Shown here piece by piece: positions 1-64,000 of a stretch of 64,000 bases of DNA (positions are counted from its first letter, which is position 1; every line of letters begins with the position of its first letter). Source of the stretch: an uncultured Armatimonadetes bacterium (GTDB lineage Bacteria; Armatimonadota; UBA5829; DTJY01); the NCBI GenBank assembly GCA_963717145.1, contig OY970325.1:1888001-1952000 (forward strand), read 5' to 3'. Under the pieces are notes generated by a model that was not told the origin of the DNA, ran no database searches, and worked only from the letters and a program-made list of their open reading frames with translations. A program made the translations under genes and the position numbers.

Positions 1-123
1 GTCAAGCGGAATCTTGACGAAGCTGCCGAACCTCGGCGGCGCGTGGAGCATGAAGCTCTCCGCCGTGAACTCCGAGGTGCTCGCCTCGATTATTTCGCCT
101 ATGAATTCCTGTTCGTTAGCCAT
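1..123 (-). CDS. HAS-barrel domain protein, NurA/HerA-associated (N-terminal part, runs off window)
   Basis: Manual translation from ATG at 123: MANEQEFIGEIIEASTSEFTAESFMLHAPPRFGSFVKIPLD. Resembles IGEVIE..T.EF.A...PP.FGS.V HAS-barrel proteins and lies directly downstream of nurA. Confidence 0.7.
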   Translation of the reverse strand, partial: MANEQEFIGEIIEASTSEFTAESFMLHAPPRFGSFVKIPLD

Positions 124-165
124 GGTGTTGAAGCTCTGATCTTGGCGCGCTTGGCGTCTTGGCGG

Positions 166-1434
166 TTAGTACCCCTTCGATATCCGCTTCAGGCTGCGGG
201 TGACCGGCGCGCCATGCTTGATGAGCGAGCGCTCGATCAACTCGTAAAACGCCCGGCGGTCCGGTCCCTGAACAACCGCCTTGTCGTGCGCCTCGGAGAG
301 CGCGACCGGATACCCGCGTCCCTTCGCCGCCTGGTCGTAGCAGACCGAGTGTACCAAGCCGAGGAGCTTCTCATCCTCCGCGACCCAGAGCGGTATCTCG
401 ATGCGCACGATTTCCTTATCGACGTTCAGGTAGAAGGCCCTGATGTCGTGTTCGCCGTAAGATGCGAGAATCCTTGATTGACTGGTGAAGATGACCGACC
501 GCTCGCCCTCACCGAGTCGCTGCTTGAAGACCATCCGGTCCGTCAACCTGCCGAGCTGTTCGCATGGTCGCTCGCCATCGGAATGCGGACACCGGTCACA
601 GTCGACCGAGGGCATGTCGCAGAGCATCACGCGCATCGAGTTGACGAAATCCCTGCTGCCCGGGTCGCTGATGTAACCCGCGATCGGGATGTTCAGGCCG
701 CGGGCGACTTCGAACGTGGCGAGGTACTCGTCGAGGATGCGCTGCTTGAAGTCGGGCGGCTCGTTCTCCAGGGACCAGCGGATGAGGCTGCCGTCCATGA
801 GGGCGACCACGGGGACGCCTTTGTCGGCGGCGTCGGCGATCGCGTGGAGCATCTCGAGGCTCTCGGCGGCGGTCCTGCGAATCCCCAGAAGCTTCTCGGC
901 GACCGGGACCTTCCGCCCACCGTACTCCTCGAAGATGTCCTCCTCACGGTAGCAAAGCTTCGGGACCGAACGGAACGTCGGTCGAGGAAGTCCCTGCGCA
1001 TGCAGTGGCCGTGCCTCTGTGCCGGCCTCACGCACCTGCGTGCCGACCTCACCCGTCGCTGGCCGGCACGGAGGCACGGCCACTACGGGTTGGCGCGGTC
1101 CGTAAAAGATGGTGACGCTCGATGTGTTGATGAGAAAGCACGACGCCGCCTCGTGCTTGTCCGACGCGATCTGAGAGCCGTCGACCGCGACGACGCCGTG
1201 CGGCAGCGTGCGTTCAGGGCACGGGAACGTCTTGTCGGGACAGTCGTCGAAGCTCGACAGCAGCCATGAGGTGCGCGCGTCCTTGATCCGACGCCTCGCG
1301 CTCTCGACGTCGGAGGCCATATCACGGATGACTCCATCAGCCTGGCGGAACTGCTCATCGAGTCCGATGATGGATTCGGCGCTCTCCCGTCCGAAGTCGT
1401 CTATGTCACGCAGGATCTTGGCAAGCTCAAGCAT
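166..1434 (-). CDS. nurA: NurA family 5'-3' nuclease, with an in-frame palindrome insertion
   Basis: VAVDGSQI, LMDGSLIRW and GRGYPVALSEAH motifs. Likely start MLELAKIL at 1434. Confidence 0.85.
   Translation of the reverse strand: MLELAKILRDIDDFGRESAESIIGLDEQFRQADGVIRDMASDVESARRRIKDARTSWLLSSFDDCPDKTFPCPERTLPHGVVAVDGSQIASDKHEAASCFLINTSSVTIFYGPRQPVVAVPPCRPATGEVGTQVREAGTEARPLHAQGLPRPTFRSVPKLCYREEDIFEEYGGRKVPVAEKLLGIRRTAAESLEMLHAIADAADKGVPVVALMDGSLIRWSLENEPPDFKQRILDEYLATFEVARGLNIPIAGYISDPGSRDFVNSMRVMLCDMPSVDCDRCPHSDGERPCEQLGRLTDRMVFKQRLGEGERSVIFTSQSRILASYGEHDIRAFYLNVDKEIVRIEIPLWVAEDEKLLGLVHSVCYDQAAKGRGYPVALSEAHDKAVVQGPDRRAFYELIERSLIKHGAPVTRSLKRISKGY
1002..1086. repeat. GTAG-type REPIN inserted inside nurA
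   Basis: Arms gcagtggccgtgcctctgtgccggcc (1002-1027) and ggccggcacggaggcacggccactac (1061-1086) are near-perfect reverse complements. Confidence 0.8.
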
Positions 1435-1513
1435 GGGGGTCACCAGTGTCGAGTGATGAGTGATCGTACCACTCACCCCGTCGCCCTGTCAACGCGCGGA
1501 CGGGAGGACCCTC

Positions 1514-1628
1514 CTATGGAGTGCGATGGCTCGACATCGCTTTGGTCCGGGGCGGCTCGACGCCCGCCGCGCAGAGCGGTGTCAAGCCACCGCACTCCAA
1601 AGCGACGTCGAGCCATCGCACTCCATAG
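1514..1628. repeat. REP-like inverted repeat (GGAGTGCG...CGCACTCC family)
   Basis: ctatggagtgcgatggctcgacatcgctttgg ... ccaaagcgacgtcgagccatcgcactccatag, with an extra internal half-unit agcggtgtcaagccaccgcactcc. Confidence 0.85.
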
Positions 1629-1642
1629 AGGCTGATTCTTCG

Positions 1643-1671
1643 TTGCGCGGCGGGGGTTCGCGTAGTATAAT
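1643..1671 (+). promoter_or_regulatory. sigma70-type promoter of tRNA-Leu
   Basis: TTGCGC-17 bp-TATAAT, about 30 bp upstream of the tRNA. Confidence 0.7.
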
Positions 1672-1700
1672 GGCGTAATTCCGGCGTGGTTGAGCGTTAC

Positions 1701-1784
1701 GGGCGAGTGGCGGAATGGCATACGCAGCGGACTTAAAATCCGCCGGGGAAACCCATGAGGGTTCGACTCCCTCCTCGCCCACCA
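1701..1784 (+). tRNA. tRNA-Leu (anticodon TAA)
   Basis: Acceptor stem GGGCGAG/CTCGCCC followed by ACCA, anticodon arm GCGGA-CTTAAAA-TCCGC, long variable arm, GGTTCGACTCC T-loop. Confidence 0.96.
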
Positions 1785-1788
1785 ATCC

Positions 1789-1820
1789 GAATGCGGAATT
1801 GGGAATGCGGAATGCGGAGT
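1789..1820. repeat. Heptamer tandem repeat (AATGCGG)n
   Basis: gaatgcggaattgggaatgcggaatgcggagt; a reverse-complement relative occurs at ~16985-17021. Confidence 0.6.
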
Positions 1821-1971
1821 TGTGGGAGGACGCGATGAGGAAGGTCGTGAAGGGCGCTGATGAGATCACTTCTTCGGTGGTCATGGAAAGATCCGCACCC
1901 TTGCCCCTCCGTTCGTCCCCGGCGTTCAACTCGATGAGAGGTCTCGGATTTCAGATGAGGTGGAGGCGATG

Positions 1972-3384
1972 ATGGCGAAGGTGAATACCCCGGAAGTGGA
2001 CGTGATCGTGATCGGCGCAGGCCCGGGCGGCTACGTGGCTGCGATTCGTGCGGCGCAACTCGGCGGCAAGGTCGTGATCGTTGAGAAAGGCGAACTCGGA
2101 GGAGTCTGCCTCAATCGCGGATGCATCCCGACCAAGGCAATGCTCGCCAGCGCCGACATGTACGACAACATGAAGAGCCACGCGGGCGACTTCGGCATCA
2201 AGCTGGCCGGCGAGGTCACTCTCGACTACGGCAAGGTTCGCGATCGGCGCGACAAGATCGTCAACCAACTCGTCACCGGCGTCGGATTCCTCCTCAAGAA
2301 ACACAACGTGCGCGTCATCAAGGGGACCGCGGCGCTCGTTTCCGCGAACACGGTCGAGGTGACACTCCCCGAGAGCGGGACGGAGAAAGTCACCGCGCGC
2401 AGCATCATCATCGCAACCGGCTCCGAGGCGGTCACAGTCCCCGTCCCCGGCCTTCAGGGCCGCAACATATGGGACAGCGACGCCGCGCTCTCGGCAACAG
2501 AAGTGCCGAAGCGGCTGCTCATCATCGGCGGCGGCGTCATCGGCGTCGAGTGGGGCTACATGTTCCGCAAGTTCGGCGCGGAGGTCAGCATCATCGAGAT
2601 GATGGACCAGATTCTTCCGCTCACGGACTCCGAGATCGCGAAGGACCTCAAGCGCATTCTCGAGAAGATGGGCATCAAGATCTTCCTCGGCTCGAAGGCC
2701 ACAAACGTCGACCACCAGAAGGCGGGGGAGATCGTCACGGTTGTCAACGCGGACTCGGAGGTCAACATGATCGCCGACAAGGTCCTCGTGGCGGTCGGGC
2801 GTCGCTCGGTCTGCGAGGGCCTCGGCCTCGATGCGGTTGGCGTCAAGACGGACAAGGGCAAGATCATCGCCGACGATCACATGCGGACGAGCGTCGCGGG
2901 CGTCTACGCGATCGGCGATGTCGTCGGCGGGATGCTCCTCGCGCACAAGGCCTCCGAAGAAGGCGTCGTCGCGGCCGAGAACTGCATGGGGAAGGACGCC
3001 CGGATGTCGTACAAGTCCGTCCCGGCGGCGGTGTATACGACACCCGAGGTCGCGACCGTCGGCATGACCGAGGAGCAACTCAAGGCGCAGGGCATCGAGT
3101 ACAAGGTCGGCAGCTTCCAGTTCCGCGCGAACGGCAAGGCACTCGGCATCGGCGAGCGCGAGGGTTACGTGAAGTTCCTCAGCGAACCGAAGTACGGCGA
3201 GATTCTCGGTTGCCACATCCTCGGTCCGCACGCGACCGACCTGATCCAGGAAGTGGTCATCGCGATGGACGCCGAAGCGACGATCGAAACGATCGCCCGC
3301 GCGATTCACGGCCACCCGACGCTCTCCGAAGTCACCAAGGAGGCCGCCCTCGATGTGGAGGGGATCGCGATCCACAAGGGGTAG
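1972..3384 (+). CDS. lpdA: Dihydrolipoyl dehydrogenase
   Basis: GAGPGGY FAD motif, GGVCLNRGCIP redox disulfide, GGGVIGVE NAD motif, HPTLSE catalytic motif. GGAGG RBS at 1962. Confidence 0.96.
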   Translation: MAKVNTPEVDVIVIGAGPGGYVAAIRAAQLGGKVVIVEKGELGGVCLNRGCIPTKAMLASADMYDNMKSHAGDFGIKLAGEVTLDYGKVRDRRDKIVNQLVTGVGFLLKKHNVRVIKGTAALVSANTVEVTLPESGTEKVTARSIIIATGSEAVTVPVPGLQGRNIWDSDAALSATEVPKRLLIIGGGVIGVEWGYMFRKFGAEVSIIEMMDQILPLTDSEIAKDLKRILEKMGIKIFLGSKATNVDHQKAGEIVTVVNADSEVNMIADKVLVAVGRRSVCEGLGLDAVGVKTDKGKIIADDHMRTSVAGVYAIGDVVGGMLLAHKASEEGVVAAENCMGKDARMSYKSVPAAVYTTPEVATVGMTEEQLKAQGIEYKVGSFQFRANGKALGIGEREGYVKFLSEPKYGEILGCHILGPHATDLIQEVVIAMDAEATIETIARAIHGHPTLSEVTKEAALDVEGIAIHKG

Positions 3385-3424
3385 CGGTCTCAGGACGACC
3401 CGTCAAGAGCAGGTCACACACAAG

Positions 3425-3925
3425 ATGGCCAACACGGCGTTTCGCCGAGTCTTTCTAGCGGTCTTGCCGATAGGCTTCGGCATGGGAGCGGCTGGCCTAA
3501 CTACTCACGGTATCTTCGTTGAGCTATTCCTCAGGCTGCATCCGTCGCCGGAGATTGGTGTGACGGTATCGCCCCTGGCTTTCTCTGCATGGTTGTTTTT
3601 CACGATGGGACTCAGTGCGTTTGCCGCCGGAGTAGCTGCGGCCTGGTTGGAGTGTTGGCAGAACGCAGGCCGCAAACTCGGTGGCTCGGTATGGATTTGG
3701 GATGTCCTTGGCGTGGTTGGCGGCTTTTTCCGGGGCTTGGTGGTGGAGCGTGGGATTTCAGGGATTTCGCCTCCTGGTGTGGCCGCTGTTCTTGCTTCAA
3801 CTGATCTTCATCCCGCTGGCTGGGATGGTTGGCAGGCGGCTGTCACAGCGCACCTGACCAACCTGATACGAAGGTATCATCTCGCGGAGCGGCGTACTTA
3901 TCCTCAGCAACAGATTCTCTCCTGA
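3425..3925 (+). CDS. Hypothetical membrane protein
   Basis: Three hydrophobic segments; fills the gap between lpdA and the BMP gene. The C-terminus is uncertain. Confidence 0.4.
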   Translation: MANTAFRRVFLAVLPIGFGMGAAGLTTHGIFVELFLRLHPSPEIGVTVSPLAFSAWLFFTMGLSAFAAGVAAAWLECWQNAGRKLGGSVWIWDVLGVVGGFFRGLVVERGISGISPPGVAAVLASTDLHPAGWDGWQAAVTAHLTNLIRRYHLAERRTYPQQQILS

Positions 3926-3939
3926 CAGGTGTTGAACGA

Positions 3940-4980
3940 ATGAACTGGCACTCAAGACTTCTCTCCGTTGTATCCGCCGTTCTCCTCGCGATTGCTGTCC
4001 TCGCCGCCGGATGCGCGAAGAGGCCCCAGCAGCCCGCCACTCAAACCGGCAAGATCAAGGCCGCAGTCGTCACCGATACGGGCGGGATCGGTGACCGCTC
4101 GTTCAACGCCATGACCTGGGCGGGCGTCCAACGCGCGGGCAAGGAACTCGGTGTCGGCGCGAAGTTCCTTGAATCGAAGGAGCAGGCCGACTACGCCTCG
4201 AACCTCAGCCGTTGTGCCGCGCAGGGATACGACGTCGTGTTCGCCGTCGGGTTCCTGATGGAGGACGCGATCGCAAAGGTCGCCCCGAAGCACCCGAAGA
4301 CGAAGTTCATCATCATCGACGGGAACGCCCCGGGCCTCCCGAATACAGCTTCCCTCAAGTTCCGCGAGGAGGAGGGATGCTTCCTCGCCGGCGCGCTCGC
4401 GGCGATGGTCTCGAAGACCGGCAAGGTCGGCTTCATCGGCGGCATGGAGTCCCCCGTGCTCAGCAGATTCGAGTCCGGGTACCAGGCCGGAGCGATCACT
4501 GCTCGCCGGGACGCGAAGGTGCTGGTCGCATACACCGGCCGGTTCGACGATCCCGCCAAGGGCAAGGAACTCGCGCTCGCGCAGTTCAGTCAGGGCGCGG
4601 ACATCATCATGCACGCGTCGGGCTCGTGCGGCCTCGGGGTCATCGAGGCGGCGAAACAGAAGGGCAAGGGCTTCTTCGCGATCGGCGTCGACGCCGACCA
4701 GGACTACATCGCGCCGGGACGAGTGCTCACCAGCATGATGAAGCGCGTCGATAACGCGGTCTTCTCGATGTGCAAGGATGTTGTCGAAGGCAAGTTCACC
4801 CCCGGCGACCACTCGTTCGGCCTGAGGGACGGCGGAGTCGGCCTCAGCCCGATGACTTACACGAAGAACGACATCCCCGCGGGCGACCTCGACAGGATCG
4901 AGGCCCTCAGGAAGCAGATCATCGAGGGCAGCATCAAGCCGCCCGATTCACTTAGAGCATTCAAGGAGTTCAAGCCATGA
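3940..4980 (+). CDS. BMP family (PnrA/TmpC-like) ABC substrate-binding lipoprotein
   Basis: Lipobox LAAGC; GGIGDRSFN, FREEEGCFLAG, IGVDADQD and SMMKRVD motifs. Confidence 0.92.
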   Translation: MNWHSRLLSVVSAVLLAIAVLAAGCAKRPQQPATQTGKIKAAVVTDTGGIGDRSFNAMTWAGVQRAGKELGVGAKFLESKEQADYASNLSRCAAQGYDVVFAVGFLMEDAIAKVAPKHPKTKFIIIDGNAPGLPNTASLKFREEEGCFLAGALAAMVSKTGKVGFIGGMESPVLSRFESGYQAGAITARRDAKVLVAYTGRFDDPAKGKELALAQFSQGADIIMHASGSCGLGVIEAAKQKGKGFFAIGVDADQDYIAPGRVLTSMMKRVDNAVFSMCKDVVEGKFTPGDHSFGLRDGGVGLSPMTYTKNDIPAGDLDRIEALRKQIIEGSIKPPDSLRAFKEFKP

Positions 4981-6074
4981 AGAGATACCTCATCGCCGTG
5001 TTGATAGCATTGATCTGCGCCTCGTCGGCGCTCGCGGGCACGTCGCCGGGCAAGGTCGGCGCGTACATGAACCTCAGCCGCACGCATTCGCCGGACGCTG
5101 AATCATTGAAGGCACTCGTCAATGAGGCCGCCGATGCGGGAATCCAGTTCCTGCTCCCCTATGCGCGAACCACCGAGGGGACGGCGTTCTACGACAGCAA
5201 CATCATGCCGCAGGTCCCGAGGGGCTACGACGCACTCGCTATCGTCATCGAGGCCGCGCACGCTCGCGGGATGGAGGTCCACCCCTGGTTCGTCGTCACC
5301 GCTGATGGGTACAACCAGATGTCGCCGATCCTGCGGGAGCATCCGGACTGGTGCATGGTGGACATCAACGGCAGGCGAGTGGCATGGCTCGATCCGTCAT
5401 CCCCCGAGGCTCGGCAGCACGTGGTCTCGGTCATGAAGGAGATCGCCGCGAACTACGATATCGACGGCATCAACCTCGACTACCTCCGCTATGCGACGCC
5501 CGGCCGATACTGCTTCTGCGAGCGATGCACAACCGCATTCAAGGAGCGATTCCACCTCGACGCCAAGGCCGCGAACAACGCCGAGCCGGGGTCCCTCGAC
5601 TGGGCGAAGTGGCGCTTGTGGAGATATCGGCAGACGAACCAGTTGATGCGCGAGCTTCGTGACGCCCTCAGGGAGGTCAAGCCCGAGGCGACCATGAGCG
5701 CGTACGTCTGGGGCGCTCAGTGCTACGGCAAGGGGTATAATATCTGCCAGGACTGGAAGACGTGGATGGATGAGGGGCAGCTCGACTGGGTGAACCCGAT
5801 GGGCTACTACTCGATCCGGCGGGAGTACCTGACCGCGGCGAGGTGGAACCGCGAGTTGACGACCGACATTCCGATGCACGTAACCCTGACACGATATTCC
5901 CGGCGCGACCCCAAGAGGTCTTTGGAGATTGCGAAGACTCAGATCCGTGACGCGATGGACCTCGGGGCAGACGGGATCGTCTTCTTCAACCTCGAATCGT
6001 TCCGCCCGATGCTGAAGAAGCTCTCGCCGCTTCTCCACGACGTGTCATCCGGCAAGCTGGATCACAAGCCGTAG
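4977..6074 (+). CDS. Secreted GHL10 (DUF187-like) glycoside hydrolase
   Basis: Signal peptide; AHARGMEVHPW, WLDPSSPE, YDIDGINLDYLRY and QDWKTW motifs. Confidence 0.85.
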   Translation: MKRYLIAVLIALICASSALAGTSPGKVGAYMNLSRTHSPDAESLKALVNEAADAGIQFLLPYARTTEGTAFYDSNIMPQVPRGYDALAIVIEAAHARGMEVHPWFVVTADGYNQMSPILREHPDWCMVDINGRRVAWLDPSSPEARQHVVSVMKEIAANYDIDGINLDYLRYATPGRYCFCERCTTAFKERFHLDAKAANNAEPGSLDWAKWRLWRYRQTNQLMRELRDALREVKPEATMSAYVWGAQCYGKGYNICQDWKTWMDEGQLDWVNPMGYYSIRREYLTAARWNRELTTDIPMHVTLTRYSRRDPKRSLEIAKTQIRDAMDLGADGIVFFNLESFRPMLKKLSPLLHDVSSGKLDHKP

Positions 6075-6202
6075 GGGCGGGCTTCCACGCCCTCCCGAAA
6101 CGTCACGCGTAGGGGCGTGCCTTGTGCCGCCAGATGCGCCATTGCGGGCGGCACAAGGCACGCCCCTACAGCCATCGGGCGGGCGTGGAAGCCCGCCCCT
6201 AC
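6071..6202. repeat. Nested pair of GTAG-type REPINs
   Basis: Outer GTAGGGGCGGGCTTCCACGCCC...GGGCGTGGAAGCCCGCCCCTAC; inner GTAGGGGCGTGCCTTGTGCCGCC (6109-6131) ... GGCGGCACAAGGCACGCCCCTAC (6147-6169). Confidence 0.9.
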
Positions 6203-8085
6203 GACCTACCTGCCACGCGTTCGTCGCCAACGCGGCGGGTAATGCGCTTCGAGTCGAAGTACTCGAGGAGCGGGACGGCGTACTTGCGGCTCGTCCCGGT
6301 GAGGTCGCGGAACTGGCTGACGGTGAGCTTCCCGTTCTCGTCGAGGAACCTGCGGACCGTCTCCTCCGCCTGCGTGACCGTCGATGCGTGCAGATACATC
6401 CCTTCCGCGATCTTCACGACCTCCCCGCGATGGATCAGCAGTTCGAGGATCTCCTTCGATTCGACCGGCGGGAGACCGGTCGCGCGAAGGAACTCATCGG
6501 CGTCCGGCACGTTCAGCCCCGCATCGAGGAGTGCGCGGGAGAGCGAATCGAGCGCGGACTGCTGCTTCGGAGTGAGACTCGGCTCGAAGTCAGGCAGCCG
6601 AACCGAGGTGTCCGAGGTCACGATCTGACCGCCCGACGCCAGATGTGCCAGGATGGACGAAAACGCCTTGTTGTCCAGACCCTTGCCGGCAGTGCCCCGG
6701 AGTTCCTCGCGCGATATACCCGGCTTGAGTGGATGCCTGGCGTGGAAATCGGACAGCGCGTCACTGATTCCCGAGGCGTACTTCGACAGGACCGACGCGT
6801 GCATCAGCCGCCCGCCGTCGAGTTCTATCGCCTTGCCCGCCTGCTTGAGTGCTTCCAGGTCGGATTCCGCCCCACCCTGCTTGAGCAACTCCTGTGCAGA
6901 TATCCCCGCCGTCGATTGCTTCAGCACTTGTTCGAGCAGTTCTTCGGGGGTACCCTTGCTCGAAGTGTCGAGCGATTCGATCGTGGCCTTGTCGAAGCGT
7001 TTGTGCCGCCGGGCACTCGGCTCGATGACGACTCCCCCGCCGATGGTAACCATCGGGGAATACGAGCGGATGACGAACCGATCGCCCTTGACGACCGCGG
7101 CCGGAGTCTCCGCCCTGAACTGCGCATATGCCTGCTCGCCGGGCTTCAGTTCATCGCGGTCGAGGAGCGTGAGCCTCCCAAGAATCTCGGCGGTCCCGGC
7201 ATGGAACCTGACGCGAGTGCGGTTCTTGAGGGGACGCGGCGCGTTCGCCAGCAGAGTCACCCGAACATCGGACAGCTTCGAGGCCTTGAGAGTCCCCGGC
7301 GGAGCGACAACATCACCCCTGGAGAGGTCGGCGACCTCCAGGCCCGCGAGATTCACCGCCACCCGAGTGCCCGCTTCGGCCCGCTCGACCTTCTGCCCGT
7401 GGACCTGGATCTGCCTGGCGCGCGATGTGAGTCCGGACGGCATCACCTCCACCGGATCGCCGACCCGAATCGTGCCCGATACGAGCGTGCCGGTGATGAC
7501 GGTCCCGAAGCCGGTGAGAGTGAACACGCGGTCGACCGGGATGCGGAACGGCCCCGATGAATCCCTGGCTTCGACCACCTCGGACGCGACCTGGAGGGCG
7601 TCGAGCAACTCGGGGACTCCGCGTCCCGTGGTGCTCGCGACGGGGATGATCGGCGCATCCTCGAGAAACGTGCCCTTGAGCCCTTCTCTCACGTCGTCCA
7701 CGACAACGCCGAGCCACTCCTCGTCCACCAGATCGGCCTTGGTGAGCGCGATGACTCCGCGCCCGACCTCCAGGAGTTGGAGGATCTCCAGGTGCTCGGT
7801 CGTCTGCGGCATGATCGACTCGTCGGCGGCGATCACCATCAGGGCGACATCGACCCCGCCCGCGCCGGCGAGCATGTTCTTGAGGAACCGCTCATGCCCG
7901 GGAACGTCGACGATCCCGACCTGCTGGCCGTTCGGGAGCGTGAGGGAGGCGAACCCGAGGTCGATCGTCATCCCGCGCTCCTGCTCCTCGCGCAGGCGGT
8001 CGGTGTTGACGCCCGTCAGCGCCTGGATGAGCGTCGTCTTTCCATGATCTACGTGACCGGCCGTGCCGATGATGATGTGCTTCAT
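6199..8085 (-). CDS. selB: Selenocysteine-specific translation elongation factor
   Basis: [36 protein letters not shown], and C-terminal winged-helix motif [13 protein letters not shown]. Confidence 0.96.
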
Positions 8086-8193
8086 AAGATTCAAGGAGCA
8101 GAGGAGCAAAGGAGTCAAGGATTCAAGTCGCAAAGGGATGATGGAGCCATCTCCCGGTCTCCCACACTCCCATACTCCCACACTCCGCCCTCG

Positions 8194-8223
8194 TGGACAA
8201 GGTACGGTAAGTTTCGGTATAAT
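8194..8223 (+). promoter_or_regulatory. Putative sigma70 promoter of the folK-pilC operon
   Basis: TGGACA-18 bp-TATAAT. Confidence 0.5.
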
Positions 8224-8279
8224 ACCCGCGCGGACACTATATCACCTGAGCGGCTCTCAGGTCGAGAGGAGCGGGCGAG

Positions 8280-8792
8280 TTGGCGATCGTTTTTCTGGGG
8301 CTCGGATCGAACCTGGGTGACCCGAAGGCGAACCTCTGCGAGGCCGTCGAGAGGCTTTCCGCTCGTCCCGACCTCCGACTCGTGCGCGTATCCTCACTCT
8401 ACCTCACCGCTCCCGTCGGCTACACGGACCAGCCGGATTTCCTGAATGCCGCGGCGATCATCGAGACCGATCTCAGCCCGATCGACCTGCAGGCGTTCAC
8501 CAAGGAGATCGAGGACAATATGGGCCGCACGCGAAACTTCCGCTGGGGTCCGAGAGTCATAGATATTGACATACTACTCTATGATTCGGCTTCAATCAGC
8601 GATCCCGGCCTGACTATACCGCATCCGAGCATGATGGAACGAGCATTCGTCATGGAGCCGATGGCAGAGATCGCCCCCGATCTGGTACTGCCGGGCGGGA
8701 AGACGCCGGGAGAGATACTTCCGGAGTTGGGCGACCAGGGAGTAGTGAGACTGCCGGAGACCGATCAATGGCGATGTTCCGATATGAAGTGA
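8280..8792 (+). CDS. folK: 2-amino-4-hydroxy-6-hydroxymethyldihydropteridine pyrophosphokinase
   Basis: LGLGSNLGD, QPDFLNAA, RWGPRVIDIDILLY and LTIPHP motifs. Confidence 0.95.
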   Translation: MAIVFLGLGSNLGDPKANLCEAVERLSARPDLRLVRVSSLYLTAPVGYTDQPDFLNAAAIIETDLSPIDLQAFTKEIEDNMGRTRNFRWGPRVIDIDILLYDSASISDPGLTIPHPSMMERAFVMEPMAEIAPDLVLPGGKTPGEILPELGDQGVVRLPETDQWRCSDMK

Positions 8793-10042
8793 CGGATAGG
8801 ACCGGCAAGATGCTGTCCGGCGCGATGAGCGCCTCATCCGAGGCGGACGTGCGTCAGAAGCTGGCCTCGATGGGCTACTCGATTCGGCAGATCCTTGCGC
8901 CGCCGATGGACATCTCCGCCCAACCGAAGTCGGCGCCGCTTCCGGTGCCGGTACCCGTGCCCGTAACCACCGCTGGCCCGACTCAACGCACGACCGCCGC
9001 ACCAGGCGACCTCGTTGTCTTCTTCCGGCAGATACAGTCGCTGATGCAGTCCGGCATGAACCTCTACCAGGGGCTGATGGCGATCTACGGCCAGACCAGG
9101 CATTCGAGCATGCGCCGGATAATCGAGACCATGGCGGGCCGGGTGCAGGCAGGCGAGCGTCTCAGCCGGGCGATGTCGGAGTTCCCACGGGCATTCCCGC
9201 CACACGTTATCGGTGTCGTGGCCTCGGGAGAGGTCGGCGGGTTTCTCCCGGCGGTGCTCGGGGAGATCGCGCTCGACTACGAGATCGAGCAGCGGGCGTC
9301 GGTTCGCTGGCTGAAATGGACGCAGAGTCTGTTGTGGCTCAACTGCATAGCCACCATCTTTCTCGTACCGGCCATGCCGAACTTGCCGATAATCGCCAAG
9401 GATGGGCTTCCGGGCTACCTGCGCGCATATACCGCCGACGTCATGACGTACATCGTGCCGCCCCTCGCGATCGTCCTCATCGCATACATCGTGATCAAGG
9501 CGTTCCTGAGACGTCCCGAGATGCGTCTGGTCGCCCACGCGCTGGTGCTGAAGGTCCCAGTGATGGGCCGAGCCAGCCGTGAGAGATCGCTCGCGAACTT
9601 CTCGCGGATGCTCTGGCGGCTTCAGGCGTCGGGAGTCCTGCCGATTCAGGCGTGGGACACGGCTTCGATGGCGGCGAACAACGTCGTGGTCGCAACGAGA
9701 CTCCGCGGCCAGATCCCAGCGCTTCGCACGGGCGCCAGGCTCAGCCAGGCGATGCAGGCCACGAGGCTTTTCCGCGAGGATGATCGGCGACTCCTCGAGG
9801 TCGGCGAACTGTCCGGCCAGGCGCCGGACATCCTGCAGCGGGTGGCGATGTTCTACGAAGATGCCGCGCTGTCGTCCGCGGGACGGGTACGCGCCTACGG
9901 AATGGAACTCGCCGTAGTGGCGAATTTGCTCGTTCTTGGAGCGATGGGGATAAGTCAGCTCAAGTATATGTCGAATCTGCTCGACATGTTCGACGAGCGG
10001 AATCTCGAACCAATGATATGGCTACCTTTTCTTACAAAGTGA
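8768..10042 (+). CDS. Type II secretion F / PilC family platform protein (divergent copy)
   Basis: F.YEVTD..GK...G N-terminus, FFRQ...L..SG, GE.LS.AM...P..F and GELSG motifs. Confidence 0.8.
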   Translation: MAMFRYEVTDRTGKMLSGAMSASSEADVRQKLASMGYSIRQILAPPMDISAQPKSAPLPVPVPVPVTTAGPTQRTTAAPGDLVVFFRQIQSLMQSGMNLYQGLMAIYGQTRHSSMRRIIETMAGRVQAGERLSRAMSEFPRAFPPHVIGVVASGEVGGFLPAVLGEIALDYEIEQRASVRWLKWTQSLLWLNCIATIFLVPAMPNLPIIAKDGLPGYLRAYTADVMTYIVPPLAIVLIAYIVIKAFLRRPEMRLVAHALVLKVPVMGRASRERSLANFSRMLWRLQASGVLPIQAWDTASMAANNVVVATRLRGQIPALRTGARLSQAMQATRLFREDDRRLLEVGELSGQAPDILQRVAMFYEDAALSSAGRVRAYGMELAVVANLLVLGAMGISQLKYMSNLLDMFDERNLEPMIWLPFLTK

Positions 10043-11202
10043 AGGACAAAGCGGGAAACACGATCACCGGAAACCTTCAGTCGCAAGACCGGAGAGCGGC
10101 CGTGGCTTCGCTGCAGGGAATGGGCTACTGGGTGCTCGACGCGCGCGAGATCGAAGTGGCGGTCGAGCGCACCTGGAACCCTTTCAGCCTGTTCATGCTG
10201 TGGCTCATCAACCCGATATTCGGTGGGGCGCCGCCTCGGAGCATGGCCGTGTTCTACCGCCAGTTCGCCACCATGATCACTGCGGGAATGAGCCTGTCGC
10301 AGGCGCTCAATTCGCTGGGCGGCCGTGCGCCGACCAGACGGTTGAGCGCGATCTCGAGGGATGCCGCGCGAATCGTGGAGAGCGGGGGCAAACTGAGCGA
10401 TGCTTTCGCCCGCTACCCCGCGATGTTCCCGGAGTTGCATCTCAGTCTACTGAGGGCGGGCGAGACCGGCGGCTCGATCGACCGGATGCTCGAACGCATT
10501 GCGGACTACACCGAGCGTGACTACAAGATCCGCCAGCGGGCGAGAATGATGACCCTATACCCGAAGATTCTGGTGCTGGCGATGATCTTCATCCCGGCAG
10601 TTCCGACACTGGTGTTCCAGGGCTTCAGCGCATATCTGCATGCGACGACGCCCATACTGGTCACGATCCTGATCTGGATCGCGGCCATCTGGATCGGATA
10701 CCGCCTGCTCTGTCAGATACCCGTCTTCCGGTCCAGCGTCGACATGGCAAAGCTTACGATGCCGGTCATCGGGACGGTGGTGAAGATGCTCGCGCTCTCG
10801 AAGTTCTACCGGGCGTTCGCGAGTCTATACAGCGCCGGAGTGAGCCCATCGCAGGCGATCTCGAATGCCGGGCGCGCCTGCGGAAACTGGTATCTGAACC
10901 GCAGGCTGCAGACGACGATCCCGATGGTCGAAGCGGGCAGGTCGTTCACCGAGGCGATGGCCCAGACGCGGATCTTGCCTCGCATGACGATCGACATGCT
11001 GGCGACCGGTGAGCAAAGCGGCAATGTCGGAGATATGGTAGACAAGGTGGCTGAGTTCACAGAGAACGAGGCCGATGTCAAGATTCACCAACTGACGATG
11101 TTCGCCGGAGTGCTCCTCCTACTCGCGGTGGCGATCTACATCGGCATACAGGTGGTCGGTTTCTATCTGAAGCATTACGGATCGATGCTGGATATCAAGT
11201 AG
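10018..11202 (+). CDS. pilC: Type II secretion F / PilC family platform protein
   Basis: FYRQFATMITAG, LSDAFARYP..F, AGETGG, YP and TGEQSG motifs of two T2SSF domains. Confidence 0.88.
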   Translation: MATFSYKVKDKAGNTITGNLQSQDRRAAVASLQGMGYWVLDAREIEVAVERTWNPFSLFMLWLINPIFGGAPPRSMAVFYRQFATMITAGMSLSQALNSLGGRAPTRRLSAISRDAARIVESGGKLSDAFARYPAMFPELHLSLLRAGETGGSIDRMLERIADYTERDYKIRQRARMMTLYPKILVLAMIFIPAVPTLVFQGFSAYLHATTPILVTILIWIAAIWIGYRLLCQIPVFRSSVDMAKLTMPVIGTVVKMLALSKFYRAFASLYSAGVSPSQAISNAGRACGNWYLNRRLQTTIPMVEAGRSFTEAMAQTRILPRMTIDMLATGEQSGNVGDMVDKVAEFTENEADVKIHQLTMFAGVLLLLAVAIYIGIQVVGFYLKHYGSMLDIK

Positions 11203-11210
11203 GTAAGGGA

Positions 11211-11261
11211 TAACGAGTAATGAGTTAGGCCGGCCCAGTTACTCATTACGCCTTACTCATT
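11211..11261. repeat. Inverted heptamer repeats (TAATGAG/CTCATTA)
   Basis: taacgagtaatgagtt ... ttactcattacgccttactcatt. Confidence 0.5.
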
Positions 11262-11270
11262 AGTAGATTC

Positions 11271-12425
11271 ATGCCTATCAAGCGGACACATTACGAAATA
11301 CTCGGCGTGCCGCGGTCGGCGACGCCGGACCAGATCAAGAAGCGCTACCGTGAGTTGGTGCGGAGATACCATCCGGACGTGGCCGACGACAAGGCCACCG
11401 CGCGCCTGGCGTTCCTGCAGATCACGGAAGCCTATCAGACGCTGAGCAATCCGGATAAGCGGGTGATCTACGACGCGGAGATGGACAAGCAGACAGCCGG
11501 CGTAACTGCGCGTCCAGGACCGCGGAAACCGACATCGACTTACACCGGGACCTATGGAAGACGCCCTCCGCCCACCGGGCCGAGACAGGCGACTCGCCCG
11601 CGAGAGACCTCCAATGCAGACAGACTCCTTCGAGATGCCGAGGCGGCCTTCATCCGAGGACAGCTCTGGGCGACGATGGATTCGGCAAAGGCGGCGATCA
11701 AGCTCGACGGCCGGAACGCTCGGGCTCACGTGGTGCTCGGCGATGTCTATCGGATGCAGGGCCGTATGGATGAGGCGGTGTCGATGTATACCGTCGCTCT
11801 TCAACTCGATCCGAAGAACGTCGATGCCATGGACAAGCTCGACAGGGCGATGCGGAAGAGCAAGAAGGCGCAATCGCCCGCCGCAGACGCCGAGCGCAAG
11901 CACGGGCTCAAGATCGGCGTTGGGCTGATCTGCGGCTGTCTCGGCACGTTCCTGCTGCTCATGCTCGCCTGGTCGCCAGGTGAGCCGATCCCGTGGTCGA
12001 AGGCACACCTGCCATTCGTGGCCACTTGGACTCCCGTGCTGATCGTGACACTCCTCGGGATGGGCGCACTGACCGGCTTCCTGCTGAGCATGACCGAGAC
12101 GGTCAGATCGCTCGACGATGAGCTGGTGTTCCAGACGATCTCGTCCGGGCGGCATCTCAGCTATCCGGTCGGGCTCATACTCGTCATTCTGAACTTTTTC
12201 AACTTTTACCTGGCCGTCGGGGTATACACACTGGCGGGGATCATGCAGGACGCCATTTCGGGATCGGTGATGAAGGCGTTCCTCGCTACGGGATGCCTGC
12301 TGGTGGTCATCGGCGCCCTGTATCCGCTCGGATTCGGAGAAGTCATGGTCTGGGGCGGAAACCTGGTCTTTCCAGCCATGCTCGGCGGCTGGGCGCTCGG
12401 CGATATGGTGAAGCCCTGGGGATAA
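11271..12425 (+). CDS. DnaJ-domain, TPR-containing membrane protein
   Basis: HYEILGV...YHPD J domain, TPR-like AHVVLGDVY...EAV..Y..AL.LDP, several C-terminal transmembrane segments. Confidence 0.85.
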   Translation: MPIKRTHYEILGVPRSATPDQIKKRYRELVRRYHPDVADDKATARLAFLQITEAYQTLSNPDKRVIYDAEMDKQTAGVTARPGPRKPTSTYTGTYGRRPPPTGPRQATRPRETSNADRLLRDAEAAFIRGQLWATMDSAKAAIKLDGRNARAHVVLGDVYRMQGRMDEAVSMYTVALQLDPKNVDAMDKLDRAMRKSKKAQSPAADAERKHGLKIGVGLICGCLGTFLLLMLAWSPGEPIPWSKAHLPFVATWTPVLIVTLLGMGALTGFLLSMTETVRSLDDELVFQTISSGRHLSYPVGLILVILNFFNFYLAVGVYTLAGIMQDAISGSVMKAFLATGCLLVVIGALYPLGFGEVMVWGGNLVFPAMLGGWALGDMVKPWG

Positions 12426-12461
12426 GATTGCTTGACGTAGAACCACACCAAGGAGACAACG

Positions 12462-13499
12462 ATGTCATTTATGCTCGACGAGATCCACGAACAGCCGCAC
12501 CTGATACAGAAGGTGATTGATGCGGAGAGAGGGAATGTCCGGAAGCTGTGCCGGGCGATGAAGGAGCGCGATATCAAGCTGGCGATCATCGCGGCGAGGG
12601 GAACGTCCGACAACGCGGCGCTCTTTGCGAAATACCTGATCGAGATACACAACGGGATACCTGTCGCACTGGCGGCTCCGTCGGTCATTACACTCTACGG
12701 GGCGAAGTTCGACCTGTCCCATGCGCTGGTGCTCGGCATCTCGCAGTCCGGCGAGTCCACGGACGTCGTCGAGGTCATTCGCAGTGCCGGGGAGATGGGC
12801 GCGCTGACCGCGTGCATCACGAATGTCGAGGGATCGGAACTAACGAAGATAGCCGACCACACGCTGCTCTGCCATGCCGGCGAGGAGAAAAGCGTCGCGG
12901 CGACCAAGACATACACCACGACCCTGGCCTTGATATACATGATATCCGGCATTCTGGCGAGCGAAGACGAACTCATCCCACAGCTCGAGTCGTCGGCGGG
13001 GATGATATCGAGAGTCTTCCAGGTGGAGAGCAGGATCGAGGAGATCGCCCAGCGGTATCGATACATGGAGGAGTGTAAGGTCGTCGCGCGGGGCATGAAC
13101 TACGCCACGAGCAAGGAAGCCGCGCTGAAACTCGCGGAGACCTGCTATGTTTCGGCCGAGCCGTTCTCGATGGCGGACCTGATGCACGGCCCGATCGCGG
13201 TCGTGGATGCGGGCTTTCCGGTGTTCATGTACGCTCCCCAGGGCAAGGGTTACCCCACGATGGTCGAGCTGGCTGACAAGCTGGCCGGATGGGAGGTGGA
13301 GACGATCATCTTCTCGAGCGAGGATGAGATCCTGCAGGCGGCGACGATCCCGGTGAAGCTTCCGGTGGCGGTCGAAGAGACGTACAGTCCGCTGGTCTAC
13401 ATCGTGGCGGCTCAGTTGTTCGCACAGTATCTTTCGGGGGTGAAGGGTCACGATCCGGACCATCCGCGGGGACTGTGCAAGGTGACGCTGACGATGTAG
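12462..13499 (+). CDS. Double-SIS domain sugar-phosphate isomerase/deaminase (GlmS C-terminal-like)
   Basis: MLDEIHEQP, ARGTS, GISQSGES, EKSVAATKTY, EAALKLAE, HGP and PRGLCKVT motifs. Confidence 0.9.
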   Translation: MSFMLDEIHEQPHLIQKVIDAERGNVRKLCRAMKERDIKLAIIAARGTSDNAALFAKYLIEIHNGIPVALAAPSVITLYGAKFDLSHALVLGISQSGESTDVVEVIRSAGEMGALTACITNVEGSELTKIADHTLLCHAGEEKSVAATKTYTTTLALIYMISGILASEDELIPQLESSAGMISRVFQVESRIEEIAQRYRYMEECKVVARGMNYATSKEAALKLAETCYVSAEPFSMADLMHGPIAVVDAGFPVFMYAPQGKGYPTMVELADKLAGWEVETIIFSSEDEILQAATIPVKLPVAVEETYSPLVYIVAAQLFAQYLSGVKGHDPDHPRGLCKVTLTM

Positions 13500-13521
13500 G
13501 CTCGCGGTGTTTACGCACGTC

Positions 13522-13635
13522 GAAGCGTCTTGTAGGGAACGGTCGCCGTCCCGTTCCGTCTCCCGTAGCAACCGCCAAGACGCCAAGGACGCCAAGATCG
13601 GAACGGGACGGCGACCGTTCCCTACAAGATGCCTC
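13522..13635. repeat. GTAG-type REPIN carrying an internal 9-mer element
   Basis: TTGTAGGGAACGGTCGCCGTCCCGTTCCG ... CGGAACGGGACGGCGACCGTTCCCTACAA; the spacer contains AACCGCCAAGACGCCAAGGACGCCAAGA. Confidence 0.88.
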
Positions 13636-13672
13636 CCATATGGATAAGACACCGAGAAAGAAGAGAGGACAT

Positions 13673-14794
13673 ATGGCTAACCAAGACAGGCTCGTAAACG
13701 ATTTTCTGCGACTCGCGGCGGTGAACAGCCCGAGCAGACACGAGAAGCAGGTCGCCGATATGCTCGCGGCGGACCTTGGGGCGCTCGGCTTCGAGGTGGT
13801 GCGCGACAATGCCGGCGACAAGATCGACGGCGACACAGGCAACGTGATCGGCAACATGAAGGGGACGCTCCCCGACGCAGTGCCGATCCTCCTGAGCGCG
13901 CACATGGATACAGTCGCGCCGACCGACGAGGGATGGGGTTACGTAATTGAGGGCGACACGATCCGCTCGACCGGCCAGACGATCCTCGGCGCGGACGACA
14001 AGGCCGGGATCGCCGCTGTTCTGGAGGGCATCCGCCTCGTCAAGGAACAGGGGACCGAGCACGGCGACATCCAGGTCATGTTCAGCATCAGCGAGGAGAC
14101 CGGTCTCTACGGCGCCCGGTACGTCGATCCTGCTCTCCTGACTTCGAGGTGCGGCTTCGTATTCGATATGGGGAAGCCGGTCGGATGTGTAGTCGTTTCA
14201 GCGCCGACCCATGACAACCTCCTCTTCAAGGTCCACGGCAGGGCGTCACATGCCGGCGCGAAGCCTGAGGACGGCATCAGCGCCATCGTCGTCGCGAGCA
14301 AGGCGATCGCCAACATGAGGCTGGGGCGCATCGACAAGGAGACCACCGCGAACATCGGCGGCATCAGCGGCGGCACGGCCCGAAATATCGTACCTGAGTT
14401 CTGCGAGTGCCGAGGCGAGGCCCGGAGTCGGAACAACGAGAAGCTGGACGCGCAGGTCAGTCACATGACCGAGTGCTTCAAGCAGGCGGCCGAGGAGATG
14501 GGCGCGACTGTCGAGGTCGAGGTCAAGCGCTCGTATCAGACCTACCGGCTTTCAGAGGGCGATGAGGTCATCCGGCTCGCACTGGAGGCCGCGCGGAGGG
14601 CCGGCATCGAGCCGCAACTCCACGAAACCGGGGGTGGAAGCGACGCCAGCATCTTCAACGCGCAGGGCTTCCCGACTACCGTCATCGGCGTCGGCTATGA
14701 TGGCGCTCACTCGGTCACCGAGTATATCACCATCTCCGATTTCATCAAGTGCGCGGACATGGTCGCGGCTCTCATCGAAGTCGCGGCAGGATAG
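13673..14794 (+). CDS. M20 family metallopeptidase (peptidase T-like)
   Basis: SAHMDTV, LGADDKAG, SEETGL, HAG..PE.G, GGGSDA and HS..E motifs. Confidence 0.9.
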   Translation: MANQDRLVNDFLRLAAVNSPSRHEKQVADMLAADLGALGFEVVRDNAGDKIDGDTGNVIGNMKGTLPDAVPILLSAHMDTVAPTDEGWGYVIEGDTIRSTGQTILGADDKAGIAAVLEGIRLVKEQGTEHGDIQVMFSISEETGLYGARYVDPALLTSRCGFVFDMGKPVGCVVVSAPTHDNLLFKVHGRASHAGAKPEDGISAIVVASKAIANMRLGRIDKETTANIGGISGGTARNIVPEFCECRGEARSRNNEKLDAQVSHMTECFKQAAEEMGATVEVEVKRSYQTYRLSEGDEVIRLALEAARRAGIEPQLHETGGGSDASIFNAQGFPTTVIGVGYDGAHSVTEYITISDFIKCADMVAALIEVAAG

Positions 14795-14808
14795 TCAACC
14801 GATCCGCT

Positions 14809-14933
14809 GGTTGGTGCGGATCTGCAATCCAGCACCCGGTGGCAATATGGGCATCTGTGATCCCGCAACGCTGGAATGGCATCACAGATGCCCATATTGC
14901 CACCGGGTGCTGGATTACAAATCCGCACCAACC
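14809..14933. repeat. Long inverted repeat between convergent genes (MITE/REPIN-like)
   Basis: 53-bp arms at 14809-14861 and 14881-14933 with 2 mismatches, followed by the 9-mer element tcttggcggtcttggcgttttggcggtt. Confidence 0.9.
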
Positions 14934-14970
14934 GTGCCTGTCTGTCTTGGCGGTCTTGGCGTTTTGGCGG

Positions 14971-16365
14971 TTACTGACCCGTTCCCTCGCTGTCGCTCAA
15001 CGACTCGGGACGCCGGATGTGTCCCGGAAGGTTGCGGACCATATCCCTCGCACGACCCGCATCCGGCTCACTGATGTACTTCGCCACGAATGCCGCCGCC
15101 AGCATAATCGGGATCGTGACGTAGAACGTGCAGCGGACGTCGGTCGTGATCCCAATGACCTTCAGCCAGTCGGGCAGGTGTCCTCCGATGGCCGGCATCG
15201 GAGCGGCCAGGAGTATGACCACGACCGCATACACCGCGAGCTGCACGGACCTCCCCGCGCTCGGAGTCAACTTGTAGATCAGCGTGCTGAGCGCCACGGA
15301 TATCCCCGCGATCGCGAACCCGCCGATGAGGTTCAGCGGGATGACCGTCGCGTAGACAGCAACCGGTTTCGTCAGCCATATCCAACAGAGCGGGGTCGGC
15401 GACAGGCACAGGGTACAGGCGATCAGTACCGGACGGCACCCGTATCGGTCCACGATCCGCCCCCAGAATGGCGATGAAAGCAGCATCGTGACGGTCGAGA
15501 CGCCGCCGAGTATCCCGAAGCCGAGGAACGGCATCTTCAGGTCGCGCAGGATGTATGTGGCATAGAACGGTGCGGCGATCGTCTGGAGCGACCAGATCAC
15601 CGAGAAGACCATCATCACCATCAGCGGACGGTTCGCCACTGTATCCCGGACCATCTGGCGGAATCTTCGGCGCGACTCCTCCTGGATCAGCGGCACATCC
15701 GACTGGGGGAGAAACAGCAGTACGTTCACCAGACCGAAGATCATCCCGAACAGAAACAGCCAACTGAAGCCGGCGATCCCCACGCTCTTCGCGCGGTCGA
15801 GAAACATGCCCTCGATCAGCGCGAAGATCGCCCCGATGATCCCTGCGTACATGATGAGCCGCCCGAAGAACATCCCGCGCTGCTTGGCGGGAATCAGGTC
15901 GCCGATCCAACTCGACCGGGCGTTCCCGGCGACGTAGGCGAACACCGTGTTCATCGTGATGATGGCGATAAGCGCGGTGATCCGGAGGTCCTTCGACATG
16001 CCGCGTGTCAGTATCGGCAGACAGACGATCAGCGCCCAGCCTGTTACGTTCATGAGCGACCCGGCGATCGTGAGTCGGCGTCGGCTCATCCCCCGCTCGA
16101 TCACCATGGCGGAGATAAGCTGTACCCCGATGGTAAGCATCGGGATGGTCGTCATCAGCCCGATCTGGACGTTGTTCGCGCCGAGTGCCAGCGCGTAGCC
16201 GATGAGGAACATGCCGCCGGTCGATGCCGCGTAGATCGCGCTGAGCATCGACTGGGCGTAGGAGAACCGGATCGCCCGCTCGATCTCATGATCGGGAAGC
16301 GGCGGGTCCGGCTGCTCGGGCAGTAGGCTGCTTTCTGTATGATTCGTGTCCGTGGGTTCGGTCAT
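14971..16365 (-). CDS. MFS transporter
   Basis: About 12 hydrophobic segments; WIGDLIP...RGMFFG and WGRIVDRYGCRPV MFS motifs. Confidence 0.88.
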   Translation of the reverse strand: MTEPTDTNHTESSLLPEQPDPPLPDHEIERAIRFSYAQSMLSAIYAASTGGMFLIGYALALGANNVQIGLMTTIPMLTIGVQLISAMVIERGMSRRRLTIAGSLMNVTGWALIVCLPILTRGMSKDLRITALIAIITMNTVFAYVAGNARSSWIGDLIPAKQRGMFFGRLIMYAGIIGAIFALIEGMFLDRAKSVGIAGFSWLFLFGMIFGLVNVLLFLPQSDVPLIQEESRRRFRQMVRDTVANRPLMVMMVFSVIWSLQTIAAPFYATYILRDLKMPFLGFGILGGVSTVTMLLSSPFWGRIVDRYGCRPVLIACTLCLSPTPLCWIWLTKPVAVYATVIPLNLIGGFAIAGISVALSTLIYKLTPSAGRSVQLAVYAVVVILLAAPMPAIGGHLPDWLKVIGITTDVRCTFYVTIPIMLAAAFVAKYISEPDAGRARDMVRNLPGHIRRPESLSDSEGTGQ

Positions 16366-16457
16366 GCTATGAGGATTACCCACCGCGTCTTGACATTCAT
16401 CCTGCATGTTGCGGGAAAAGTCACCAGCAAGGAGAAAAAAGCGGTCTCTTGCGAGGA

Positions 16458-16976
16458 TCAGCGCTGGTCCGGCCGCCAATCTTTGATATCCTTGATCTTT
16501 TCTGGCGGAAGGTTGCGAGCGATGATAGGCATCGATCTTTGCGTCGAATCAAACTTCGTAAAGAACCGCAGGCGGAGGCTATCCACCACGGCGACAAACA
16601 CAGGGATGATCCCATGTTCAGACTCCTGTGTGACTACAGCGCGAACGTGATCCCAGGGTATGAGCACTCTTCGGATTGTGAGGAAAGGTGAACGGCGGTC
16701 ACTGAACTCTAACCCCTGAGGCCCAACGGTCAGCCTGATCGACCACCGTGAGAGCCCATATATGCCGAGATACAGCGCAAACGCAGCCTCTGCCAGCAAT
16801 GGCGTGGACACCCACCAGGGATCATGGTAGGCGAGGTGCTGCCGAATCAGGACTTCTCCACTCATCAAGAATACACAACCTATACAGATCACGCCGGCCA
16901 GTGAGTACACGATGATCGTCTTTCGGCTCGGGCCCAGCGTGACTTGTTCGTCGTCACATGAGATGGCCGTGCGCAT
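16458..16976 (-). CDS. Hypothetical two-TM protein with PH-like cytoplasmic part
   Basis: Two transmembrane segments then RLTVGPQGLEF...IPWDHV pattern. Confidence 0.55.
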   Translation of the reverse strand: MRTAISCDDEQVTLGPSRKTIIVYSLAGVICIGCVFLMSGEVLIRQHLAYHDPWWVSTPLLAEAAFALYLGIYGLSRWSIRLTVGPQGLEFSDRRSPFLTIRRVLIPWDHVRAVVTQESEHGIIPVFVAVVDSLRLRFFTKFDSTQRSMPIIARNLPPEKIKDIKDWRPDQR

Positions 16977-17019
16977 CCTTATGCTCCCCACTCCGCGTTC
17001 CGCGTTCGCAATTCCGCAT

Positions 17020-18282
17020 TCAGAGGATGCCCTCCAGCATCTCGATCGCCTCGGTGATCGATTCGTCGAAGGCGGCGGCAACCCTGGTGAGGTCGTCCTC
17101 GGAGATGATCAAAGGCGGCTCGAAGCGGATGACCTTCGGATTGTTGAGCGTGTAGGCGACGATGACCCCACGCCGCACTAGGCCGCCAATGCACAGCTCG
17201 CCAACTTCCTCGTGTGTGAACTCGACGCCGATCATGAGGCCCATCCCACGGACATCATGCACCGCCTTGGGATGTTTCTCCTGAACGGCACGGAGTTGGG
17301 CGATGAAGCCACCGCCTACCCTCGCGGCTCGAGAAGCCAGGTCGTCGCGGCGGATGACGTTGATCGCGGTCAGAGCCGCGGTACATGCGAGCGGATTCCC
17401 GCCGAACGTCGAGGTGTGCATCAGCGGGTTCTCGGAGAAGACCGCTTCCCAGATCTCAGGCGTCCCGACGAACGCGCCGATCGGCATGACTCCTCCGCCG
17501 AGCGCCTTCGCCAGCGTCAGGATGTCCGGTTCGACGCCCCAATGCTCGCAGGCGAAGAGCTTCCCGGTGCGACCGAGGCCGGTCTGAATCTCGTCCACGA
17601 TCAGGAGCGCGCCGTTCGCAGTGCAAAGCTCGCGGAGTCGAGGCAGATAGTCGTCGGATGGCACGCGGATTCCGCCCTCGCCCTGGATCGGCTCGACGAT
17701 CACGGCGGCGGTGTCCTGAGTGAAGGCATCCTCGACCGCCTTTGCATCGCCGAATGGAACGTGCGTGAAACCGGGGATAAGCGGCTCGAACGGAGACTTG
17801 TAGAGTTCGCGGCCGGTCGCGGAGAGCGAGCCCATACTCTTTCCATGGAATCCGCCGATCGTGGAGATGAAACCGTTCCGCCCGGTGAACATCCTCGCGG
17901 CCTTGAGAGCGCCTTCCACGGCCTCCGAGCCGCTGTTGCCGAAGAAGCTGAACTTGAGGCGGCCTGGAGTAATCTCCGCGAGGAGTTCCGCAAGGTCGGC
18001 GAGAGGCTTGTTGAAGAAGGTCTTAGATGAGAGCGGCATCCTGTCAAGCTGCGCATGAACAGCCGCGACGACCTCGGGGTGCCGATGACCGAGGCTGAAG
18101 ACGCCGTACCCACCGAGGCAGTCGATGTATTCGTTCCCCGAGACGTCGGTCACGATGACGCCCTGAGCCGACGCCTCGACATCATTGAACCCGGCGAACC
18201 GCATCAGGTTCGCGAGCGTCGGATTGACGTACTCCTTGTATTTGTCGATCGTCTCATCGATGATCTGCTCTGGGTCTTCCAT
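17020..18282 (-). CDS. Class III PLP aminotransferase (putrescine aminotransferase-like)
   Basis: YIDCLGGYG, NSGSEAVE, EPIQGEGG, DEIQTGLGRTG, LAKALGGG and HTSTFGGNP motifs. Confidence 0.92.
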   Translation of the reverse strand: MEDPEQIIDETIDKYKEYVNPTLANLMRFAGFNDVEASAQGVIVTDVSGNEYIDCLGGYGVFSLGHRHPEVVAAVHAQLDRMPLSSKTFFNKPLADLAELLAEITPGRLKFSFFGNSGSEAVEGALKAARMFTGRNGFISTIGGFHGKSMGSLSATGRELYKSPFEPLIPGFTHVPFGDAKAVEDAFTQDTAAVIVEPIQGEGGIRVPSDDYLPRLRELCTANGALLIVDEIQTGLGRTGKLFACEHWGVEPDILTLAKALGGGVMPIGAFVGTPEIWEAVFSENPLMHTSTFGGNPLACTAALTAINVIRRDDLASRAARVGGGFIAQLRAVQEKHPKAVHDVRGMGLMIGVEFTHEEVGELCIGGLVRRGVIVAYTLNNPKVIRFEPPLIISEDDLTRVAAAFDESITEAIEMLEGIL

Positions 18283-18302
18283 GAATCTCTCCTTGCTCTT
18301 GG

Positions 18303-18377
18303 AACCGCCGATGAACGCAAATGAACGCAGATATCAAGATCCGGACAATCTGCGTCCATCTGCGTTCATCGGCGGTT
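18303..18377. repeat. Palindromic element (AACCGC.GATGAACGCA family)
   Basis: aaccgccgatgaacgcaaatgaacgcagat ... atctgcgtccatctgcgttcatcggcggtt. Confidence 0.85.
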
Positions 18378-20145
18378 AATGCTGCTCTGTCAGTTCAATA
18401 TCATCAAACCAGGTCGTGCCTGTGTTCTTCTCGCTGATAAGGTTCACCCGGACGAGGCATGCATCCTCGGGACAGGTGGCTTCCATCACCACCTTCTTCC
18501 AGTCGCCAGTGCCGGTGATGTTCTCCGAGCGGACCTCGCCCTTGTAGGTCCACTGATTCCCACTGTACCAGTATAGAGCGATCTGGTTGTTCCCCGTAGC
18601 GTTCTCCATCTTGATCCAGCCGCTCAGACGGTAGCTCTTCCCTGGATCGACCGGGATCGGGGTCGCATCCCACGCGGCGCGCTCGCCCGATTTCGAGATC
18701 GAGACGCATTTCGAGCCGCCTCTCCCCTTATCGCTCGTCTCCAGAGTGCCGCCCTTCGCGGATGACTCGAACCGGCCCGGATTCCACCAACCGGGGTGGC
18801 CATCGTGAATGATGTCGAGCGAACCGTTGTTCAAGAGGTTCTGACCCGGGCGCTCGATATACGGGTTCGCGGTCTTACTGACTGCACCCAAGAGCTTGGC
18901 ATCGACGCCCGTGACGATCACCGGCACTTCGCCGACCGTGAACCTGCCCTCCTTGACGTCGATCTCGTTCCCGAGGATGTCCATCGCCGAGAGCCCGGTC
19001 TTCTGCTGCAGAGTCACCGGTTTCTTCGAGTCGTCGTTCGACCACATGATAAGCACGCGCTTCCCCTGACGTGGGGGAGAGCCCGTGAACACGTAGCACG
19101 CCACGTCCTTGCCGACCGTGGTGTATCCCTCGAACTGCGCGCACTTGCCGGGAGAGCCGAGCGCCTTGGTCATCATCTGGTACGCCTTGTACGAGGGCTT
19201 CGGGTCGAAGGGCTCGAAGCTCCGAACCAGTCCCCATTTCTCGCCCCAGTCGTCGAGACAGAACCACTGCAGGTTGCCAACCCCGTTCGCCAGGCTGATA
19301 ACGTAGGATTGGATGGTGTAGATCGCCTGTTCCCGGTCCTCGCGCTCGTTCCGCGAGACCCAACCCATCTCGGTGATCCAGAGAGGCTTCGGTTTCCCTT
19401 TCGAGGCGATGTACTCCTGGTTCTGACGCAGAATCTTGTCGAGGCGCTGGGGGATCGGTCCTCCCGCCATCGAGTAGGGATGGATCGAGATCCCGTCGCA
19501 CGAATCCCAACCGCCGTTCTTGTGAATGCCATCGATGAACCCCAGGTCCGGACCGCTAGTCGATCCTGCGAAGACCATGCAATCCGGGTCCGCCTTCTTC
19601 GCGGCCTTATACGCAGCCTGGAGCATCAAGGTGTAGTCCTTCACATTCGGTTCGGGCCAGAACGTGGGGATGTTCGGCTCGTTCCAGATCTCCCAGACCT
19701 TGAACGTATCCTTGTAGCGGTTCACCACCTCGTAGACGTAGTTCGCATAGGCCGCGCGTTCCTCATCGGTCGCGGGAGGAGTACTCTTCGACCAGGCGCT
19801 GGAGTAGCACAGAATCACGAGCGCGTTGATCTTCTCGTCCCGATAGAACTCCGCGACCTTATCGGCGTAGGTCCAGTCGAACTTGCCCTTCTCCGGCTCG
19901 ATGACGCCCCACCAAAGCTCGAGCCGGTCCCAATACATCCCGGCGTCGCGCATCACCTTGGCCGTCCGAGCGGCTTCCGTCCAGACATTGGGGTTCTCGC
20001 GGTTGTGTGCGAGCTTCAGGCCGTTCATCCCGAACGGCGATGGGTCGTACTTGGCGGCGGCCCAGGCGCCCGCGGACATGGCGATCAGTACCGAGCAGAA
20101 AGCGATCAGGCGATAGTTCAATGGATTACCTCTCTTATCGATCAT
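18376..20145 (-). CDS. Secreted clan GH-A glycoside hydrolase (GH5/GH39-like) with C-terminal CBM4/9-like domain
   Basis: WEIWNEPN acid/base motif, ISIHPY, LWITEMGW nucleophile motif; NLLNNGS...YRLSGWIK...WFDDIEL CBM pattern. Confidence 0.82.
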   Translation of the reverse strand: MIDKRGNPLNYRLIAFCSVLIAMSAGAWAAAKYDPSPFGMNGLKLAHNRENPNVWTEAARTAKVMRDAGMYWDRLELWWGVIEPEKGKFDWTYADKVAEFYRDEKINALVILCYSSAWSKSTPPATDEERAAYANYVYEVVNRYKDTFKVWEIWNEPNIPTFWPEPNVKDYTLMLQAAYKAAKKADPDCMVFAGSTSGPDLGFIDGIHKNGGWDSCDGISIHPYSMAGGPIPQRLDKILRQNQEYIASKGKPKPLWITEMGWVSRNEREDREQAIYTIQSYVISLANGVGNLQWFCLDDWGEKWGLVRSFEPFDPKPSYKAYQMMTKALGSPGKCAQFEGYTTVGKDVACYVFTGSPPRQGKRVLIMWSNDDSKKPVTLQQKTGLSAMDILGNEIDVKEGRFTVGEVPVIVTGVDAKLLGAVSKTANPYIERPGQNLLNNGSLDIIHDGHPGWWNPGRFESSAKGGTLETSDKGRGGSKCVSISKSGERAAWDATPIPVDPGKSYRLSGWIKMENATGNNQIALYWYSGNQWTYKGEVRSENITGTGDWKKVVMEATCPEDACLVRVNLISEKNTGTTWFDDIELTEQH

Positions 20146-22805
20146 GGCTCCGACGCGCGAATCAGTCTCAGATAGCTGGTCTTCTTCCTGCCCGCGGAAG
20201 TGAGATCAATGACAATCCCATCCTTTGCGGGTGCAATGTGGAGCAAGGTTTCCTCACTAGTGTTCGGGAGCTTCTGCTGCCCCGCCTCCGCAAGCGCCGT
20301 GGCGAACAACAGCGTGCCCACATCCTCGCAGGCGCGGATAACCGGAATGGCCTTGACCCCTTTCTCGGCGCATTCCCGACAGACGTAGGTTATCGGGTGC
20401 AGCATACCTGCGACTCTGCCGCTGAACCTGGACCAATCATGCGTAGGCTGCTTCGACAGACCGGGGATGCCGCTGATCCAGACCGGCTTGTCCGACTTTA
20501 CCTTCGACCACTGCTTGATGAGAAGGTCCACCAGGTCGTCACATCCGCGCCGGTAATAATCGTCCCATTTCCCGGAGAGCTCGAAGCATGCGAAGACGAC
20601 AGGCTCCAGGGGCACGCTCCCAAGACCGGTCTTCGAGGACATCGATGGGAACCGCGAACTGGGAGGGACATCTATGGAATCAGCGCCGTGTTCGCCAAGG
20701 AAACCTTCCCTTGCCTCCCGATTATGTCCGAGCATCCCGATTCTGAGCATGCCTTGCGTCATCGACACATGATCCAATACCAAGCCATCCAGATCGTACT
20801 CCGCCAGATCGTCAAACAGCCCCTGAAGCTTCGAGCGGACCTCATCGCTGAAAGGAGTGACGCCATCGCCGGTCAACGCCTCTCCGTAGCCGACCTTCTC
20901 CAAGGCGCCTTCGTATCCGGGCGGAGTCCCGTACATGCCCAGCAGTTGCCCGTGGGTGCGCCCGAGGATATCATAGTCCAGGAGGTCCGTTCTCTTCGAG
21001 AGCCAGTGCCCCTTGCTTCCATCGGACCAGCGGAGAACATCCACTACGCCATACACCTCTATGCCCTTGCCGTGAGCCAGGGAGATGACTCTCTGCAGGA
21101 AGTCTGCATCCAGGCCACCCTTCAGAGGAAATCGGCTGCTCGGGAAAGCGGTGTATCCGTCGGCAAAGACACGGAGATACAGAGTGTTGAACCCGTACCT
21201 CTCGATCGTGTCCACAATCTCTTTCGGTGTGTCGGACTTTGCCGGCTTCCATATGCATCCCTTCAGCGGAGTCGTGAGAGGCAGGCGAAGATCCGATGGT
21301 GCATCTGAATAGGATGCCACGTCGATGGCGGAGTGCCGCCGGAACACGCTCAGGTCTTCGTCCCCACCACGGGGGGCGAAGACCCGACTCATGCCGGGGA
21401 ACTCGAACTCCAGTCTGACTCCCATGCCACCGCGGACCGACATGAGCGATGTATCCGAAGGCATCTTCGAAGCCAGCCGTTCCTTGATAAAACCCTGCTG
21501 CTCGGAACTGAGTGCGCTCCACGGCAGACCCCTGTTCTCACCATAGGGGTCTGCACTGCGCTTTGCCAGGTCGTCAAGCTGTGCGGGGGTGAAGGTGAAC
21601 GGCGAACCCGGCAGGAAGGGCAGAGTCTTCAGCAGGTTCATCCGGCCCAGTAGGCTATCCCATGCATCCTCCAATCCGGCTTCCTGCATCCGCGCTATCT
21701 CGGCAGACTCCCTGAGGCGCGCCCGAATCTGCCCGATGCCTGCCTTATCGAAGGTGAAGAGATACCCACTGCCGACCCTTCGCCACGTTCCGGTTGTCGC
21801 CAGCGAAACGGCCTTCAGCACGCTGCTTGCAGGGATATTCGATAGAGAGGTAAACAAGCGCACCTGATCAGATCCGGGACTCGCATGGAGATTGAGCCCC
21901 GTCTGTCCCGCTATCAGGGCGATGAGATCACGAACATTCGTCTTTCCCGTGGAAGAGACAGGCTTGTCGAGCGCGCTCGACGAGTAATCCAGATCCGACT
22001 CCTTCAGCGTGTTCGGTATCAGCGGAGGCTCTTCCTGATCCTGAGGCCAACCATAGTACCACAGGCTGTCGTATCCCGACTTCCAATTCCGCTGATCCTT
22101 TATGACTTGCCACGACCCTCCGAGCGGCGACTCGGTCGCCACCCCGTAGCCGCCGCTGCTCCCATGCCGTCCATCCGGATGCTTTATACTGAAGCCGATA
22201 TCCGACAGCGCGATCCAGGCAAAGACTTTCCCCGACTTGAGGGGCACCTCCTCTGCCGCGACTACTCTTGTCCCGTCGAGGCTCCCGTCCTCCCATACCG
22301 GATAGACTACCTTGCCGCGAGCAAAGAGCCTCTTCACTATCTCCACTTGCTCGCCATTGAGGCTATTGAGAGCCAAGCCCTGCCCGGATGCAATCATTCG
22401 CCATTGAGCCTCGCTCAGGCTCTGGAGAAGGTCGGCACTGCATCTCTTTGCCGACTGCATAGGCTGCGCTGGGTCGCTGAGCATTGAGGAGAAATCCCGC
22501 CTCTGCGACGGACCGATCACGGTTATGCCGGCCTCCTCGAAGACTCCTAGCTCGAACGACTCGGCCAGTTCCCTGAGGGACTCAGGGGTTTCCTTCGGCT
22601 TCATGTCGGCAGTGCGCACCCACAAAGCCGCCACGAGCGGCCCCGGAAGGCCTTTCTCTGCCAGTTCGTCGAGCCGCTGCTCCAATAGCACTGCGGACGG
22701 CGACACTTCCGCCGACATACAGGCCGAAGGGACGAAGATGCACGCCATCAGGAGTGCCAGGGTTACCACGAGTAGCTTGTTGCGATGCATGTTAGTTGCC
22801 ATCAT
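20142..22805 (-). CDS. Large secreted protein with C-terminal GHL10-like domain
   Basis: Signal peptide after MMATN; GFNTLYLRVF..G, AHGKGIEVYG and YDLDGLVLD motifs. Confidence 0.65.
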   Translation of the reverse strand: MMATNMHRNKLLVVTLALLMACIFVPSACMSAEVSPSAVLLEQRLDELAEKGLPGPLVAALWVRTADMKPKETPESLRELAESFELGVFEEAGITVIGPSQRRDFSSMLSDPAQPMQSAKRCSADLLQSLSEAQWRMIASGQGLALNSLNGEQVEIVKRLFARGKVVYPVWEDGSLDGTRVVAAEEVPLKSGKVFAWIALSDIGFSIKHPDGRHGSSGGYGVATESPLGGSWQVIKDQRNWKSGYDSLWYYGWPQDQEEPPLIPNTLKESDLDYSSSALDKPVSSTGKTNVRDLIALIAGQTGLNLHASPGSDQVRLFTSLSNIPASSVLKAVSLATTGTWRRVGSGYLFTFDKAGIGQIRARLRESAEIARMQEAGLEDAWDSLLGRMNLLKTLPFLPGSPFTFTPAQLDDLAKRSADPYGENRGLPWSALSSEQQGFIKERLASKMPSDTSLMSVRGGMGVRLEFEFPGMSRVFAPRGGDEDLSVFRRHSAIDVASYSDAPSDLRLPLTTPLKGCIWKPAKSDTPKEIVDTIERYGFNTLYLRVFADGYTAFPSSRFPLKGGLDADFLQRVISLAHGKGIEVYGVVDVLRWSDGSKGHWLSKRTDLLDYDILGRTHGQLLGMYGTPPGYEGALEKVGYGEALTGDGVTPFSDEVRSKLQGLFDDLAEYDLDGLVLDHVSMTQGMLRIGMLGHNREAREGFLGEHGADSIDVPPSSRFPSMSSKTGLGSVPLEPVVFACFELSGKWDDYYRRGCDDLVDLLIKQWSKVKSDKPVWISGIPGLSKQPTHDWSRFSGRVAGMLHPITYVCRECAEKGVKAIPVIRACEDVGTLLFATALAEAGQQKLPNTSEETLLHIAPAKDGIVIDLTSAGRKKTSYLRLIRASEP

Positions 22806-22822
22806 GCAGCCTCCGGATACGA

Positions 22823-24286
22823 CTAGTGCTTGACCAAAGTGCTGATCTCCCCAATCCGCATGGAATACGCGCCCTCGTCGTCTTTGGAGAGCCTCGTGGC
22901 CAAGATGCGAAAGCGGCTGGCCGTGACCGTCTTGCCAAACATCAGCTTCTGAGGCGATCCATCCGGGTTGGGGCTGCCTGTGAACCCTCTGATAAACGTC
23001 CACGTCTTGCCGTCCCGACTGTTCTCGACCATGAACTCCGCCGGGAAGCCGAATCCGCCCGCCGTGGGAGTGACCTCCAGCCCGTCGATCGCGAATGGGC
23101 CGCCGAGCCACACGGATGCCCACTCTTCCGCGTCGGGCGAATCATGTTTCGCACTGCTCCAACACGTTACCGGGTCGCCGTCGATCGCTCGCGGGCCGGA
23201 CCAGGTCCAGTCGATCTGCGAGCTGACCTCGATGTGTACGGGTTGGCCAAATCCCGTCGTCGTCAACTCCACCGGGTCGATGAATGTAGCCCAGTTCGCC
23301 CAACCGAAATCCTGGCCGGTCATGTCCTTTCCGGGCCATCCGTAGGAATAGGAAATAGACGTCGGGGTCCGGCCGTCTATGTGCCCGATCTCATTCCCGC
23401 TGATCCCCATGTTGTGCGCGCCGGTCTGCACGCGAGTCCCTCTGAACGGTGTCCGCTGCCAACTGATCCCGTCCGGGGACTGCCAGACTGAGACCGTGGC
23501 ATTGACGGTGAAGATCCGGTTGTATGTGGCAACGGCCACGAACCTCTCGAGCCCGTCCACATACTTCACGTCGATCGAATCCTCGCCGTTCGATCCCTTG
23601 TGGGGCAATACGTGGCCTTTCAGAACCATGTGCGCCGGCCAGTCATCCGCTGTGGGATCGTTGCAGACCGCGAGGTTCACGAACAGTTGCCCGTCGTTCC
23701 AGGTATAGTACGCGTAGAGCTTGCCGTCCTTCATCACGAACGAGGGCTCGCCGCATCCCCACTGCTTCGGATCGCCGGTGTATCGGAGGAAGATCTCCGG
23801 AGCGCCGCCCCACCCCTTGCCGTTCCATTTCTCATACGGCCCGCCCGCGAGCTTCGACCTTGCGAGGAAGACGTGGTTGCTGCTTCCATCGACCGTTGCC
23901 ACTGCGGTGTATCCGACATAGTAGTAGCCGCCGAATCGAATCGCGCCGGGATCGCAGCAGGAGAACTTGTCCGGGCTGTCATCGGTGGGGGTGATGACAA
24001 TCTCGTCATCGGGCAGAGTCCAGGTCTTTCCGCCGTCGGGCGAATGCCGGTAGCGGATCTGGTCCCAGTGTTTGCCGTCGTAGCAACTGGCCGCGAACCA
24101 CATGTCGATGCTGCCGTCCGGGTTCGAGATGATGCTCGGCCCGTACCGATATCCCTGACCGGGGAATATCTGCCATCCCCCCGGCTTGCTGACGATCTCA
24201 ACCGCATTCGGAAGCCCGCCAACCGCATTCCCTATCCCCATGATCCCGAATAACAGACCGATCACCACCAAACGCAGTATCCGCAT
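22823..24286 (-). CDS. Secreted beta-propeller glycoside hydrolase-like protein with F5/8 type C domain
   Basis: YRYGPSI, SPDGGKTW Asp-box, CCDPG and GEPSFV motifs; AIDGDP.T.WSS discoidin pattern. Confidence 0.7.
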   Translation of the reverse strand: MRILRLVVIGLLFGIMGIGNAVGGLPNAVEIVSKPGGWQIFPGQGYRYGPSIISNPDGSIDMWFAASCYDGKHWDQIRYRHSPDGGKTWTLPDDEIVITPTDDSPDKFSCCDPGAIRFGGYYYVGYTAVATVDGSSNHVFLARSKLAGGPYEKWNGKGWGGAPEIFLRYTGDPKQWGCGEPSFVMKDGKLYAYYTWNDGQLFVNLAVCNDPTADDWPAHMVLKGHVLPHKGSNGEDSIDVKYVDGLERFVAVATYNRIFTVNATVSVWQSPDGISWQRTPFRGTRVQTGAHNMGISGNEIGHIDGRTPTSISYSYGWPGKDMTGQDFGWANWATFIDPVELTTTGFGQPVHIEVSSQIDWTWSGPRAIDGDPVTCWSSAKHDSPDAEEWASVWLGGPFAIDGLEVTPTAGGFGFPAEFMVENSRDGKTWTFIRGFTGSPNPDGSPQKLMFGKTVTASRFRILATRLSKDDEGAYSMRIGEISTLVKH

Positions 24287-24318
24287 TCTGACTCCTGACT
24301 TCTGACTCCTGACTCCTC
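24281..24318. repeat. Heptamer tandem repeat (CTGACTC/CTGACTT)n
   Basis: attctgactcctgacttctgactcctgactcct; a related tract lies at ~44520-44553. Confidence 0.65.
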
Positions 24319-24322
24319 ACCC

Positions 24323-25033
24323 CTAGAGCCCCTTGATGAGCCTCTGGTACTTCGCGAAGACCTTCTTGTTGTGCTCATCCCCGCCGTCGACGTTCGCCGA
24401 GATGAACACCGGCGGGGTGATGCCCCTGTCCATCAGGTTCTGGACCGTCTGGGCGATGATCATATCCACGATCAACGCCCCCGCGATGGTGGAGGTCGCG
24501 CAGATCCGCCCGGGGAGTCCGTCCACCTCGAGGATCGCGTCCCCGAGAATCCCGCAGTTGTCGATCACGACGTCCGCGATCTCGAAGACCCGCTTGCCCG
24601 ACGGATGCCGACTCTCCGCGGCCGATGAATGATCGATCGAGGTCACGGCGATTGTCCTAACGCCCCGCTCGCGACACTCCAGCGCCGTCTCGATCCCGAG
24701 CGCGTTCCGGCCGGAGTTGGTAATGATTATTACGACGCTGCCCGGCGCGGGGTTATACCAGTCGAGGAGCTGCTTGGCGTATCCCTGACACCGCTCCGCC
24801 CGACCGAAGGTCCTGTCGTGGATGATATCGACCGGCGCGAGACCGCCCGCGCGGTGATACGCCTCCGCCGCGACCATGAGCGAATGCCCGCCGCCCAGGA
24901 GGTAGAGCATCCCCTCCCGAACCATGAGATCGGTCACGAGGTCGGCGGCCTCCTGGACCTTCCCCATCTGCGTGTCATTGATCTTCGCGAGGATCTCCGT
25001 GATCTTCGAATAGAATTCCCCTGCCTTGTTCAT
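24323..25033 (-). CDS. SIS domain sugar isomerase family protein
   Basis: GGGHS, RAGGLA, ITNSGRN, SRHPSGKR, DVVIDN..GDA and VFISAN.DGGDE motifs. Confidence 0.88.
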   Translation of the reverse strand: MNKAGEFYSKITEILAKINDTQMGKVQEAADLVTDLMVREGMLYLLGGGHSLMVAAEAYHRAGGLAPVDIIHDRTFGRAERCQGYAKQLLDWYNPAPGSVVIIITNSGRNALGIETALECRERGVRTIAVTSIDHSSAAESRHPSGKRVFEIADVVIDNCGILGDAILEVDGLPGRICATSTIAGALIVDMIIAQTVQNLMDRGITPPVFISANVDGGDEHNKKVFAKYQRLIKGL

Positions 25034-25096
25034 GCGTTCTCCCCCTTGGTCGCATATTTGATCTCATCCCTGGCTCTTCTCACAAGAGAACCCCCA

Positions 25097-25208
25097 CCGT
25101 CAGTCCTGAGTTCGCCGGTGAATGACGGCGAGTAACGAAGGACGGCTCGTACCGCAAGGCCGTCCTTCGTTACTCGCCGTCATTCACCGGCGAACTCAGG
25201 ACTGACGG
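25097..25208. repeat. Perfect inverted repeat (CCGT..GTCCTGAG...AACGAAGG family)
   Basis: 49-bp perfect arms at 25097-25145 and 25160-25208; relatives at ~35853-35985 and ~44274-44493. Confidence 0.9.
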
Positions 25209-25346
25209 GGTGCTCTCCTGACAGCGTTGTCAGGAGTAGGTTTGACTGCGGCGGGCCTGAATCCTGCAGAGAACACAGATGACACGGAAGCGGAGGGAAA
25301 GGATGCATTGGATCTGGAGTCTGCCAGATGGCGGAGACCCGGAGAC

Positions 25347-25382
25347 AAAAAAAGGGCGGGGCATCGAAACGCCCCGCCCTTC
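25347..25382 (-). terminator. Intrinsic terminator after paralog A
   Basis: Minus strand reads AAGGGCGGGGC-loop-GCCCCGCCC followed by a T run. Confidence 0.8.
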
Positions 25383-25401
25383 CCATACGTTCAACTTCCG
25401 A

Positions 25402-26058
25402 TCACGCCGCCAGCAGACCGCCGGCCGCGATCATCTGGGGCGAGGACTCCGCGCCGAGTTCCGACGCCTTGTTCCCCTGATACCGCACGATGTACGTGTA
25501 GTCCGCCGCCGGACCGCTGATCTCGTCGATGAACGGCGAGGACTTCTGGAACGCAACGTGACTGAATCCGCTCTCGCCGGTCTTCTGCCGATAGATGGCG
25601 CAACCGGTCGCCCAACCAGGCTTCGAGTTGCGCTGCTCGTTGGTCGGATTGCTGCCGAAGTGGACGATGATCGCGCCCGCCCTGCTCTCCAGGAAGATAT
25701 CGGGCACATCCGGTCCGATCGAATTGGTCACCCGCCCGTCGCTCTTCGGGTTGAGCCCGAGCGCGCCCCTGAGCTGGTTTGTCATGCCGGGATGATTGTC
25801 GATGCGGCGCACGAGAGCGCGAAGGGTCGTGACCATCTCCGCGCGCGCGGTGTTCTTGTACTCGGTCGCGGCACGTGCGAGCGCCCGCTTCTGGATATGA
25901 TCGGTGACCCCACTGTCGAACTCGGTCTTATCTTCATCGAGCGCGATGAGATCGCCGGCCACGAGGCCGAACGTGGCCAGTTGGGCCTGGAGAATGGTGA
26001 CGAAATTCGTCATCCATTCCTTCAGAACTGCGTCATTTTTCGGTAAATAGTCGGGCAT
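25402..26058 (-). CDS. Uncharacterised ~220-aa helical + FN3-like protein, paralog A
   Basis: Strong RBS (AAGGAGG), own terminator, clear homology to the genes at 36105 and 53055. Confidence 0.85.
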   Translation of the reverse strand: MPDYLPKNDAVLKEWMTNFVTILQAQLATFGLVAGDLIALDEDKTEFDSGVTDHIQKRALARAATEYKNTARAEMVTTLRALVRRIDNHPGMTNQLRGALGLNPKSDGRVTNSIGPDVPDIFLESRAGAIIVHFGSNPTNEQRNSKPGWATGCAIYRQKTGESGFSHVAFQKSSPFIDEISGPAADYTYIVRYQGNKASELGAESSPQMIAAGGLLAA

Positions 26059-26111
26059 ATAGCCCTCCTTTCCCCCATCAGGGGTACACCCCGGCCGTCT
26101 CGTGGACCGGA

Positions 26112-26342
26112 TCGTCCGTCAAGCCCTCCGATCGAACCGCGAGCCTTCGCCGATGATTCGGAATGCTTAGCGTTCGAAAAGAAATGCCTGGCATTCGAGA
26201 TGATAAGCTTTCCTTTTCGAATTAACCATGGTTATTCCGAGAAGAGATGCTTTCCTTTTCGAATTAACCATGGTTATTCCGATCCGTCAGGCATTCCTTT
26301 TCGAATGAAATGCCTGTGATCCGATCCGCGATATGGTTGTCC
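26112..26342. repeat. Degenerate 21-bp tandem array upstream of paralog A (~11 units)
   Basis: Units in 21-bp phase, e.g. 26175 cgaaaagaaatgcctggcatt, 26217 and 26259 tcgaattaaccatggttattc (identical), 26238 cgagaagagatgctttccttt. Confidence 0.85.
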
Positions 26343-26582
26343 TGGGTGCGCATGCCGGCATAATTACCGGCTGGGTGTTACATCCCATATTGTGGCACTC
26401 TCTTGGGGTTTCTTTAGGGTACAAGGCGGAGAATGCTTGAGGACTTGCAGTTGCGGAGATAAGAATGCGGAATCCTCTGCACCTGAACAGGTGATCGGAT
26501 CGTGCCTGTCTCGTCATGACATACCGGCTGATCGACGAACCGGACCCGGCCTTCATTGCCTCTACCAGTCGACCATTCTGAC

Positions 26583-27476
26583 CTAACCCATGGGCGAACG
26601 GATCCCCTGCCAGACTTGCGTGAACGGCTCACCGGCGTCCACCCGTTTTAGCATCTGAAAGATATCTCTCTCATCCTTCACGTAGCCAAGGAAGGATTCG
26701 TTCTTGTGCGAGGCGAAGTGCTGTTCCATTAGGTCTATGCACTGGTCACATAGCCCTATAGCCTCAGGATCATGAGGGTGCCCATGATCATCGAGAAACA
26801 ACTCTCGACCGGCTTTTAGGTACAGAAGCAGGACAAACTGGAGCATGTTGACAGCCATACCGAATCTGTTCTCGTCAAATCCCAGAGTCAATCCTAGTGG
26901 CTCCTTCTGCCCGTTATTCGCTATGCCGACCATTTCCTCGAGAAAGGAGACCTGGTTTGCGTGAGCCATGAACGACATCACCGCATAGTGTGGCCAGTCC
27001 AGACCCAAGGTCTGCCTCACAAGGTTGCCCAACTGGAACTGCGTAGTGCACTCTCTGCCGCGTCCAAAGCTCCAATGCGGGTCCGCAGGGTGGAGAGTGA
27101 GGAAGACGATCCTCCAGAAACCCTCGTAACTTACCCTGGTCAGGGCCAGGCTATCCTCATAGAAGCCCTTCATAATCCGATCGAAAGAGGAGTAGATCGG
27201 CTTCAGATTGTTAGCCAACAAGACACACTGGAGACTCCGATGAGGAGGCCACGCATCCTTGTTGGCAAAGTTGATCTCATCCACGACTCGCACCAGCAGA
27301 TCAAAGCAGGCCTCAACCTGCATGACGAAGGGATGATAGTTGCCAATCACATACTCAGCATGCTCAAGACCGGCTCTCTGTATGCCTGAGACGATTTCAC
27401 TAGGTATGACCGCCCCGCATACCTCGTCCAGCCTCCGTCTCAATTCTAACATGTCGATCGGATTCCTTGCGTCCAT
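26583..27476 (-). CDS. Hypothetical alpha-helical protein (DUF5677/HEPN-like pattern)
   Basis: GFYEDSLALTRVSYE and YAVMSFMAHAN motifs; visibly lower GC than the flanks. Confidence 0.55.
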   Translation of the reverse strand: MDARNPIDMLELRRRLDEVCGAVIPSEIVSGIQRAGLEHAEYVIGNYHPFVMQVEACFDLLVRVVDEINFANKDAWPPHRSLQCVLLANNLKPIYSSFDRIMKGFYEDSLALTRVSYEGFWRIVFLTLHPADPHWSFGRGRECTTQFQLGNLVRQTLGLDWPHYAVMSFMAHANQVSFLEEMVGIANNGQKEPLGLTLGFDENRFGMAVNMLQFVLLLYLKAGRELFLDDHGHPHDPEAIGLCDQCIDLMEQHFASHKNESFLGYVKDERDIFQMLKRVDAGEPFTQVWQGIRSPMG

Positions 27477-27575
27477 TGCGCTATTCTCCGTGATTCCCTC
27501 CTCGGGATGGCAGCCGTCATGAGGAGATGCTTCTGGGCTTTCTCTTTGGGGTGGAGAGCTCCGCAGGCAGGCAAT

Positions 27576-28496
27576 TCATGGCCGGCTCTGTCGCTCCCAT
27601 ACGTCTTCAGAATCAGGTGAGGAGAGACTACTGCAGTCCTTGTTGAACCTGAGTCTCCAAATCGACCTTCTGTCAAGTAGGTCTATGCGTATGAAGATCC
27701 CATCTGCGAACCCTCCCTGGGCCCATGTGCCCACCGTGTCCTTGCCATCGGCTGAGAACAATATCACCCTTTGCGCGTCTTCGAACGCCACGGATTCGCC
27801 TGTCTGTCGGTTTGTCCAGTAAGTTCCGGGGAGCCATACGGCCAATTCCATCGGTTGGACAGACTCGGGTTCTAGGCCCAAACGAGGCGGGAGTATCTTC
27901 TGCTTTGAGATCACAGTGCCTCTGAGATCTCGCAACTCCTCAAGGACCCGCCCGAGAATCCCTGCTTCCATGTCCCCACCCCTGATAGCCTCGATGGCCC
28001 CCAGTTCGAGTTGCAGTTTGCGGACCAGGGAGTAGCGCTTCTTGTCATCCTTGACGGTCGACTTGAGAGCAGCCTCGAGCGTGCCAATCATGACCTTCAA
28101 CTCAGTCGGCTGGAGCATGTGTGAGTAGATACAAGTAGAGCACTGGTTGAGATCGAAATTGAATTCCGTCACATCATCCTTTATCAGGACGTACTTCTTG
28201 TCGGCGCGGAGTGCCCATCCCAGTTCCAGGTAGACGTTCGGGTTGCTCGCGGAGAGGTCGCAGAGGATGACGTCGGCCTCTTCCAGCTTGCGGCAGATGT
28301 TCTCCGTGATCAGGCGGCTGCCGGAATCCTCGTCATCGCGCTCGCAGATCAGACCCGCCTTCTCGACCGCGGGCATGATGAGGCCCTGGTACACTTCATC
28401 CCAATGCCTGGAGTCCTTATGGTAACGCGCCAGATCCTCTTCCCTCACGGTGAAGGGCATTATGACAAAACACTTCTGCTTCTTGTCGTCAGCCAT
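27576..28496 (-). CDS. Nucleoside 2-deoxyribosyltransferase-like (TIR/NDT-like) domain protein
   Basis: KCFVIMPF and ADVILCDLSASNPNVYLELGWA motifs. Confidence 0.75.
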   Translation of the reverse strand: MADDKKQKCFVIMPFTVREEDLARYHKDSRHWDEVYQGLIMPAVEKAGLICERDDEDSGSRLITENICRKLEEADVILCDLSASNPNVYLELGWALRADKKYVLIKDDVTEFNFDLNQCSTCIYSHMLQPTELKVMIGTLEAALKSTVKDDKKRYSLVRKLQLELGAIEAIRGGDMEAGILGRVLEELRDLRGTVISKQKILPPRLGLEPESVQPMELAVWLPGTYWTNRQTGESVAFEDAQRVILFSADGKDTVGTWAQGGFADGIFIRIDLLDRRSIWRLRFNKDCSSLSSPDSEDVWERQSRP

Positions 28497-28660
28497 GTGA
28501 GCCTCCGCGCGCAGGATCGCCGATGCCGTCGGCATGTCGGTTCATGTTCGGTATATGGGCATCTTTGCGCTATTACATAGATTACGCCTGCGGAGAGGCG
28601 CTGTCAAGTGCCGTATGGGAGCATTAGGGGATAACAAGGTGTCGTCGCGCCCTCATTCGA

Positions 28661-29746
28661 CTACTCGGCGGTGCGTTCGAGGATGATGACGGCTATGTCG
28701 TCGGGGGCGTGGTCGCGGGACCAGCGGCTCGATTCGGAGAGGAGTGCGTGGAGGAGTTCGTCCGGCGGGAGATGACCGTGGTCGCGGAGGGCGCGTTCGA
28801 CTCCGTCCGTGCCGAAGAGGACGCCGTCGTGCCGCGCCTCGGAGATCCCGTCGGTGTAGAAGACGATCTTGTCGCCGGGATTGATGAAGGCGCAGCCCTC
28901 ATTGTACTCAACGGTCGGCATGATGCCGACAGGTAGCTCGCCACCCCCCATCGGCTCAGTCTCATGGGTGTCTCCGCGCCACACAACCGGAGTCGGATGC
29001 CCGCCGGACGCGTACTCCATGTAGCCGGTCGCCGGATCGAGGATCGCGAGGAAGACTGTGACGAATAGACCGGATAGCGGATCGGGCGAAAAGAGCATCG
29101 AATTGGCGAGGCCGAGGGACCTGGATGCACGGGAGCTTTCGTAGGCATAGGCGCGGACGGTGCTCCGCGTGCTGACCGCGAGCGAAGCGCTGGGGATGCC
29201 TTTCCCGGTTACGTCGCCGATGAGCAGACCGATCCGGCCGTCCCTGGTATCGAACACATCGAAGAAGTCGCCGCCGATCTCCACGCCCTCACCGCCGGGG
29301 ATGAAGGTCGTGGCGATACGATATCCCGGCACGGACACCGGCTTCCTTGGCAGAAGCGCCTGTTGGAGGAGATGGACATGCTCAGTCAGTCTCGATGCGA
29401 GACCTTCGATCTTCGCCCTCGCGGCGGCCTCTTCTTCATAGGCCCGAACGTTTTGGACAAACGAGCCGATCATCAACGCGGCGGTCGAAATGGCTCCCAC
29501 ATCGTCCGCGGAGAAAGCGTGCTCCCATGAGCTGGTTACATTCAGGACGCCGATCGTTTGGCCGGCTCCGATAACCGGGATGGTGATGCAGCTTTCGGTA
29601 TCCTGAATCCTCACCTTTGCCACCGGCTCGACCGCTGGGAAAGTGAGAGGCGGAGAGACGAGCATGGAATACGCGCGGTAGAGCGGCTCTTTGATGGAGT
29701 CGGGGATGGGACCGCTCTCGCAGGAGATCACCTCCCACTCGCGCAT
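28661..29746 (-). CDS. GAF + SpoIIE/PP2C serine phosphatase (true start may be upstream across a frameshift)
   Basis: LQQALLP, IGGDFFD, IGDVTGKG, GGHP, FYTDGISEA and DDIAV motifs; IPV....TIGVLNV GAF pattern. Confidence 0.9.
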   Translation of the reverse strand: MREWEVISCESGPIPDSIKEPLYRAYSMLVSPPLTFPAVEPVAKVRIQDTESCITIPVIGAGQTIGVLNVTSSWEHAFSADDVGAISTAALMIGSFVQNVRAYEEEAAARAKIEGLASRLTEHVHLLQQALLPRKPVSVPGYRIATTFIPGGEGVEIGGDFFDVFDTRDGRIGLLIGDVTGKGIPSASLAVSTRSTVRAYAYESSRASRSLGLANSMLFSPDPLSGLFVTVFLAILDPATGYMEYASGGHPTPVVWRGDTHETEPMGGGELPVGIMPTVEYNEGCAFINPGDKIVFYTDGISEARHDGVLFGTDGVERALRDHGHLPPDELLHALLSESSRWSRDHAPDDIAVIILERTAE

Positions 29747-30083
29747 CTGCAGACCGATGGCAGCGGTGCTCGAGGGGAACTGACTGCCGATGAGACGGAG
29801 GGCATTCAGTACCCTCGCGCGCCAGTCATGAATGCCGGCAAGCCCGTTCGGCGATGTCGGCGAGCATTCCCGTGAGGGAAGTCGGCGGTCTAAGTTGGGA
29901 TCGCGCCGGTTGCATGATGGTTACTCACTGAATGGTAACTCACGCCCCAGGGATACTTACACAGAGGGCATGGGCACTTCCACACTCTTGTATACCGATA
30001 CTCCTGCCGCGCGAAACATCCCCATGACACCTGCATCAGCGTTCAGGGGTATGCGCAACAGCCACGGGCCTCCCTCAATCTCG

Positions 30084-30509
30084 CTAGGAAACCTCAGAGG
30101 TGCAACTCGCGCACTTCGTCGCCTTCTCAGGGATCGAGGAAAGGCAATACGGGCACTCCTTGACCGCTGCGACGGGAACAGGCGGCTTCATCTTGTTCAC
30201 TTGCCTGATCACGAGGAAGATCGCAAACGCCACGATGATGAAGTCGATCATCGAGTTGATAAACACCCCGTAGGCGATGACCGGCGCACCGGTGGCCTGG
30301 GCATCCGCGAGAGTGGCGTAGCCCTCCCCGGAGAGATCGAGGAACATGCCGCTGAAATCGACCTTGCCAAGCAGCAGTCCGATGGGCGGCATAAGGACAT
30401 TGGCCACAAACGTCGTGACGATCTTGCCGAACGCAGCGCCGATGATGATGCCTACCGCGAGATCGATGACGTTTCCTCGCGCGATGAACTCCTTGAACTC
30501 CTTGAACAT
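30084..30509 (-). CDS. mscL: Large-conductance mechanosensitive channel with C-terminal zinc ribbon
   Basis: [39 protein letters not shown]-terminal CPYC...CASC. Confidence 0.95.
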
Positions 30510-30604
30510 TCCGATCGCCTCCTGTCTCGATGGTTGCTTTCTGATCCTGCTGGGAGTTGTGCGCAGGTTACATACCCACATTCTCGGACGATTACCCCAT
30601 GGCA

Positions 30605-30690
30605 GGGATGGAGGTGGATGCTGAATCAAGTTCAGCATGACGCTACCCGATACGTCATGCTGAACTTGATTCAGCATCCACCTCCATCCC
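30605..30690. repeat. Perfect inverted repeat (GTCATGCTGAACTTGATTCAGCATC family)
   Basis: 38-bp arms with a 10-bp spacer. Confidence 0.9.
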
Positions 30691-30696
30691 CGCCAT

Positions 30697-31869
30697 CTAG
30701 ACGACTGACGGGCTCTTCGGCAGGGAGATGGTGAACTGCGTGCCGTCGGGTTCGGCGCTGATGAATGAGACTTGGCCCTGCAGGTATCGCTCCCCGATCA
30801 GCTTGACACTGTACGTGCCGATTCCACGGCCGATGCCTTCCTTCGTGCTGAAGGACCGCTGGTAGATCTGCTCCTGCACATCCTCGGGCATTACGCCGGG
30901 ATTCCCGACAACGAAGTCCACGTTCTCGCCGCAGTCATATGCAGCAAGGGATACCGTCCCGCCCGATGGAGTCGCTTCGAGCGCATTCTTGACCAGGTTG
31001 GAGAGGACTCGTTGCAGGAGGAGCGCATCCGTGATGATCTCGATGTCGGGCGCGTTGAGAACGGCGATCTTCTTGTTCACGGAGAGGTCACAGTAGCGAT
31101 AGATGGTCTCGATCGCCTCCACTATGTCCGCGACCCGGACCCTGTCGAACTGAGGACGTAGATCGCCGCGCTCGGCGAGAAGCAGTTGGCGATGGCCCGC
31201 GAGTTCGTCGGATATCTGAACGGCGGCTCTGTAGAGGAATTCGCGCAATTCCTTATCGGTCTCAGCCCCCGAACTCCGATTCCGAAGCGATTCGGCGATC
31301 GATCGCAGCCCGAAGACCGAGTTCGTGAGGTCATGGAAGAAGACGCGTTCGAGGACGGCTCGCCTTCGATCCGCGCTGATGTCGCGCATATGCAGGACGG
31401 CGTAATCATGATCGCCCGCACTCACGGGTGTGACTTGTACAAACACATCGAGGGCGCCGCCGTCCTTGTCGCTGTTGGTGCTGATCCGACACTCCTGACC
31501 GGCGATCTTCCCTCGAACGAGGCAGTCGACGATCGCCTGGCCCGCGCCGCAGTATCGGCACGCTTTGCTCGTGCCGCAACCGGCGGGCATCTCGTCGGCA
31601 TGGATGCAGCTCAGGAGTTCGCCGGGTCGCATCCCGATCATCTCCTCGATGCTCTTCATCCCAAGCATGCTGAGCAGAGTCGAGTTGGCGATGATGATCT
31701 GGCGGGTCTCGTAGAGGACCATCGCGGGCTCGGGAACTGCATCGAGTAGACGGACGGCGACGTGGCTGGCGATGAAGGTCTTCCTCACTGCCCAGAGGAC
31801 CTCGCTATCGGCCCTTTCGGGACTGGCGAAGTAGGTGTCACGCGACTCCTCATTCGTCTCATCTTGCAT
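30697..31869 (-). CDS. PAS-domain sensor histidine kinase
   Basis: FFHDLTN H-box, [10 protein letters not shown]-box, FSTK..GRGIG G-boxes; Cys-rich PAS (C....GCG...C..C). Confidence 0.9.
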
Positions 31870-32017
31870 GCTGAATCCCCCCAATCTGCGCTGAGATGGC
31901 GGTACACTTCGTACATTATACACCGCTTCGGCCACATCCGCTATGATATTCTGGTTTGGGTTCAGCACAGGGTCTGGAGGGCCGGCTCTGAGCTGCAGGG
32001 CGAACGCATCAAAACAC

Positions 32018-32119
32018 AACGATGCTTCGGTAGCAGAGGCCCGGCGGCGCTGCCGAAGCATGTCACGACACCGTGGTGCTTCGGTAGCGCCGCCGGGCCT
32101 CTGCTACCGAAGCATCGTT
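32018..32119. repeat. REPIN-like inverted repeat (copy 1 of 2)
   Basis: gatgcttcggtagcagaggcccggcggcgctgccgaagca and its reverse complement; a near-identical element is at 49895-49996. Confidence 0.9.
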
Positions 32120-32223
32120 CTCCCGAATCGAGACGATTAGATGCGTTCGCCCTGCTCTGAGCTGCCTTACCTATTGACAAATTGGCGTTTATGTGGGATA
32201 GTAATGTACGGGGGTAACGACAA

Positions 32224-34329
32224 ATGGCCACACGATGCATCATCTCCATCTTGCCTGTCCTCACGGCGCTCGTTCTCTGTCAGACTATCGCACGGGCCGA
32301 TCCACCTGAATACCGTAGTGCCTGGGTATACGGATACGCCAGCGAGTTCGCCAATCCGACTGCGACCAGCACGGTCATCAACAAACTGGCGGACAACAAC
32401 TTCAACGTTGTCGTACCGGAGATACGAATCGTCGCCGGATGCTACTACGATTCGGACATCGAGTCCATGGCAAGCGACGTTCAGGCGGGCTATGACCCTC
32501 TCGCCGACCTGATTGCCAAGGCCCACGCTCGGAACATGGAGTGCTGGGCATGGATACTCACCTACCGAGTAGCGATGAACAGCACTCTCGATGATTGGGC
32601 CACCTACACCAATACCGGGACTCAAAGCACCCAGTTGCTCGACCCAGGGTGCCCTGGAACCCAGGACTATGTCTGCAAGATCGTGAAGGAGATCGTAACC
32701 AAGTATCCCGACCTGGACGGCTTCAACTTCGACTACGTTCGCTATGATGGAAACCAATATGGATACAACCCCATCGCCAGGGAGCGGTTCCGAAGCGAGT
32801 ACGGGTATTACCCGCCCACATCTACTGCCGATGCCAACTGGCCGGTCTGGGCTGCGTGGAAGCGGCGGCAGGTTACCGACCTGGTGAGGAAATGCTACGT
32901 GGAGGCCACGCACATCAATCCCCAGATCAAGATGACCGTGGACAGCATAGGCTGGATGGGCCCCGATCCGAGTGTGAACTTCGAGGGCACGCGCGCTTAC
33001 TCTGAGGTATGCCAGGACAACAAGGGCTGGATGCAGGAAGGCATCGTGGACGTCAATATCCTGATGAACTACAAGCGAGACTGGTGTACCGCATCCGAGC
33101 CTTCCTGGACCTACGGGGGGAAGACGTACAACGGAGGCGATCAGCAGGGTGATCACAGACTGTGGAGCAACTGGCTCGCGAGCATGCAGACCACCACCGG
33201 CAGGCACTCGATTGACGGCATAGGCGGGTACATGAACGTCATGTCGGGGATCCTCTCCCAATGGCAGTACAGCCGCGCGAACGGCATAGGGCTCGGCACC
33301 TTCCGCTACGGATTCACCATCGGCCTGGAGGACGCAACCCACCCCGGGAAGCCGGTCTTCAACACGAACACCACCGTGGTTACTCACGGCAGCGAGACGC
33401 TGTTCTACAACACCATCAAGGCTAACATGTTTCAGAATCCCGCTCCCATCCCCGCCATGCCCTGGAAGGAATCACCGACCGACGGGATCATCTTCGGCAC
33501 GGTGACCGATGCCACTCAGAATGACCCCATCTACCAGTCCTGGATCTGCAAGGGCACGGTGACCGTTGACGGCCCGGTGACTCGCTCCATGGACACCGAC
33601 GCTACCGGAACCTACGGATTCCTGAAACTCCCGCCGGGGACTTACACCATCACCGTCTCGAAGGCAGGCTATCCGAATCGCACGTACACCAACCAGAACC
33701 TCGCCATTGGGCAGGTCCTTCGGCGCGACATCGACCTCGGCTTCCTCCCTTGCGCCTCGCCGACCGAGGCAAAGATCGCCGCTACCGACACTAAGGTCGC
33801 GCTGATCGGCTCGGTCGTGAGCGCCTCATTCACCGATCACTTCTATGCCGAGGCGCTGGATCGATCGAGCGGCATTCGCGTGAATCTGGCGAGCCATGGG
33901 CGTTCGCCGGGACAGGGAGTGGACGTGCCCGGGGTTGTAAAGACGAACTCCGACGGCGAGCGGTATATCGAGGCGTCGGCTGTCTCTCCTGCCGGCGGCG
34001 GCACGATCGATCCCCTGGAGATGATCGGACGCAGTATCGGCGGAAGCGATTCTGAGGCGCAGCCGGGCATCGTTCAAGGAGCGGGGTTGAACAATATCGG
34101 ATTGCTCATCTCCACCGTTGGCACCGTCACCCACGCCGAGAGCGGCTTCTTCTACGTGGACGATGGAAGCGCCCCCACGGACAACTCCGGCTTCGTGGGA
34201 GTCAGAATCCTGCCCTGTGGACTGAGCGTCCCGGCGGAGAACTCCCATGCAGTAGTCACCGGCGTCAGCTCGTGCTTCAAGGACGGCACGAACCTCTACC
34301 CGCAGATTCGCGCGACGGCGATTCACTGA
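32224..34329 (+). CDS. Secreted GHL10 glycoside hydrolase with carboxypeptidase-regulatory-like domain and conserved C-terminal module
   Basis: EYRSAWV, YDPLADLIAKAHARNMECWAW, LDGFNFDYVRY motifs; LPPGTYTITVSKAGY; GLNNIGLL...FFYVDDGS tail. Confidence 0.85.
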   Translation: MATRCIISILPVLTALVLCQTIARADPPEYRSAWVYGYASEFANPTATSTVINKLADNNFNVVVPEIRIVAGCYYDSDIESMASDVQAGYDPLADLIAKAHARNMECWAWILTYRVAMNSTLDDWATYTNTGTQSTQLLDPGCPGTQDYVCKIVKEIVTKYPDLDGFNFDYVRYDGNQYGYNPIARERFRSEYGYYPPTSTADANWPVWAAWKRRQVTDLVRKCYVEATHINPQIKMTVDSIGWMGPDPSVNFEGTRAYSEVCQDNKGWMQEGIVDVNILMNYKRDWCTASEPSWTYGGKTYNGGDQQGDHRLWSNWLASMQTTTGRHSIDGIGGYMNVMSGILSQWQYSRANGIGLGTFRYGFTIGLEDATHPGKPVFNTNTTVVTHGSETLFYNTIKANMFQNPAPIPAMPWKESPTDGIIFGTVTDATQNDPIYQSWICKGTVTVDGPVTRSMDTDATGTYGFLKLPPGTYTITVSKAGYPNRTYTNQNLAIGQVLRRDIDLGFLPCASPTEAKIAATDTKVALIGSVVSASFTDHFYAEALDRSSGIRVNLASHGRSPGQGVDVPGVVKTNSDGERYIEASAVSPAGGGTIDPLEMIGRSIGGSDSEAQPGIVQGAGLNNIGLLISTVGTVTHAESGFFYVDDGSAPTDNSGFVGVRILPCGLSVPAENSHAVVTGVSSCFKDGTNLYPQIRATAIH

Positions 34330-34337
34330 TTACTGAT

Positions 34338-34424
34338 GGGAGTAGTGGAGCATTGGAGCATTGGAGCATTGGAGTACTGGGGTCCGGACCCCAGTACTCC
34401 AATGCTCCAACACTCCAATGCTCC
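34338..34424. repeat. Hairpin built of inverted octamer repeats (TGGAGCAT)n
   Basis: ggagcattggagcattggagcattggagtactggggtccggaccccagtactccaatgctccaacactccaatgctcc. Confidence 0.85.
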
Positions 34425-34456
34425 GTTTCTCGGTTCCCGAAGGAGGTCGTTCACCG

Positions 34457-34651
34457 ATGGCATGCCCGAACACCGACACGAATATGAGTTCCTGCACGTG
34501 CAGCTACCCCGGATGCGCCCGCAAGGGAAACTGCTGCGAGTGTCTTCGATACCATCTGAGCAACAATGAGCTTCCGGCCTGCGCGTTCCCGGCCGACGTG
34601 GAGAAGACCTACGACCGCTCATTCCGCCGCTTCGCGCAGATATACAAGTAG
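34457..34651 (+). CDS. Small Cys-rich protein (DUF6485-like)
   Basis: MACPN...CTCSYPGCARKGNCCECLRYH....LPAC.F...EKTYDRS; AGGAGG RBS. Confidence 0.8.
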   Translation: MACPNTDTNMSSCTCSYPGCARKGNCCECLRYHLSNNELPACAFPADVEKTYDRSFRRFAQIYK

Positions 34652-34659
34652 CAGCGCGG

Positions 34660-35637
34660 TCAAGCGGTCTTCCTGGCGAAGACGGTGCGCCACATGAACC
34701 CGTTCTGGAACGCGAATATGAACGACATCAGGTTCAGTTGGACCGCTCCATCCTTGCCCGTCACCCCGGCCATCACGGCCACGAAGATGAACGGCGAGAC
34801 CAGCAGCGGCTGAATGCAACTGGGAAGATCGAGAGGCGCAGTGGGTTGCGTCTTCCTGACCTCCATCCAATCCCACGTCGTCTTGCATCCTATGCCCACA
34901 AGCATGATAAGAACGAGCCCGAGCCAGATGAGCCAGGTGCTCCGCTGCTTCTTGACCGCATCCACGTTCTTGATCTCGGCCTTCGTGTCCTTGATCTCCC
35001 CCGTGGTCCTCGCCAGGTCCGCGGTCGCGGTCTGAACCTCCTGCCTCAACAACGATGCCGCCTGCAGCTCCTTGATGTCCTGCGCATCCACCCGGGCCGG
35101 TGCCGATAGATCGCTCTGCAACTCCGGGTTGGCGGACAATGCTGCCTTGAGATCCTTGATGTTCTGCTTCTCCGCCGCAGCCTGTGGGGAATTCGGTATG
35201 TGGAGCTTCCGCGCCATCATCAACTCCCCCTTGAGATCGTTGATGCTCTCCGCTGCCTTGGCTTGTGGCGCAGGCAGGCCCTCGACGCTGATCTTCGCCG
35301 ACAACGACACCATCGACTTTTGGTCCAGCGACTGAAGCTTTTCCTTCTTGTCCGCAATATCTTTGGATAAGTCGTCCAGCCTCGACTTGAGCGTTGTAAG
35401 ATGAGAGACTGGACTCTGGCGCGCGTAAACGGGGACGAAAACGGCGACCAGGATCACGAGAACGAGCACGACGCCCGCGATCGCGAGGATCGGCCTGCCT
35501 CTCCCGCGTCGCGGCGCTGCATCCAGTCGATCAACCGTCCGGACCCGGCGACGCTCCAGACGGCCGTGGATGAAAAGGATCAGGGCCAGCAGCCACATGG
35601 CCCCAAGAAGAGAAAGACCGAGATACCAGGTGTTCAT
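34660..35637 (-). CDS. Hypothetical membrane protein with long coiled coil
   Basis: Two N-terminal and three C-terminal hydrophobic segments flanking a heptad-rich region. Confidence 0.65.
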   Translation of the reverse strand: MNTWYLGLSLLGAMWLLALILFIHGRLERRRVRTVDRLDAAPRRGRGRPILAIAGVVLVLVILVAVFVPVYARQSPVSHLTTLKSRLDDLSKDIADKKEKLQSLDQKSMVSLSAKISVEGLPAPQAKAAESINDLKGELMMARKLHIPNSPQAAAEKQNIKDLKAALSANPELQSDLSAPARVDAQDIKELQAASLLRQEVQTATADLARTTGEIKDTKAEIKNVDAVKKQRSTWLIWLGLVLIMLVGIGCKTTWDWMEVRKTQPTAPLDLPSCIQPLLVSPFIFVAVMAGVTGKDGAVQLNLMSFIFAFQNGFMWRTVFARKTA

Positions 35638-35780
35638 CTATCTTCCCTCCCATTGCAGAATCGGACACTCTAGGGTCGTTATTCTCCGTGGACGTAAACA
35701 CTCCTCCCCCCGCCCTGCGTTTTTTCCATCAATGCGATTGAACCCGCATTATTCATGACACGCTCAAACAAGGCGCACAC

Positions 35781-35985
35781 TGTCATTCTGAGCGCAGCGA
35801 AGAATCTGGCCGGGCCCAGACAGATTCTTCGCTGCGCTCCTAAGGAAGCCCACACCGTCAGTCCTGAGTGCGCCTCTGGGCGTGTAACGAAGGACGGCCT
35901 TACTCCACCGAGCCGTCCTTCGTTACATGCCGTCCCTTCGACAGGCTCAGGACAGGCATTCACCGGCATACTCAGGACTAGCGGT
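35781..35985. repeat. Compound palindromic cluster (TGTCATTCTGAGC element + GTCCTGAG element + CCCTTCGACAGGCTCAGG insert)
   Basis: tgtcattctgagcgcagcgaagaatct...agattcttcgctgcgctc, followed by ccgtcagtcctgag...ctcaggactagcgg. Confidence 0.8.
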
Positions 35986-36006
35986 GTTTGCTTCCGGTGT
36001 GACGAA

Positions 36007-36042
36007 CAAAAGGGCGGGATGCGTAGACGCTTCCCGCCCTTT
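36007..36042 (-). terminator. Intrinsic terminator after paralog B
   Basis: AAAAGGGCGGGA...TCCCGCCCTTT; same GGGCGGG stem as the paralog A terminator. Confidence 0.75.
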
Positions 36043-36104
36043 CGGTATTCCATGTTGGGTCATCGGGCATGAGTGACCCCACCCAACATCACTATCCTGT
36101 TTCC

Positions 36105-36767
36105 CTACGCCGCCGCCTGCAATCCGCGCGCTGCCACGGTCGCCTCGGCCGACGGCGCGGAGATATCCGTCTGTTTCGCCCCGCGATATCGGACGTAGTA
36201 CGTATAGTCCGACCCACTACCAGTGATCTCGTCGTAGTAGGGAGATCTAGTCGCCAGGCCGATCACCTGGAAGTCGGTCTCCCCGGCCTTCTTGCGATAG
36301 ATCGTCGCTGCCATCACGCCCGCCGGCTTGCCGTTCGTGTTCTCCTTCGATGGATTCGGGCCCCAGTGAACCGTCACCTGGCCGATCTTCGACTCCAGGT
36401 ACATCTTCGGCGTAAGCTCCGTGATCGGGAGCGGCATATCCTGAACGTACTGAGGCACGAGGCCGAGCAGGCTACGAAGCGCATCGGTCATGCCCGGATG
36501 CTTCTGGATGCGCTGAACGAGCGGGCGGAGGACGTCCTCGGAATCGGTGCGGCTGGTGACCTTCGCGGAGGTCGTGCTCTTCGCGAGACTCCTCTGCAAG
36601 AGGGCCGCCGCATACTTATCGGTGAAATCGGCCGACGCGGTTGTGATCGGCGTCAGGTCCGCCGGCAGAAGACCGACCATCCCTGCGTTGGTGGTCAGCA
36701 TCGCCACGAAATTGGCGAGCCATGCATCGTAGTCATTGTCACTTGGTGGATAATACGTCTTTCCCAT
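36105..36767 (-). CDS. Uncharacterised ~220-aa helical + FN3-like protein, paralog B
   Basis: GAGGTG RBS; shares LR.LV.RI..HPGMT..LR..LGL, VH.G.NP..E..N.KP and DYTY.VRY.G with paralog A. Confidence 0.85.
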   Translation of the reverse strand: MGKTYYPPSDNDYDAWLANFVAMLTTNAGMVGLLPADLTPITTASADFTDKYAAALLQRSLAKSTTSAKVTSRTDSEDVLRPLVQRIQKHPGMTDALRSLLGLVPQYVQDMPLPITELTPKMYLESKIGQVTVHWGPNPSKENTNGKPAGVMAATIYRKKAGETDFQVIGLATRSPYYDEITGSGSDYTYYVRYRGAKQTDISAPSAEATVAARGLQAAA

Positions 36768-36816
36768 GCTTTATCACCTCGTCTGGATGCTAAGCCGACT
36801 GTCTGCCGCCACGGAT

Positions 36817-36963
36817 ATGACCTGCGATGCAGTGTCTATGAGTCTCCATGCAGCGTCTATGAGCCTTCATGCAGCGTCTATGACTCTCGATGCAGAGTCC
36901 ATGACTCTCCAAGCAGAGCTGCTCAGAACGATCGCAGAGCTGCTCCGCTCTTCCGGATCGCTG
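36817..36963. repeat. Degenerate 21-bp tandem array upstream of paralog B (7 units)
   Basis: ATGA recurs at 36817, 36838, 36859, 36880 and 36901; units such as atgagtctccatgcagcgtct and atgactctcgatgcagagtcc. Confidence 0.9.
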
Positions 36964-37210
36964 CACGGCGGCTGATCCACGCGGATCGGGCCTCGTCGGA
37001 GAGCGAACTCCCCGCCCCGGCTCATTCCCCGGCACTATTACCGGGTCAGCGGCCTGCACCACATATTCTTGGATTCGGGATCATGAATCTTTAGGGCCAC
37101 TAGCACTTGAGGGAAATCTTTTTCAAGATGCGATCGTGATGAGGATGAACGGCGGACCCCCTCTCCGCTGCGGGGAGCGCCGGGGAGGGGTGTTCCGGTG
37201 TTGGGTGATG

Positions 37211-37260
37211 GGTGTCAGGTGTTCGATGTTGGGCGTTCGATGTTCGATGTTCGATGTTCG
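37211..37260. repeat. Heptamer tandem repeat (TTCGATG)n
   Basis: gtgttcgatgttgggcgttcgatgttcgatgttcgatgttcg. Confidence 0.75.
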
Positions 37261-37386
37261 CTCCCCCACCCCCGCCAGCCCCGACCGCGCCGGTGAATGA
37301 CGACGCATGTATCGAACGGCGGCCTGCGGAGCGCCGTCCACTAGCTGGGACGCAGCAGGTTGGACGCGTGAAGGAACAACCGCTGC

Positions 37387-37414
37387 TTGACTTTCGCAGG
37401 GAATCGTGTATAAT
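37387..37414 (+). promoter_or_regulatory. sigma70-type promoter with no downstream protein gene
   Basis: TTGACT-16 bp-TATAAT, followed by a long hairpin at 37425-37473. Confidence 0.55.
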
Positions 37415-37556
37415 ACTTGTGTGAAAGTCGGCGCAGTTGTCCCGCAACATAGGCGGAACAACCGCGCCGGCTTATTGCGCTAGTTACCACTGGCATGGTA
37501 TGCTAGCGTGCTACGAACGATCCTCAGGATTGTCGGCAGAATCCTAAGGATCCGGC

Positions 37557-37715
37557 CTAGAGCCAGTGGGGTAGATGCCCCAGCAACTCTAGGGATGCGC
37601 TCTGGATTGCTGGCCAAAATGGCAGTATCTCAGCAACAAAGCGCGCGGCGTTAGCTGCTATCGCGACGAGCAGCGATATCACCAGCAGCCATCGCACGAT
37701 TCGTCTGGTTTTCAT
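37557..37715 (-). CDS. 52-aa single-TM peptide (candidate type I toxin)
   Basis: MKTRRIVRWLLVISLLVAIAANAARF...; purine-rich RBS AAGGAAGGGAG inside a hairpin. Confidence 0.45.
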   Translation of the reverse strand: MKTRRIVRWLLVISLLVAIAANAARFVAEILPFWPAIQSASLELLGHLPHWL

Positions 37716-37950
37716 GGTTCTCTGCGCTCCCTTCCTTGTTGGGATAGGGGCGCCACCGATAGACAGCCCTGAAGGCCAACCGACTGACTGCCGACAATCA
37801 ATCGGGGCTCCCCGGGTCTCGTCGATAGCAACCGCCAAGTTTCTTCTCGACGAGATCCGTTGCCAGGGCGTCGCTTCGGCGACGCCCAAACTATTGGTGT
37901 GTCCGCTACGTATGTGCTGATCCGCGCCTCGACTGTCTAGCCCATGACGC

Positions 37951-37993
37951 AAAAAGAGCCAAACCCGGCGCTAGGCCCTGGTTTGGCTCTTTT
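37951..37993. terminator. Bidirectional terminator-like hairpin
   Basis: AAAAAGAGCCAAACC...GGTTTGGCTCTTTT. Confidence 0.6.
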
Positions 37994-38426
37994 CCTCAGA
38001 TCACTTGGAAATGACACACAAACAGGGCCGGAAAACAGCTCCCGTTCAAAAAGCTTGGCTCCATCCATAGAACAGGAATAGATGCTTCGCGCCTACCCGC
38101 GTCGCATACTGTTTTCTAACGCTGCTTGCAATTATGACCACTATTGTTCGCGCTCGACCAGGGTCCCCGGGTAGGCAGGGCACAAGAAAGATAGCAATGA
38201 TGATCGATCGCGCACGAGTGGTGCTCGCCCCATTGAGAGCATATCCGTCGCCTCCAGATAGGAAGCAACAGTACGATTCTACCCGCTTTGCCGCACCTTG
38301 TCAAGGGGTTCGCCAGCTTTTTTCAGAGATTCCCAGACTTTTCTTGCCAACAGGAAGCGAACTGCGGGGACTCCTCGGTCGGCAGCGGAATACGTAGAGG
38401 ACCGTATCGAAGGAACAGGCCGGAGA

Positions 38427-38590
38427 TCAAATCCCCAATTCCGTCTGCTCGCCTTCGCGTTGGAGCTTCTTGCCGGAGGAGCGGAGGGAGTAGCCCTTCG
38501 GGAAGTCAACTCCTTGCCCTCCAGGAGTTCCTTGATCGTGCGAACCTGGAGCTTCGGGATCTTCCTGCCTGAGGGCGAGTCAAAGAAGAC
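38427..38590 (-). pseudogene. C-terminal remnant of a DNA methyltransferase/Mrr-type endonuclease fusion
   Basis: Manual translation FFDSPSGRKIPKLQVRTIKELLEGKE / DFPKGY...QTELGI* with one frameshift and no N-terminus. Confidence 0.55.
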
Positions 38591-38628
38591 TACAACACCC
38601 GCCCGCGTCCTCTTCGACGGCCCTTGCT

Positions 38629-39469
38629 CTACGCGTCACTGTGCAGCCGCAATCTGGCTGGCAGGTAGTCCTTTACCCAAAGGCGCTCGACTGTCTCCGC
38701 CTCCCAACTGGCCCTGAATGCGAGGAGCAGCATGAGTGCCGAGACCACAACAACAACGATCTCTGGCAGGTAGGCGGTGCCGGTCCACCGCCAACGCATA
38801 AGGACGAGACTGATCACGATGATGAGAGCCAGCATGAGTGACCAGGGCTGGTAACGTGGCGAGCGCACGCTAGGCATGCATCCTCTCGGATTGCTCTCGG
38901 CTCCTTTTGACGGTCGAAATAACAGACTCTCGGCATATCCGAGCATAACAAACTCAGCGGCAAGCAACAGAGGCCAGACGAAGCTTCTCGGTCCACCCAA
39001 AGGTTAGCCCTAAGACAGTGGCAAAGGTCCAGTTATAGCCAATGAACCGCGTCGTATGCCTACGTCTACCCCATTCAACCAATTCCTGTGGTCCACGGGT
39101 GTAGAGGAAATATGCAAAGAAGTCTCGACCCCCGCCACTCGGTTTACCGTTCGGCTCGCATAACCGTCGGTAGCTCTTCTCCACTAGCAATCTGACCATA
39201 GTCCGGCTGTGGAAGTTGTATGGATCGCCGAATCTAGCATACATGTAGACGATCACGAAAGTGGAAATCACATATCCGACGATTGGTGAGCCGAGAATAG
39301 CCACAACCAACGCACCTAGCGCTCCATAGTCAAGACTGTACTTGCTGAAGAGATCACTTGCAGCCTTGACAAGCTGCAGCCATCCACCTACTGGCCTCCA
39401 GGATGCAAGAAAGGCGGCAATGAACACCCAGCCGGTCATGAAGTTCCTTGTGAGTAGCTCGCGTTCCAT
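38629..39469 (-). CDS. Hypothetical multi-TM protein, probably one gene split by a frameshift near 39000
   Basis: ORFs 38954-39469 and 38629-39000 join (GLTLGGPRSFVW) if one T of a TTT run is removed; lower GC. Confidence 0.5.
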
Positions 39470-39623
39470 ATCATCCCCTGTCTGCTGACTACCTGCTCTC
39501 GACCGACTCGTCCGCGATGTGCTCGCGCATGATGGTAAGGTTATCGCCGTAGTAGAGGGTGTTCTTCATTTGCAGGGATGTTCAACGGGGAGGAGGCGGT
39601 TTCCTGCCTGGGACGTGGATCGG

Positions 39624-39705
39624 GAGTGCAACTCCCGGGGCGTGCGGCGGGAGGGAGTGCAACTCCCTCCCGAACGGTGGCTCCCTCACGAACGGTGAAG
39701 CGAGA
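39624..39705. repeat. Degenerate palindromic repeat remnants
   Basis: gggagtgcaactccc occurs twice, with cgggagggagtgcaactccctcccg palindrome and a duplicated ctccctc.cgaacggtg. Confidence 0.5.
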
Positions 39706-39716
39706 GGCGGGAAGGC

Positions 39717-40661
39717 TCAGTAACTCCCCTTGTTCTTGAGGACCCACTTGCCGATCTTGAGCTTGCGCTTCTTGATCTCGGGGGAGACCGAGCCGATCAT
39801 CCAGCAGTTCTTGCCGCAGTTTCGCGCCATCTTGCGGACCTCCGCCGCGCGGGGGCTGGTCCTGATCTCCTCGAAGGTCTGCTCCTTGATGTTCCCCATG
39901 CTCTCGTCGACGACGTTGCACGGCTTGATGTCGCCCCACGGCTCGCACAGGAAGATGTCCTCCCCCATGCAGCACGGGAGCAGGCGCTCCCCACCGTGGA
40001 CGTAGTTGATGATCCCGTGGTTGAAGTAGGCGCGGAACCAGTTCTTCGGCTTCTTGCTCTTGAACAGCTCGCGGATCAGCTTGCGGACGTTCTCCGAGAC
40101 CTCTTCCTTCTTCGTGATCTCGTTGTCCATCTTGTGGAAATAGTAGGCGTTGTGGACGACGGCGGTGGCGAACTCGACCTCCAGGTGCTTGGCGAGTTCG
40201 TATAGCTCCAGGATGTCGGCCGAGTTCCGGTCAGAGATCGTGATGCCGAAGCCGATGTCCTTGAGCCCCATCTTCTTGAGCTGCAGGAGTGTGCGCAGTC
40301 CGTGGTCGAAGCCGCCCTCGATGCCGCGCAGTTCGTCGTTCGCGGCGGGGAGCCCTTCGAGCGAGATACGGAAGCCGAGTTCGCCGTTGAACTTCTCAGC
40401 GAGGGCGACGATCTTCTCGGTGTAGAATCCGTTTGTGCTGATGCAGATGCGCTTGGCCTTCTTCTTGACGATCGTGACGATGTCGGCCAACTCCTCGCGC
40501 AGGAACGGCTCGCCGCCGGTGATGTTGAGGAATTCCAGCTCGGGGAACTTCTCGTAGTACGACGGATCCATCTCCTGCTCGGGCGTGGATGGGAACTGCC
40601 AGGTGTTGCACATATGACACTTGGCGTTGCACCGGTATGTTGCGACGAGTATGCCTTCCAT
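39717..40661 (-). CDS. Radical SAM protein with SPASM/twitch domain
   Basis: YRCNAKCHMC, ITGGEPFLR and STNG motifs; C-terminal PCCMG...PCN...CGKNCW. Confidence 0.92.
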   Translation of the reverse strand: MEGILVATYRCNAKCHMCNTWQFPSTPEQEMDPSYYEKFPELEFLNITGGEPFLREELADIVTIVKKKAKRICISTNGFYTEKIVALAEKFNGELGFRISLEGLPAANDELRGIEGGFDHGLRTLLQLKKMGLKDIGFGITISDRNSADILELYELAKHLEVEFATAVVHNAYYFHKMDNEITKKEEVSENVRKLIRELFKSKKPKNWFRAYFNHGIINYVHGGERLLPCCMGEDIFLCEPWGDIKPCNVVDESMGNIKEQTFEEIRTSPRAAEVRKMARNCGKNCWMIGSVSPEIKKRKLKIGKWVLKNKGSY

Positions 40662-40730
40662 TCGTGACCTCTTTCGTGGGGAGTCTGGTATAAGGATACA
40701 TTATCGGGCGGAATGATGCAAGGCGTCAGG

Positions 40731-40765
40731 GAATGGTTAATGGTCGATGGTTCATGGTTCATGGG
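40731..40765. repeat. Heptamer tandem repeat (ATGGTTC)n
   Basis: gaatggttaatggtcgatggttcatggttcatgg. Confidence 0.65.
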
Positions 40766-40963
40766 GGAATGGGAGTGTGGAGACCTGGTATTGTTACCAG
40801 TTCTGCGGTTTTTGCTGGGCTTTGGAAGCTTCATGTGCTATAATATCAGGTAATCATCGGCTTGTGCACAGTGCCGGTAATGGGTGCGGCAGCACGGGCA
40901 GTCGCATCAGACGGCCTCACTGCCGTCATGGTTGGCATCGACTCAACGAAGGAGATGGGGAAC

Positions 40964-41905
40964 ATGGTCTCGCGAACGACGCTGGCTATGGAAGTGGTGG
41001 CGAAGCATTGCCTAGCCATCCTGCTTATCGTGCTTTCGATCGGTTTGCCACTAGATTGTGCTGCCCTGACTACCTCTTTCCGGCAAGGTGACAGCTTTGG
41101 CAGTATCGTGGAAGATACAAGCCTTATTCACGACTGCAGAGATGAGTACTATGGGGGAAACCACACGTACCGGCATGCGACAAAGGAGAACTATGGCTCC
41201 TCTGAGCGTTTATCCGCGGGCTACACTCAGTATCTGATCGATTATGACTCGAACTACTTCTTTACAGAGCAAGTCGCGGTTGGGCTGATCAGGTTTGACC
41301 TGACAAGGATACAGGGTGCCACGGTGCAGTCTGCGAGGCTCTACTTGTACCTGCAGATCCCTTCAGTCCGCATTGATGTACCCGGTTACACACCATGGAC
41401 GGTGGGGGCAAAGGTCGTACCGGCAGTGGATGGGGACTGGGTGGCAGGCACGAGCAACGGTGTGATAGAAGGGGGCGCATCGTCTTACGCGCAGAAGCTT
41501 CAGGGAATACAAGACTGGAGCACACCGGTCCGGGACAATTGGTATTCTTTGCCGGGGGACTCTGCAGTTGGGACCTATACTGGCCAAGTGAATCGGTTCT
41601 ACGACCAGTCCGGCCAACTCAATGAGTACCGGAGGGTCTATCTCGATCTGCCCCCGAGCGCAGTCTCACTATGGGCCAGCGCTCCTGCCAGCAATACCGG
41701 ATTGGCGTTGTACGGACAGGAGAACTCTGTGGTGTCCGGCTCCGTAAACCGCATAGCTTCCTCCAACTCGCCCTACGTGGCGATGCGGCCCACTCTCAGT
41801 GTCACTTATGTGATTACCCCTGAACCTTCTTCGCTCAGCGCGCTCTTGGTGGGAACAGGATTCGCGTTCTTTGCTGTCAGGGCACGACGTCGGAACAGAA
41901 CCTAG
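40964..41905 (+). CDS. PEP-CTERM surface protein with DNRLRE-like domain (start uncertain)
   Basis: Signal peptide, GLIRFDL..I...VQSARLYL, and C-terminal TPEPSS + TM + RRR; extended -10 TGCTATAAT at 40836. Confidence 0.82.
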   Translation: MVSRTTLAMEVVAKHCLAILLIVLSIGLPLDCAALTTSFRQGDSFGSIVEDTSLIHDCRDEYYGGNHTYRHATKENYGSSERLSAGYTQYLIDYDSNYFFTEQVAVGLIRFDLTRIQGATVQSARLYLYLQIPSVRIDVPGYTPWTVGAKVVPAVDGDWVAGTSNGVIEGGASSYAQKLQGIQDWSTPVRDNWYSLPGDSAVGTYTGQVNRFYDQSGQLNEYRRVYLDLPPSAVSLWASAPASNTGLALYGQENSVVSGSVNRIASSNSPYVAMRPTLSVTYVITPEPSSLSALLVGTGFAFFAVRARRRNRT

Positions 41906-41941
41906 ACCCCATGCTGATGAACGGAGAGTGACGTCCTCGCT

Positions 41942-44251
41942 TCACAGTGATACGCTCTCAAGCGTCAGACGTTCCGGTCTGCGGGTCTTCTCGAAGCGCA
42001 AGAACACTCCACCATAGGCACCGAGGGATAGATCAATGCTGTCCCCTGAGGGGAGTGGCGACATCTTGCCGGTCGCGGGATTCCAGAGCTCACCCTTGCC
42101 GGCGCGGATGCTCACTGTGCCGGTCCAGGGAGTGGCGCTGTCGTTGATGATGAAGAAGACGTCGTGGCCGTCGATCCGGCGGTGGGTCGAATGGAGCGGC
42201 GACTTGGGATCGGATAGCCTGACATCAGGCTCTATGATGGAGTCGAGACTCGAGGCCAGGAGGTCGATCTTGTCCTGCGGGAGGTAGACCCCGGCCCCAC
42301 CGGCTGAGTTAGCCATCACACGAGCGCCCTTCGACTCGCCGAATATCTCCTTCGCAAACGCCTGCACTCGGGCCGATGGGAACTCGGACTCGCTGTTCAT
42401 CGGCAACGCGTCAACCGAGATCACGACGCCGCCGGTCTTAGCGAACTCCGCGAGCCTCTCCCACGCCTTCATCGGAAGTGTGTCGGCGCACGGGAGGATC
42501 ACGACTCGCCACCGGAGCTTGCCGAGTTCGAGCGCCCCACCCTTCACCTTCGCCTCGATGAGCGCCTGGCCATCGATATAGGTGAAGTCACGCTTCGCCT
42601 TCCAGAGGCTCGCGCTCACCTTCTGGTAGATGTCGGCGACGAGATTGGCATCGGGGGCATCCGTAGCCCACTTGCTCGCGATCGTGAAGCGGGGCCAGAT
42701 GCTCTCGCTCGGATAGAGGACCGCGATATCGGCGACCTGATGGCCGCCCCTGAGCATCGTGTTGCAGCGCCCGATGTGCTCGTTAAGCCGGACGAGTTGC
42801 TCCTGGGAGAGACCGTCGAAGGAGTAGTAGCTCGTCTGAACGTTGATACCATTGAGAGCCAGCTTGCTGAGCGTTCCCCTGATCTCATCCTCGGTGACGA
42901 CTCGCACGGGCCGAGTGTCACCCGCCGGTCGGTATCGCTGGACGTGATCGGAGGTCTCGGACATCGTCCATTGCGTCTTGCCCTCGAGTTCCCCGGCGCT
43001 TGAGAGCAGTCGGGCGACGAACCAGGGGACCTCGGCGGGGATGCTCGTCAGGCAGTCGATGCTCGGGGCGTCGAGCCGTCGGATGCATCGGAAGAAGTCG
43101 CCGTAGAGCGGGACGTGCGTGATGATCGGCTCCTCCAAGAGGAGGTGGCCGCCGCTGGGGATGTTGTGCTTGCGTCCCCACTGCTGTATCTGGCCGAAGA
43201 AGTTCTCAGCGGTCAACTCGCCGACCGTCAGCCAGAAGTCGTACCGCGCCTTCCTCCCCTGCTCACCGGCATCGGCCACGAGTGCGGGGATGAGCGGCTC
43301 GATGTCGTATCCCCGGCGCTTCTTGAACTCGACGGGGAGGTTCGGCGACCAGGGCATCACTCGATACGGCATCTGGTTGAAGAAGAGGCTCATGAGCGAC
43401 GGCTCGTCGGTGAATGTGGCAGTGAAGTACTTCCCGAGGTCGCTGCCGAGGTGCTTCGCATAAGCGTCATGCGTGACCTCGATAAACTTCGCGGTCGGCT
43501 CGGGCATCAGGAGGTTGACGTAATGCGCCTTATCCGCGAGGCTGATCGCCGAGTGCGTGCCTTCATAGAGCGCGTCCTCGGTGATCGCCATGACGTGCCA
43601 CTTGCCGCCGGGCGACTTCCACGTGGCCTTGTCCCCGCTGACGTCGATCGTGGTCGGCTTGTCGAGTTGGAGGACGCCGCCGACAACGGGATATGCCACC
43701 GCTGAATGAAGCTTCCCCGGAGGAAGGTCGAGGGTCACCTCGCTTTCAGTCACGGCGTCCGCGATCAGGAGTCCACGGGCCTCCCATTCGTGATGATCGC
43801 GGAGAGTTATTCCCCCTGCAGACCCGGATGGATAGCCCTTCTCGTCATAGAGCCAGAGAGCCATGCCGGCTTCCTTCGCCGCCTTGACCGCTCGGACGTA
43901 CGACTGCCACTTCTGCTCGTTCTCGACGTAGCCGTCGAAGGAGACGTTGCACGCCATCCCGCCGAAGCCCTGCTCGATCAGAGAGGCGATAAGCTGGTCC
44001 TGGGCCGCCGGGTCATCCGGCATGTGGTGGACGATCTTGAGGATGCGCGAATCCGCAGGGGGATTCGCGAACCGCTCGGCGAGTGGTCGATCTGACTGTG
44101 GCAGTTTCATCGTCGCCTCCGTTGTTCCAGAACTAACCGCCAAGACGCCAAGAACGCCAAGAGCAGACTCTGGTAGTTGCATCATTCCCTCTGTTGTGGC
44201 GGCGCAAAGCATGATCGCCAGCGCCGCAACGATTGTGATTGTATTCCTCAT
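41942..44251 (-). CDS. Secreted GH106-like glycoside hydrolase
   Basis: GFGG, LWLYDEKGYPSGSAGG, TFTDEPSL, FKKRRGYD and ADIAVLYP motifs. Confidence 0.75.
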   Translation of the reverse strand: MRNTITIVAALAIMLCAATTEGMMQLPESALGVLGVLAVSSGTTEATMKLPQSDRPLAERFANPPADSRILKIVHHMPDDPAAQDQLIASLIEQGFGGMACNVSFDGYVENEQKWQSYVRAVKAAKEAGMALWLYDEKGYPSGSAGGITLRDHHEWEARGLLIADAVTESEVTLDLPPGKLHSAVAYPVVGGVLQLDKPTTIDVSGDKATWKSPGGKWHVMAITEDALYEGTHSAISLADKAHYVNLLMPEPTAKFIEVTHDAYAKHLGSDLGKYFTATFTDEPSLMSLFFNQMPYRVMPWSPNLPVEFKKRRGYDIEPLIPALVADAGEQGRKARYDFWLTVGELTAENFFGQIQQWGRKHNIPSGGHLLLEEPIITHVPLYGDFFRCIRRLDAPSIDCLTSIPAEVPWFVARLLSSAGELEGKTQWTMSETSDHVQRYRPAGDTRPVRVVTEDEIRGTLSKLALNGINVQTSYYSFDGLSQEQLVRLNEHIGRCNTMLRGGHQVADIAVLYPSESIWPRFTIASKWATDAPDANLVADIYQKVSASLWKAKRDFTYIDGQALIEAKVKGGALELGKLRWRVVILPCADTLPMKAWERLAEFAKTGGVVISVDALPMNSESEFPSARVQAFAKEIFGESKGARVMANSAGGAGVYLPQDKIDLLASSLDSIIEPDVRLSDPKSPLHSTHRRIDGHDVFFIINDSATPWTGTVSIRAGKGELWNPATGKMSPLPSGDSIDLSLGAYGGVFLRFEKTRRPERLTLESVSL

Positions 44252-44273
44252 AGGTTTCTCCCTCAGCAAGGTA

Positions 44274-44553
44274 CCGTCTAGTCCTGAGTAGTCCTGATGA
44301 ATGGCAAGACGTAACGAAGGACGGTCGGGCCTGCACTAAGGTTGGTGCTCCGTAGGCCGCCCTTCGTTACATGCCGTCATTCACCGGCACACTCAGGGCT
44401 GACGGGCTTTCTCTGTGTCCTCTGTGCCTCTGTGGTTGAATGGCCGCCCTTCGTTACATGCCGTCATTCACCAGCACACTCAGGGCTAACGGGTTTTCAC
44501 TCCCATACTCCCATTCTCCATTCTGACTTCTGACTCCTGACTGCTGACTCCTC
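44274..44553. repeat. Compound repeat cluster (GTCCTGAG element with duplicated arm, 9-mer, octamer and heptamer tracts)
   Basis: ggccgcccttcgttacatgccgtcattcacc.gcacactcagggct.acggg occurs twice; ctctgtgtcctctgtgcctctgtggt lies between the copies. Confidence 0.8.
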
Positions 44554-46659
44554 CTACTGCATAAAACTATACGTCGGCACGTGGAGAATCCAGCCTACGA
44601 CCGGCCAGAGACACCCGACGATGAAATCCCCCAGCAGCAGGCCGATGAAGAAGTCCATAACGATCCGGTACATCTTCATCCCGCCGTAACGGAGCGAGAG
44701 GAGCTTCGCCAGCCACGCGATGAACATCGGCAGCCAGAGCGTGCCGATCGAGTAGCTCGTCGAGATCGCGAACCCTAAGGGATGGAACGGCCACCAGCCG
44801 GCCCGGAGCTTCATGAAGTAAAGAAGATACGCAAACGCCATCCCCCACCCGATCGCCAGTGTCGCGGGGATATCGGCCTTCTGCGGGTTCACCAGCCAAT
44901 TGTTCAGCCGGCTGACGTATGCCTCCGCGCCAAAGTACGGAACGTGCCCCGCCATCCCGACCGACGCGCCGCGCGTGTATCCGAAGTGGAGGAAGATCCA
45001 GAACCCGCTGATCACCGCCACGACCGACGCCACCCCGATCGCGATGCCCATGTACCTCTGCGGAGTCCCCGTTCGGTCCGCCAGCTTTAGCCCATCGAGC
45101 TGGTAGGCGATCGGGATGCTCCGGTACGCGCGGTTGAACCAGAATACCCAGCTCATGCCGGTGAGCTGTCCCGGCGTGAATGCCGCGCCCCCGAATGCGC
45201 CGAGGAGTATGATGTCAGGGTCCATCCAGTGAAGATCGTGGGCCGGCGGTCCGAACTCGGCGTGCATCTTGGCGATCGCGAGCGCGAGGAAGAAGTACAT
45301 GAGGACCACCGCGATGCCGATGTACCAGCCCATGCCGATCATCTGGAAGAACCAGGCGATCGCGATCATGCCGAGTATCGCCCCAAGGAAGGCGGTCCGA
45401 TACGGCATCGGGCCGTTTGCCTCGTCGGGATCGTGCAGGCCGCGAAATGCTGCCCGGTAGACCTTCGTCAGATGCTTGCGTCCCGACCAAAGCGCGAATA
45501 CGGCGATGAGGTAGTATGCCCCGAGCGCCTGCTGGTTCATGAACGGGAAGGTCGGAGTCGCCTCGTACACGCCATACATGTCGCCGAATATGCGGACGAC
45601 CCGCCACATGACGTAGAAGAACCAGCACGAGAAGAGCATGTCCAAAGGCAGAAGGAAGCTCAGCCCGATGCCGTAGGGATAGAAGGAGACGGGAGTCCAG
45701 CCGATCGCGCTCCATGGGCGGCTGGGCATGAACGGCTGGATGTCCCACATCTTGACGGGGATGACCGGAAGCGAGGGATAGAAAAGCTGCATGCCGTTCA
45801 GGATCGAGATACCCGCCGCGATGGAGAATCCGATCCACATGAGCCGGCTGCGGAAGAGCCTGTGGCCCGGCTCGGTGATCTGCATCGGCAGTTCGACTAT
45901 CGGGAAGAGCAGCTTCTCGTTGCGTATCCATTGCTGGCGAACGATCGTGTTGATGCAGAACATGACTCCCATCATCGTGAGCATGACGGCCGACCAGACG
46001 CCGACCGGTATCAGCCAGTGGCGGATGATCTCCCAGGAGTACATCGAGCTGTGGCCCTCCTACCAGCCCTTCACGACCTCCGGGTCGCTCACGGATATCC
46101 AGCTCGGGATGTGTGGAAGCATGATCTGCGCCCAGCGGTTCTCCGGCGTGGCGAATCGGAATGGGTAGGTGATCATCGGCATGAGGACATCCATGTAGTC
46201 GATGCTCACGATGGCGGTCGAGATGGTGAGCATGACGTAGATGACGAGCAGCTCCCCGCGCTCCAAGGCGTATGCTCCTCCTCCCCCCAACCTCCGGACC
46301 CTCACCCCCGACCCCTCTCCCTCAGAAGGGCGAGGGGGGTGGTCCTCCGATCTCAGCTCCCCTCGCCCTTCTGAGGGAGAGGGGTCGGGGGTGAGGGTCC
46401 GGGGTGCAAGCCATCGCGCTGCAATGCGTCCGATCAGGCCGTTGAGGACGGTCAGGACGATCAGGAAGAGGATCGTGTTCGCGAAGAGCGAGATCGTGGA
46501 CGGATACGGACCGGCCCCGCCGCCGGTCACGTTCCGGAAGCCGACCTCCATGTAGAGCAGGAAGTAGACGTTCACCGGCACGAGGATCATCCCGAGGATG
46601 ATGGCCCGGTACCGGCGCAGGAAGCCCATCCGCTCGCCCTCACGAACACCGCTCTCCAT
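44554..46659 (-). CDS. DUF6785/DUF6784-like polytopic membrane protein interrupted by an in-frame TAG at 46060-46062
   Basis: ORFs 46060-46659 and 44554-46044 are in the same frame (KGW*EGHSSMY). Motifs ELLVIYVM, QW...EKL.FP, WWPFHPLGF and F.GLLLGD. Confidence 0.75.
46294..46402. repeat. Perfect 44-bp inverted repeat inserted in frame (CCCTCACCCC...GGGAGAGGGG family)
   Basis: Arms 46294-46337 and 46359-46402 are exact reverse complements. Confidence 0.92.
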
Positions 46660-46715
46660 ACGAGCGAGTATACCGGTCGGGCCGCCGGTCGGTCAAGATG
46701 AGGACGCCCCGCGCT

Positions 46716-46780
46716 GTCATTCTGAGCGAAGCGAAGAATCTCGCCTTCCGAACAGATCATTTGCTCCGCTCAGAATGACA
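46716..46780. repeat. TGTCATTCTGAGC-type palindrome
   Basis: tgtcattctgagcgaagcgaagaatct...agatcatttgctccgctcagaatgaca. Confidence 0.85.
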
Positions 46781-46928
46781 GCCGGGGAGGTCTGTCAACA
46801 GGTAAATTTACCAGTTTTTCGCAGATTCGTGGACGAGTTGCTTTTTTGGCTGTATAATGCTTGTAGTTCGATCAGCTTTGTGCGAGGTTTCACACACTCG
46901 CCAGCGAGATCGCACCAAGGAGAAAGAG

Positions 46929-47621
46929 ATGAAGAGAGCCATTCCAGTACTTCTTGCCGTATTCATGCTTGCGACAGCCACAGTATCTGCAGACCAGACC
47001 AGTTGGCGCGTGCTCATGAAGGCCGACAACGGCGCCGGCGGATACGCCGGCCCAGGCGCCTATGTCGGCGTCTATCCGACTTCCCTGGAAGGCCTGGACG
47101 CTGAAGACCATCCACCGTATTCAGGCTTCTTCGTGGATACGCCGGGAAATCAGGTGCATCTGGTTACGCTTGTTCCTGGTGATGGCGTAACTTCGCACAA
47201 CATAAAGGCGCCTACTCTTCCTGTACCTGAGAAAACGTGGGACCTTTATGTCGGAGCCAACGTAGACTACCAGTTCCCAACAATCGGTTTGCGTGCGTAT
47301 GCCGTCACTGCCAGGCAAACCCCCACTTTTGACGGCATCCCTGTCTCATACTATGTGAGGATGGCAGACAACAAGGGCGTCACCGGCGCACCCGCAAACG
47401 GCACCATGTGGGAACTTCCCATGCCCACCACTAACGGTCAGTTCTGGACGTCGCCAGTCAACCTACCGGTCATAAAGCTGTCGGCAGGTAGCAATGCGGC
47501 ACTGCTCGCAGAAGGTTATAAGCTGCAGTTCGTGCAGAAGGCCGTCCCCGAGCCGAGTGGACTGCTCGCACTCGGCGGGTGTCTTGTCGGCCTTGCAAGT
47601 TTTTTCCGGCGGCGCAAATAG
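46929..47621 (+). CDS. PEP-CTERM surface protein
   Basis: Signal peptide MKRAIPVLLAVF; VPEPSGLLAL + TM + RRRK; promoter TGGACG-17-TATAAT at 46830-46858. Confidence 0.88.
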   Translation: MKRAIPVLLAVFMLATATVSADQTSWRVLMKADNGAGGYAGPGAYVGVYPTSLEGLDAEDHPPYSGFFVDTPGNQVHLVTLVPGDGVTSHNIKAPTLPVPEKTWDLYVGANVDYQFPTIGLRAYAVTARQTPTFDGIPVSYYVRMADNKGVTGAPANGTMWELPMPTTNGQFWTSPVNLPVIKLSAGSNAALLAEGYKLQFVQKAVPEPSGLLALGGCLVGLASFFRRRK

Positions 47622-47742
47622 TTGTTTACCGGATATCGCACCTCAGGCGATAAAGAATACTGAGGGCGCGGGGTTGTGCGCTCGCAGAATTGTGGTATAA
47701 TCGAGTCAGCAATACCAAATCCAGCCGAAAGGAGGCAGTGCA

Positions 47743-47814
47743 GTGAGATACAGAGTCTACATTTACCGAAGAAGTGAAGTACATTGCCCGCCTCGTTTCG
47801 GCTCGTCTGGATGA
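47743..47814 (+). CDS. Putative 23-aa leader peptide MRYRVYIYRRSEVHCPPRFGSSG
   Basis: AAAGGAGG RBS then GTG; downstream of extended -10 TGGTATAAT (47693-47701) and upstream of a terminator. Confidence 0.5.
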   Translation: MRYRVYIYRRSEVHCPPRFGSSG

Positions 47815-47842
47815 CAATCGGGTTCTCTTTCTGAGACCACTT

Positions 47843-47876
47843 CGGGCCGCGGGCAATGAGTCTGTGGCCCGTTTTG
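47843..47876 (+). terminator. Attenuator-like terminator upstream of the ECF sigma gene
   Basis: CGGGCCGCGGGC-aatga-GTCTGTGGCCCG-TTTT; its three G-U pairs form only on the + strand. Confidence 0.6.
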
Positions 47877-47898
47877 CGTTTCCAGGAGAGAAGAACCG

Positions 47899-48408
47899 AT
47901 GAATTGCTGTATACAAAGTGCGAGAGATGGCGACCAGACCGCCAGAGAAGACCTGGTGGACAGACTTCGCCCTCGAATAGCGAGCATGGCCGGACACTAC
48001 GCGAGATGCACCGGCGAAGACCCTGATGACCTGCTTCAGGAAGCATGGGTCGGCCTGCTCGAAGCGCTCCCCGAACTGAACATGCACATCGGCAGCCCGG
48101 AGCAGTACCTCATCCGGCATGCCCGCTGGCGTCTGCTCGATGCGGTCAAGCACGCCCGAATCCGGCGATGTCTGCCGCTGGAGGACCAGGCGGGCGACGA
48201 CATCCCCCACCCCGAATCCGCGGTCGAGTCCGCGTTCGTCTCCGAATTCGCCGGACGCCTGAAGGAATCCCAGCGCGCGGTGCTCGGATGCCTGCTCGAC
48301 GGCCTGACGTGGCGGGAGGCCGGTCGCGCGCTCGGATGCACGTCGGCGAACGTGGCGTATCACGTGCGCCAGATCAAGCGGCGGTATGAGGAATGGACTG
48401 GGGAGTAG
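47899..48408 (+). CDS. sigma-70 family (ECF-like) RNA polymerase sigma factor
   Basis: DDLLQEAWVGLLEA region 2 motif; GLTWREAGRALGCTSANV region 4 HTH. Confidence 0.85.
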   Translation: MNCCIQSARDGDQTAREDLVDRLRPRIASMAGHYARCTGEDPDDLLQEAWVGLLEALPELNMHIGSPEQYLIRHARWRLLDAVKHARIRRCLPLEDQAGDDIPHPESAVESAFVSEFAGRLKESQRAVLGCLLDGLTWREAGRALGCTSANVAYHVRQIKRRYEEWTGE

Positions 48409-48502
48409 GCGAGTATGGGAGTGTGGGAGTATGGGAGACCGGAATCCGGCACCCCCAGACTTCCATACTCCCGTACCCCCACACTCCCACACTCCCATAC
48501 TC
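48409..48502. repeat. Inverted octamer repeats (GAGTATGG/CCATACTC)
   Basis: gagtatgggagtgtgggagtatgggag ... ccatactcccgtacccccacactcccacactcccatactc; the same unit occurs at 8158-8185. Confidence 0.8.
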
Positions 48503-48752
48503 CTTTACCACCCGCCTCCGCCCGCTCTACACAGTTCATGGAGGCATGCAACGAAATCTTGCCTCCAGAAGGAGGTGGGTGATATGTGGGTCTATGAATC
48601 ACCCGCCCCCGGAGCAGGGCGCCGGTAGTCCCGTACCGGGAATTGCTCCCGCCGCCGGGACTTCGGTCCCGGCGGTCATTCTATCAAGAATGAATGGCGT
48701 TAAGTCATGCCGAACTCTCCTGTAACGAACCATTGGCAGGAGGAGCAAATCG

Positions 48753-49892
48753 GTGATGACACGACGCAACATTTGGATCGGGCTGCTGCTTGCTGTCTGG
48801 CTGACGGCCGGATCAGCGGCGGCACAATCGGACCGGACCTATCCCGAGGTGGGACCCGGTCTCACTTATGTCCATGAGCGGATCGGGGACGTACCCTGGG
48901 CGATCCACATCCTCAAGATAGATCGGCAGGAGGATTTCCGACTCATATCGAGCCTGGCGCAGGGCACTATCTACGGACTCGCCGGGATCAGCAAGCACGT
49001 GGGCGCTGTGCCCTCAGAACTCGGGACGCCGGTTGCCGCGATCAACGGCGACTTCTACCGGATAGCTTCGGGTCCCTATCAGGGCGACCCGAGCGGCCTG
49101 CAGATCGTGCAGGGAGAACTGGTGAGCGCTCCAATAGGTCCGAGCTTCTGGATAGACGCGCGGGGCAAGCCGCAGATCGGCGATGTCCAGCCGCAGATGA
49201 AGGTCACATGGCCGGACGACAGCACGACTCCGATCGGGCTGAACGAGGAGCGCAAGGACGATGCGGCCGTCCTCTACACGCCGATACTCGGGGCGTCGAC
49301 TCGAACCAAGGGCGGGCGGGAGATGGTCCTGGAACGCGTTGCCGGCGAACCGTGGCTGCCGGTCCGTCCCGGTCTGACATACAGCGCCCGTGTGCGTGAG
49401 GTGAAGGACAATGGCGATACGTCGCTGTCGCCGGACACCATGATTCTGTCCGTCGGGCCGAATCTCGTGAACGCGCCGGCCGTTACGGTAGGCGACGTGC
49501 TCCGGATCACGATGGCGACATCACCCGACCTGACCGGAGTGGATGTGGCGATCGGCGGCCATCCGATCCTGGTCGCCGATGGTAAACGAGTTCCGTTCGG
49601 CCCAGGCGATCCCCGTCACCCGCGCACGATAATCGGCTGGAACTCGCGCTATCTGTACTTCGTGGTTGTGGATGGCAGGCGGAGTGACCTCTCCGCTGGG
49701 ATGACGAATGCGGAGATGGCGTCGCTCATGCGACGACTCGCATGCACCGACGCGATGAACCTCGACGGCGGAGGGTCATCTACCTTCTGGCTCGGCGGTC
49801 GAGTGATGAACGTCCCTTCCGACGGTCGCGAGCGAGGGATCGCCAACTCCCTGATCCTGCTGCGCAAACCGGCAGCTCCCGCGGTCAACTAA
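48753..49892 (+). CDS. Phosphodiester glycosidase (NAGPA/DUF2233-like) family protein
   Basis: AAINGDFY, RHPRTIIG, VVDGR and AMNLDGGGSS motifs. Confidence 0.9.
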   Translation: MMTRRNIWIGLLLAVWLTAGSAAAQSDRTYPEVGPGLTYVHERIGDVPWAIHILKIDRQEDFRLISSLAQGTIYGLAGISKHVGAVPSELGTPVAAINGDFYRIASGPYQGDPSGLQIVQGELVSAPIGPSFWIDARGKPQIGDVQPQMKVTWPDDSTTPIGLNEERKDDAAVLYTPILGASTRTKGGREMVLERVAGEPWLPVRPGLTYSARVREVKDNGDTSLSPDTMILSVGPNLVNAPAVTVGDVLRITMATSPDLTGVDVAIGGHPILVADGKRVPFGPGDPRHPRTIIGWNSRYLYFVVVDGRRSDLSAGMTNAEMASLMRRLACTDAMNLDGGGSSTFWLGGRVMNVPSDGRERGIANSLILLRKPAAPAVN

Positions 49893-49894
49893 CT

Positions 49895-49996
49895 ACGATG
49901 CTTCGGTAGCAGAGGCCTGGCGGCGCTGCCGAAGCATCGGACGGTAAGACATGATGCTTCGGCAGCGCCGCCAGGCCTCTGCTACCGAAGCATCGT
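49895..49996. repeat. REPIN-like inverted repeat (copy 2 of 2)
   Basis: Same arms as 32018-32119 with a different spacer. Confidence 0.9.
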
Positions 49997-50029
49997 CCTC
50001 GAGTTCGCTCGGGCATCAGGAAACATGGG

Positions 50030-50059
50030 TTGACATAATGTCCGGCGATAAAGTATACT
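50030..50059 (+). promoter_or_regulatory. sigma70-type promoter
   Basis: TTGACA-18 bp-TATACT. Confidence 0.65.
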
Positions 50060-50112
50060 ACCCCAACACAGCGCTTGCATGGCGTTGTGACTCTGCGAAA
50101 GGGGGACGAGAC

Positions 50113-50187
50113 ATGGCACGCAATCAGCATCAGCGCTGCAATAGTATGCAGCAGGCAAACGCACGTCCCCCGGTGGTCGTAGAGTAG
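50113..50187 (+). CDS. Putative 24-aa leader peptide MARNQHQRCNSMQQANARPPVVVE
   Basis: AAAGGGGG RBS; lies between the promoter and tandem terminators; contains an RPP motif. Confidence 0.5.
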   Translation: MARNQHQRCNSMQQANARPPVVVE

Positions 50188-50212
50188 CTCACCGATCTCA
50201 GTTTCGCGATTC

Positions 50213-50288
50213 AGAGGCCGCTCCACTACCGGGAGCGGCCTCTTTGTTTTTCATGGAGGCCGTGGGAGAGTTCCCTCGGCCTCTTTTT
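50213..50288 (+). terminator. Two tandem terminator-like hairpins in the leader
   Basis: AGAGGCCGCTCC...GGAGCGGCCTCT-TTGTTTTT and GAGGCCG...CGGCCTC-TTTTT. Confidence 0.7.
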
Positions 50289-50382
50289 CGTTAGGATTGA
50301 ACTTTTCGGCCCCCGAAAAGCGTCAACTATATGTATGGGCAAGCTCTGGGACGGCTTGCTCGATCGCGGAGAGGAGAATATA

Positions 50383-52368
50383 GTGTCGTATATCATCCGT
50401 ACAACCGGCCTGGGTTTCATCCTGGCATCGCTCATCTGCATGCCAGTCGGACGCGCGCACGCCCAGCAACCGGTCATCAAGGCCGTTATGGCCGAGTGCG
50501 CGCCGAATATCGATGGCGACATCTCCGATGCATGCTGGCAGTCAGCCTCTCAGGTCAACGACTTCTTCTTCGTCAACGACAGCTCGAAGGCCAAGGAGCC
50601 GACGACCGCCTGGCTCTGCTACGACCAGAAGTGCATCTACATCGCCTTCAAGTGCCTGGACTCCGATCCCACGAAGATCGTCGCCCAGCAGAAGAAGCGC
50701 GGCGGAAGCCTCGACAGCGACGACTGGGTCGGCTTCAACCTCGACTGCTACGGTGACTTCAAGAAGATCGTCTGGTTCGACGTCTCGGCGGGCGGCGTGC
50801 AGGTCGAGAGCCTCCAGACCGGCGAGGCGAGCAAGATCGAGTGGAAGGGCGACTGGGCAGGCGGTGCGAAGAGGATCGACGGCGGGTACACCGCCGAGTT
50901 TGCCGTCCCGTTCTCCATCATCCAGTATCGCCCCGAGCAAACGAAAATGGGGATCGCGTTCATCCGACGCCACGCGCGGACTCAGCAATGGTGGTGGTCG
51001 CCGAATATCGGCCCGAACGGCGACAGCGCGCGGTTCTACTCCTGGGAGGGTCTCAACCTGCCCCGCCGGAGCAATCGGCCGATGGTGCTGGGATACTCGC
51101 TCTTCGGCACGGGGTCGGACGCGCCTCACAAAGTGGGACTCGACGTCAGGCACGCGATCACGCCGAGTCTGAACGGTCTCGTAACGATCAACCCGGACTT
51201 CAGGAGTATCGAGCAGCAGGTGGACAGCGTGGACTTCTCGTACACCGAGCGGTACCTGTCCGACAGCCGGCCGTTCTTCCTCGAGGGCCCGAGCTACTTC
51301 CCGCAATCGAACGTGCTATACACCCGCCGGATACAGGATGTGGATGTCGGGACGAAGCTCTCCGGCAAGGTCGGCGACTATGACCTGGCATTCATGCACA
51401 CGCAACTTTTTGGCAAGGAGAACCACACCGTACTGCAGATGGGCCATCACTGGTCGGATCGCGCGTCACTCTGGCTCTGCGGAATCGAGAGCAACGTGCC
51501 GGGCCTCAACAACGGCGTCACCCTGACATCGTTCCGGCAGCGGCTGAAGAAGGCCGGCGTCCACCAATGGTGGTTCTCCTCCAACTACGCGACCGCCACC
51601 TCGGCGTCCGGGCCGGGAATGGGTACGTGGTTCCGCGCTCACGTGTACGACTTCGGGAAGCCCAGGGAGATCCACTGGGACCTGAACTACGAGACTTTCG
51701 ACTCCGATTACGATCCGTATCTGGGACTGGTGGGCGAGAAGGATCGGAGGAGTCTGAGCCTCTCATTCGATCTGAGTGATCAGCCGAGCAAGGGCTCTAT
51801 CCAGAGCTGGTACACCGCTCTGGACCTGGGAAAGACAGACCATCTCGACGGATCGCTCTTCCACAACGACATAGGGATATACGGTGAGCTGTCCCTGCGC
51901 AAGGGGACCGGCTACTGGGTAAACGCGTCCATGTCAGACAGGCCGCCCTACCACGATTCCGTCTCTCGAGCAGGCTACTACTGGGGGTCGAATGACCTCT
52001 ACAAGGGTGGGAGCATCGGCCTCGGAATCGGCAGGCAGGCGGGAGGAGACTACCGCTACTGGTCGATCGGGCAGGGCTGGCCGATCGGGGACAAGCTGAG
52101 CGTCCAGGCGTCATATGAGTCCGCGAGCATCAGCGATCCGAGCCCGGATGCGTTCAGCTCGCACCAGATCGTCGCATCGGCGGCATACGATTTGGACAAC
52201 GAAAGGACCATCGGCGCGCGTCTAATAGACAGAGAGGGCAAGGCGAACCTCTATCTCGCCTACAAGCAGAGAGTGAGCGCCGGCTTGGACGCATACGTGA
52301 TCTTTGGCGACCCGAACGCGGACTCCACGCGGAGCACGGTCACCATCAAGCTGAGCCGGCTGCTGTAG
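50383..52368 (+). CDS. CBM9-like + DUF5916-like secreted/outer-membrane protein
   Basis: PNIDGDISD..W, YTAEFAVPF, TINPDF..IE, RPFFLEG and YTRRI motifs; GAGGAG RBS with GTG start. Confidence 0.8.
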   Translation: MSYIIRTTGLGFILASLICMPVGRAHAQQPVIKAVMAECAPNIDGDISDACWQSASQVNDFFFVNDSSKAKEPTTAWLCYDQKCIYIAFKCLDSDPTKIVAQQKKRGGSLDSDDWVGFNLDCYGDFKKIVWFDVSAGGVQVESLQTGEASKIEWKGDWAGGAKRIDGGYTAEFAVPFSIIQYRPEQTKMGIAFIRRHARTQQWWWSPNIGPNGDSARFYSWEGLNLPRRSNRPMVLGYSLFGTGSDAPHKVGLDVRHAITPSLNGLVTINPDFRSIEQQVDSVDFSYTERYLSDSRPFFLEGPSYFPQSNVLYTRRIQDVDVGTKLSGKVGDYDLAFMHTQLFGKENHTVLQMGHHWSDRASLWLCGIESNVPGLNNGVTLTSFRQRLKKAGVHQWWFSSNYATATSASGPGMGTWFRAHVYDFGKPREIHWDLNYETFDSDYDPYLGLVGEKDRRSLSLSFDLSDQPSKGSIQSWYTALDLGKTDHLDGSLFHNDIGIYGELSLRKGTGYWVNASMSDRPPYHDSVSRAGYYWGSNDLYKGGSIGLGIGRQAGGDYRYWSIGQGWPIGDKLSVQASYESASISDPSPDAFSSHQIVASAAYDLDNERTIGARLIDREGKANLYLAYKQRVSAGLDAYVIFGDPNADSTRSTVTIKLSRLL

Positions 52369-52383
52369 GAGCAGGCAATCCTT

Positions 52384-52412
52384 TTGCATTGCAGACGCCT
52401 GCGTGCTACAAT
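52384..52412 (+). promoter_or_regulatory. sigma70-type promoter
   Basis: TTGCAT-17 bp-TACAAT with extended -10 TG. Confidence 0.55.
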
Positions 52413-52442
52413 CGAAACACCGAATAACTCAGGAGGTACAGT

Positions 52443-53036
52443 ATGGGACATCCGGGTTCGGGACCGTACAATCCACCCAAGTCGGGCAACAACACGACCG
52501 TCATCATCGTGGTCGCAGTCGCACTCTTGGGATTCATCTTCATCGCCGCCATCCTGGCGGCGATCCTCTTCCCCGTCTTCGCGAGGGCTCGGGGGAAGGC
52601 GCAAGAGTCCGTCTGTATGATGCACATGCAGCGGCTCGGATTGGCGATGAACGCATACAGGGCGAACTGGGGCGATACCTACCCGCCGCCGGGTAACTGG
52701 AACGATCTTCTGGCGACGTATACGAAGGAACCTGAAGTCTTCCTGTGCCCGTCCGCCAAAAGCGCCAAGCCTGGTTACGGGATGAACAGCGGGCTGTCCG
52801 GCATTCAAGCAAAGGCCGTCAAGTACCCGGGCGCTACGATCATGTTCTTTGAGACTGAACCCGGCGAGAACAAGGCGGGAGGGTCAGCACTGCTCCTCAG
52901 CCAACCGAGACACATGGGCCGATGCGGCATTAGTGTCGTGGACGGACGCATCATGATGGTCGAGCAGACGTCGGTGAGCGCTCTGAACTGGGACCCTGCC
53001 CCGAAGACCGCGCCAACGTTGCCCACGCGTCCATGA
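52443..53036 (+). CDS. Pilin/pseudopilin-like protein (DUF1559-like)
   Basis: AAILAAILFPVFARAR..A....C......LGLA...Y, FLCPS, and H-x9-DG C-terminal motif. Confidence 0.8.
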   Translation: MGHPGSGPYNPPKSGNNTTVIIVVAVALLGFIFIAAILAAILFPVFARARGKAQESVCMMHMQRLGLAMNAYRANWGDTYPPPGNWNDLLATYTKEPEVFLCPSAKSAKPGYGMNSGLSGIQAKAVKYPGATIMFFETEPGENKAGGSALLLSQPRHMGRCGISVVDGRIMMVEQTSVSALNWDPAPKTAPTLPTRP

Positions 53037-53054
53037 TCCGATACCTGGACTCGG

Positions 53055-53732
53055 TTACGCCGCTTTCTCGTGCGTCTGCAGGCCCATGACCGCCACCGTC
53101 TGCTCCGGGGAGTCCGGGCCTTCGTCTCCGTTCCTGCGGCCACGGTATCTGACAGCGAAGGTCATGATCGCGCCTTCGCCATGAACCCGATACAGGTAAG
53201 GCGATGAGGTCGCGAAGTCAAGCATGCGGAAGACCTCGTCGCCGGCCTTTTTCACATAGATATTGCATCCCAGCGCCCATTTCGGCTTCCCGTTCCGAAG
53301 CTCGTTCGCCGGCGCAGTGCCGAAATGCACGACGACCATGTTGCCCACCACTTCCAGATGGAGCGCCGGAGCCTCTTGACCGACTTCCCGCCTCACGCGC
53401 CCCTTATTGACGGCCTTTAGCCGCATCGCCCCGCGCATCTCGTCCGTGACCTGCGACTGGGAGCTGATGAACCTCACCAACGGACGTACGTGCGCTTCGA
53501 AGGTCGTCCGGGCCGTCTTCTTGCGCAGGACGGCCGCCTTTGCGAGCCTCTGTTGCGTCTGATGATTCTCCAGGGCGGCCACGAACTCCGCTCGATCCCC
53601 GGCCAGGAACGCCACTTGCTCGGGCGACAGCCGCAGTTCGTCGAGGTGAGACATGACGTAGCCCTCCAGGTTTCCGATCCAGCTCTTCACATCTTCGTCG
53701 TTGACAGGAATGTAATCGTCTTTCCGCGCCAT
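53055..53732 (-). CDS. Uncharacterised ~220-aa helical + FN3-like protein, paralog C
   Basis: AAGGGAG RBS; DYIP.ND...W..N, RPLVR.I, VHFG..P.NE.RNGKP.WA.GC.IY, SSPY and VRYRG motifs shared with A and B. Confidence 0.85.
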   Translation of the reverse strand: MARKDDYIPVNDEDVKSWIGNLEGYVMSHLDELRLSPEQVAFLAGDRAEFVAALENHQTQQRLAKAAVLRKKTARTTFEAHVRPLVRFISSQSQVTDEMRGAMRLKAVNKGRVRREVGQEAPALHLEVVGNMVVVHFGTAPANELRNGKPKWALGCNIYVKKAGDEVFRMLDFATSSPYLYRVHGEGAIMTFAVRYRGRRNGDEGPDSPEQTVAVMGLQTHEKAA

Positions 53733-53756
53733 GACACGTGCTCCCTTCAGTTAGTC

Positions 53757-53924
53757 GTTCCAACCGGCGGCGGGATCGGTCCGCTCGGCAGCGGGTCCGT
53801 TCCCCTCGTCAGCGGGAACGGACCCGCTGGCAGTTGGAACACCCCTGCCGAGAGAGGGACCGGGCCGACTCTCAGTGGGAATGGCCCCCCTCAAGGGTGG
53901 ACCATTCCCATTATCGGCGGGCTT
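53757..53924. repeat. Degenerate 21-bp tandem array upstream of paralog C (8 units)
   Basis: Units such as gttcccctcgtcagcgggaac and ggacccgctggcagttggaac; CC at unit positions 4-5 and GG at 17-18 in all eight. Confidence 0.85.
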
Positions 53925-53957
53925 GAGGGCGAACTGGAGGGAGGTTTGCGAGTCGTC

Positions 53958-55895
53958 CTACTTCAGCGCGTAGACATCCACATCGGAGGAGAAGTAGACC
54001 GTGCCGTCGGGGCCGAGGGCGACGTTGTCGACCTTGGCGGGCGCATCGATGAGGCGCTCCGTCTTGTCGGTCGCCAGGTCGAGCTTCACGATCGCCTTCT
54101 CGCTGGCATAGTACAGGCTGCCAGCGAGCGACGCGACCGAGTTGCACGTCAGGCCCGGGATGTCCGATGGCAGGCCCTCGATGAACTCGCGCTTCGCGGT
54201 GTCGAAGAGCTTCATCGCGCCATCTACGGAAACCACCACCCGCCCGAGTTTCTCATCGCAGGCGAGCACTCGAATGTTCGACGTGCCTTCGAAGGTATGC
54301 TCGAAGGCGACCTTGCCGGTCGAGAGGTCGATCACCCCGAACTTGGGGGACTCGCCCTTCTTGTTCGGCAGGCCGTTCGCGCCGAGGGAACTGCCGACGT
54401 AGATGGACTTCGCGTCGACCCCCACCCCGCCGATCGCCTGCTCGCCGAGAGGATTCTCGATGAGGTCGGTCTTGCCGCTATCGGGATCGGTGATCGCGAC
54501 CGCGCCGCCGTATGTCCCGTACTTCGCCATCCAGCCGGAGTAGAGCTTGCCGTCCGGGCCGAAGACCGCGCCGCCGGTCGGGCGGATGTAGCCCTTCGGA
54601 CCGACACTCGCGATCACCTTCGGGTTCTTGTTGTCCCACTGATTCCACGGTTGCTCCGGGTCGTACCGGACGACGTCTCCCCCCACGTAGGCGACCGCAT
54701 ATGCCTTGCCGTCACGGAACGCCACATCGTAGACCTCGCCGCCTGCGTCGCAGATCGTGCTGGTGTTCGTCGCCTTCTTCGTCGCGGGATCCATGAACCA
54801 GAGCGTCTGGCCGAAGGTCGGACCGCCCCACAGCCTGCCCTGTGCGTCGGCTCGCAGGAAGTGCGTCTGGCGGGGAGCGGACTCACCGGGGATGCGCTTG
54901 AGGTGGAGCTTCGTGTCGCCGGCCCTCATCACGAAATAGTCCTGCCCGCGAACGCCGAGCAGTTCGCCCTTCGAGTTCGAGGCAAGGGGTCGTCCTCGAA
55001 GGTCGATATCGGTGATCAGCTTCAGGTCCTTGTCGCCGTCTCGGTATGTGTAGAGGGCGTTCCCCTGATGGATCAGGAGCAGATCGTCGGTCGTCGCATA
55101 GGCATCGACCGACCACGCGCGCTTCTCGGCGGGAGGAGTCGGGAATGGCGGCGGGACTTCGTAGAGCGTCTTGCCCTTGAACGCCTTGTTGCCGGCGAGG
55201 AAGTATCCGTGCCACGACACCCCGGACGTGACGCCCACCATGCTCTTCGGCAGCGGGCGGAACTCCTTGGTCGCGGGGTCGAAGATCAGGACGGTGTTCT
55301 TCTCCTGACCGAAGCTGCACAGGATTCGCCCATCGGGGAGCGCCGAGACGTAGCGCAGGTACATGTTCGGTGGAGCGGGCGCACCGAGGTCCTCGACCTC
55401 ATAGGTCTCGAGGTCGAGCGCACCGAGCTTGCCCCCGCCATACGTGCCGCCGTAGACGCGCCCATCGCTTCCGATCGCCAAGTTCCAGATGTAGCTCTCA
55501 CCGGGGAAGGCAGCGACCTTGGTGAACTCCATCTTCTTCAGGTCGAACACCATGAACCGCCCATCGTAGAACGTCCCGACGACGAGCCGATCGCCGGGGA
55601 CTTCGTCGAGCGCCCACGATCCCGCGCCTGCGGGGGCGGTGTAGACCTTGGCGGTGTTCTTCGCGGGGTCGATGAAGATCAACTCCGCGCCGGAGTTCTC
55701 GTTCATGTTGCTGAGGACGAGCATCTCTCGCCCGGAGGATCGGTCAACGACGACTCGTCCGGCGAGGACGTTCCGCGCCTGGCACGGCTTCCCGAGATGC
55801 ACGATCTCCGCCGACGATGCGACTGCGGCGAGTGTGAGAATTGCGACGGCCAAGAGCCACTGGGGTATGTGCAAGATGGATCTCCTTCTGCTCAT
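53958..55895 (-). CDS. Secreted multi-blade beta-propeller protein
   Basis: Signal peptide; repeated (G/D)GR/K.Y.G blades (SDGRVYGGTY, PDGKLYSG, PDGTVYFS). Confidence 0.75.
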   Translation of the reverse strand: MSRRRSILHIPQWLLAVAILTLAAVASSAEIVHLGKPCQARNVLAGRVVVDRSSGREMLVLSNMNENSGAELIFIDPAKNTAKVYTAPAGAGSWALDEVPGDRLVVGTFYDGRFMVFDLKKMEFTKVAAFPGESYIWNLAIGSDGRVYGGTYGGGKLGALDLETYEVEDLGAPAPPNMYLRYVSALPDGRILCSFGQEKNTVLIFDPATKEFRPLPKSMVGVTSGVSWHGYFLAGNKAFKGKTLYEVPPPFPTPPAEKRAWSVDAYATTDDLLLIHQGNALYTYRDGDKDLKLITDIDLRGRPLASNSKGELLGVRGQDYFVMRAGDTKLHLKRIPGESAPRQTHFLRADAQGRLWGGPTFGQTLWFMDPATKKATNTSTICDAGGEVYDVAFRDGKAYAVAYVGGDVVRYDPEQPWNQWDNKNPKVIASVGPKGYIRPTGGAVFGPDGKLYSGWMAKYGTYGGAVAITDPDSGKTDLIENPLGEQAIGGVGVDAKSIYVGSSLGANGLPNKKGESPKFGVIDLSTGKVAFEHTFEGTSNIRVLACDEKLGRVVVSVDGAMKLFDTAKREFIEGLPSDIPGLTCNSVASLAGSLYYASEKAIVKLDLATDKTERLIDAPAKVDNVALGPDGTVYFSSDVDVYALK

Positions 55896-56070
55896 TCGAG
55901 GTGATGCTGAGAATCTACTGCCACCTTCGTTGCCCGCAGCTCGAAGTCCTCCGCGACAAACAAATGAGCCGACACGACCATGAAATCGCGATCGACTTCA
56001 AAGCCATGCCGGCTCAGTTTGCTGGATGCTTGGAGCGAAGCATGCTCCGAGAGCTTCCTAATACATCAGT

Positions 56071-59000
56071 CTACCGGTAGTAGACTATGTCCGCATCGCT
56101 TCTCAGCTTGACTACCGGCGCGGGCAGACCGTTCACCGTGCCGACCTGGCAGATGCCTGTAACGACCACGTTGTCCAGGCTCGCGAGTTCGGCCTTCTTC
56201 GACGTACTCAGGAGCGATACGTCCACCGGTATCCCGACGATCGTCGCATCGTAGACCATGGCTGATCCGTCGTCGACGAACCAGTAGATGCCCTCGGTCG
56301 TGGTGAGCTTGCCGGTGATGGTCACGAACAACCCGATGGTGTTCACACCGTTCCCTCCGGGTATGCCGGGTGTGTACGCGTTCAGACTGGCGCCGCCAGA
56401 TCCCTGTTGACGATCAGCAGTGGCTGAGGCATCACTCCGGCTGTTCCGGCGGTCACTGTCGCGCCCTGGATGACCCGCTCATTGTTCACAAGGTTGATCA
56501 CGCCGGCCACGTTGACGAAGCTGCCCTGAGCGAACCCACCCACGTCTACTCTGATGCCGGAGAATCCGTCGCCGGGCTCCTGGATGTAGAGATGATCGCC
56601 GAAGTCGGCGGTGACCGCTTTGTTGAGGAGCGCGACTTCGCTCGGGTTTTCCAGCGCCTTTGCGGCTTGGATCGTCCCTGTGTCGGCCAGGACCTCGATG
56701 CCATCACTGATCGTCCCGGTCGAGACGTTGCCGGCGGCATCCTTGAACTGCGCATATACAGTCTTGTCGCCGACTCCGGTGCTCAGCGACCAGATCTTGC
56801 TCGTGTCGTAGGTCTCCCAGCCGCTCCATGCGCCGCCCTCGTTGTTGAACTGCATCTGTGCAGCGTCAGTGGACGACACATCGAGCGTCACGGAACTCGA
56901 CGGTGCGTAGTCCGCGCCGCTTTCGATCGAGATCGTCCCCGTCGGGGGAGACGTATCGACTGTTATGGTATCGGAGACCGGCGCGGACCAATTGCCCGCA
57001 ACGTCCTTGAACTTCACATATACGATCTTCAGCCCTTCGCCGCCCGGGAGCGTGTAGCTCTTGCTGACCGCATAAGCCTCCGGAGCCGAATAGGTGGTCC
57101 CGTCGTCGCTGAACTGCATCTGAGCGCCGGTGCCCATGCCGCTTGGGAAGTCGCTCGCAGACAAGGCGAGCGCTACGTCCGGGCTCGATGTATCCACAGA
57201 TCCACCGTTGATGTTGATGCTGCAGCTCACGGGCGCGAGCACGTCATAGTAGTCGATCTCCAGGCGCGGCCTGGGGTTGGCGCCGCCATACTGCTCCTTG
57301 TCAGTAAAGATCTTGGCGGCGGTGTTCAGCGTCTCCTGTGAATGAAGGACCATAACCCCTCGGCTCTGCACCGGGATGCCGCCCGTGTTTCCGTTCCACG
57401 ACCAGGTGTAGTCGCCCACAGCGCCGACGGAAGTCGTGGCATACACCCCGGAGTAGTTGGCGTTCATGTTGGTCCAGGTTGCAGATCCCTCAGTCCAGTT
57501 CGCGGTGACCTTGCCAAGGCTGATATTATACGCCGTGTTGACCGAACGGGTGTAGCAATACAGCTTGACCCGAACGCTGTTGGAGGCACTGACGATTGAG
57601 GCCTGATCCGGAGCGCCGGTAACATCCCACTGCACCAAACCGCGCCGGATGGCGAGGCTCGCGGTTGAACTCCAGCCGCACTGTACGGCCGCGGCCGCGG
57701 CGGTGCCGTCCGGAGTCCCGCTTCGGATGTAGCAGTCGCCGTTGGTCGTCGTTCGGCTCCAGGTGTAGAAAGGCGGGGCCGATGTGCTCAGCGCGACCGC
57801 GGTGCTCTGTGCCGAGTAGTTGAGCACCACATCATAGGCGTCAACGCGATAGTTGTATGCAGTGCTGTAGTTCAGACCGGAGTCGGTGTAACTGGTGCCC
57901 GCTGCCGTGCCTACCTGGACGCCGTTTCGGTAGACCCTGTAGCCTACGACGGCATAGTTGTCGGTCGAGGCATCCCAGGCGAGGGTAATGGTGCTGGGCG
58001 TCGATCCGGTGGCGTGCACGTTCTGGGGGACGCTTGGCGGATCGAAGTCGGTGTTCGGACCGCAATCACAGGACTTGCTCACGGTGGGTCCGAACCATGC
58101 GTAGCCGTCGCGCACCATCTGCCAGGCGGCCGTGTAGATCCCGCCTGAGCCGGGAGCGGTCAGGGTGAAGTTGAAAGTGTATGTAGCCCCCGGCTTTATC
58201 GTACCCGAGAGATTTACCCGTGTGAAGGTCCCGAACGGATTGTTGTCACCCACGGCTGCCAACCGGAAACCTCGGGCATTCAGCCAGCACACGCCTCTGT
58301 TCCGGTATGTAACCGACACAGCGTAGCTCTGCCCCGGCAACATAGTCGTTGGGATGGTGTCTGACACATATTCGCAGGAATACTTGTCCCACGTCGGGGT
58401 ATTGCCGAAGTAGGCGCATATCCCCTTGTATATCCCCCATTCAGACACGGACCGGAAGAAGTCGTCGGTTAGGTAAGAAGCATCCCTTGCGCAGTTGTCG
58501 TGGAACGCAACCTCTATCAGGACAGCTGGTCGGTCCGGGATGCGGATTTCGCCGAAACCGCCGGCGGAATCCTTGACTCCCCGGTTGGCCCACGCGCTCT
58601 CACCGTCGTATGTGCTGCGGATCGCGTCGATAATGTTGTTCTGGATACTGTTCGCGAGCGTCAGACTGTTCGCTTCGTGATCGGGGTGCTCCATTGCAGT
58701 GTCGCGGAACGTCTCCGTTCCGTTTGCCGTGCCACCGCCGCCGGCATTCGTATGATGCGCGATGTAGATGTCGGCCGCGTTGTAGTCCGCCCACAGAGGA
58801 CGCGCGCGGATGTCGTCGCTGCTGCGGTCGGTCGCCGTATCGGCGCCGGTGTTGCCCGAGGATGACGCCCAGACGCTGCCCGGCGCTCCGGCGTGATGAA
58901 GCCATGACGATGCGCACATCTTCCACCACGCCAGGCCGGTGTCCGAGTTGCAGCAGTCGCTCTCATCGAGCTGTCTTGGCGTGATGAAGGTCGCCCCGTC

Positions 59001-59663
59001 CTGGACCAGGTACTGCTTGAGGAACTGAACCAGTCGGATGCTGTTCGTATCCTCGAGGACGGCTTCCCCGAAGCCGCATGGGTCGGAACGCTGCCAGCCC
59101 CACCAGCCCTTATAGAGCATTCCGTGAGATGGCCCGACAGCTACCTTCTTGCCGCTGAGACCAACCGCACCGACGATGGGCGGCGACTGTGGCTGAGCAC
59201 TCGGCATGCCGGATACGTCCGGAGCAGGCGACAGATACGATGACAGCAGCTCGCCGTTGCTTGTGAGCTTGATCGCCGAGATCGACGGGAAATCGCCGAG
59301 CGTCGTCCTGAACTGATTGAAGATTGCCTCCAGGCCCGACTCATTCAGCCCGACAAGGACCTCGTTCGACAGGTCTACTTCGGCCGAACCATCGGATATC
59401 GCGAGGCCGTTGATGGAGACCCCGACAGGAATCCTTGAGAAGATTCCTTGATCCGCTTCAACCTGAGTCGGACCGGCGACAAGCGCGCGGATCGCCGCTT
59501 CCGCGGGATCCATCCCGGTCGGAACATCGCGATCCACCAGGACCGGTTGCCCTTGCGACCAGAACCGGACCTGCACGGTCGATGCGCTCGCCGTCCCTCC
59601 CAGGATCAGAAGAACCAGCAAGATCGCTGCCGGTACTCTACATGAAAGTAAGAAGCTCCTCAT
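56071..59663 (-). CDS. GerMN + N-acetylmuramoyl-L-alanine amidase + NBR1-Ig + FN3 + DNRLRE-like surface protein (frameshift near 56397)
   Basis: ALVAGPT GerMN; SHG, E, HHTNA and AVLIEVAFHD Amidase_3 motifs; WDASTDN..V.GY FN3. The tail continues in ORF 56071-56346. Confidence 0.85.
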
Positions 59664-59916
59664 ACCCTGCCCCCAAGAATCGGTCTGGACGCCCCCAAAT
59701 ACCATGTGATACCGTGGAACGTTCTGCGACCACCAGAATCAGAGTCTCACCCCGTCCGGAACGCGCACAGCCAAGAATCCACAAGACTCCATGGTCAGTA
59801 TACTGGATTTGCCCGCAGTGTCAAGGGTGCAGGGGGTATCTTGGGGCAAAACTGGTATTATTACCGGGTGAGCGCGAGGGGTCGAAAACGGCTTGTCCCG
59901 ATGGCGAGTCATGCCG

Positions 59917-60939
59917 TTAGCCAGGGAAGCCCTCCCGGCGGAGACGAGCGCCCACGGCCCGAAGGGTCATCTCGTCCTCAGGGTCGATCCGGCCGTCGGG
60001 AAGCGGACCGGTGTTGAGAAGCAGATTGCATCCTCGCTCGCGGGCACAACGTAGAATCTCCCACACCTCGTCCGCCGTCTTATGCTGTCCGGCCAGGTGA
60101 GCGGGGTATCCCCAGACCTTCCCCGGGTAGATGGTCGTGCATATCTCGACGGGCTTGTCGGTCGCTTCGGTGGCCTTGTACTCCGGCGCTCGGAAATCCT
60201 CAGTTCCCAACAGGCCTTCCTTGTAGGAGATGAGAGCCTGAGGCTGGAGGGATCGGATCATGTCATACAGTTCCTGCACTCTGAACCTGCTGTGATCGCC
60301 CGATCGAGGGATCGCAAGTCCATCGAGCCAGATGCCCGCAACAGGGCCGTAGTTCGTGAGCAGTTCCCTGATCTGGGCGGCCATGAACTCAACGTAAACG
60401 GAGAGATGGTGCGCATCACCGTAGGCATAAGCAGGATCCGGGGGGTCGTACTTTGGGCGTGGGTTCCCGCCCCATTCGTCGTTGTTCGGAGCATGAGGAT
60501 GCTTCCAGTCGCGTCCGTGGGAGTAATAGAAGAACAGGCCGAGTCCCCGCTTCCGGCAGGATTCGGCCAGTTCGCCAACGAGGTCTCGACGGGCCGGAGC
60601 ATTCATGCTGTTGAAAGAGGTTTCCCTGGTGACGAACAGGCAGAATGACTCATGATGGCGAGTAGTGATGTTGATATACCTCATGCCGCAGCCAATCGCG
60701 AAATCGGCAATACGGTCGGCGTCGAATCTCTCGGCGGCAAAGTCATCGATCAGCTTCTCATACTCAGCAACCGGGATCTTCTCCAGGTATTGAGCCCATT
60801 CATGTCGTGCCAGGAGCGAATATAGGCCGTAGTGCAGGAACAGCCCGTACTTCGCGTCGCGAAACCACGAGACGGCCGCCGCCCGTGGGTCTTTGGCATA
60901 CTGATCCTCATAGCCTTCGAGATAAGATGGGATGTCCAT
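59917..60939 (-). CDS. Alpha-L-fucosidase (GH29)
   Basis: WFRDAKYGLFLHYGLYS, TTRHHESFCLF, ELLTNYG..WLDG and NLLLNTGP motifs. Confidence 0.92.
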   Translation of the reverse strand: MDIPSYLEGYEDQYAKDPRAAAVSWFRDAKYGLFLHYGLYSLLARHEWAQYLEKIPVAEYEKLIDDFAAERFDADRIADFAIGCGMRYINITTRHHESFCLFVTRETSFNSMNAPARRDLVGELAESCRKRGLGLFFYYSHGRDWKHPHAPNNDEWGGNPRPKYDPPDPAYAYGDAHHLSVYVEFMAAQIRELLTNYGPVAGIWLDGLAIPRSGDHSRFRVQELYDMIRSLQPQALISYKEGLLGTEDFRAPEYKATEATDKPVEICTTIYPGKVWGYPAHLAGQHKTADEVWEILRCARERGCNLLLNTGPLPDGRIDPEDEMTLRAVGARLRREGFPG

Positions 60940-61024
60940 CAGCTTCTCCTCGGGTAGCCGCGTTGATCTCCGCGACCGCCTCAACGCTCGGTTTGTAGGT
61001 CACGCCCCACTCGCTCGACCGAGT

Positions 61025-62473
61025 TCATTCTTTGACCTCGCGCAACCGGCGGGCGGCCGTTTCCAGTGGAACCTGTCGCGGATCGCCATACGGCTCAGTC
61101 CATGATATGCCGACATTCCGAACGCCAACACCGGTCAGTCGCCGGCAGAGGTCGAGGGTCAGGCGACTCCGCACCTCGATCAGCGACGGATCATCGAACC
61201 GATTGTCCGACTCGCCTGGATCCTTCTCCAGATCATACAGCTCGCAGACATCGTCGTAGTAGACCGAGAGCTTGTAATGCCCGTCGGTGATCGCCGCTCC
61301 CGGGCCGAAGTTGTTCGGCGCAAACGGGGCCTTCTGCGGGCCGTATGGCGCGGGCCAGGTTGGAGCTTGCGTTCCCGCCTCGATGAGGACATTCGGACGT
61401 CCGTCACCCAGCTTCCCCTCCACGAGCCTCTGATGCAGGCTCTCCCCGACGAACGACAGCGGCCTCTCGATCCCCAGCGCCTCCAAGATCGTCGGGGCGA
61501 GATCGATCTGCTCCACAAGCCCGTCGAAGACGCCGTGGTACACCCCGTCGGGATGGCGAATGATCACGGGGATGCGCGTGAGACAATCGTAGAAGACGCC
61601 GATCTTATGCCATGCGCCTTGATCGCCGAGGAACTCGCCGTGATCCGAAAGGAATACAACCAGGGTGTCCTCGGCACGACCGGTATCCTCGAGGGCGTCC
61701 AGAATACGGCCGACCGAATCATCGACATATCGAATCTGACCCATGTAGGCGGCCCTCGCCTCCCGTATCTCGTCGTCGGTCGCCTCGATGGCCTGGCAGT
61801 TCGCCTGCCAGTTGGTCAGCCGGCGCGGCTTGCCCGATCCTCCGCCCTCCCGATACCTCGGCGGACGCTCGATCTGATCCCGCTCGAACATCGAGAAGTA
61901 AGGCTCCGGGCAGGTGAACGCGGGATGCGGGTCCTGCCAGTTGACCCACGCCAGGAAAGGCTCGGTTTGCCTGCGGATGAAATCGATCGTCTCATCAGCA
62001 AGGCGTCCGGTGATGTTGTACGGATGGTCGGCCTCCATCGCGAAGGCATCGAACGACCGCCGATACTTCGGGTGATCGTCGTAGTTGCCGACACATATCT
62101 CGTCCAGCTCGTCCCAGACGGCGGGCAGTTGATCGGCGTTGAAGCAGTGGTTCTTCCCGAACATGCCGGTGCGATAGCCCGCTTCCCTGAGCGAGCGGAC
62201 GAGGTTCGGCACAGCGTAGTCGATCGTGGATCCGTAGGTCCTGTGTCCATGCTCCGACATGCGGGTCGAGGTCACGAGGCTGATCCGGCTGGGACCGCAC
62301 AGGGGCGCGGCACAATAGGCTCGATTGAGCCTCACTCCCTCCGAAGCCAGGCGGTCGATGTTTGAGGTCCCGATCGTGGGATGGCCATAGCACGAGAGGT
62401 AGTCGGCCCGAAGCTGGTCAGGGCAGAGAATGAGAAGGTTCAGCCGTCCGTCTGAATGTGTTCGTCGCTTCAT
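61025..62473 (-). CDS. Sulfatase
   Basis: DQLRAD, CGPSR (CxPxR formylglycine motif), GKNH, DPHPAF and SDHGE motifs. Confidence 0.92.
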   Translation of the reverse strand: MKRRTHSDGRLNLLILCPDQLRADYLSCYGHPTIGTSNIDRLASEGVRLNRAYCAAPLCGPSRISLVTSTRMSEHGHRTYGSTIDYAVPNLVRSLREAGYRTGMFGKNHCFNADQLPAVWDELDEICVGNYDDHPKYRRSFDAFAMEADHPYNITGRLADETIDFIRRQTEPFLAWVNWQDPHPAFTCPEPYFSMFERDQIERPPRYREGGGSGKPRRLTNWQANCQAIEATDDEIREARAAYMGQIRYVDDSVGRILDALEDTGRAEDTLVVFLSDHGEFLGDQGAWHKIGVFYDCLTRIPVIIRHPDGVYHGVFDGLVEQIDLAPTILEALGIERPLSFVGESLHQRLVEGKLGDGRPNVLIEAGTQAPTWPAPYGPQKAPFAPNNFGPGAAITDGHYKLSVYYDDVCELYDLEKDPGESDNRFDDPSLIEVRSRLTLDLCRRLTGVGVRNVGISWTEPYGDPRQVPLETAARRLREVKE

Positions 62474-62484
62474 GCTGTCTCCCC

Positions 62485-63727
62485 CTACCCCGGATCACAG
62501 TCCGCCAGCCATTCGTCAGTCAGATACCGGCCGAGTAGGAAGTGCTTGCGATCAGGATAGAACAGTATCCGCTCGCCCGCATCCTCCACCAGGCTGCAAT
62601 AAGTCGCAACCTGAGTGCCCGTGTCCGCCCCGGAAATCGGCGTCCAGTCCGTCGAGGCGAAGAGCTTCGGCGGACCGAATCGGATCGGCTGATCCCTGTC
62701 CGCAACCTCCCGCCCGATTGTTATGTAGGCCGGATTGCGCACGTTGATGCTGTCGGTCGGCCCTCGACCGCCGTGCCCTGAGCCGTCGTTATTGTAATAG
62801 ACGAGCAGGTATCGGCCGTCCCTCAGCTTATACAGTGGACAGGGCGCCATCGGATGCGGGATAGGTTTCCCACCGGGCTCATATCTCAACGGCCGCGGAT
62901 CATCCCACGTTCGGCCGTCATCCTCCGAGAGAGCATAGTAGATCATGCCACGAAGGGTCCGCATCACGACAATCAGCCGACCATCCGAAAACGCCTGAAC
63001 CGTCGGCTCCTGAGCGGTATTGATACCCTCGCGGAATGGATTCGGGACTGCGAGTCCGTGCGGCGACTTTGGCCAGGTGCTGACGATCAGCTTCTCGGGA
63101 TCGGACCCCGACAGGATATTCTCGAATCGCAGAAAACAGATCTCGGATGCGCGCTCGAACATCCCGACGCCGGGATCGATGGCATTGCTCGCCCATCGAG
63201 TGAACCCCGCCAGAACCGCTCCCTCAGGGGTGACGCCGGGATTCTGGAAGACGATCCATGTAGGCGGAATGCTCGGGTCCCGGATGGCTGATGGCATTGG
63301 GGGCGATCGCGAAATCAAATGTACCGCTCCAGGTGATTCCGTCGTCCTCCGAGTAACGGCCTCGCAGGACCCCGGTGTCGGCGGTCCGGGCATCGTCGAT
63401 GCCGATGTTCTTGTTGTAGAAGCACCAGATTCGGCGAGAAGAAACGATCAGGAACTGCCAGCTTGCGAGGCCGGTACCCGGAGGATCATTCGGCGTCGGG
63501 CCGTCGATCACTTGAGGAGCGGTCCAGGTGTGCCCACGATCAACCGAGCGGCTGAAGACGACTCGCTGGTCCGGGTTGCTCTCACGAGTCGCAGTGGTCC
63601 ATGTGGCCAGGAACGCGCCACCGGGAGTAGCGACGACATTGAAGTGCTGGTTCGCGTGATCGAGGCCGCCGGGTTTCTCCGGTATGTAGACCAGCAGATC
63701 GGGATTCGTTCGCTCCCACTCGTGCAT
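62485..63727 (-). CDS. Sialidase/BNR-repeat beta-propeller protein (frameshift near 63280)
   Basis: Asp-boxes SVDRGHTW, SEDDGITW and SEDDGRTW across two ORFs that join as AISHPDPSIPPTW on removing one G. Confidence 0.78.
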
Positions 63728-63735
63728 GATGTTCC

Positions 63736-64000
63736 TCACAGGTATTCCGAATACAGCGCCGTCTCGGCATCGACGATCGAGCCGTCGGGAAGCGCATACT
63801 GATTGGGAGTAACGCCCTCGTATGTGAGCCGCCCCTGGGTCGCCCGTTCGAGGTCGGCCTTCCGCGTGGCATACAGGCTCTCCCACGACTCGCCGTCACG
63901 CCACAGAAGCTCGTGCAGATCGGCCTCGACTCCCGCCAGGTTCCGCTCCTCGCAGGGATCGCTCACCATGTCGAAGAGCACCGGCGGATACTCCGGGAAC
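63736..64000 (-). CDS. Probable sulfatase, C-terminal part (runs off window)
   Basis: PPVLFDMVSDPCEERNLA matches the L(F/Y)D...DP.E..NL sulfatase tail. Confidence 0.65.
   Translation of the reverse strand, partial: FPEYPPVLFDMVSDPCEERNLAGVEADLHELLWRDGESWESLYATRKADLERATQGRLTYEGVTPNQYALPDGSIVDAETALYSEYL

Follow-up and report, generated by a model that had tools for sequence, protein, structure and literature searches.

Iterons recognised by Rep initiators, as in R6K, RK2, P1, F and pPS10, are direct repeats of ~19–22 bp set about two helical turns apart, which are private to one protein and also serve autoregulation. Repeats of 43 bp form the centromere array of the sopC/SopB system of F, and 21 and 42 bp correspond to two and four turns of B-DNA. 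In the parts of two published reports drawn on here, the parC iterons of R1 are bound by ParR (PMC2241845), and the units in type III toxin–antitoxin systems (toxIN, cptIN, tenpIN) are 31–62 nt long and present in 1.9–5.6 copies (PMC3401426). The 64,000-nt stretch of DNA analysed here (the window) carries three copies of a gene that each follow a tandem array with a 21-nt period, a module with the appearance of a control element not described before. No description of this gene–array module was found in the full text of open-access papers and bioRxiv.

Judged by those parts of the centromere and toxin–antitoxin literature, the module shares with plasmid centromeres (R1 parC/ParR, F sopC/SopB) the placement of tandem repeats beside a promoter, an apparent specificity for one protein encoded next to them, and the divergence of specificity between related systems; with type III toxin–antitoxin loci it shares tandem repeats directly upstream of a gene and an array private to its protein. 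Unlike the centromeres, it includes no ribbon-helix-helix or ParB-type protein (there is no Pfam hit, and the N-terminus is predicted to be helical) and no adjacent gene for an actin-like or other motor NTPase, and its 21/42-bp unit occurs in 25 chromosomal copies, with no plasmid match. Because ribbon-helix-helix protein, NTPase neighbour and plasmid are all lacking, the comparison with ParR/parC made in an earlier, sequence-only reading of the window holds as an analogy only. Private repeats phased by about two helical turns also recall iteron/Rep systems, but here neither a Rep_3/winged-helix fold nor a replicon context is present, the units are in many cases dyads instead of direct repeats, and dozens of copies occur per chromosome. 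The same genome also contains STRR-like 6–8-base hairpin arrays (Tandem Repeats Finder (TRF) rows: 272 of period 7, 189 of period 8), which are likewise intergenic tandem repeats able to pair into hairpins. Those have 7–8-nt units, belong to no single gene family and often follow stop codons, whereas the 21/42-nt arrays keep to one family and are placed 5′ of its gene.

The three genes of the window are all encoded on the minus strand, at 25402–26058 (module 1, 218 aa), 36105–36767 (module 2, 220 aa) and 53055–53732 (module 3, 225 aa), and were assigned by open reading frame and alignment to subfamily A, module 3 as a divergent member. On alignment they are paralogs, 36–38% identical, the proteins of modules 2 and 3 sharing 38% and 36% of residues with that of module 1. 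The motifs on which their paralogy had been proposed are invariant columns of this alignment: Y4, P6, D9, W15, N18, R80, L82, V83, I86, V132, H133, G135, P138, E141, N144, K146, P147, I155, Y156, K159, G161, F165, S174, P175, V191, R192, Y193 and G195. The 5.37-Mb genome holds 25 intact copies of the family (subfamily A, n = 10; subfamily B, n = 15), and the family as a whole comprises 3333 clusters at 50% identity (E ≤ 1e-10), with a multi-copy and patchy occurrence and annotated solely as “hypothetical”. Searches of Pfam, NCBIfam and PADLOC with the family proteins gave no hits of note. The residues found invariant in the protein are W14, R79, P118, P146 and A210, none of catalytic type, and 18 of the 25 own-genome proteins are acidic (pI < 7). 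No recurrent neighbour gene family was found beside the 25 copies, and the neighbours in the window are unrelated.

The arrays were delimited with TRF and a 21-nt register. In module 1 (26149–26317, minus strand), ~8 units of 21 nt (TRF period 42) alternate as hairpin-prone units, for example GGAATAACCATGGTTAATTC; the TRF call itself spans 26196–26306 (period 42, 2.6 copies), and the autocorrelation at lag 42 is 0.70. The array of module 2 (36814–36941, minus strand) has ~6 units of the CATAGACGCTGCATGGAGACT type (TRF, 36816–36918, period 21, 4.3–4.4 copies; lag-21 autocorrelation 0.72), and that of module 3 (53752–53909, minus strand) has ~7.5 units (TRF, 53765–53840, period 21, 3.6 copies; lag-21 autocorrelation 0.62), each a 12-nt GGGNNC..G..TCCC-type dyad core with a 9-nt spacer; a related core is present at locus L045 in another genus. 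The sequence-only reading had counted 7–11 units per array, which was generous because the 21-nt register gives only these ~8, ~6 and ~7.5 units even when degenerate ones are included. Its distance of 25–55 bp between array and ATG is true for only two modules: the array ends ~47 nt before the ATG in module 2 and ~20 nt before it in module 3, where it begins directly after a −10-like box, but stands further off in module 1 (122 nt by the array caller, or ~90 nt for 26149–26317). The internal dyad symmetry was recovered in module 2 by a shuffle test (stem 10, loop 3; 4 of 100 shuffles as good), while inspection of modules 1 and 3 revealed it in the form of adjacent units that are inverted copies. 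Across the family, dyad symmetry of the units is common but not universal: the unit consensus beat its shuffles (at most 5 of 100 as good) in only 14 of 42 arrays, and the arrays of L014 and L016 are without any dyad.

A promoter-like motif, always on the strand of the gene, accompanies the arrays. It lies upstream of the array in module 1 (26388–26420, minus strand; CCCTAAAGA, 17 nt, ACAATA) and module 2 (37064–37098, minus strand; CCCTAAAGA, 17 nt, AAGAAT), in both as a consensus match, and at 53909–53942 on the minus strand in module 3 (CTCCAG.., GCCGATAATG), where it scores 30.2 bits against a PWM trained on the family itself. By such consensus matches, the motif stands upstream of the array in 8 of the 10 own-genome copies of subfamily A, the layout that co-transcription of array and gene would require, and between array and gene in 13 of the 15 copies of subfamily B; we infer that it is the promoter. 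Between motif and array, module 1 contains a small conserved hairpin, CCGGTAAT(T/A)(A/G)TGCCGG (26346–26372, minus strand), which recurs in module 2 at 37024–37048 and in L035 of another genus. In every copy a Shine-Dalgarno sequence and a conserved M..DY.P..D start follow the array. Directly 3′ of the module 1 stop codon, a hairpin and T-run resembling an intrinsic terminator (25345–25386, minus strand) was identified, although a simple terminator scan did not list it; with this element behind its stop codon, the gene is probably monocistronic.

The pairing of each gene copy with its own array, and the enrichment at lag 21 anticipated for the flanks of homologs, both extend well beyond the window. 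The top upstream autocorrelation lag was 21, 42 or 63 at 16 of the 25 own-genome copies (22 when top lags of 20–22 and 41–44 are counted too) and at 18 of 19 homolog loci in related genera. Among distant homologs sampled across the phylum, 14 of 24 loci gave the same result, as compared to 23 of 1497 control upstream regions, in which a value of at least 0.5 was asked for. Similarly, 20 of the 50 long arrays in the genome (at least 90 nt, with a period of 20–24, 41–48 or 63) stand ahead of 19 of the 25 paralogs, no further than 650 nt upstream. Metagenome homologs provide an independent sign of the association, since 5 of 11 proteins that gene callers had extended upstream carry 7- or 14-residue repeats in the extension. 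These data support an old pairing of gene and array. Orphan arrays of a similar kind also occur before unrelated genes here, for example at genome positions 1161107 and 1189080. Most array periods are 21 or 42, a few others being 22, 24, 41, 43 and 44, which fits multiples of the DNA helical repeat (10.5 × n), and unit numbers range from 3.6 to ~14.

The absence of shared sequence among the window arrays likewise proved to be the rule for the family: units are common only to proteins more than 92% identical. Among the compared arrays, only three pairs share 15–16 of 16 bases, their proteins being 93–96% identical, and arrays are unrelated already between proteins 67–73% identical, a result that fits structure-only drift as well as co-evolution. 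For a pair of genomes from a single genus, with proteins 96% identical, the array caller gave 10.8 and 10.1 units. Within the arrays of L064, L045, L029 and L049, cores are conserved while spacers vary, and one GGGA..TCCC-type core is common to L002 and L045 at 43% protein identity; together, these two patterns suggest sequence readout. Old, degenerate arrays at L071 and L061 retain fixed conserved blocks, and several arrays carry one A-tract per unit (e.g. GAAAAGT).

According to the structure predictions, the family protein pairs with itself through an antiparallel coiled coil and carries an FN3 domain at its C-terminus. In the AF2 model of the module 1 protein (pLDDT 90.8), an N-terminal helical, putative dimerisation domain precedes a C-terminal domain that superimposes on solved FN3 seven-strand beta sandwiches (Foldseek E 1.3e-5 to 2dn7; VIA-align Z 11.5 to 5z06_B, rmsd 2.2 over 91 aligned residues; Z 10–11 to many other FN3 entries), even though the Pfam fn3 model itself did not match the family proteins. 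The N-terminal domain, modelled as all-helical and without a beta-ribbon, had no informative structural neighbour (best Z 6.5), and neither Pfam, NCBIfam and PADLOC nor structure comparison recognised a DNA- or RNA-binding domain or fold. The homodimer prediction scored 0.72, a mark that 20 of 30 solved pairs attained, as did 1 of 23 single chains, compared to 0.51 for the best control; at least 90% of contacts agreed between runs, and the partner had a pLDDT of 86. The predicted dimer is antiparallel through a 54-residue helix, which would place its two FN3 domains ~75 Å apart, as estimated by helix length rather than from coordinates, and thus near one 21-bp period (71 Å).

Of the three modes previously proposed for the array, namely a DNA-binding platform, a 5′ RNA and a source of short RNAs, the DNA platform fits best, and no result points to processing into 21-nt RNAs. 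We tentatively read the array as a private, helically phased, operator-like platform with putative binding by the cognate protein, while holding this at less than even confidence. The cassette would then consist of the promoter-like motif, the private tandem array, a ribosome-binding site, the ~220-codon gene and a terminator. The array would act as DNA, a helically phased row of sites beside the promoter filled cooperatively by a sequence-specific factor, which would most simply be the symmetric dimer encoded right beside it. That the array is occupied, that its binder is the neighbouring protein and that binding alters expression are all inferred; each paralog could in this way maintain a feedback or cis-anchoring circuit of its own, insulated from those of the other 24. 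The location of the array on either side of the promoter depending on subfamily, combined with periods of 10.5 × n, favours a DNA-level role, as an element that holds its place next to the promoter, whichever side it is on, reads more naturally as DNA than as an mRNA leader. The predicted homodimer and the lack of a conserved neighbour gene that could supply another dedicated binder also speak for the reading. The reading is weakened by the acidity of 18 of the 25 proteins, which is unusual for nucleic-acid coating, by the lack of a recognisable DNA- or RNA-binding domain in the family protein, by the orphan arrays that precede unrelated genes in the same genome, and by the fact that significant dyad symmetry of the unit consensus is limited to 14 of 42 arrays.

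Several of these weaknesses are strengths of a possible, if doubtful, explanation in which the array needs no cognate binder. Bent or cruciform-prone DNA, or an unstable repeat tract with drifting unit number, would tune or switch the promoter beside it, and each paralog, much like a contingency locus, would be expressed independently of the others. Acidic proteins and same-style orphan arrays both favour this, as do full array turnover at 67–73% protein identity with period and place kept, the differing unit number within a genus, the A-tract in each unit of several arrays, and the use of both promoter-side arrangements. Such an element, however, leaves unexplained why one family retained the arrays phylum-wide while 98% of control genes are without them, and does not account for cores conserved against variable spacers, for a core type persisting at 43% identity, or for the fixed blocks of L071 and L061. 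A 5′ RNA hairpin ladder, in which the transcribed array would set mRNA stability or translation and might be bound by the encoded protein, could exist only in the subfamily with the array between promoter motif and gene, and we consider it unlikely. In subfamily A the array does follow the promoter-like motif and precede the ribosome-binding site, reaching the Shine-Dalgarno sequence in module 3 and L045, leaders fold far better than shuffles (z −6.96 in module 1), and some arrays keep sense-strand pairing via G-U (L042, −87.4 sense vs −47.9 antisense; L035, −85.4 vs −65.5). The subfamily A sense strand is also slightly purine-rich (AT skew positive in 17 of 24, p 0.07; GC skew positive in 16 of 24, p 0.04). 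In subfamily B, however, the array lies upstream of the motif, and across 42 arrays the sense strand is the more stable in only 25 (vs 17), with no consistent bias and a strong antisense preference in L016, L014, L012, L036 and L044. Many dyads are without a loop: the best ones have a 0–1-nt centre in 15 of 42 arrays, and such palindromes make RNA self-folding impossible without borrowing the next unit. Rfam gave no match at gathering score, and sense-strand GGA is not enriched (GGA vs TCC, 75 vs 77 in subfamily A and 82 vs 82 in subfamily B), on which ground a CsrA/Rsm-type GGA sponge or leader was rejected.

The order of promoter, tandem array and gene in subfamily A is also that of toxI–toxN, and private, co-diversifying arrays with a multi-copy and patchy occurrence would suit a type III toxin–antitoxin-like pair, in which a repetitive antitoxin RNA is cut into units that neutralise the protein. 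This is nonetheless very improbable: units of 21 nt in up to ~14 copies are shorter and more numerous than the ranges given in the part of PMC3401426 drawn on here, a helical dimer with FN3 is unrelated in fold to the ToxN/AbiQ/CptN/TenpN endoribonucleases, Pfam and PADLOC gave no match, catalytic-type residues are not among the invariant ones, and the subfamily B array falls outside the presumed transcript. No terminator was found between array and gene, the simple scan listing 0 terminator-like sites for the three modules of the window and so missing that of module 1 as well. The least credible account has the arrays translated, either into leader peptides of heptad repeats or as extensions of the protein's N-terminus. 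Periods of 21, 42 and 63 can all be divided by three, stop codons are often absent from the arrays, and gene callers in some cases run through them in the frame of the gene, giving open frames of 261–371 aa at 7 of the 25 own-genome copies and extended proteins in metagenomes. Yet in 8 of 42 arrays the period (22, 41, 43 or 44) is no multiple of three, subfamily B arrays precede the promoter-like motif, the Shine-Dalgarno sequence and conserved start come after the array in every copy, and the implied peptides have nothing in common, just as the sequence-only reading had stated.

In our experience, few non-coding signatures next to bacterial genes are as regular as this array. Should the protein not read it, the array would be a new structure-only promoter accessory kept for long beside one family, a retention that would itself need explaining. 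If, as in the DNA-platform reading, the protein reads its own array, this would represent a new DNA-binding (or RNA-binding) architecture, a ready source of orthogonal protein–site pairs useful for synthetic regulation, and a clean system for specificity co-evolution among many paralogs per cell. A further step, in our view also doubtful, would make the family a new class of sequence-specific nucleic-acid binders that polymerise on private phased arrays, possibly in several phyla: an antiparallel coiled-coil dimer would hold its two FN3 domains at a distance of about one 21-bp period, with some two dozen mutually orthogonal protein–array pairs per genome and thousands more in metagenomes. Were this true, nature would offer in this family a library of circuits for cis-regulation or locus marking, each insulated from the rest.

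The three genes of the sequence-only reading are present as open reading frames on the minus strand, at 25402-26058 (module 1), 36105-36767 (module 2) and 53055-53732 (module 3), and the protein motifs listed there correspond to invariant columns of the three-protein alignment; over their full length, the other two proteins are 38% and 36% identical to that of module 1. Tandem Repeats Finder called an array upstream of each gene, at 26196-26306 with a period of 42 (module 1) and at 36816-36918 and 53765-53840 with a period of 21 (modules 2 and 3), and degenerate units in the 21-nt register widen these arrays to 26149-26317, 36814-36941 and 53752-53909. Two hairpin-prone 21-mers alternate in the module 1 array, the module 2 array is made of CATAGACGCTGCATGGAGACT-type units, and the module 3 unit is built from a dyad core of 12 nt, GGG..C..G..CCC, and a spacer of 9 nt, adjacent units sometimes being exact reverse complements of each other. 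Hairpin and T-run terminators lie 3' of the module 1 and module 2 genes, hence the genes look monocistronic. A plus-strand gene at 52443-53036 converges on module 3; its 197-aa product has a hydrophobic, prepilin-like segment at the N-terminus and had no Pfam hit at E 0.001.

Repeats of other kinds are found in the same window. Paired tandem blocks of 7-8 bases, whose halves are near-complementary, lie at 8091-8186, 34346-34424, 44411-44552 and 48401-48503 (for example GGGAGTAT x4.6 followed by CACTCCCA x6.8) and would fold into long, periodic intergenic hairpins; across the genome, Tandem Repeats Finder returned 272 rows with period 7 and 189 with period 8. On the 3' side of both module 1 and module 2 (25040-25200 and about 35790-35990) stands a long, nearly perfect palindrome with a core of the form ..GTAACGAAGGACGGC..GCCGTCCTTCGTTAC.. 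and flanks AGTCCTGAG/CTCAGGACT. Since family genes adjoin only these two of the 62 genome loci that carry the core, we regard this element as a separate, dispersed REP/MITE-like repeat.

With a profile of the three window proteins, 25 family copies (L001-L025) were detected in the organism's own 5.37-Mb genome, and a profile built from all 25 retrieved no further copies there. All are intact open reading frames of 215-227 aa with a common M..DY.P..D...W start, and they form two subfamilies, A (L001-L010, to which the three window genes belong) and B (L011-L025, with a C-terminal SATIAA). The sequence-only reading had proposed comparing lag-21 periodicity in the flanks of such genes with that of random genes, and a clear enrichment was seen: the top autocorrelation lag of the upstream region was 21, 42 or 63, with a value of at least 0.5, for 16 of the 25 own copies (22 of 25 counting lags 20-22 and 41-44), against 23 of 1497 control upstream regions derived from crude ORF calls in the same genome. 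By the same measure, arrays were found at 18 of 19 homolog loci in four further genomes from the organism's taxonomic family and at 14 of 24 distant homolog loci across the phylum (loci in other genomes bear L numbers above L025). N-terminally extended metagenome homologs provide an independent sign of array association, as 5 of 11 extensions are 7- or 14-residue repeats (e.g., SEKVRLV, LLIDVQP, HHRKVVV and GGVVALP), which are upstream arrays translated by the gene caller.

The own genome contains 50 long arrays with periods of 20-24, 41-48 or 63, 20 of which are located within 650 nt 5' of family genes and cover 19 of the 25; among the remaining 30 are hairpin families resembling REP elements, coding repeats rich in glycine, and some ten orphan arrays that are similar in style but adjoin unrelated genes. 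Orphan 21-nt arrays of 6-9 units, built like those of the family but with no family gene adjacent, were noted at genome positions 895089, 1161107, 1189080, 1285229 and 4826975, two of them immediately 5' of putative secreted proteins, and the unit at 895089 (TACACGCCGTGTA..) has half-sites in common with that of family copy L009 (TACACCGGGTGTA..).

Most copies are also preceded by a promoter-like motif, CTnnAGA-N16-CnATAAT(A/G), in every case on the gene's strand. The strict form occurs five times in the genome, four of these upstream of paralogs, while the genome-wide count of 18/40 for hits of at least 18 bits is circular, the position weight matrix having been trained on the family. The order of parts follows the subfamily: motif, array and ribosome-binding site succeed one another in 8 of the 10 own copies of A, as they also do at L033, L035, L038, L039, L042, L045, L049 and L055. 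In 13 of the 15 own copies of B, and at L027, L030, L047 and L053, the array comes before the motif; in B the array ends some tens of bases 5' of the motif, which itself lies 41-320 nt 5' of the ATG. One clade of subfamily A, represented in several genera, has a small, conserved hairpin, CCGGTAAT(A/T)(G/A)TGCCGG, between motif and array (window 26346-26372 and 37024-37048; also L035, L038 and L041). Just 5' of the module 2 motif, at 37188-37260, lies a heptamer array of TGTTCGA on the plus strand, of period 7 and called at 21 too, which is unlike module 2's own array in kind.

The module proteins received no Pfam, PHROG, NCBIfam or PADLOC assignment, and the best sub-threshold hits in PHROGs, NCBIfam and PADLOC, MvaT/MvaU (E 0.13) and PQLLE (E 0.0068), were both far below cut-off. 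Modelled with AlphaFold2 (mean pLDDT 90.8, pTM 0.48), the module 1 protein is predicted to have three helices, spanning residues 8-24, 33-86 and 93-99, then a linker of low conservation and, at residues 119-211, a beta sandwich that matches FN3 domains of solved structure (Foldseek E 1.3e-5; VIA-align Z ~11, rmsd ~2.2 over ~90 residues). The N-terminal domain modelled alone reached a pLDDT of 95.7, and its fold search was uninformative, with a best Z of 6.5 to generic helical hairpins and nothing from Foldseek at E <=0.001. Complex prediction with two copies passed its controls, scoring 0.72 where the best control scored 0.51; among solved proteins, this mark was attained by 20 of the 30 that are pairs and by 1 of the 23 that are single chains; runs agreed on at least 90% of contacts, and the partner pLDDT was 86. 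This modelling supports a symmetric homodimer, with a predicted interface of long helices packed antiparallel (46 with 70, 60 with 60). Within subfamilies, conservation is lowest in the linker and the initial half of the long helix (~30% identity) and highest in the FN3 domain (47-51%), and 18 of the 25 copies are acidic, with a pI below 7. Most of the 25 paralogs end in -AA (SATIAA in B; ..LLAA or ..LQAAA in A; e.g., window 25402-25410), similar to the genome's own SsrA tag GTNSYALAA, but reading this end as a degron is weak because the last two residues of distant homologs are -PG, -AG or -AL.

A word-indexed search returned 146 proteins, each either unnamed or labelled "hypothetical", the named ones being from Planctomycetota, Phycisphaerales and Planctomycetaceae MAGs, and an exhaustive profile search yielded 6172 cluster representatives at E 1e-3, 3333 at 1e-10 and 481 at 1e-30. 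Occurrence is patchy and frequently multi-copy: 6 of 41 sampled relatives are positive, a count made up of the own genome, 5 of the 10 others sampled from its taxonomic family and 0 of 30 from other families of the class; at a stricter cut-off (E 1e-15), 36 of 401 genomes phylum-wide are positive. Distant members keep the N-terminal domain, their C-terminal part having drifted past the profile. Queried with the module 2 protein, phage records, plasmid records and IMG/VR contigs gave no homolog, and a single-protein scan of genome contigs gave one locus, in a Planctomycetota MAG. Look-alike clusters listed in the ESM Atlas (212-234 aa; Spirochaetota, Bacteroidota and Planctomycetota) are a lead only. 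No conserved neighbour gene was detected beside the 25 own copies, and full-text searching of open-access papers and bioRxiv found no published description of the module. Membership tests placed it outside type III toxin-antitoxin loci (by the criteria of PMC3401426), ParR/parC-type partition systems (PMC2241845) and iteron/Rep origins, the likeness to each being one of principle.

Several features argue that the array operates as DNA: it keeps adjoining the promoter motif, whichever side it is on; its periods, mostly 21 and 42 with a few of 22, 24, 41, 43 and 44, are multiples of the 10.5-bp helical repeat; and the dyad centre of the unit is 0-1 nt in many arrays. Strand preference is likewise inconsistent, sense folding exceeding antisense in 25 of 42 arrays, such that folding energy as a strand test gave no consistent bias; GGA motifs show no strand bias either, and a CsrA-like reading was rejected. 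An RNA hairpin-ladder leader would instead account for the position of subfamily A arrays inside the presumed leader, their extension to the Shine-Dalgarno sequence in module 3 and L045, stems preserved through sense-strand G-U pairs in some arrays (L035, L042), leaders far more structured than shuffles, and a slight purine excess on the sense strand of subfamily A arrays; on balance, we consider it improbable. Rfam returned only a tRNA in the window at gathering score, and at E up to 0.1, across 8 loci, only sub-threshold microRNA-precursor-like matches in downstream long hairpins, none in arrays. Translation is excluded as a general answer, given periods not divisible by three in 8 of 42 arrays and the position of subfamily B arrays 5' of the promoter motif.

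Units are common only to proteins 93-96% identical (L034/L036, L028/L029, L015/L017), and protein pairs at 67-73% identity are absent from the 25 most similar unit pairs. This privacy is predicted both by co-evolution against cross-talk and by free drift of a structure-only element. Readout of the sequence itself is favoured by conserved cores set among variable centres or spacers (L064, L045, L029, L049), by fixed blocks persisting in old, degenerate arrays (L071, L061), and by a GGGA..TCCC-type core and layout common to L002 and L045, which are from different genera and 43% identical. However, the proteins are acidic and without a known binding fold, dyads are missing from some arrays, and orphan arrays exist; that the array is a structure-only or hypermutable DNA element nonetheless seems to us somewhat unlikely. 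A trans-acting regulon was considered and rejected: apart from cross-hits linking the arrays of L015 and L017, which are nearly identical, BLAST of own-genome units located further copies only for L024 and partly for L020, the 43-nt L024 unit recurring at genome positions 546484-546977 and 1805399-1805652. Arrays of this unit span 459592-459915, 546374-546997 and 1805383-1805672 (7.5, 12 and 6.7 copies); only that at 459592-459915 is 5' of a family gene (L024), and that at 546374-546997 also holds two units like those of the L020 array.

Taken together, the pairing of gene and array first noticed in the window is confirmed and extends beyond it: the cassette is conserved, and every copy of this widespread but unannotated helix-plus-FN3 protein, a predicted dimer, comes with a helically phased tandem array of its own next to the putative promoter. 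Our tentative reading is that this array may serve at the DNA level as a private operator or iteron-like platform, which would most simply be read by the neighbouring protein.
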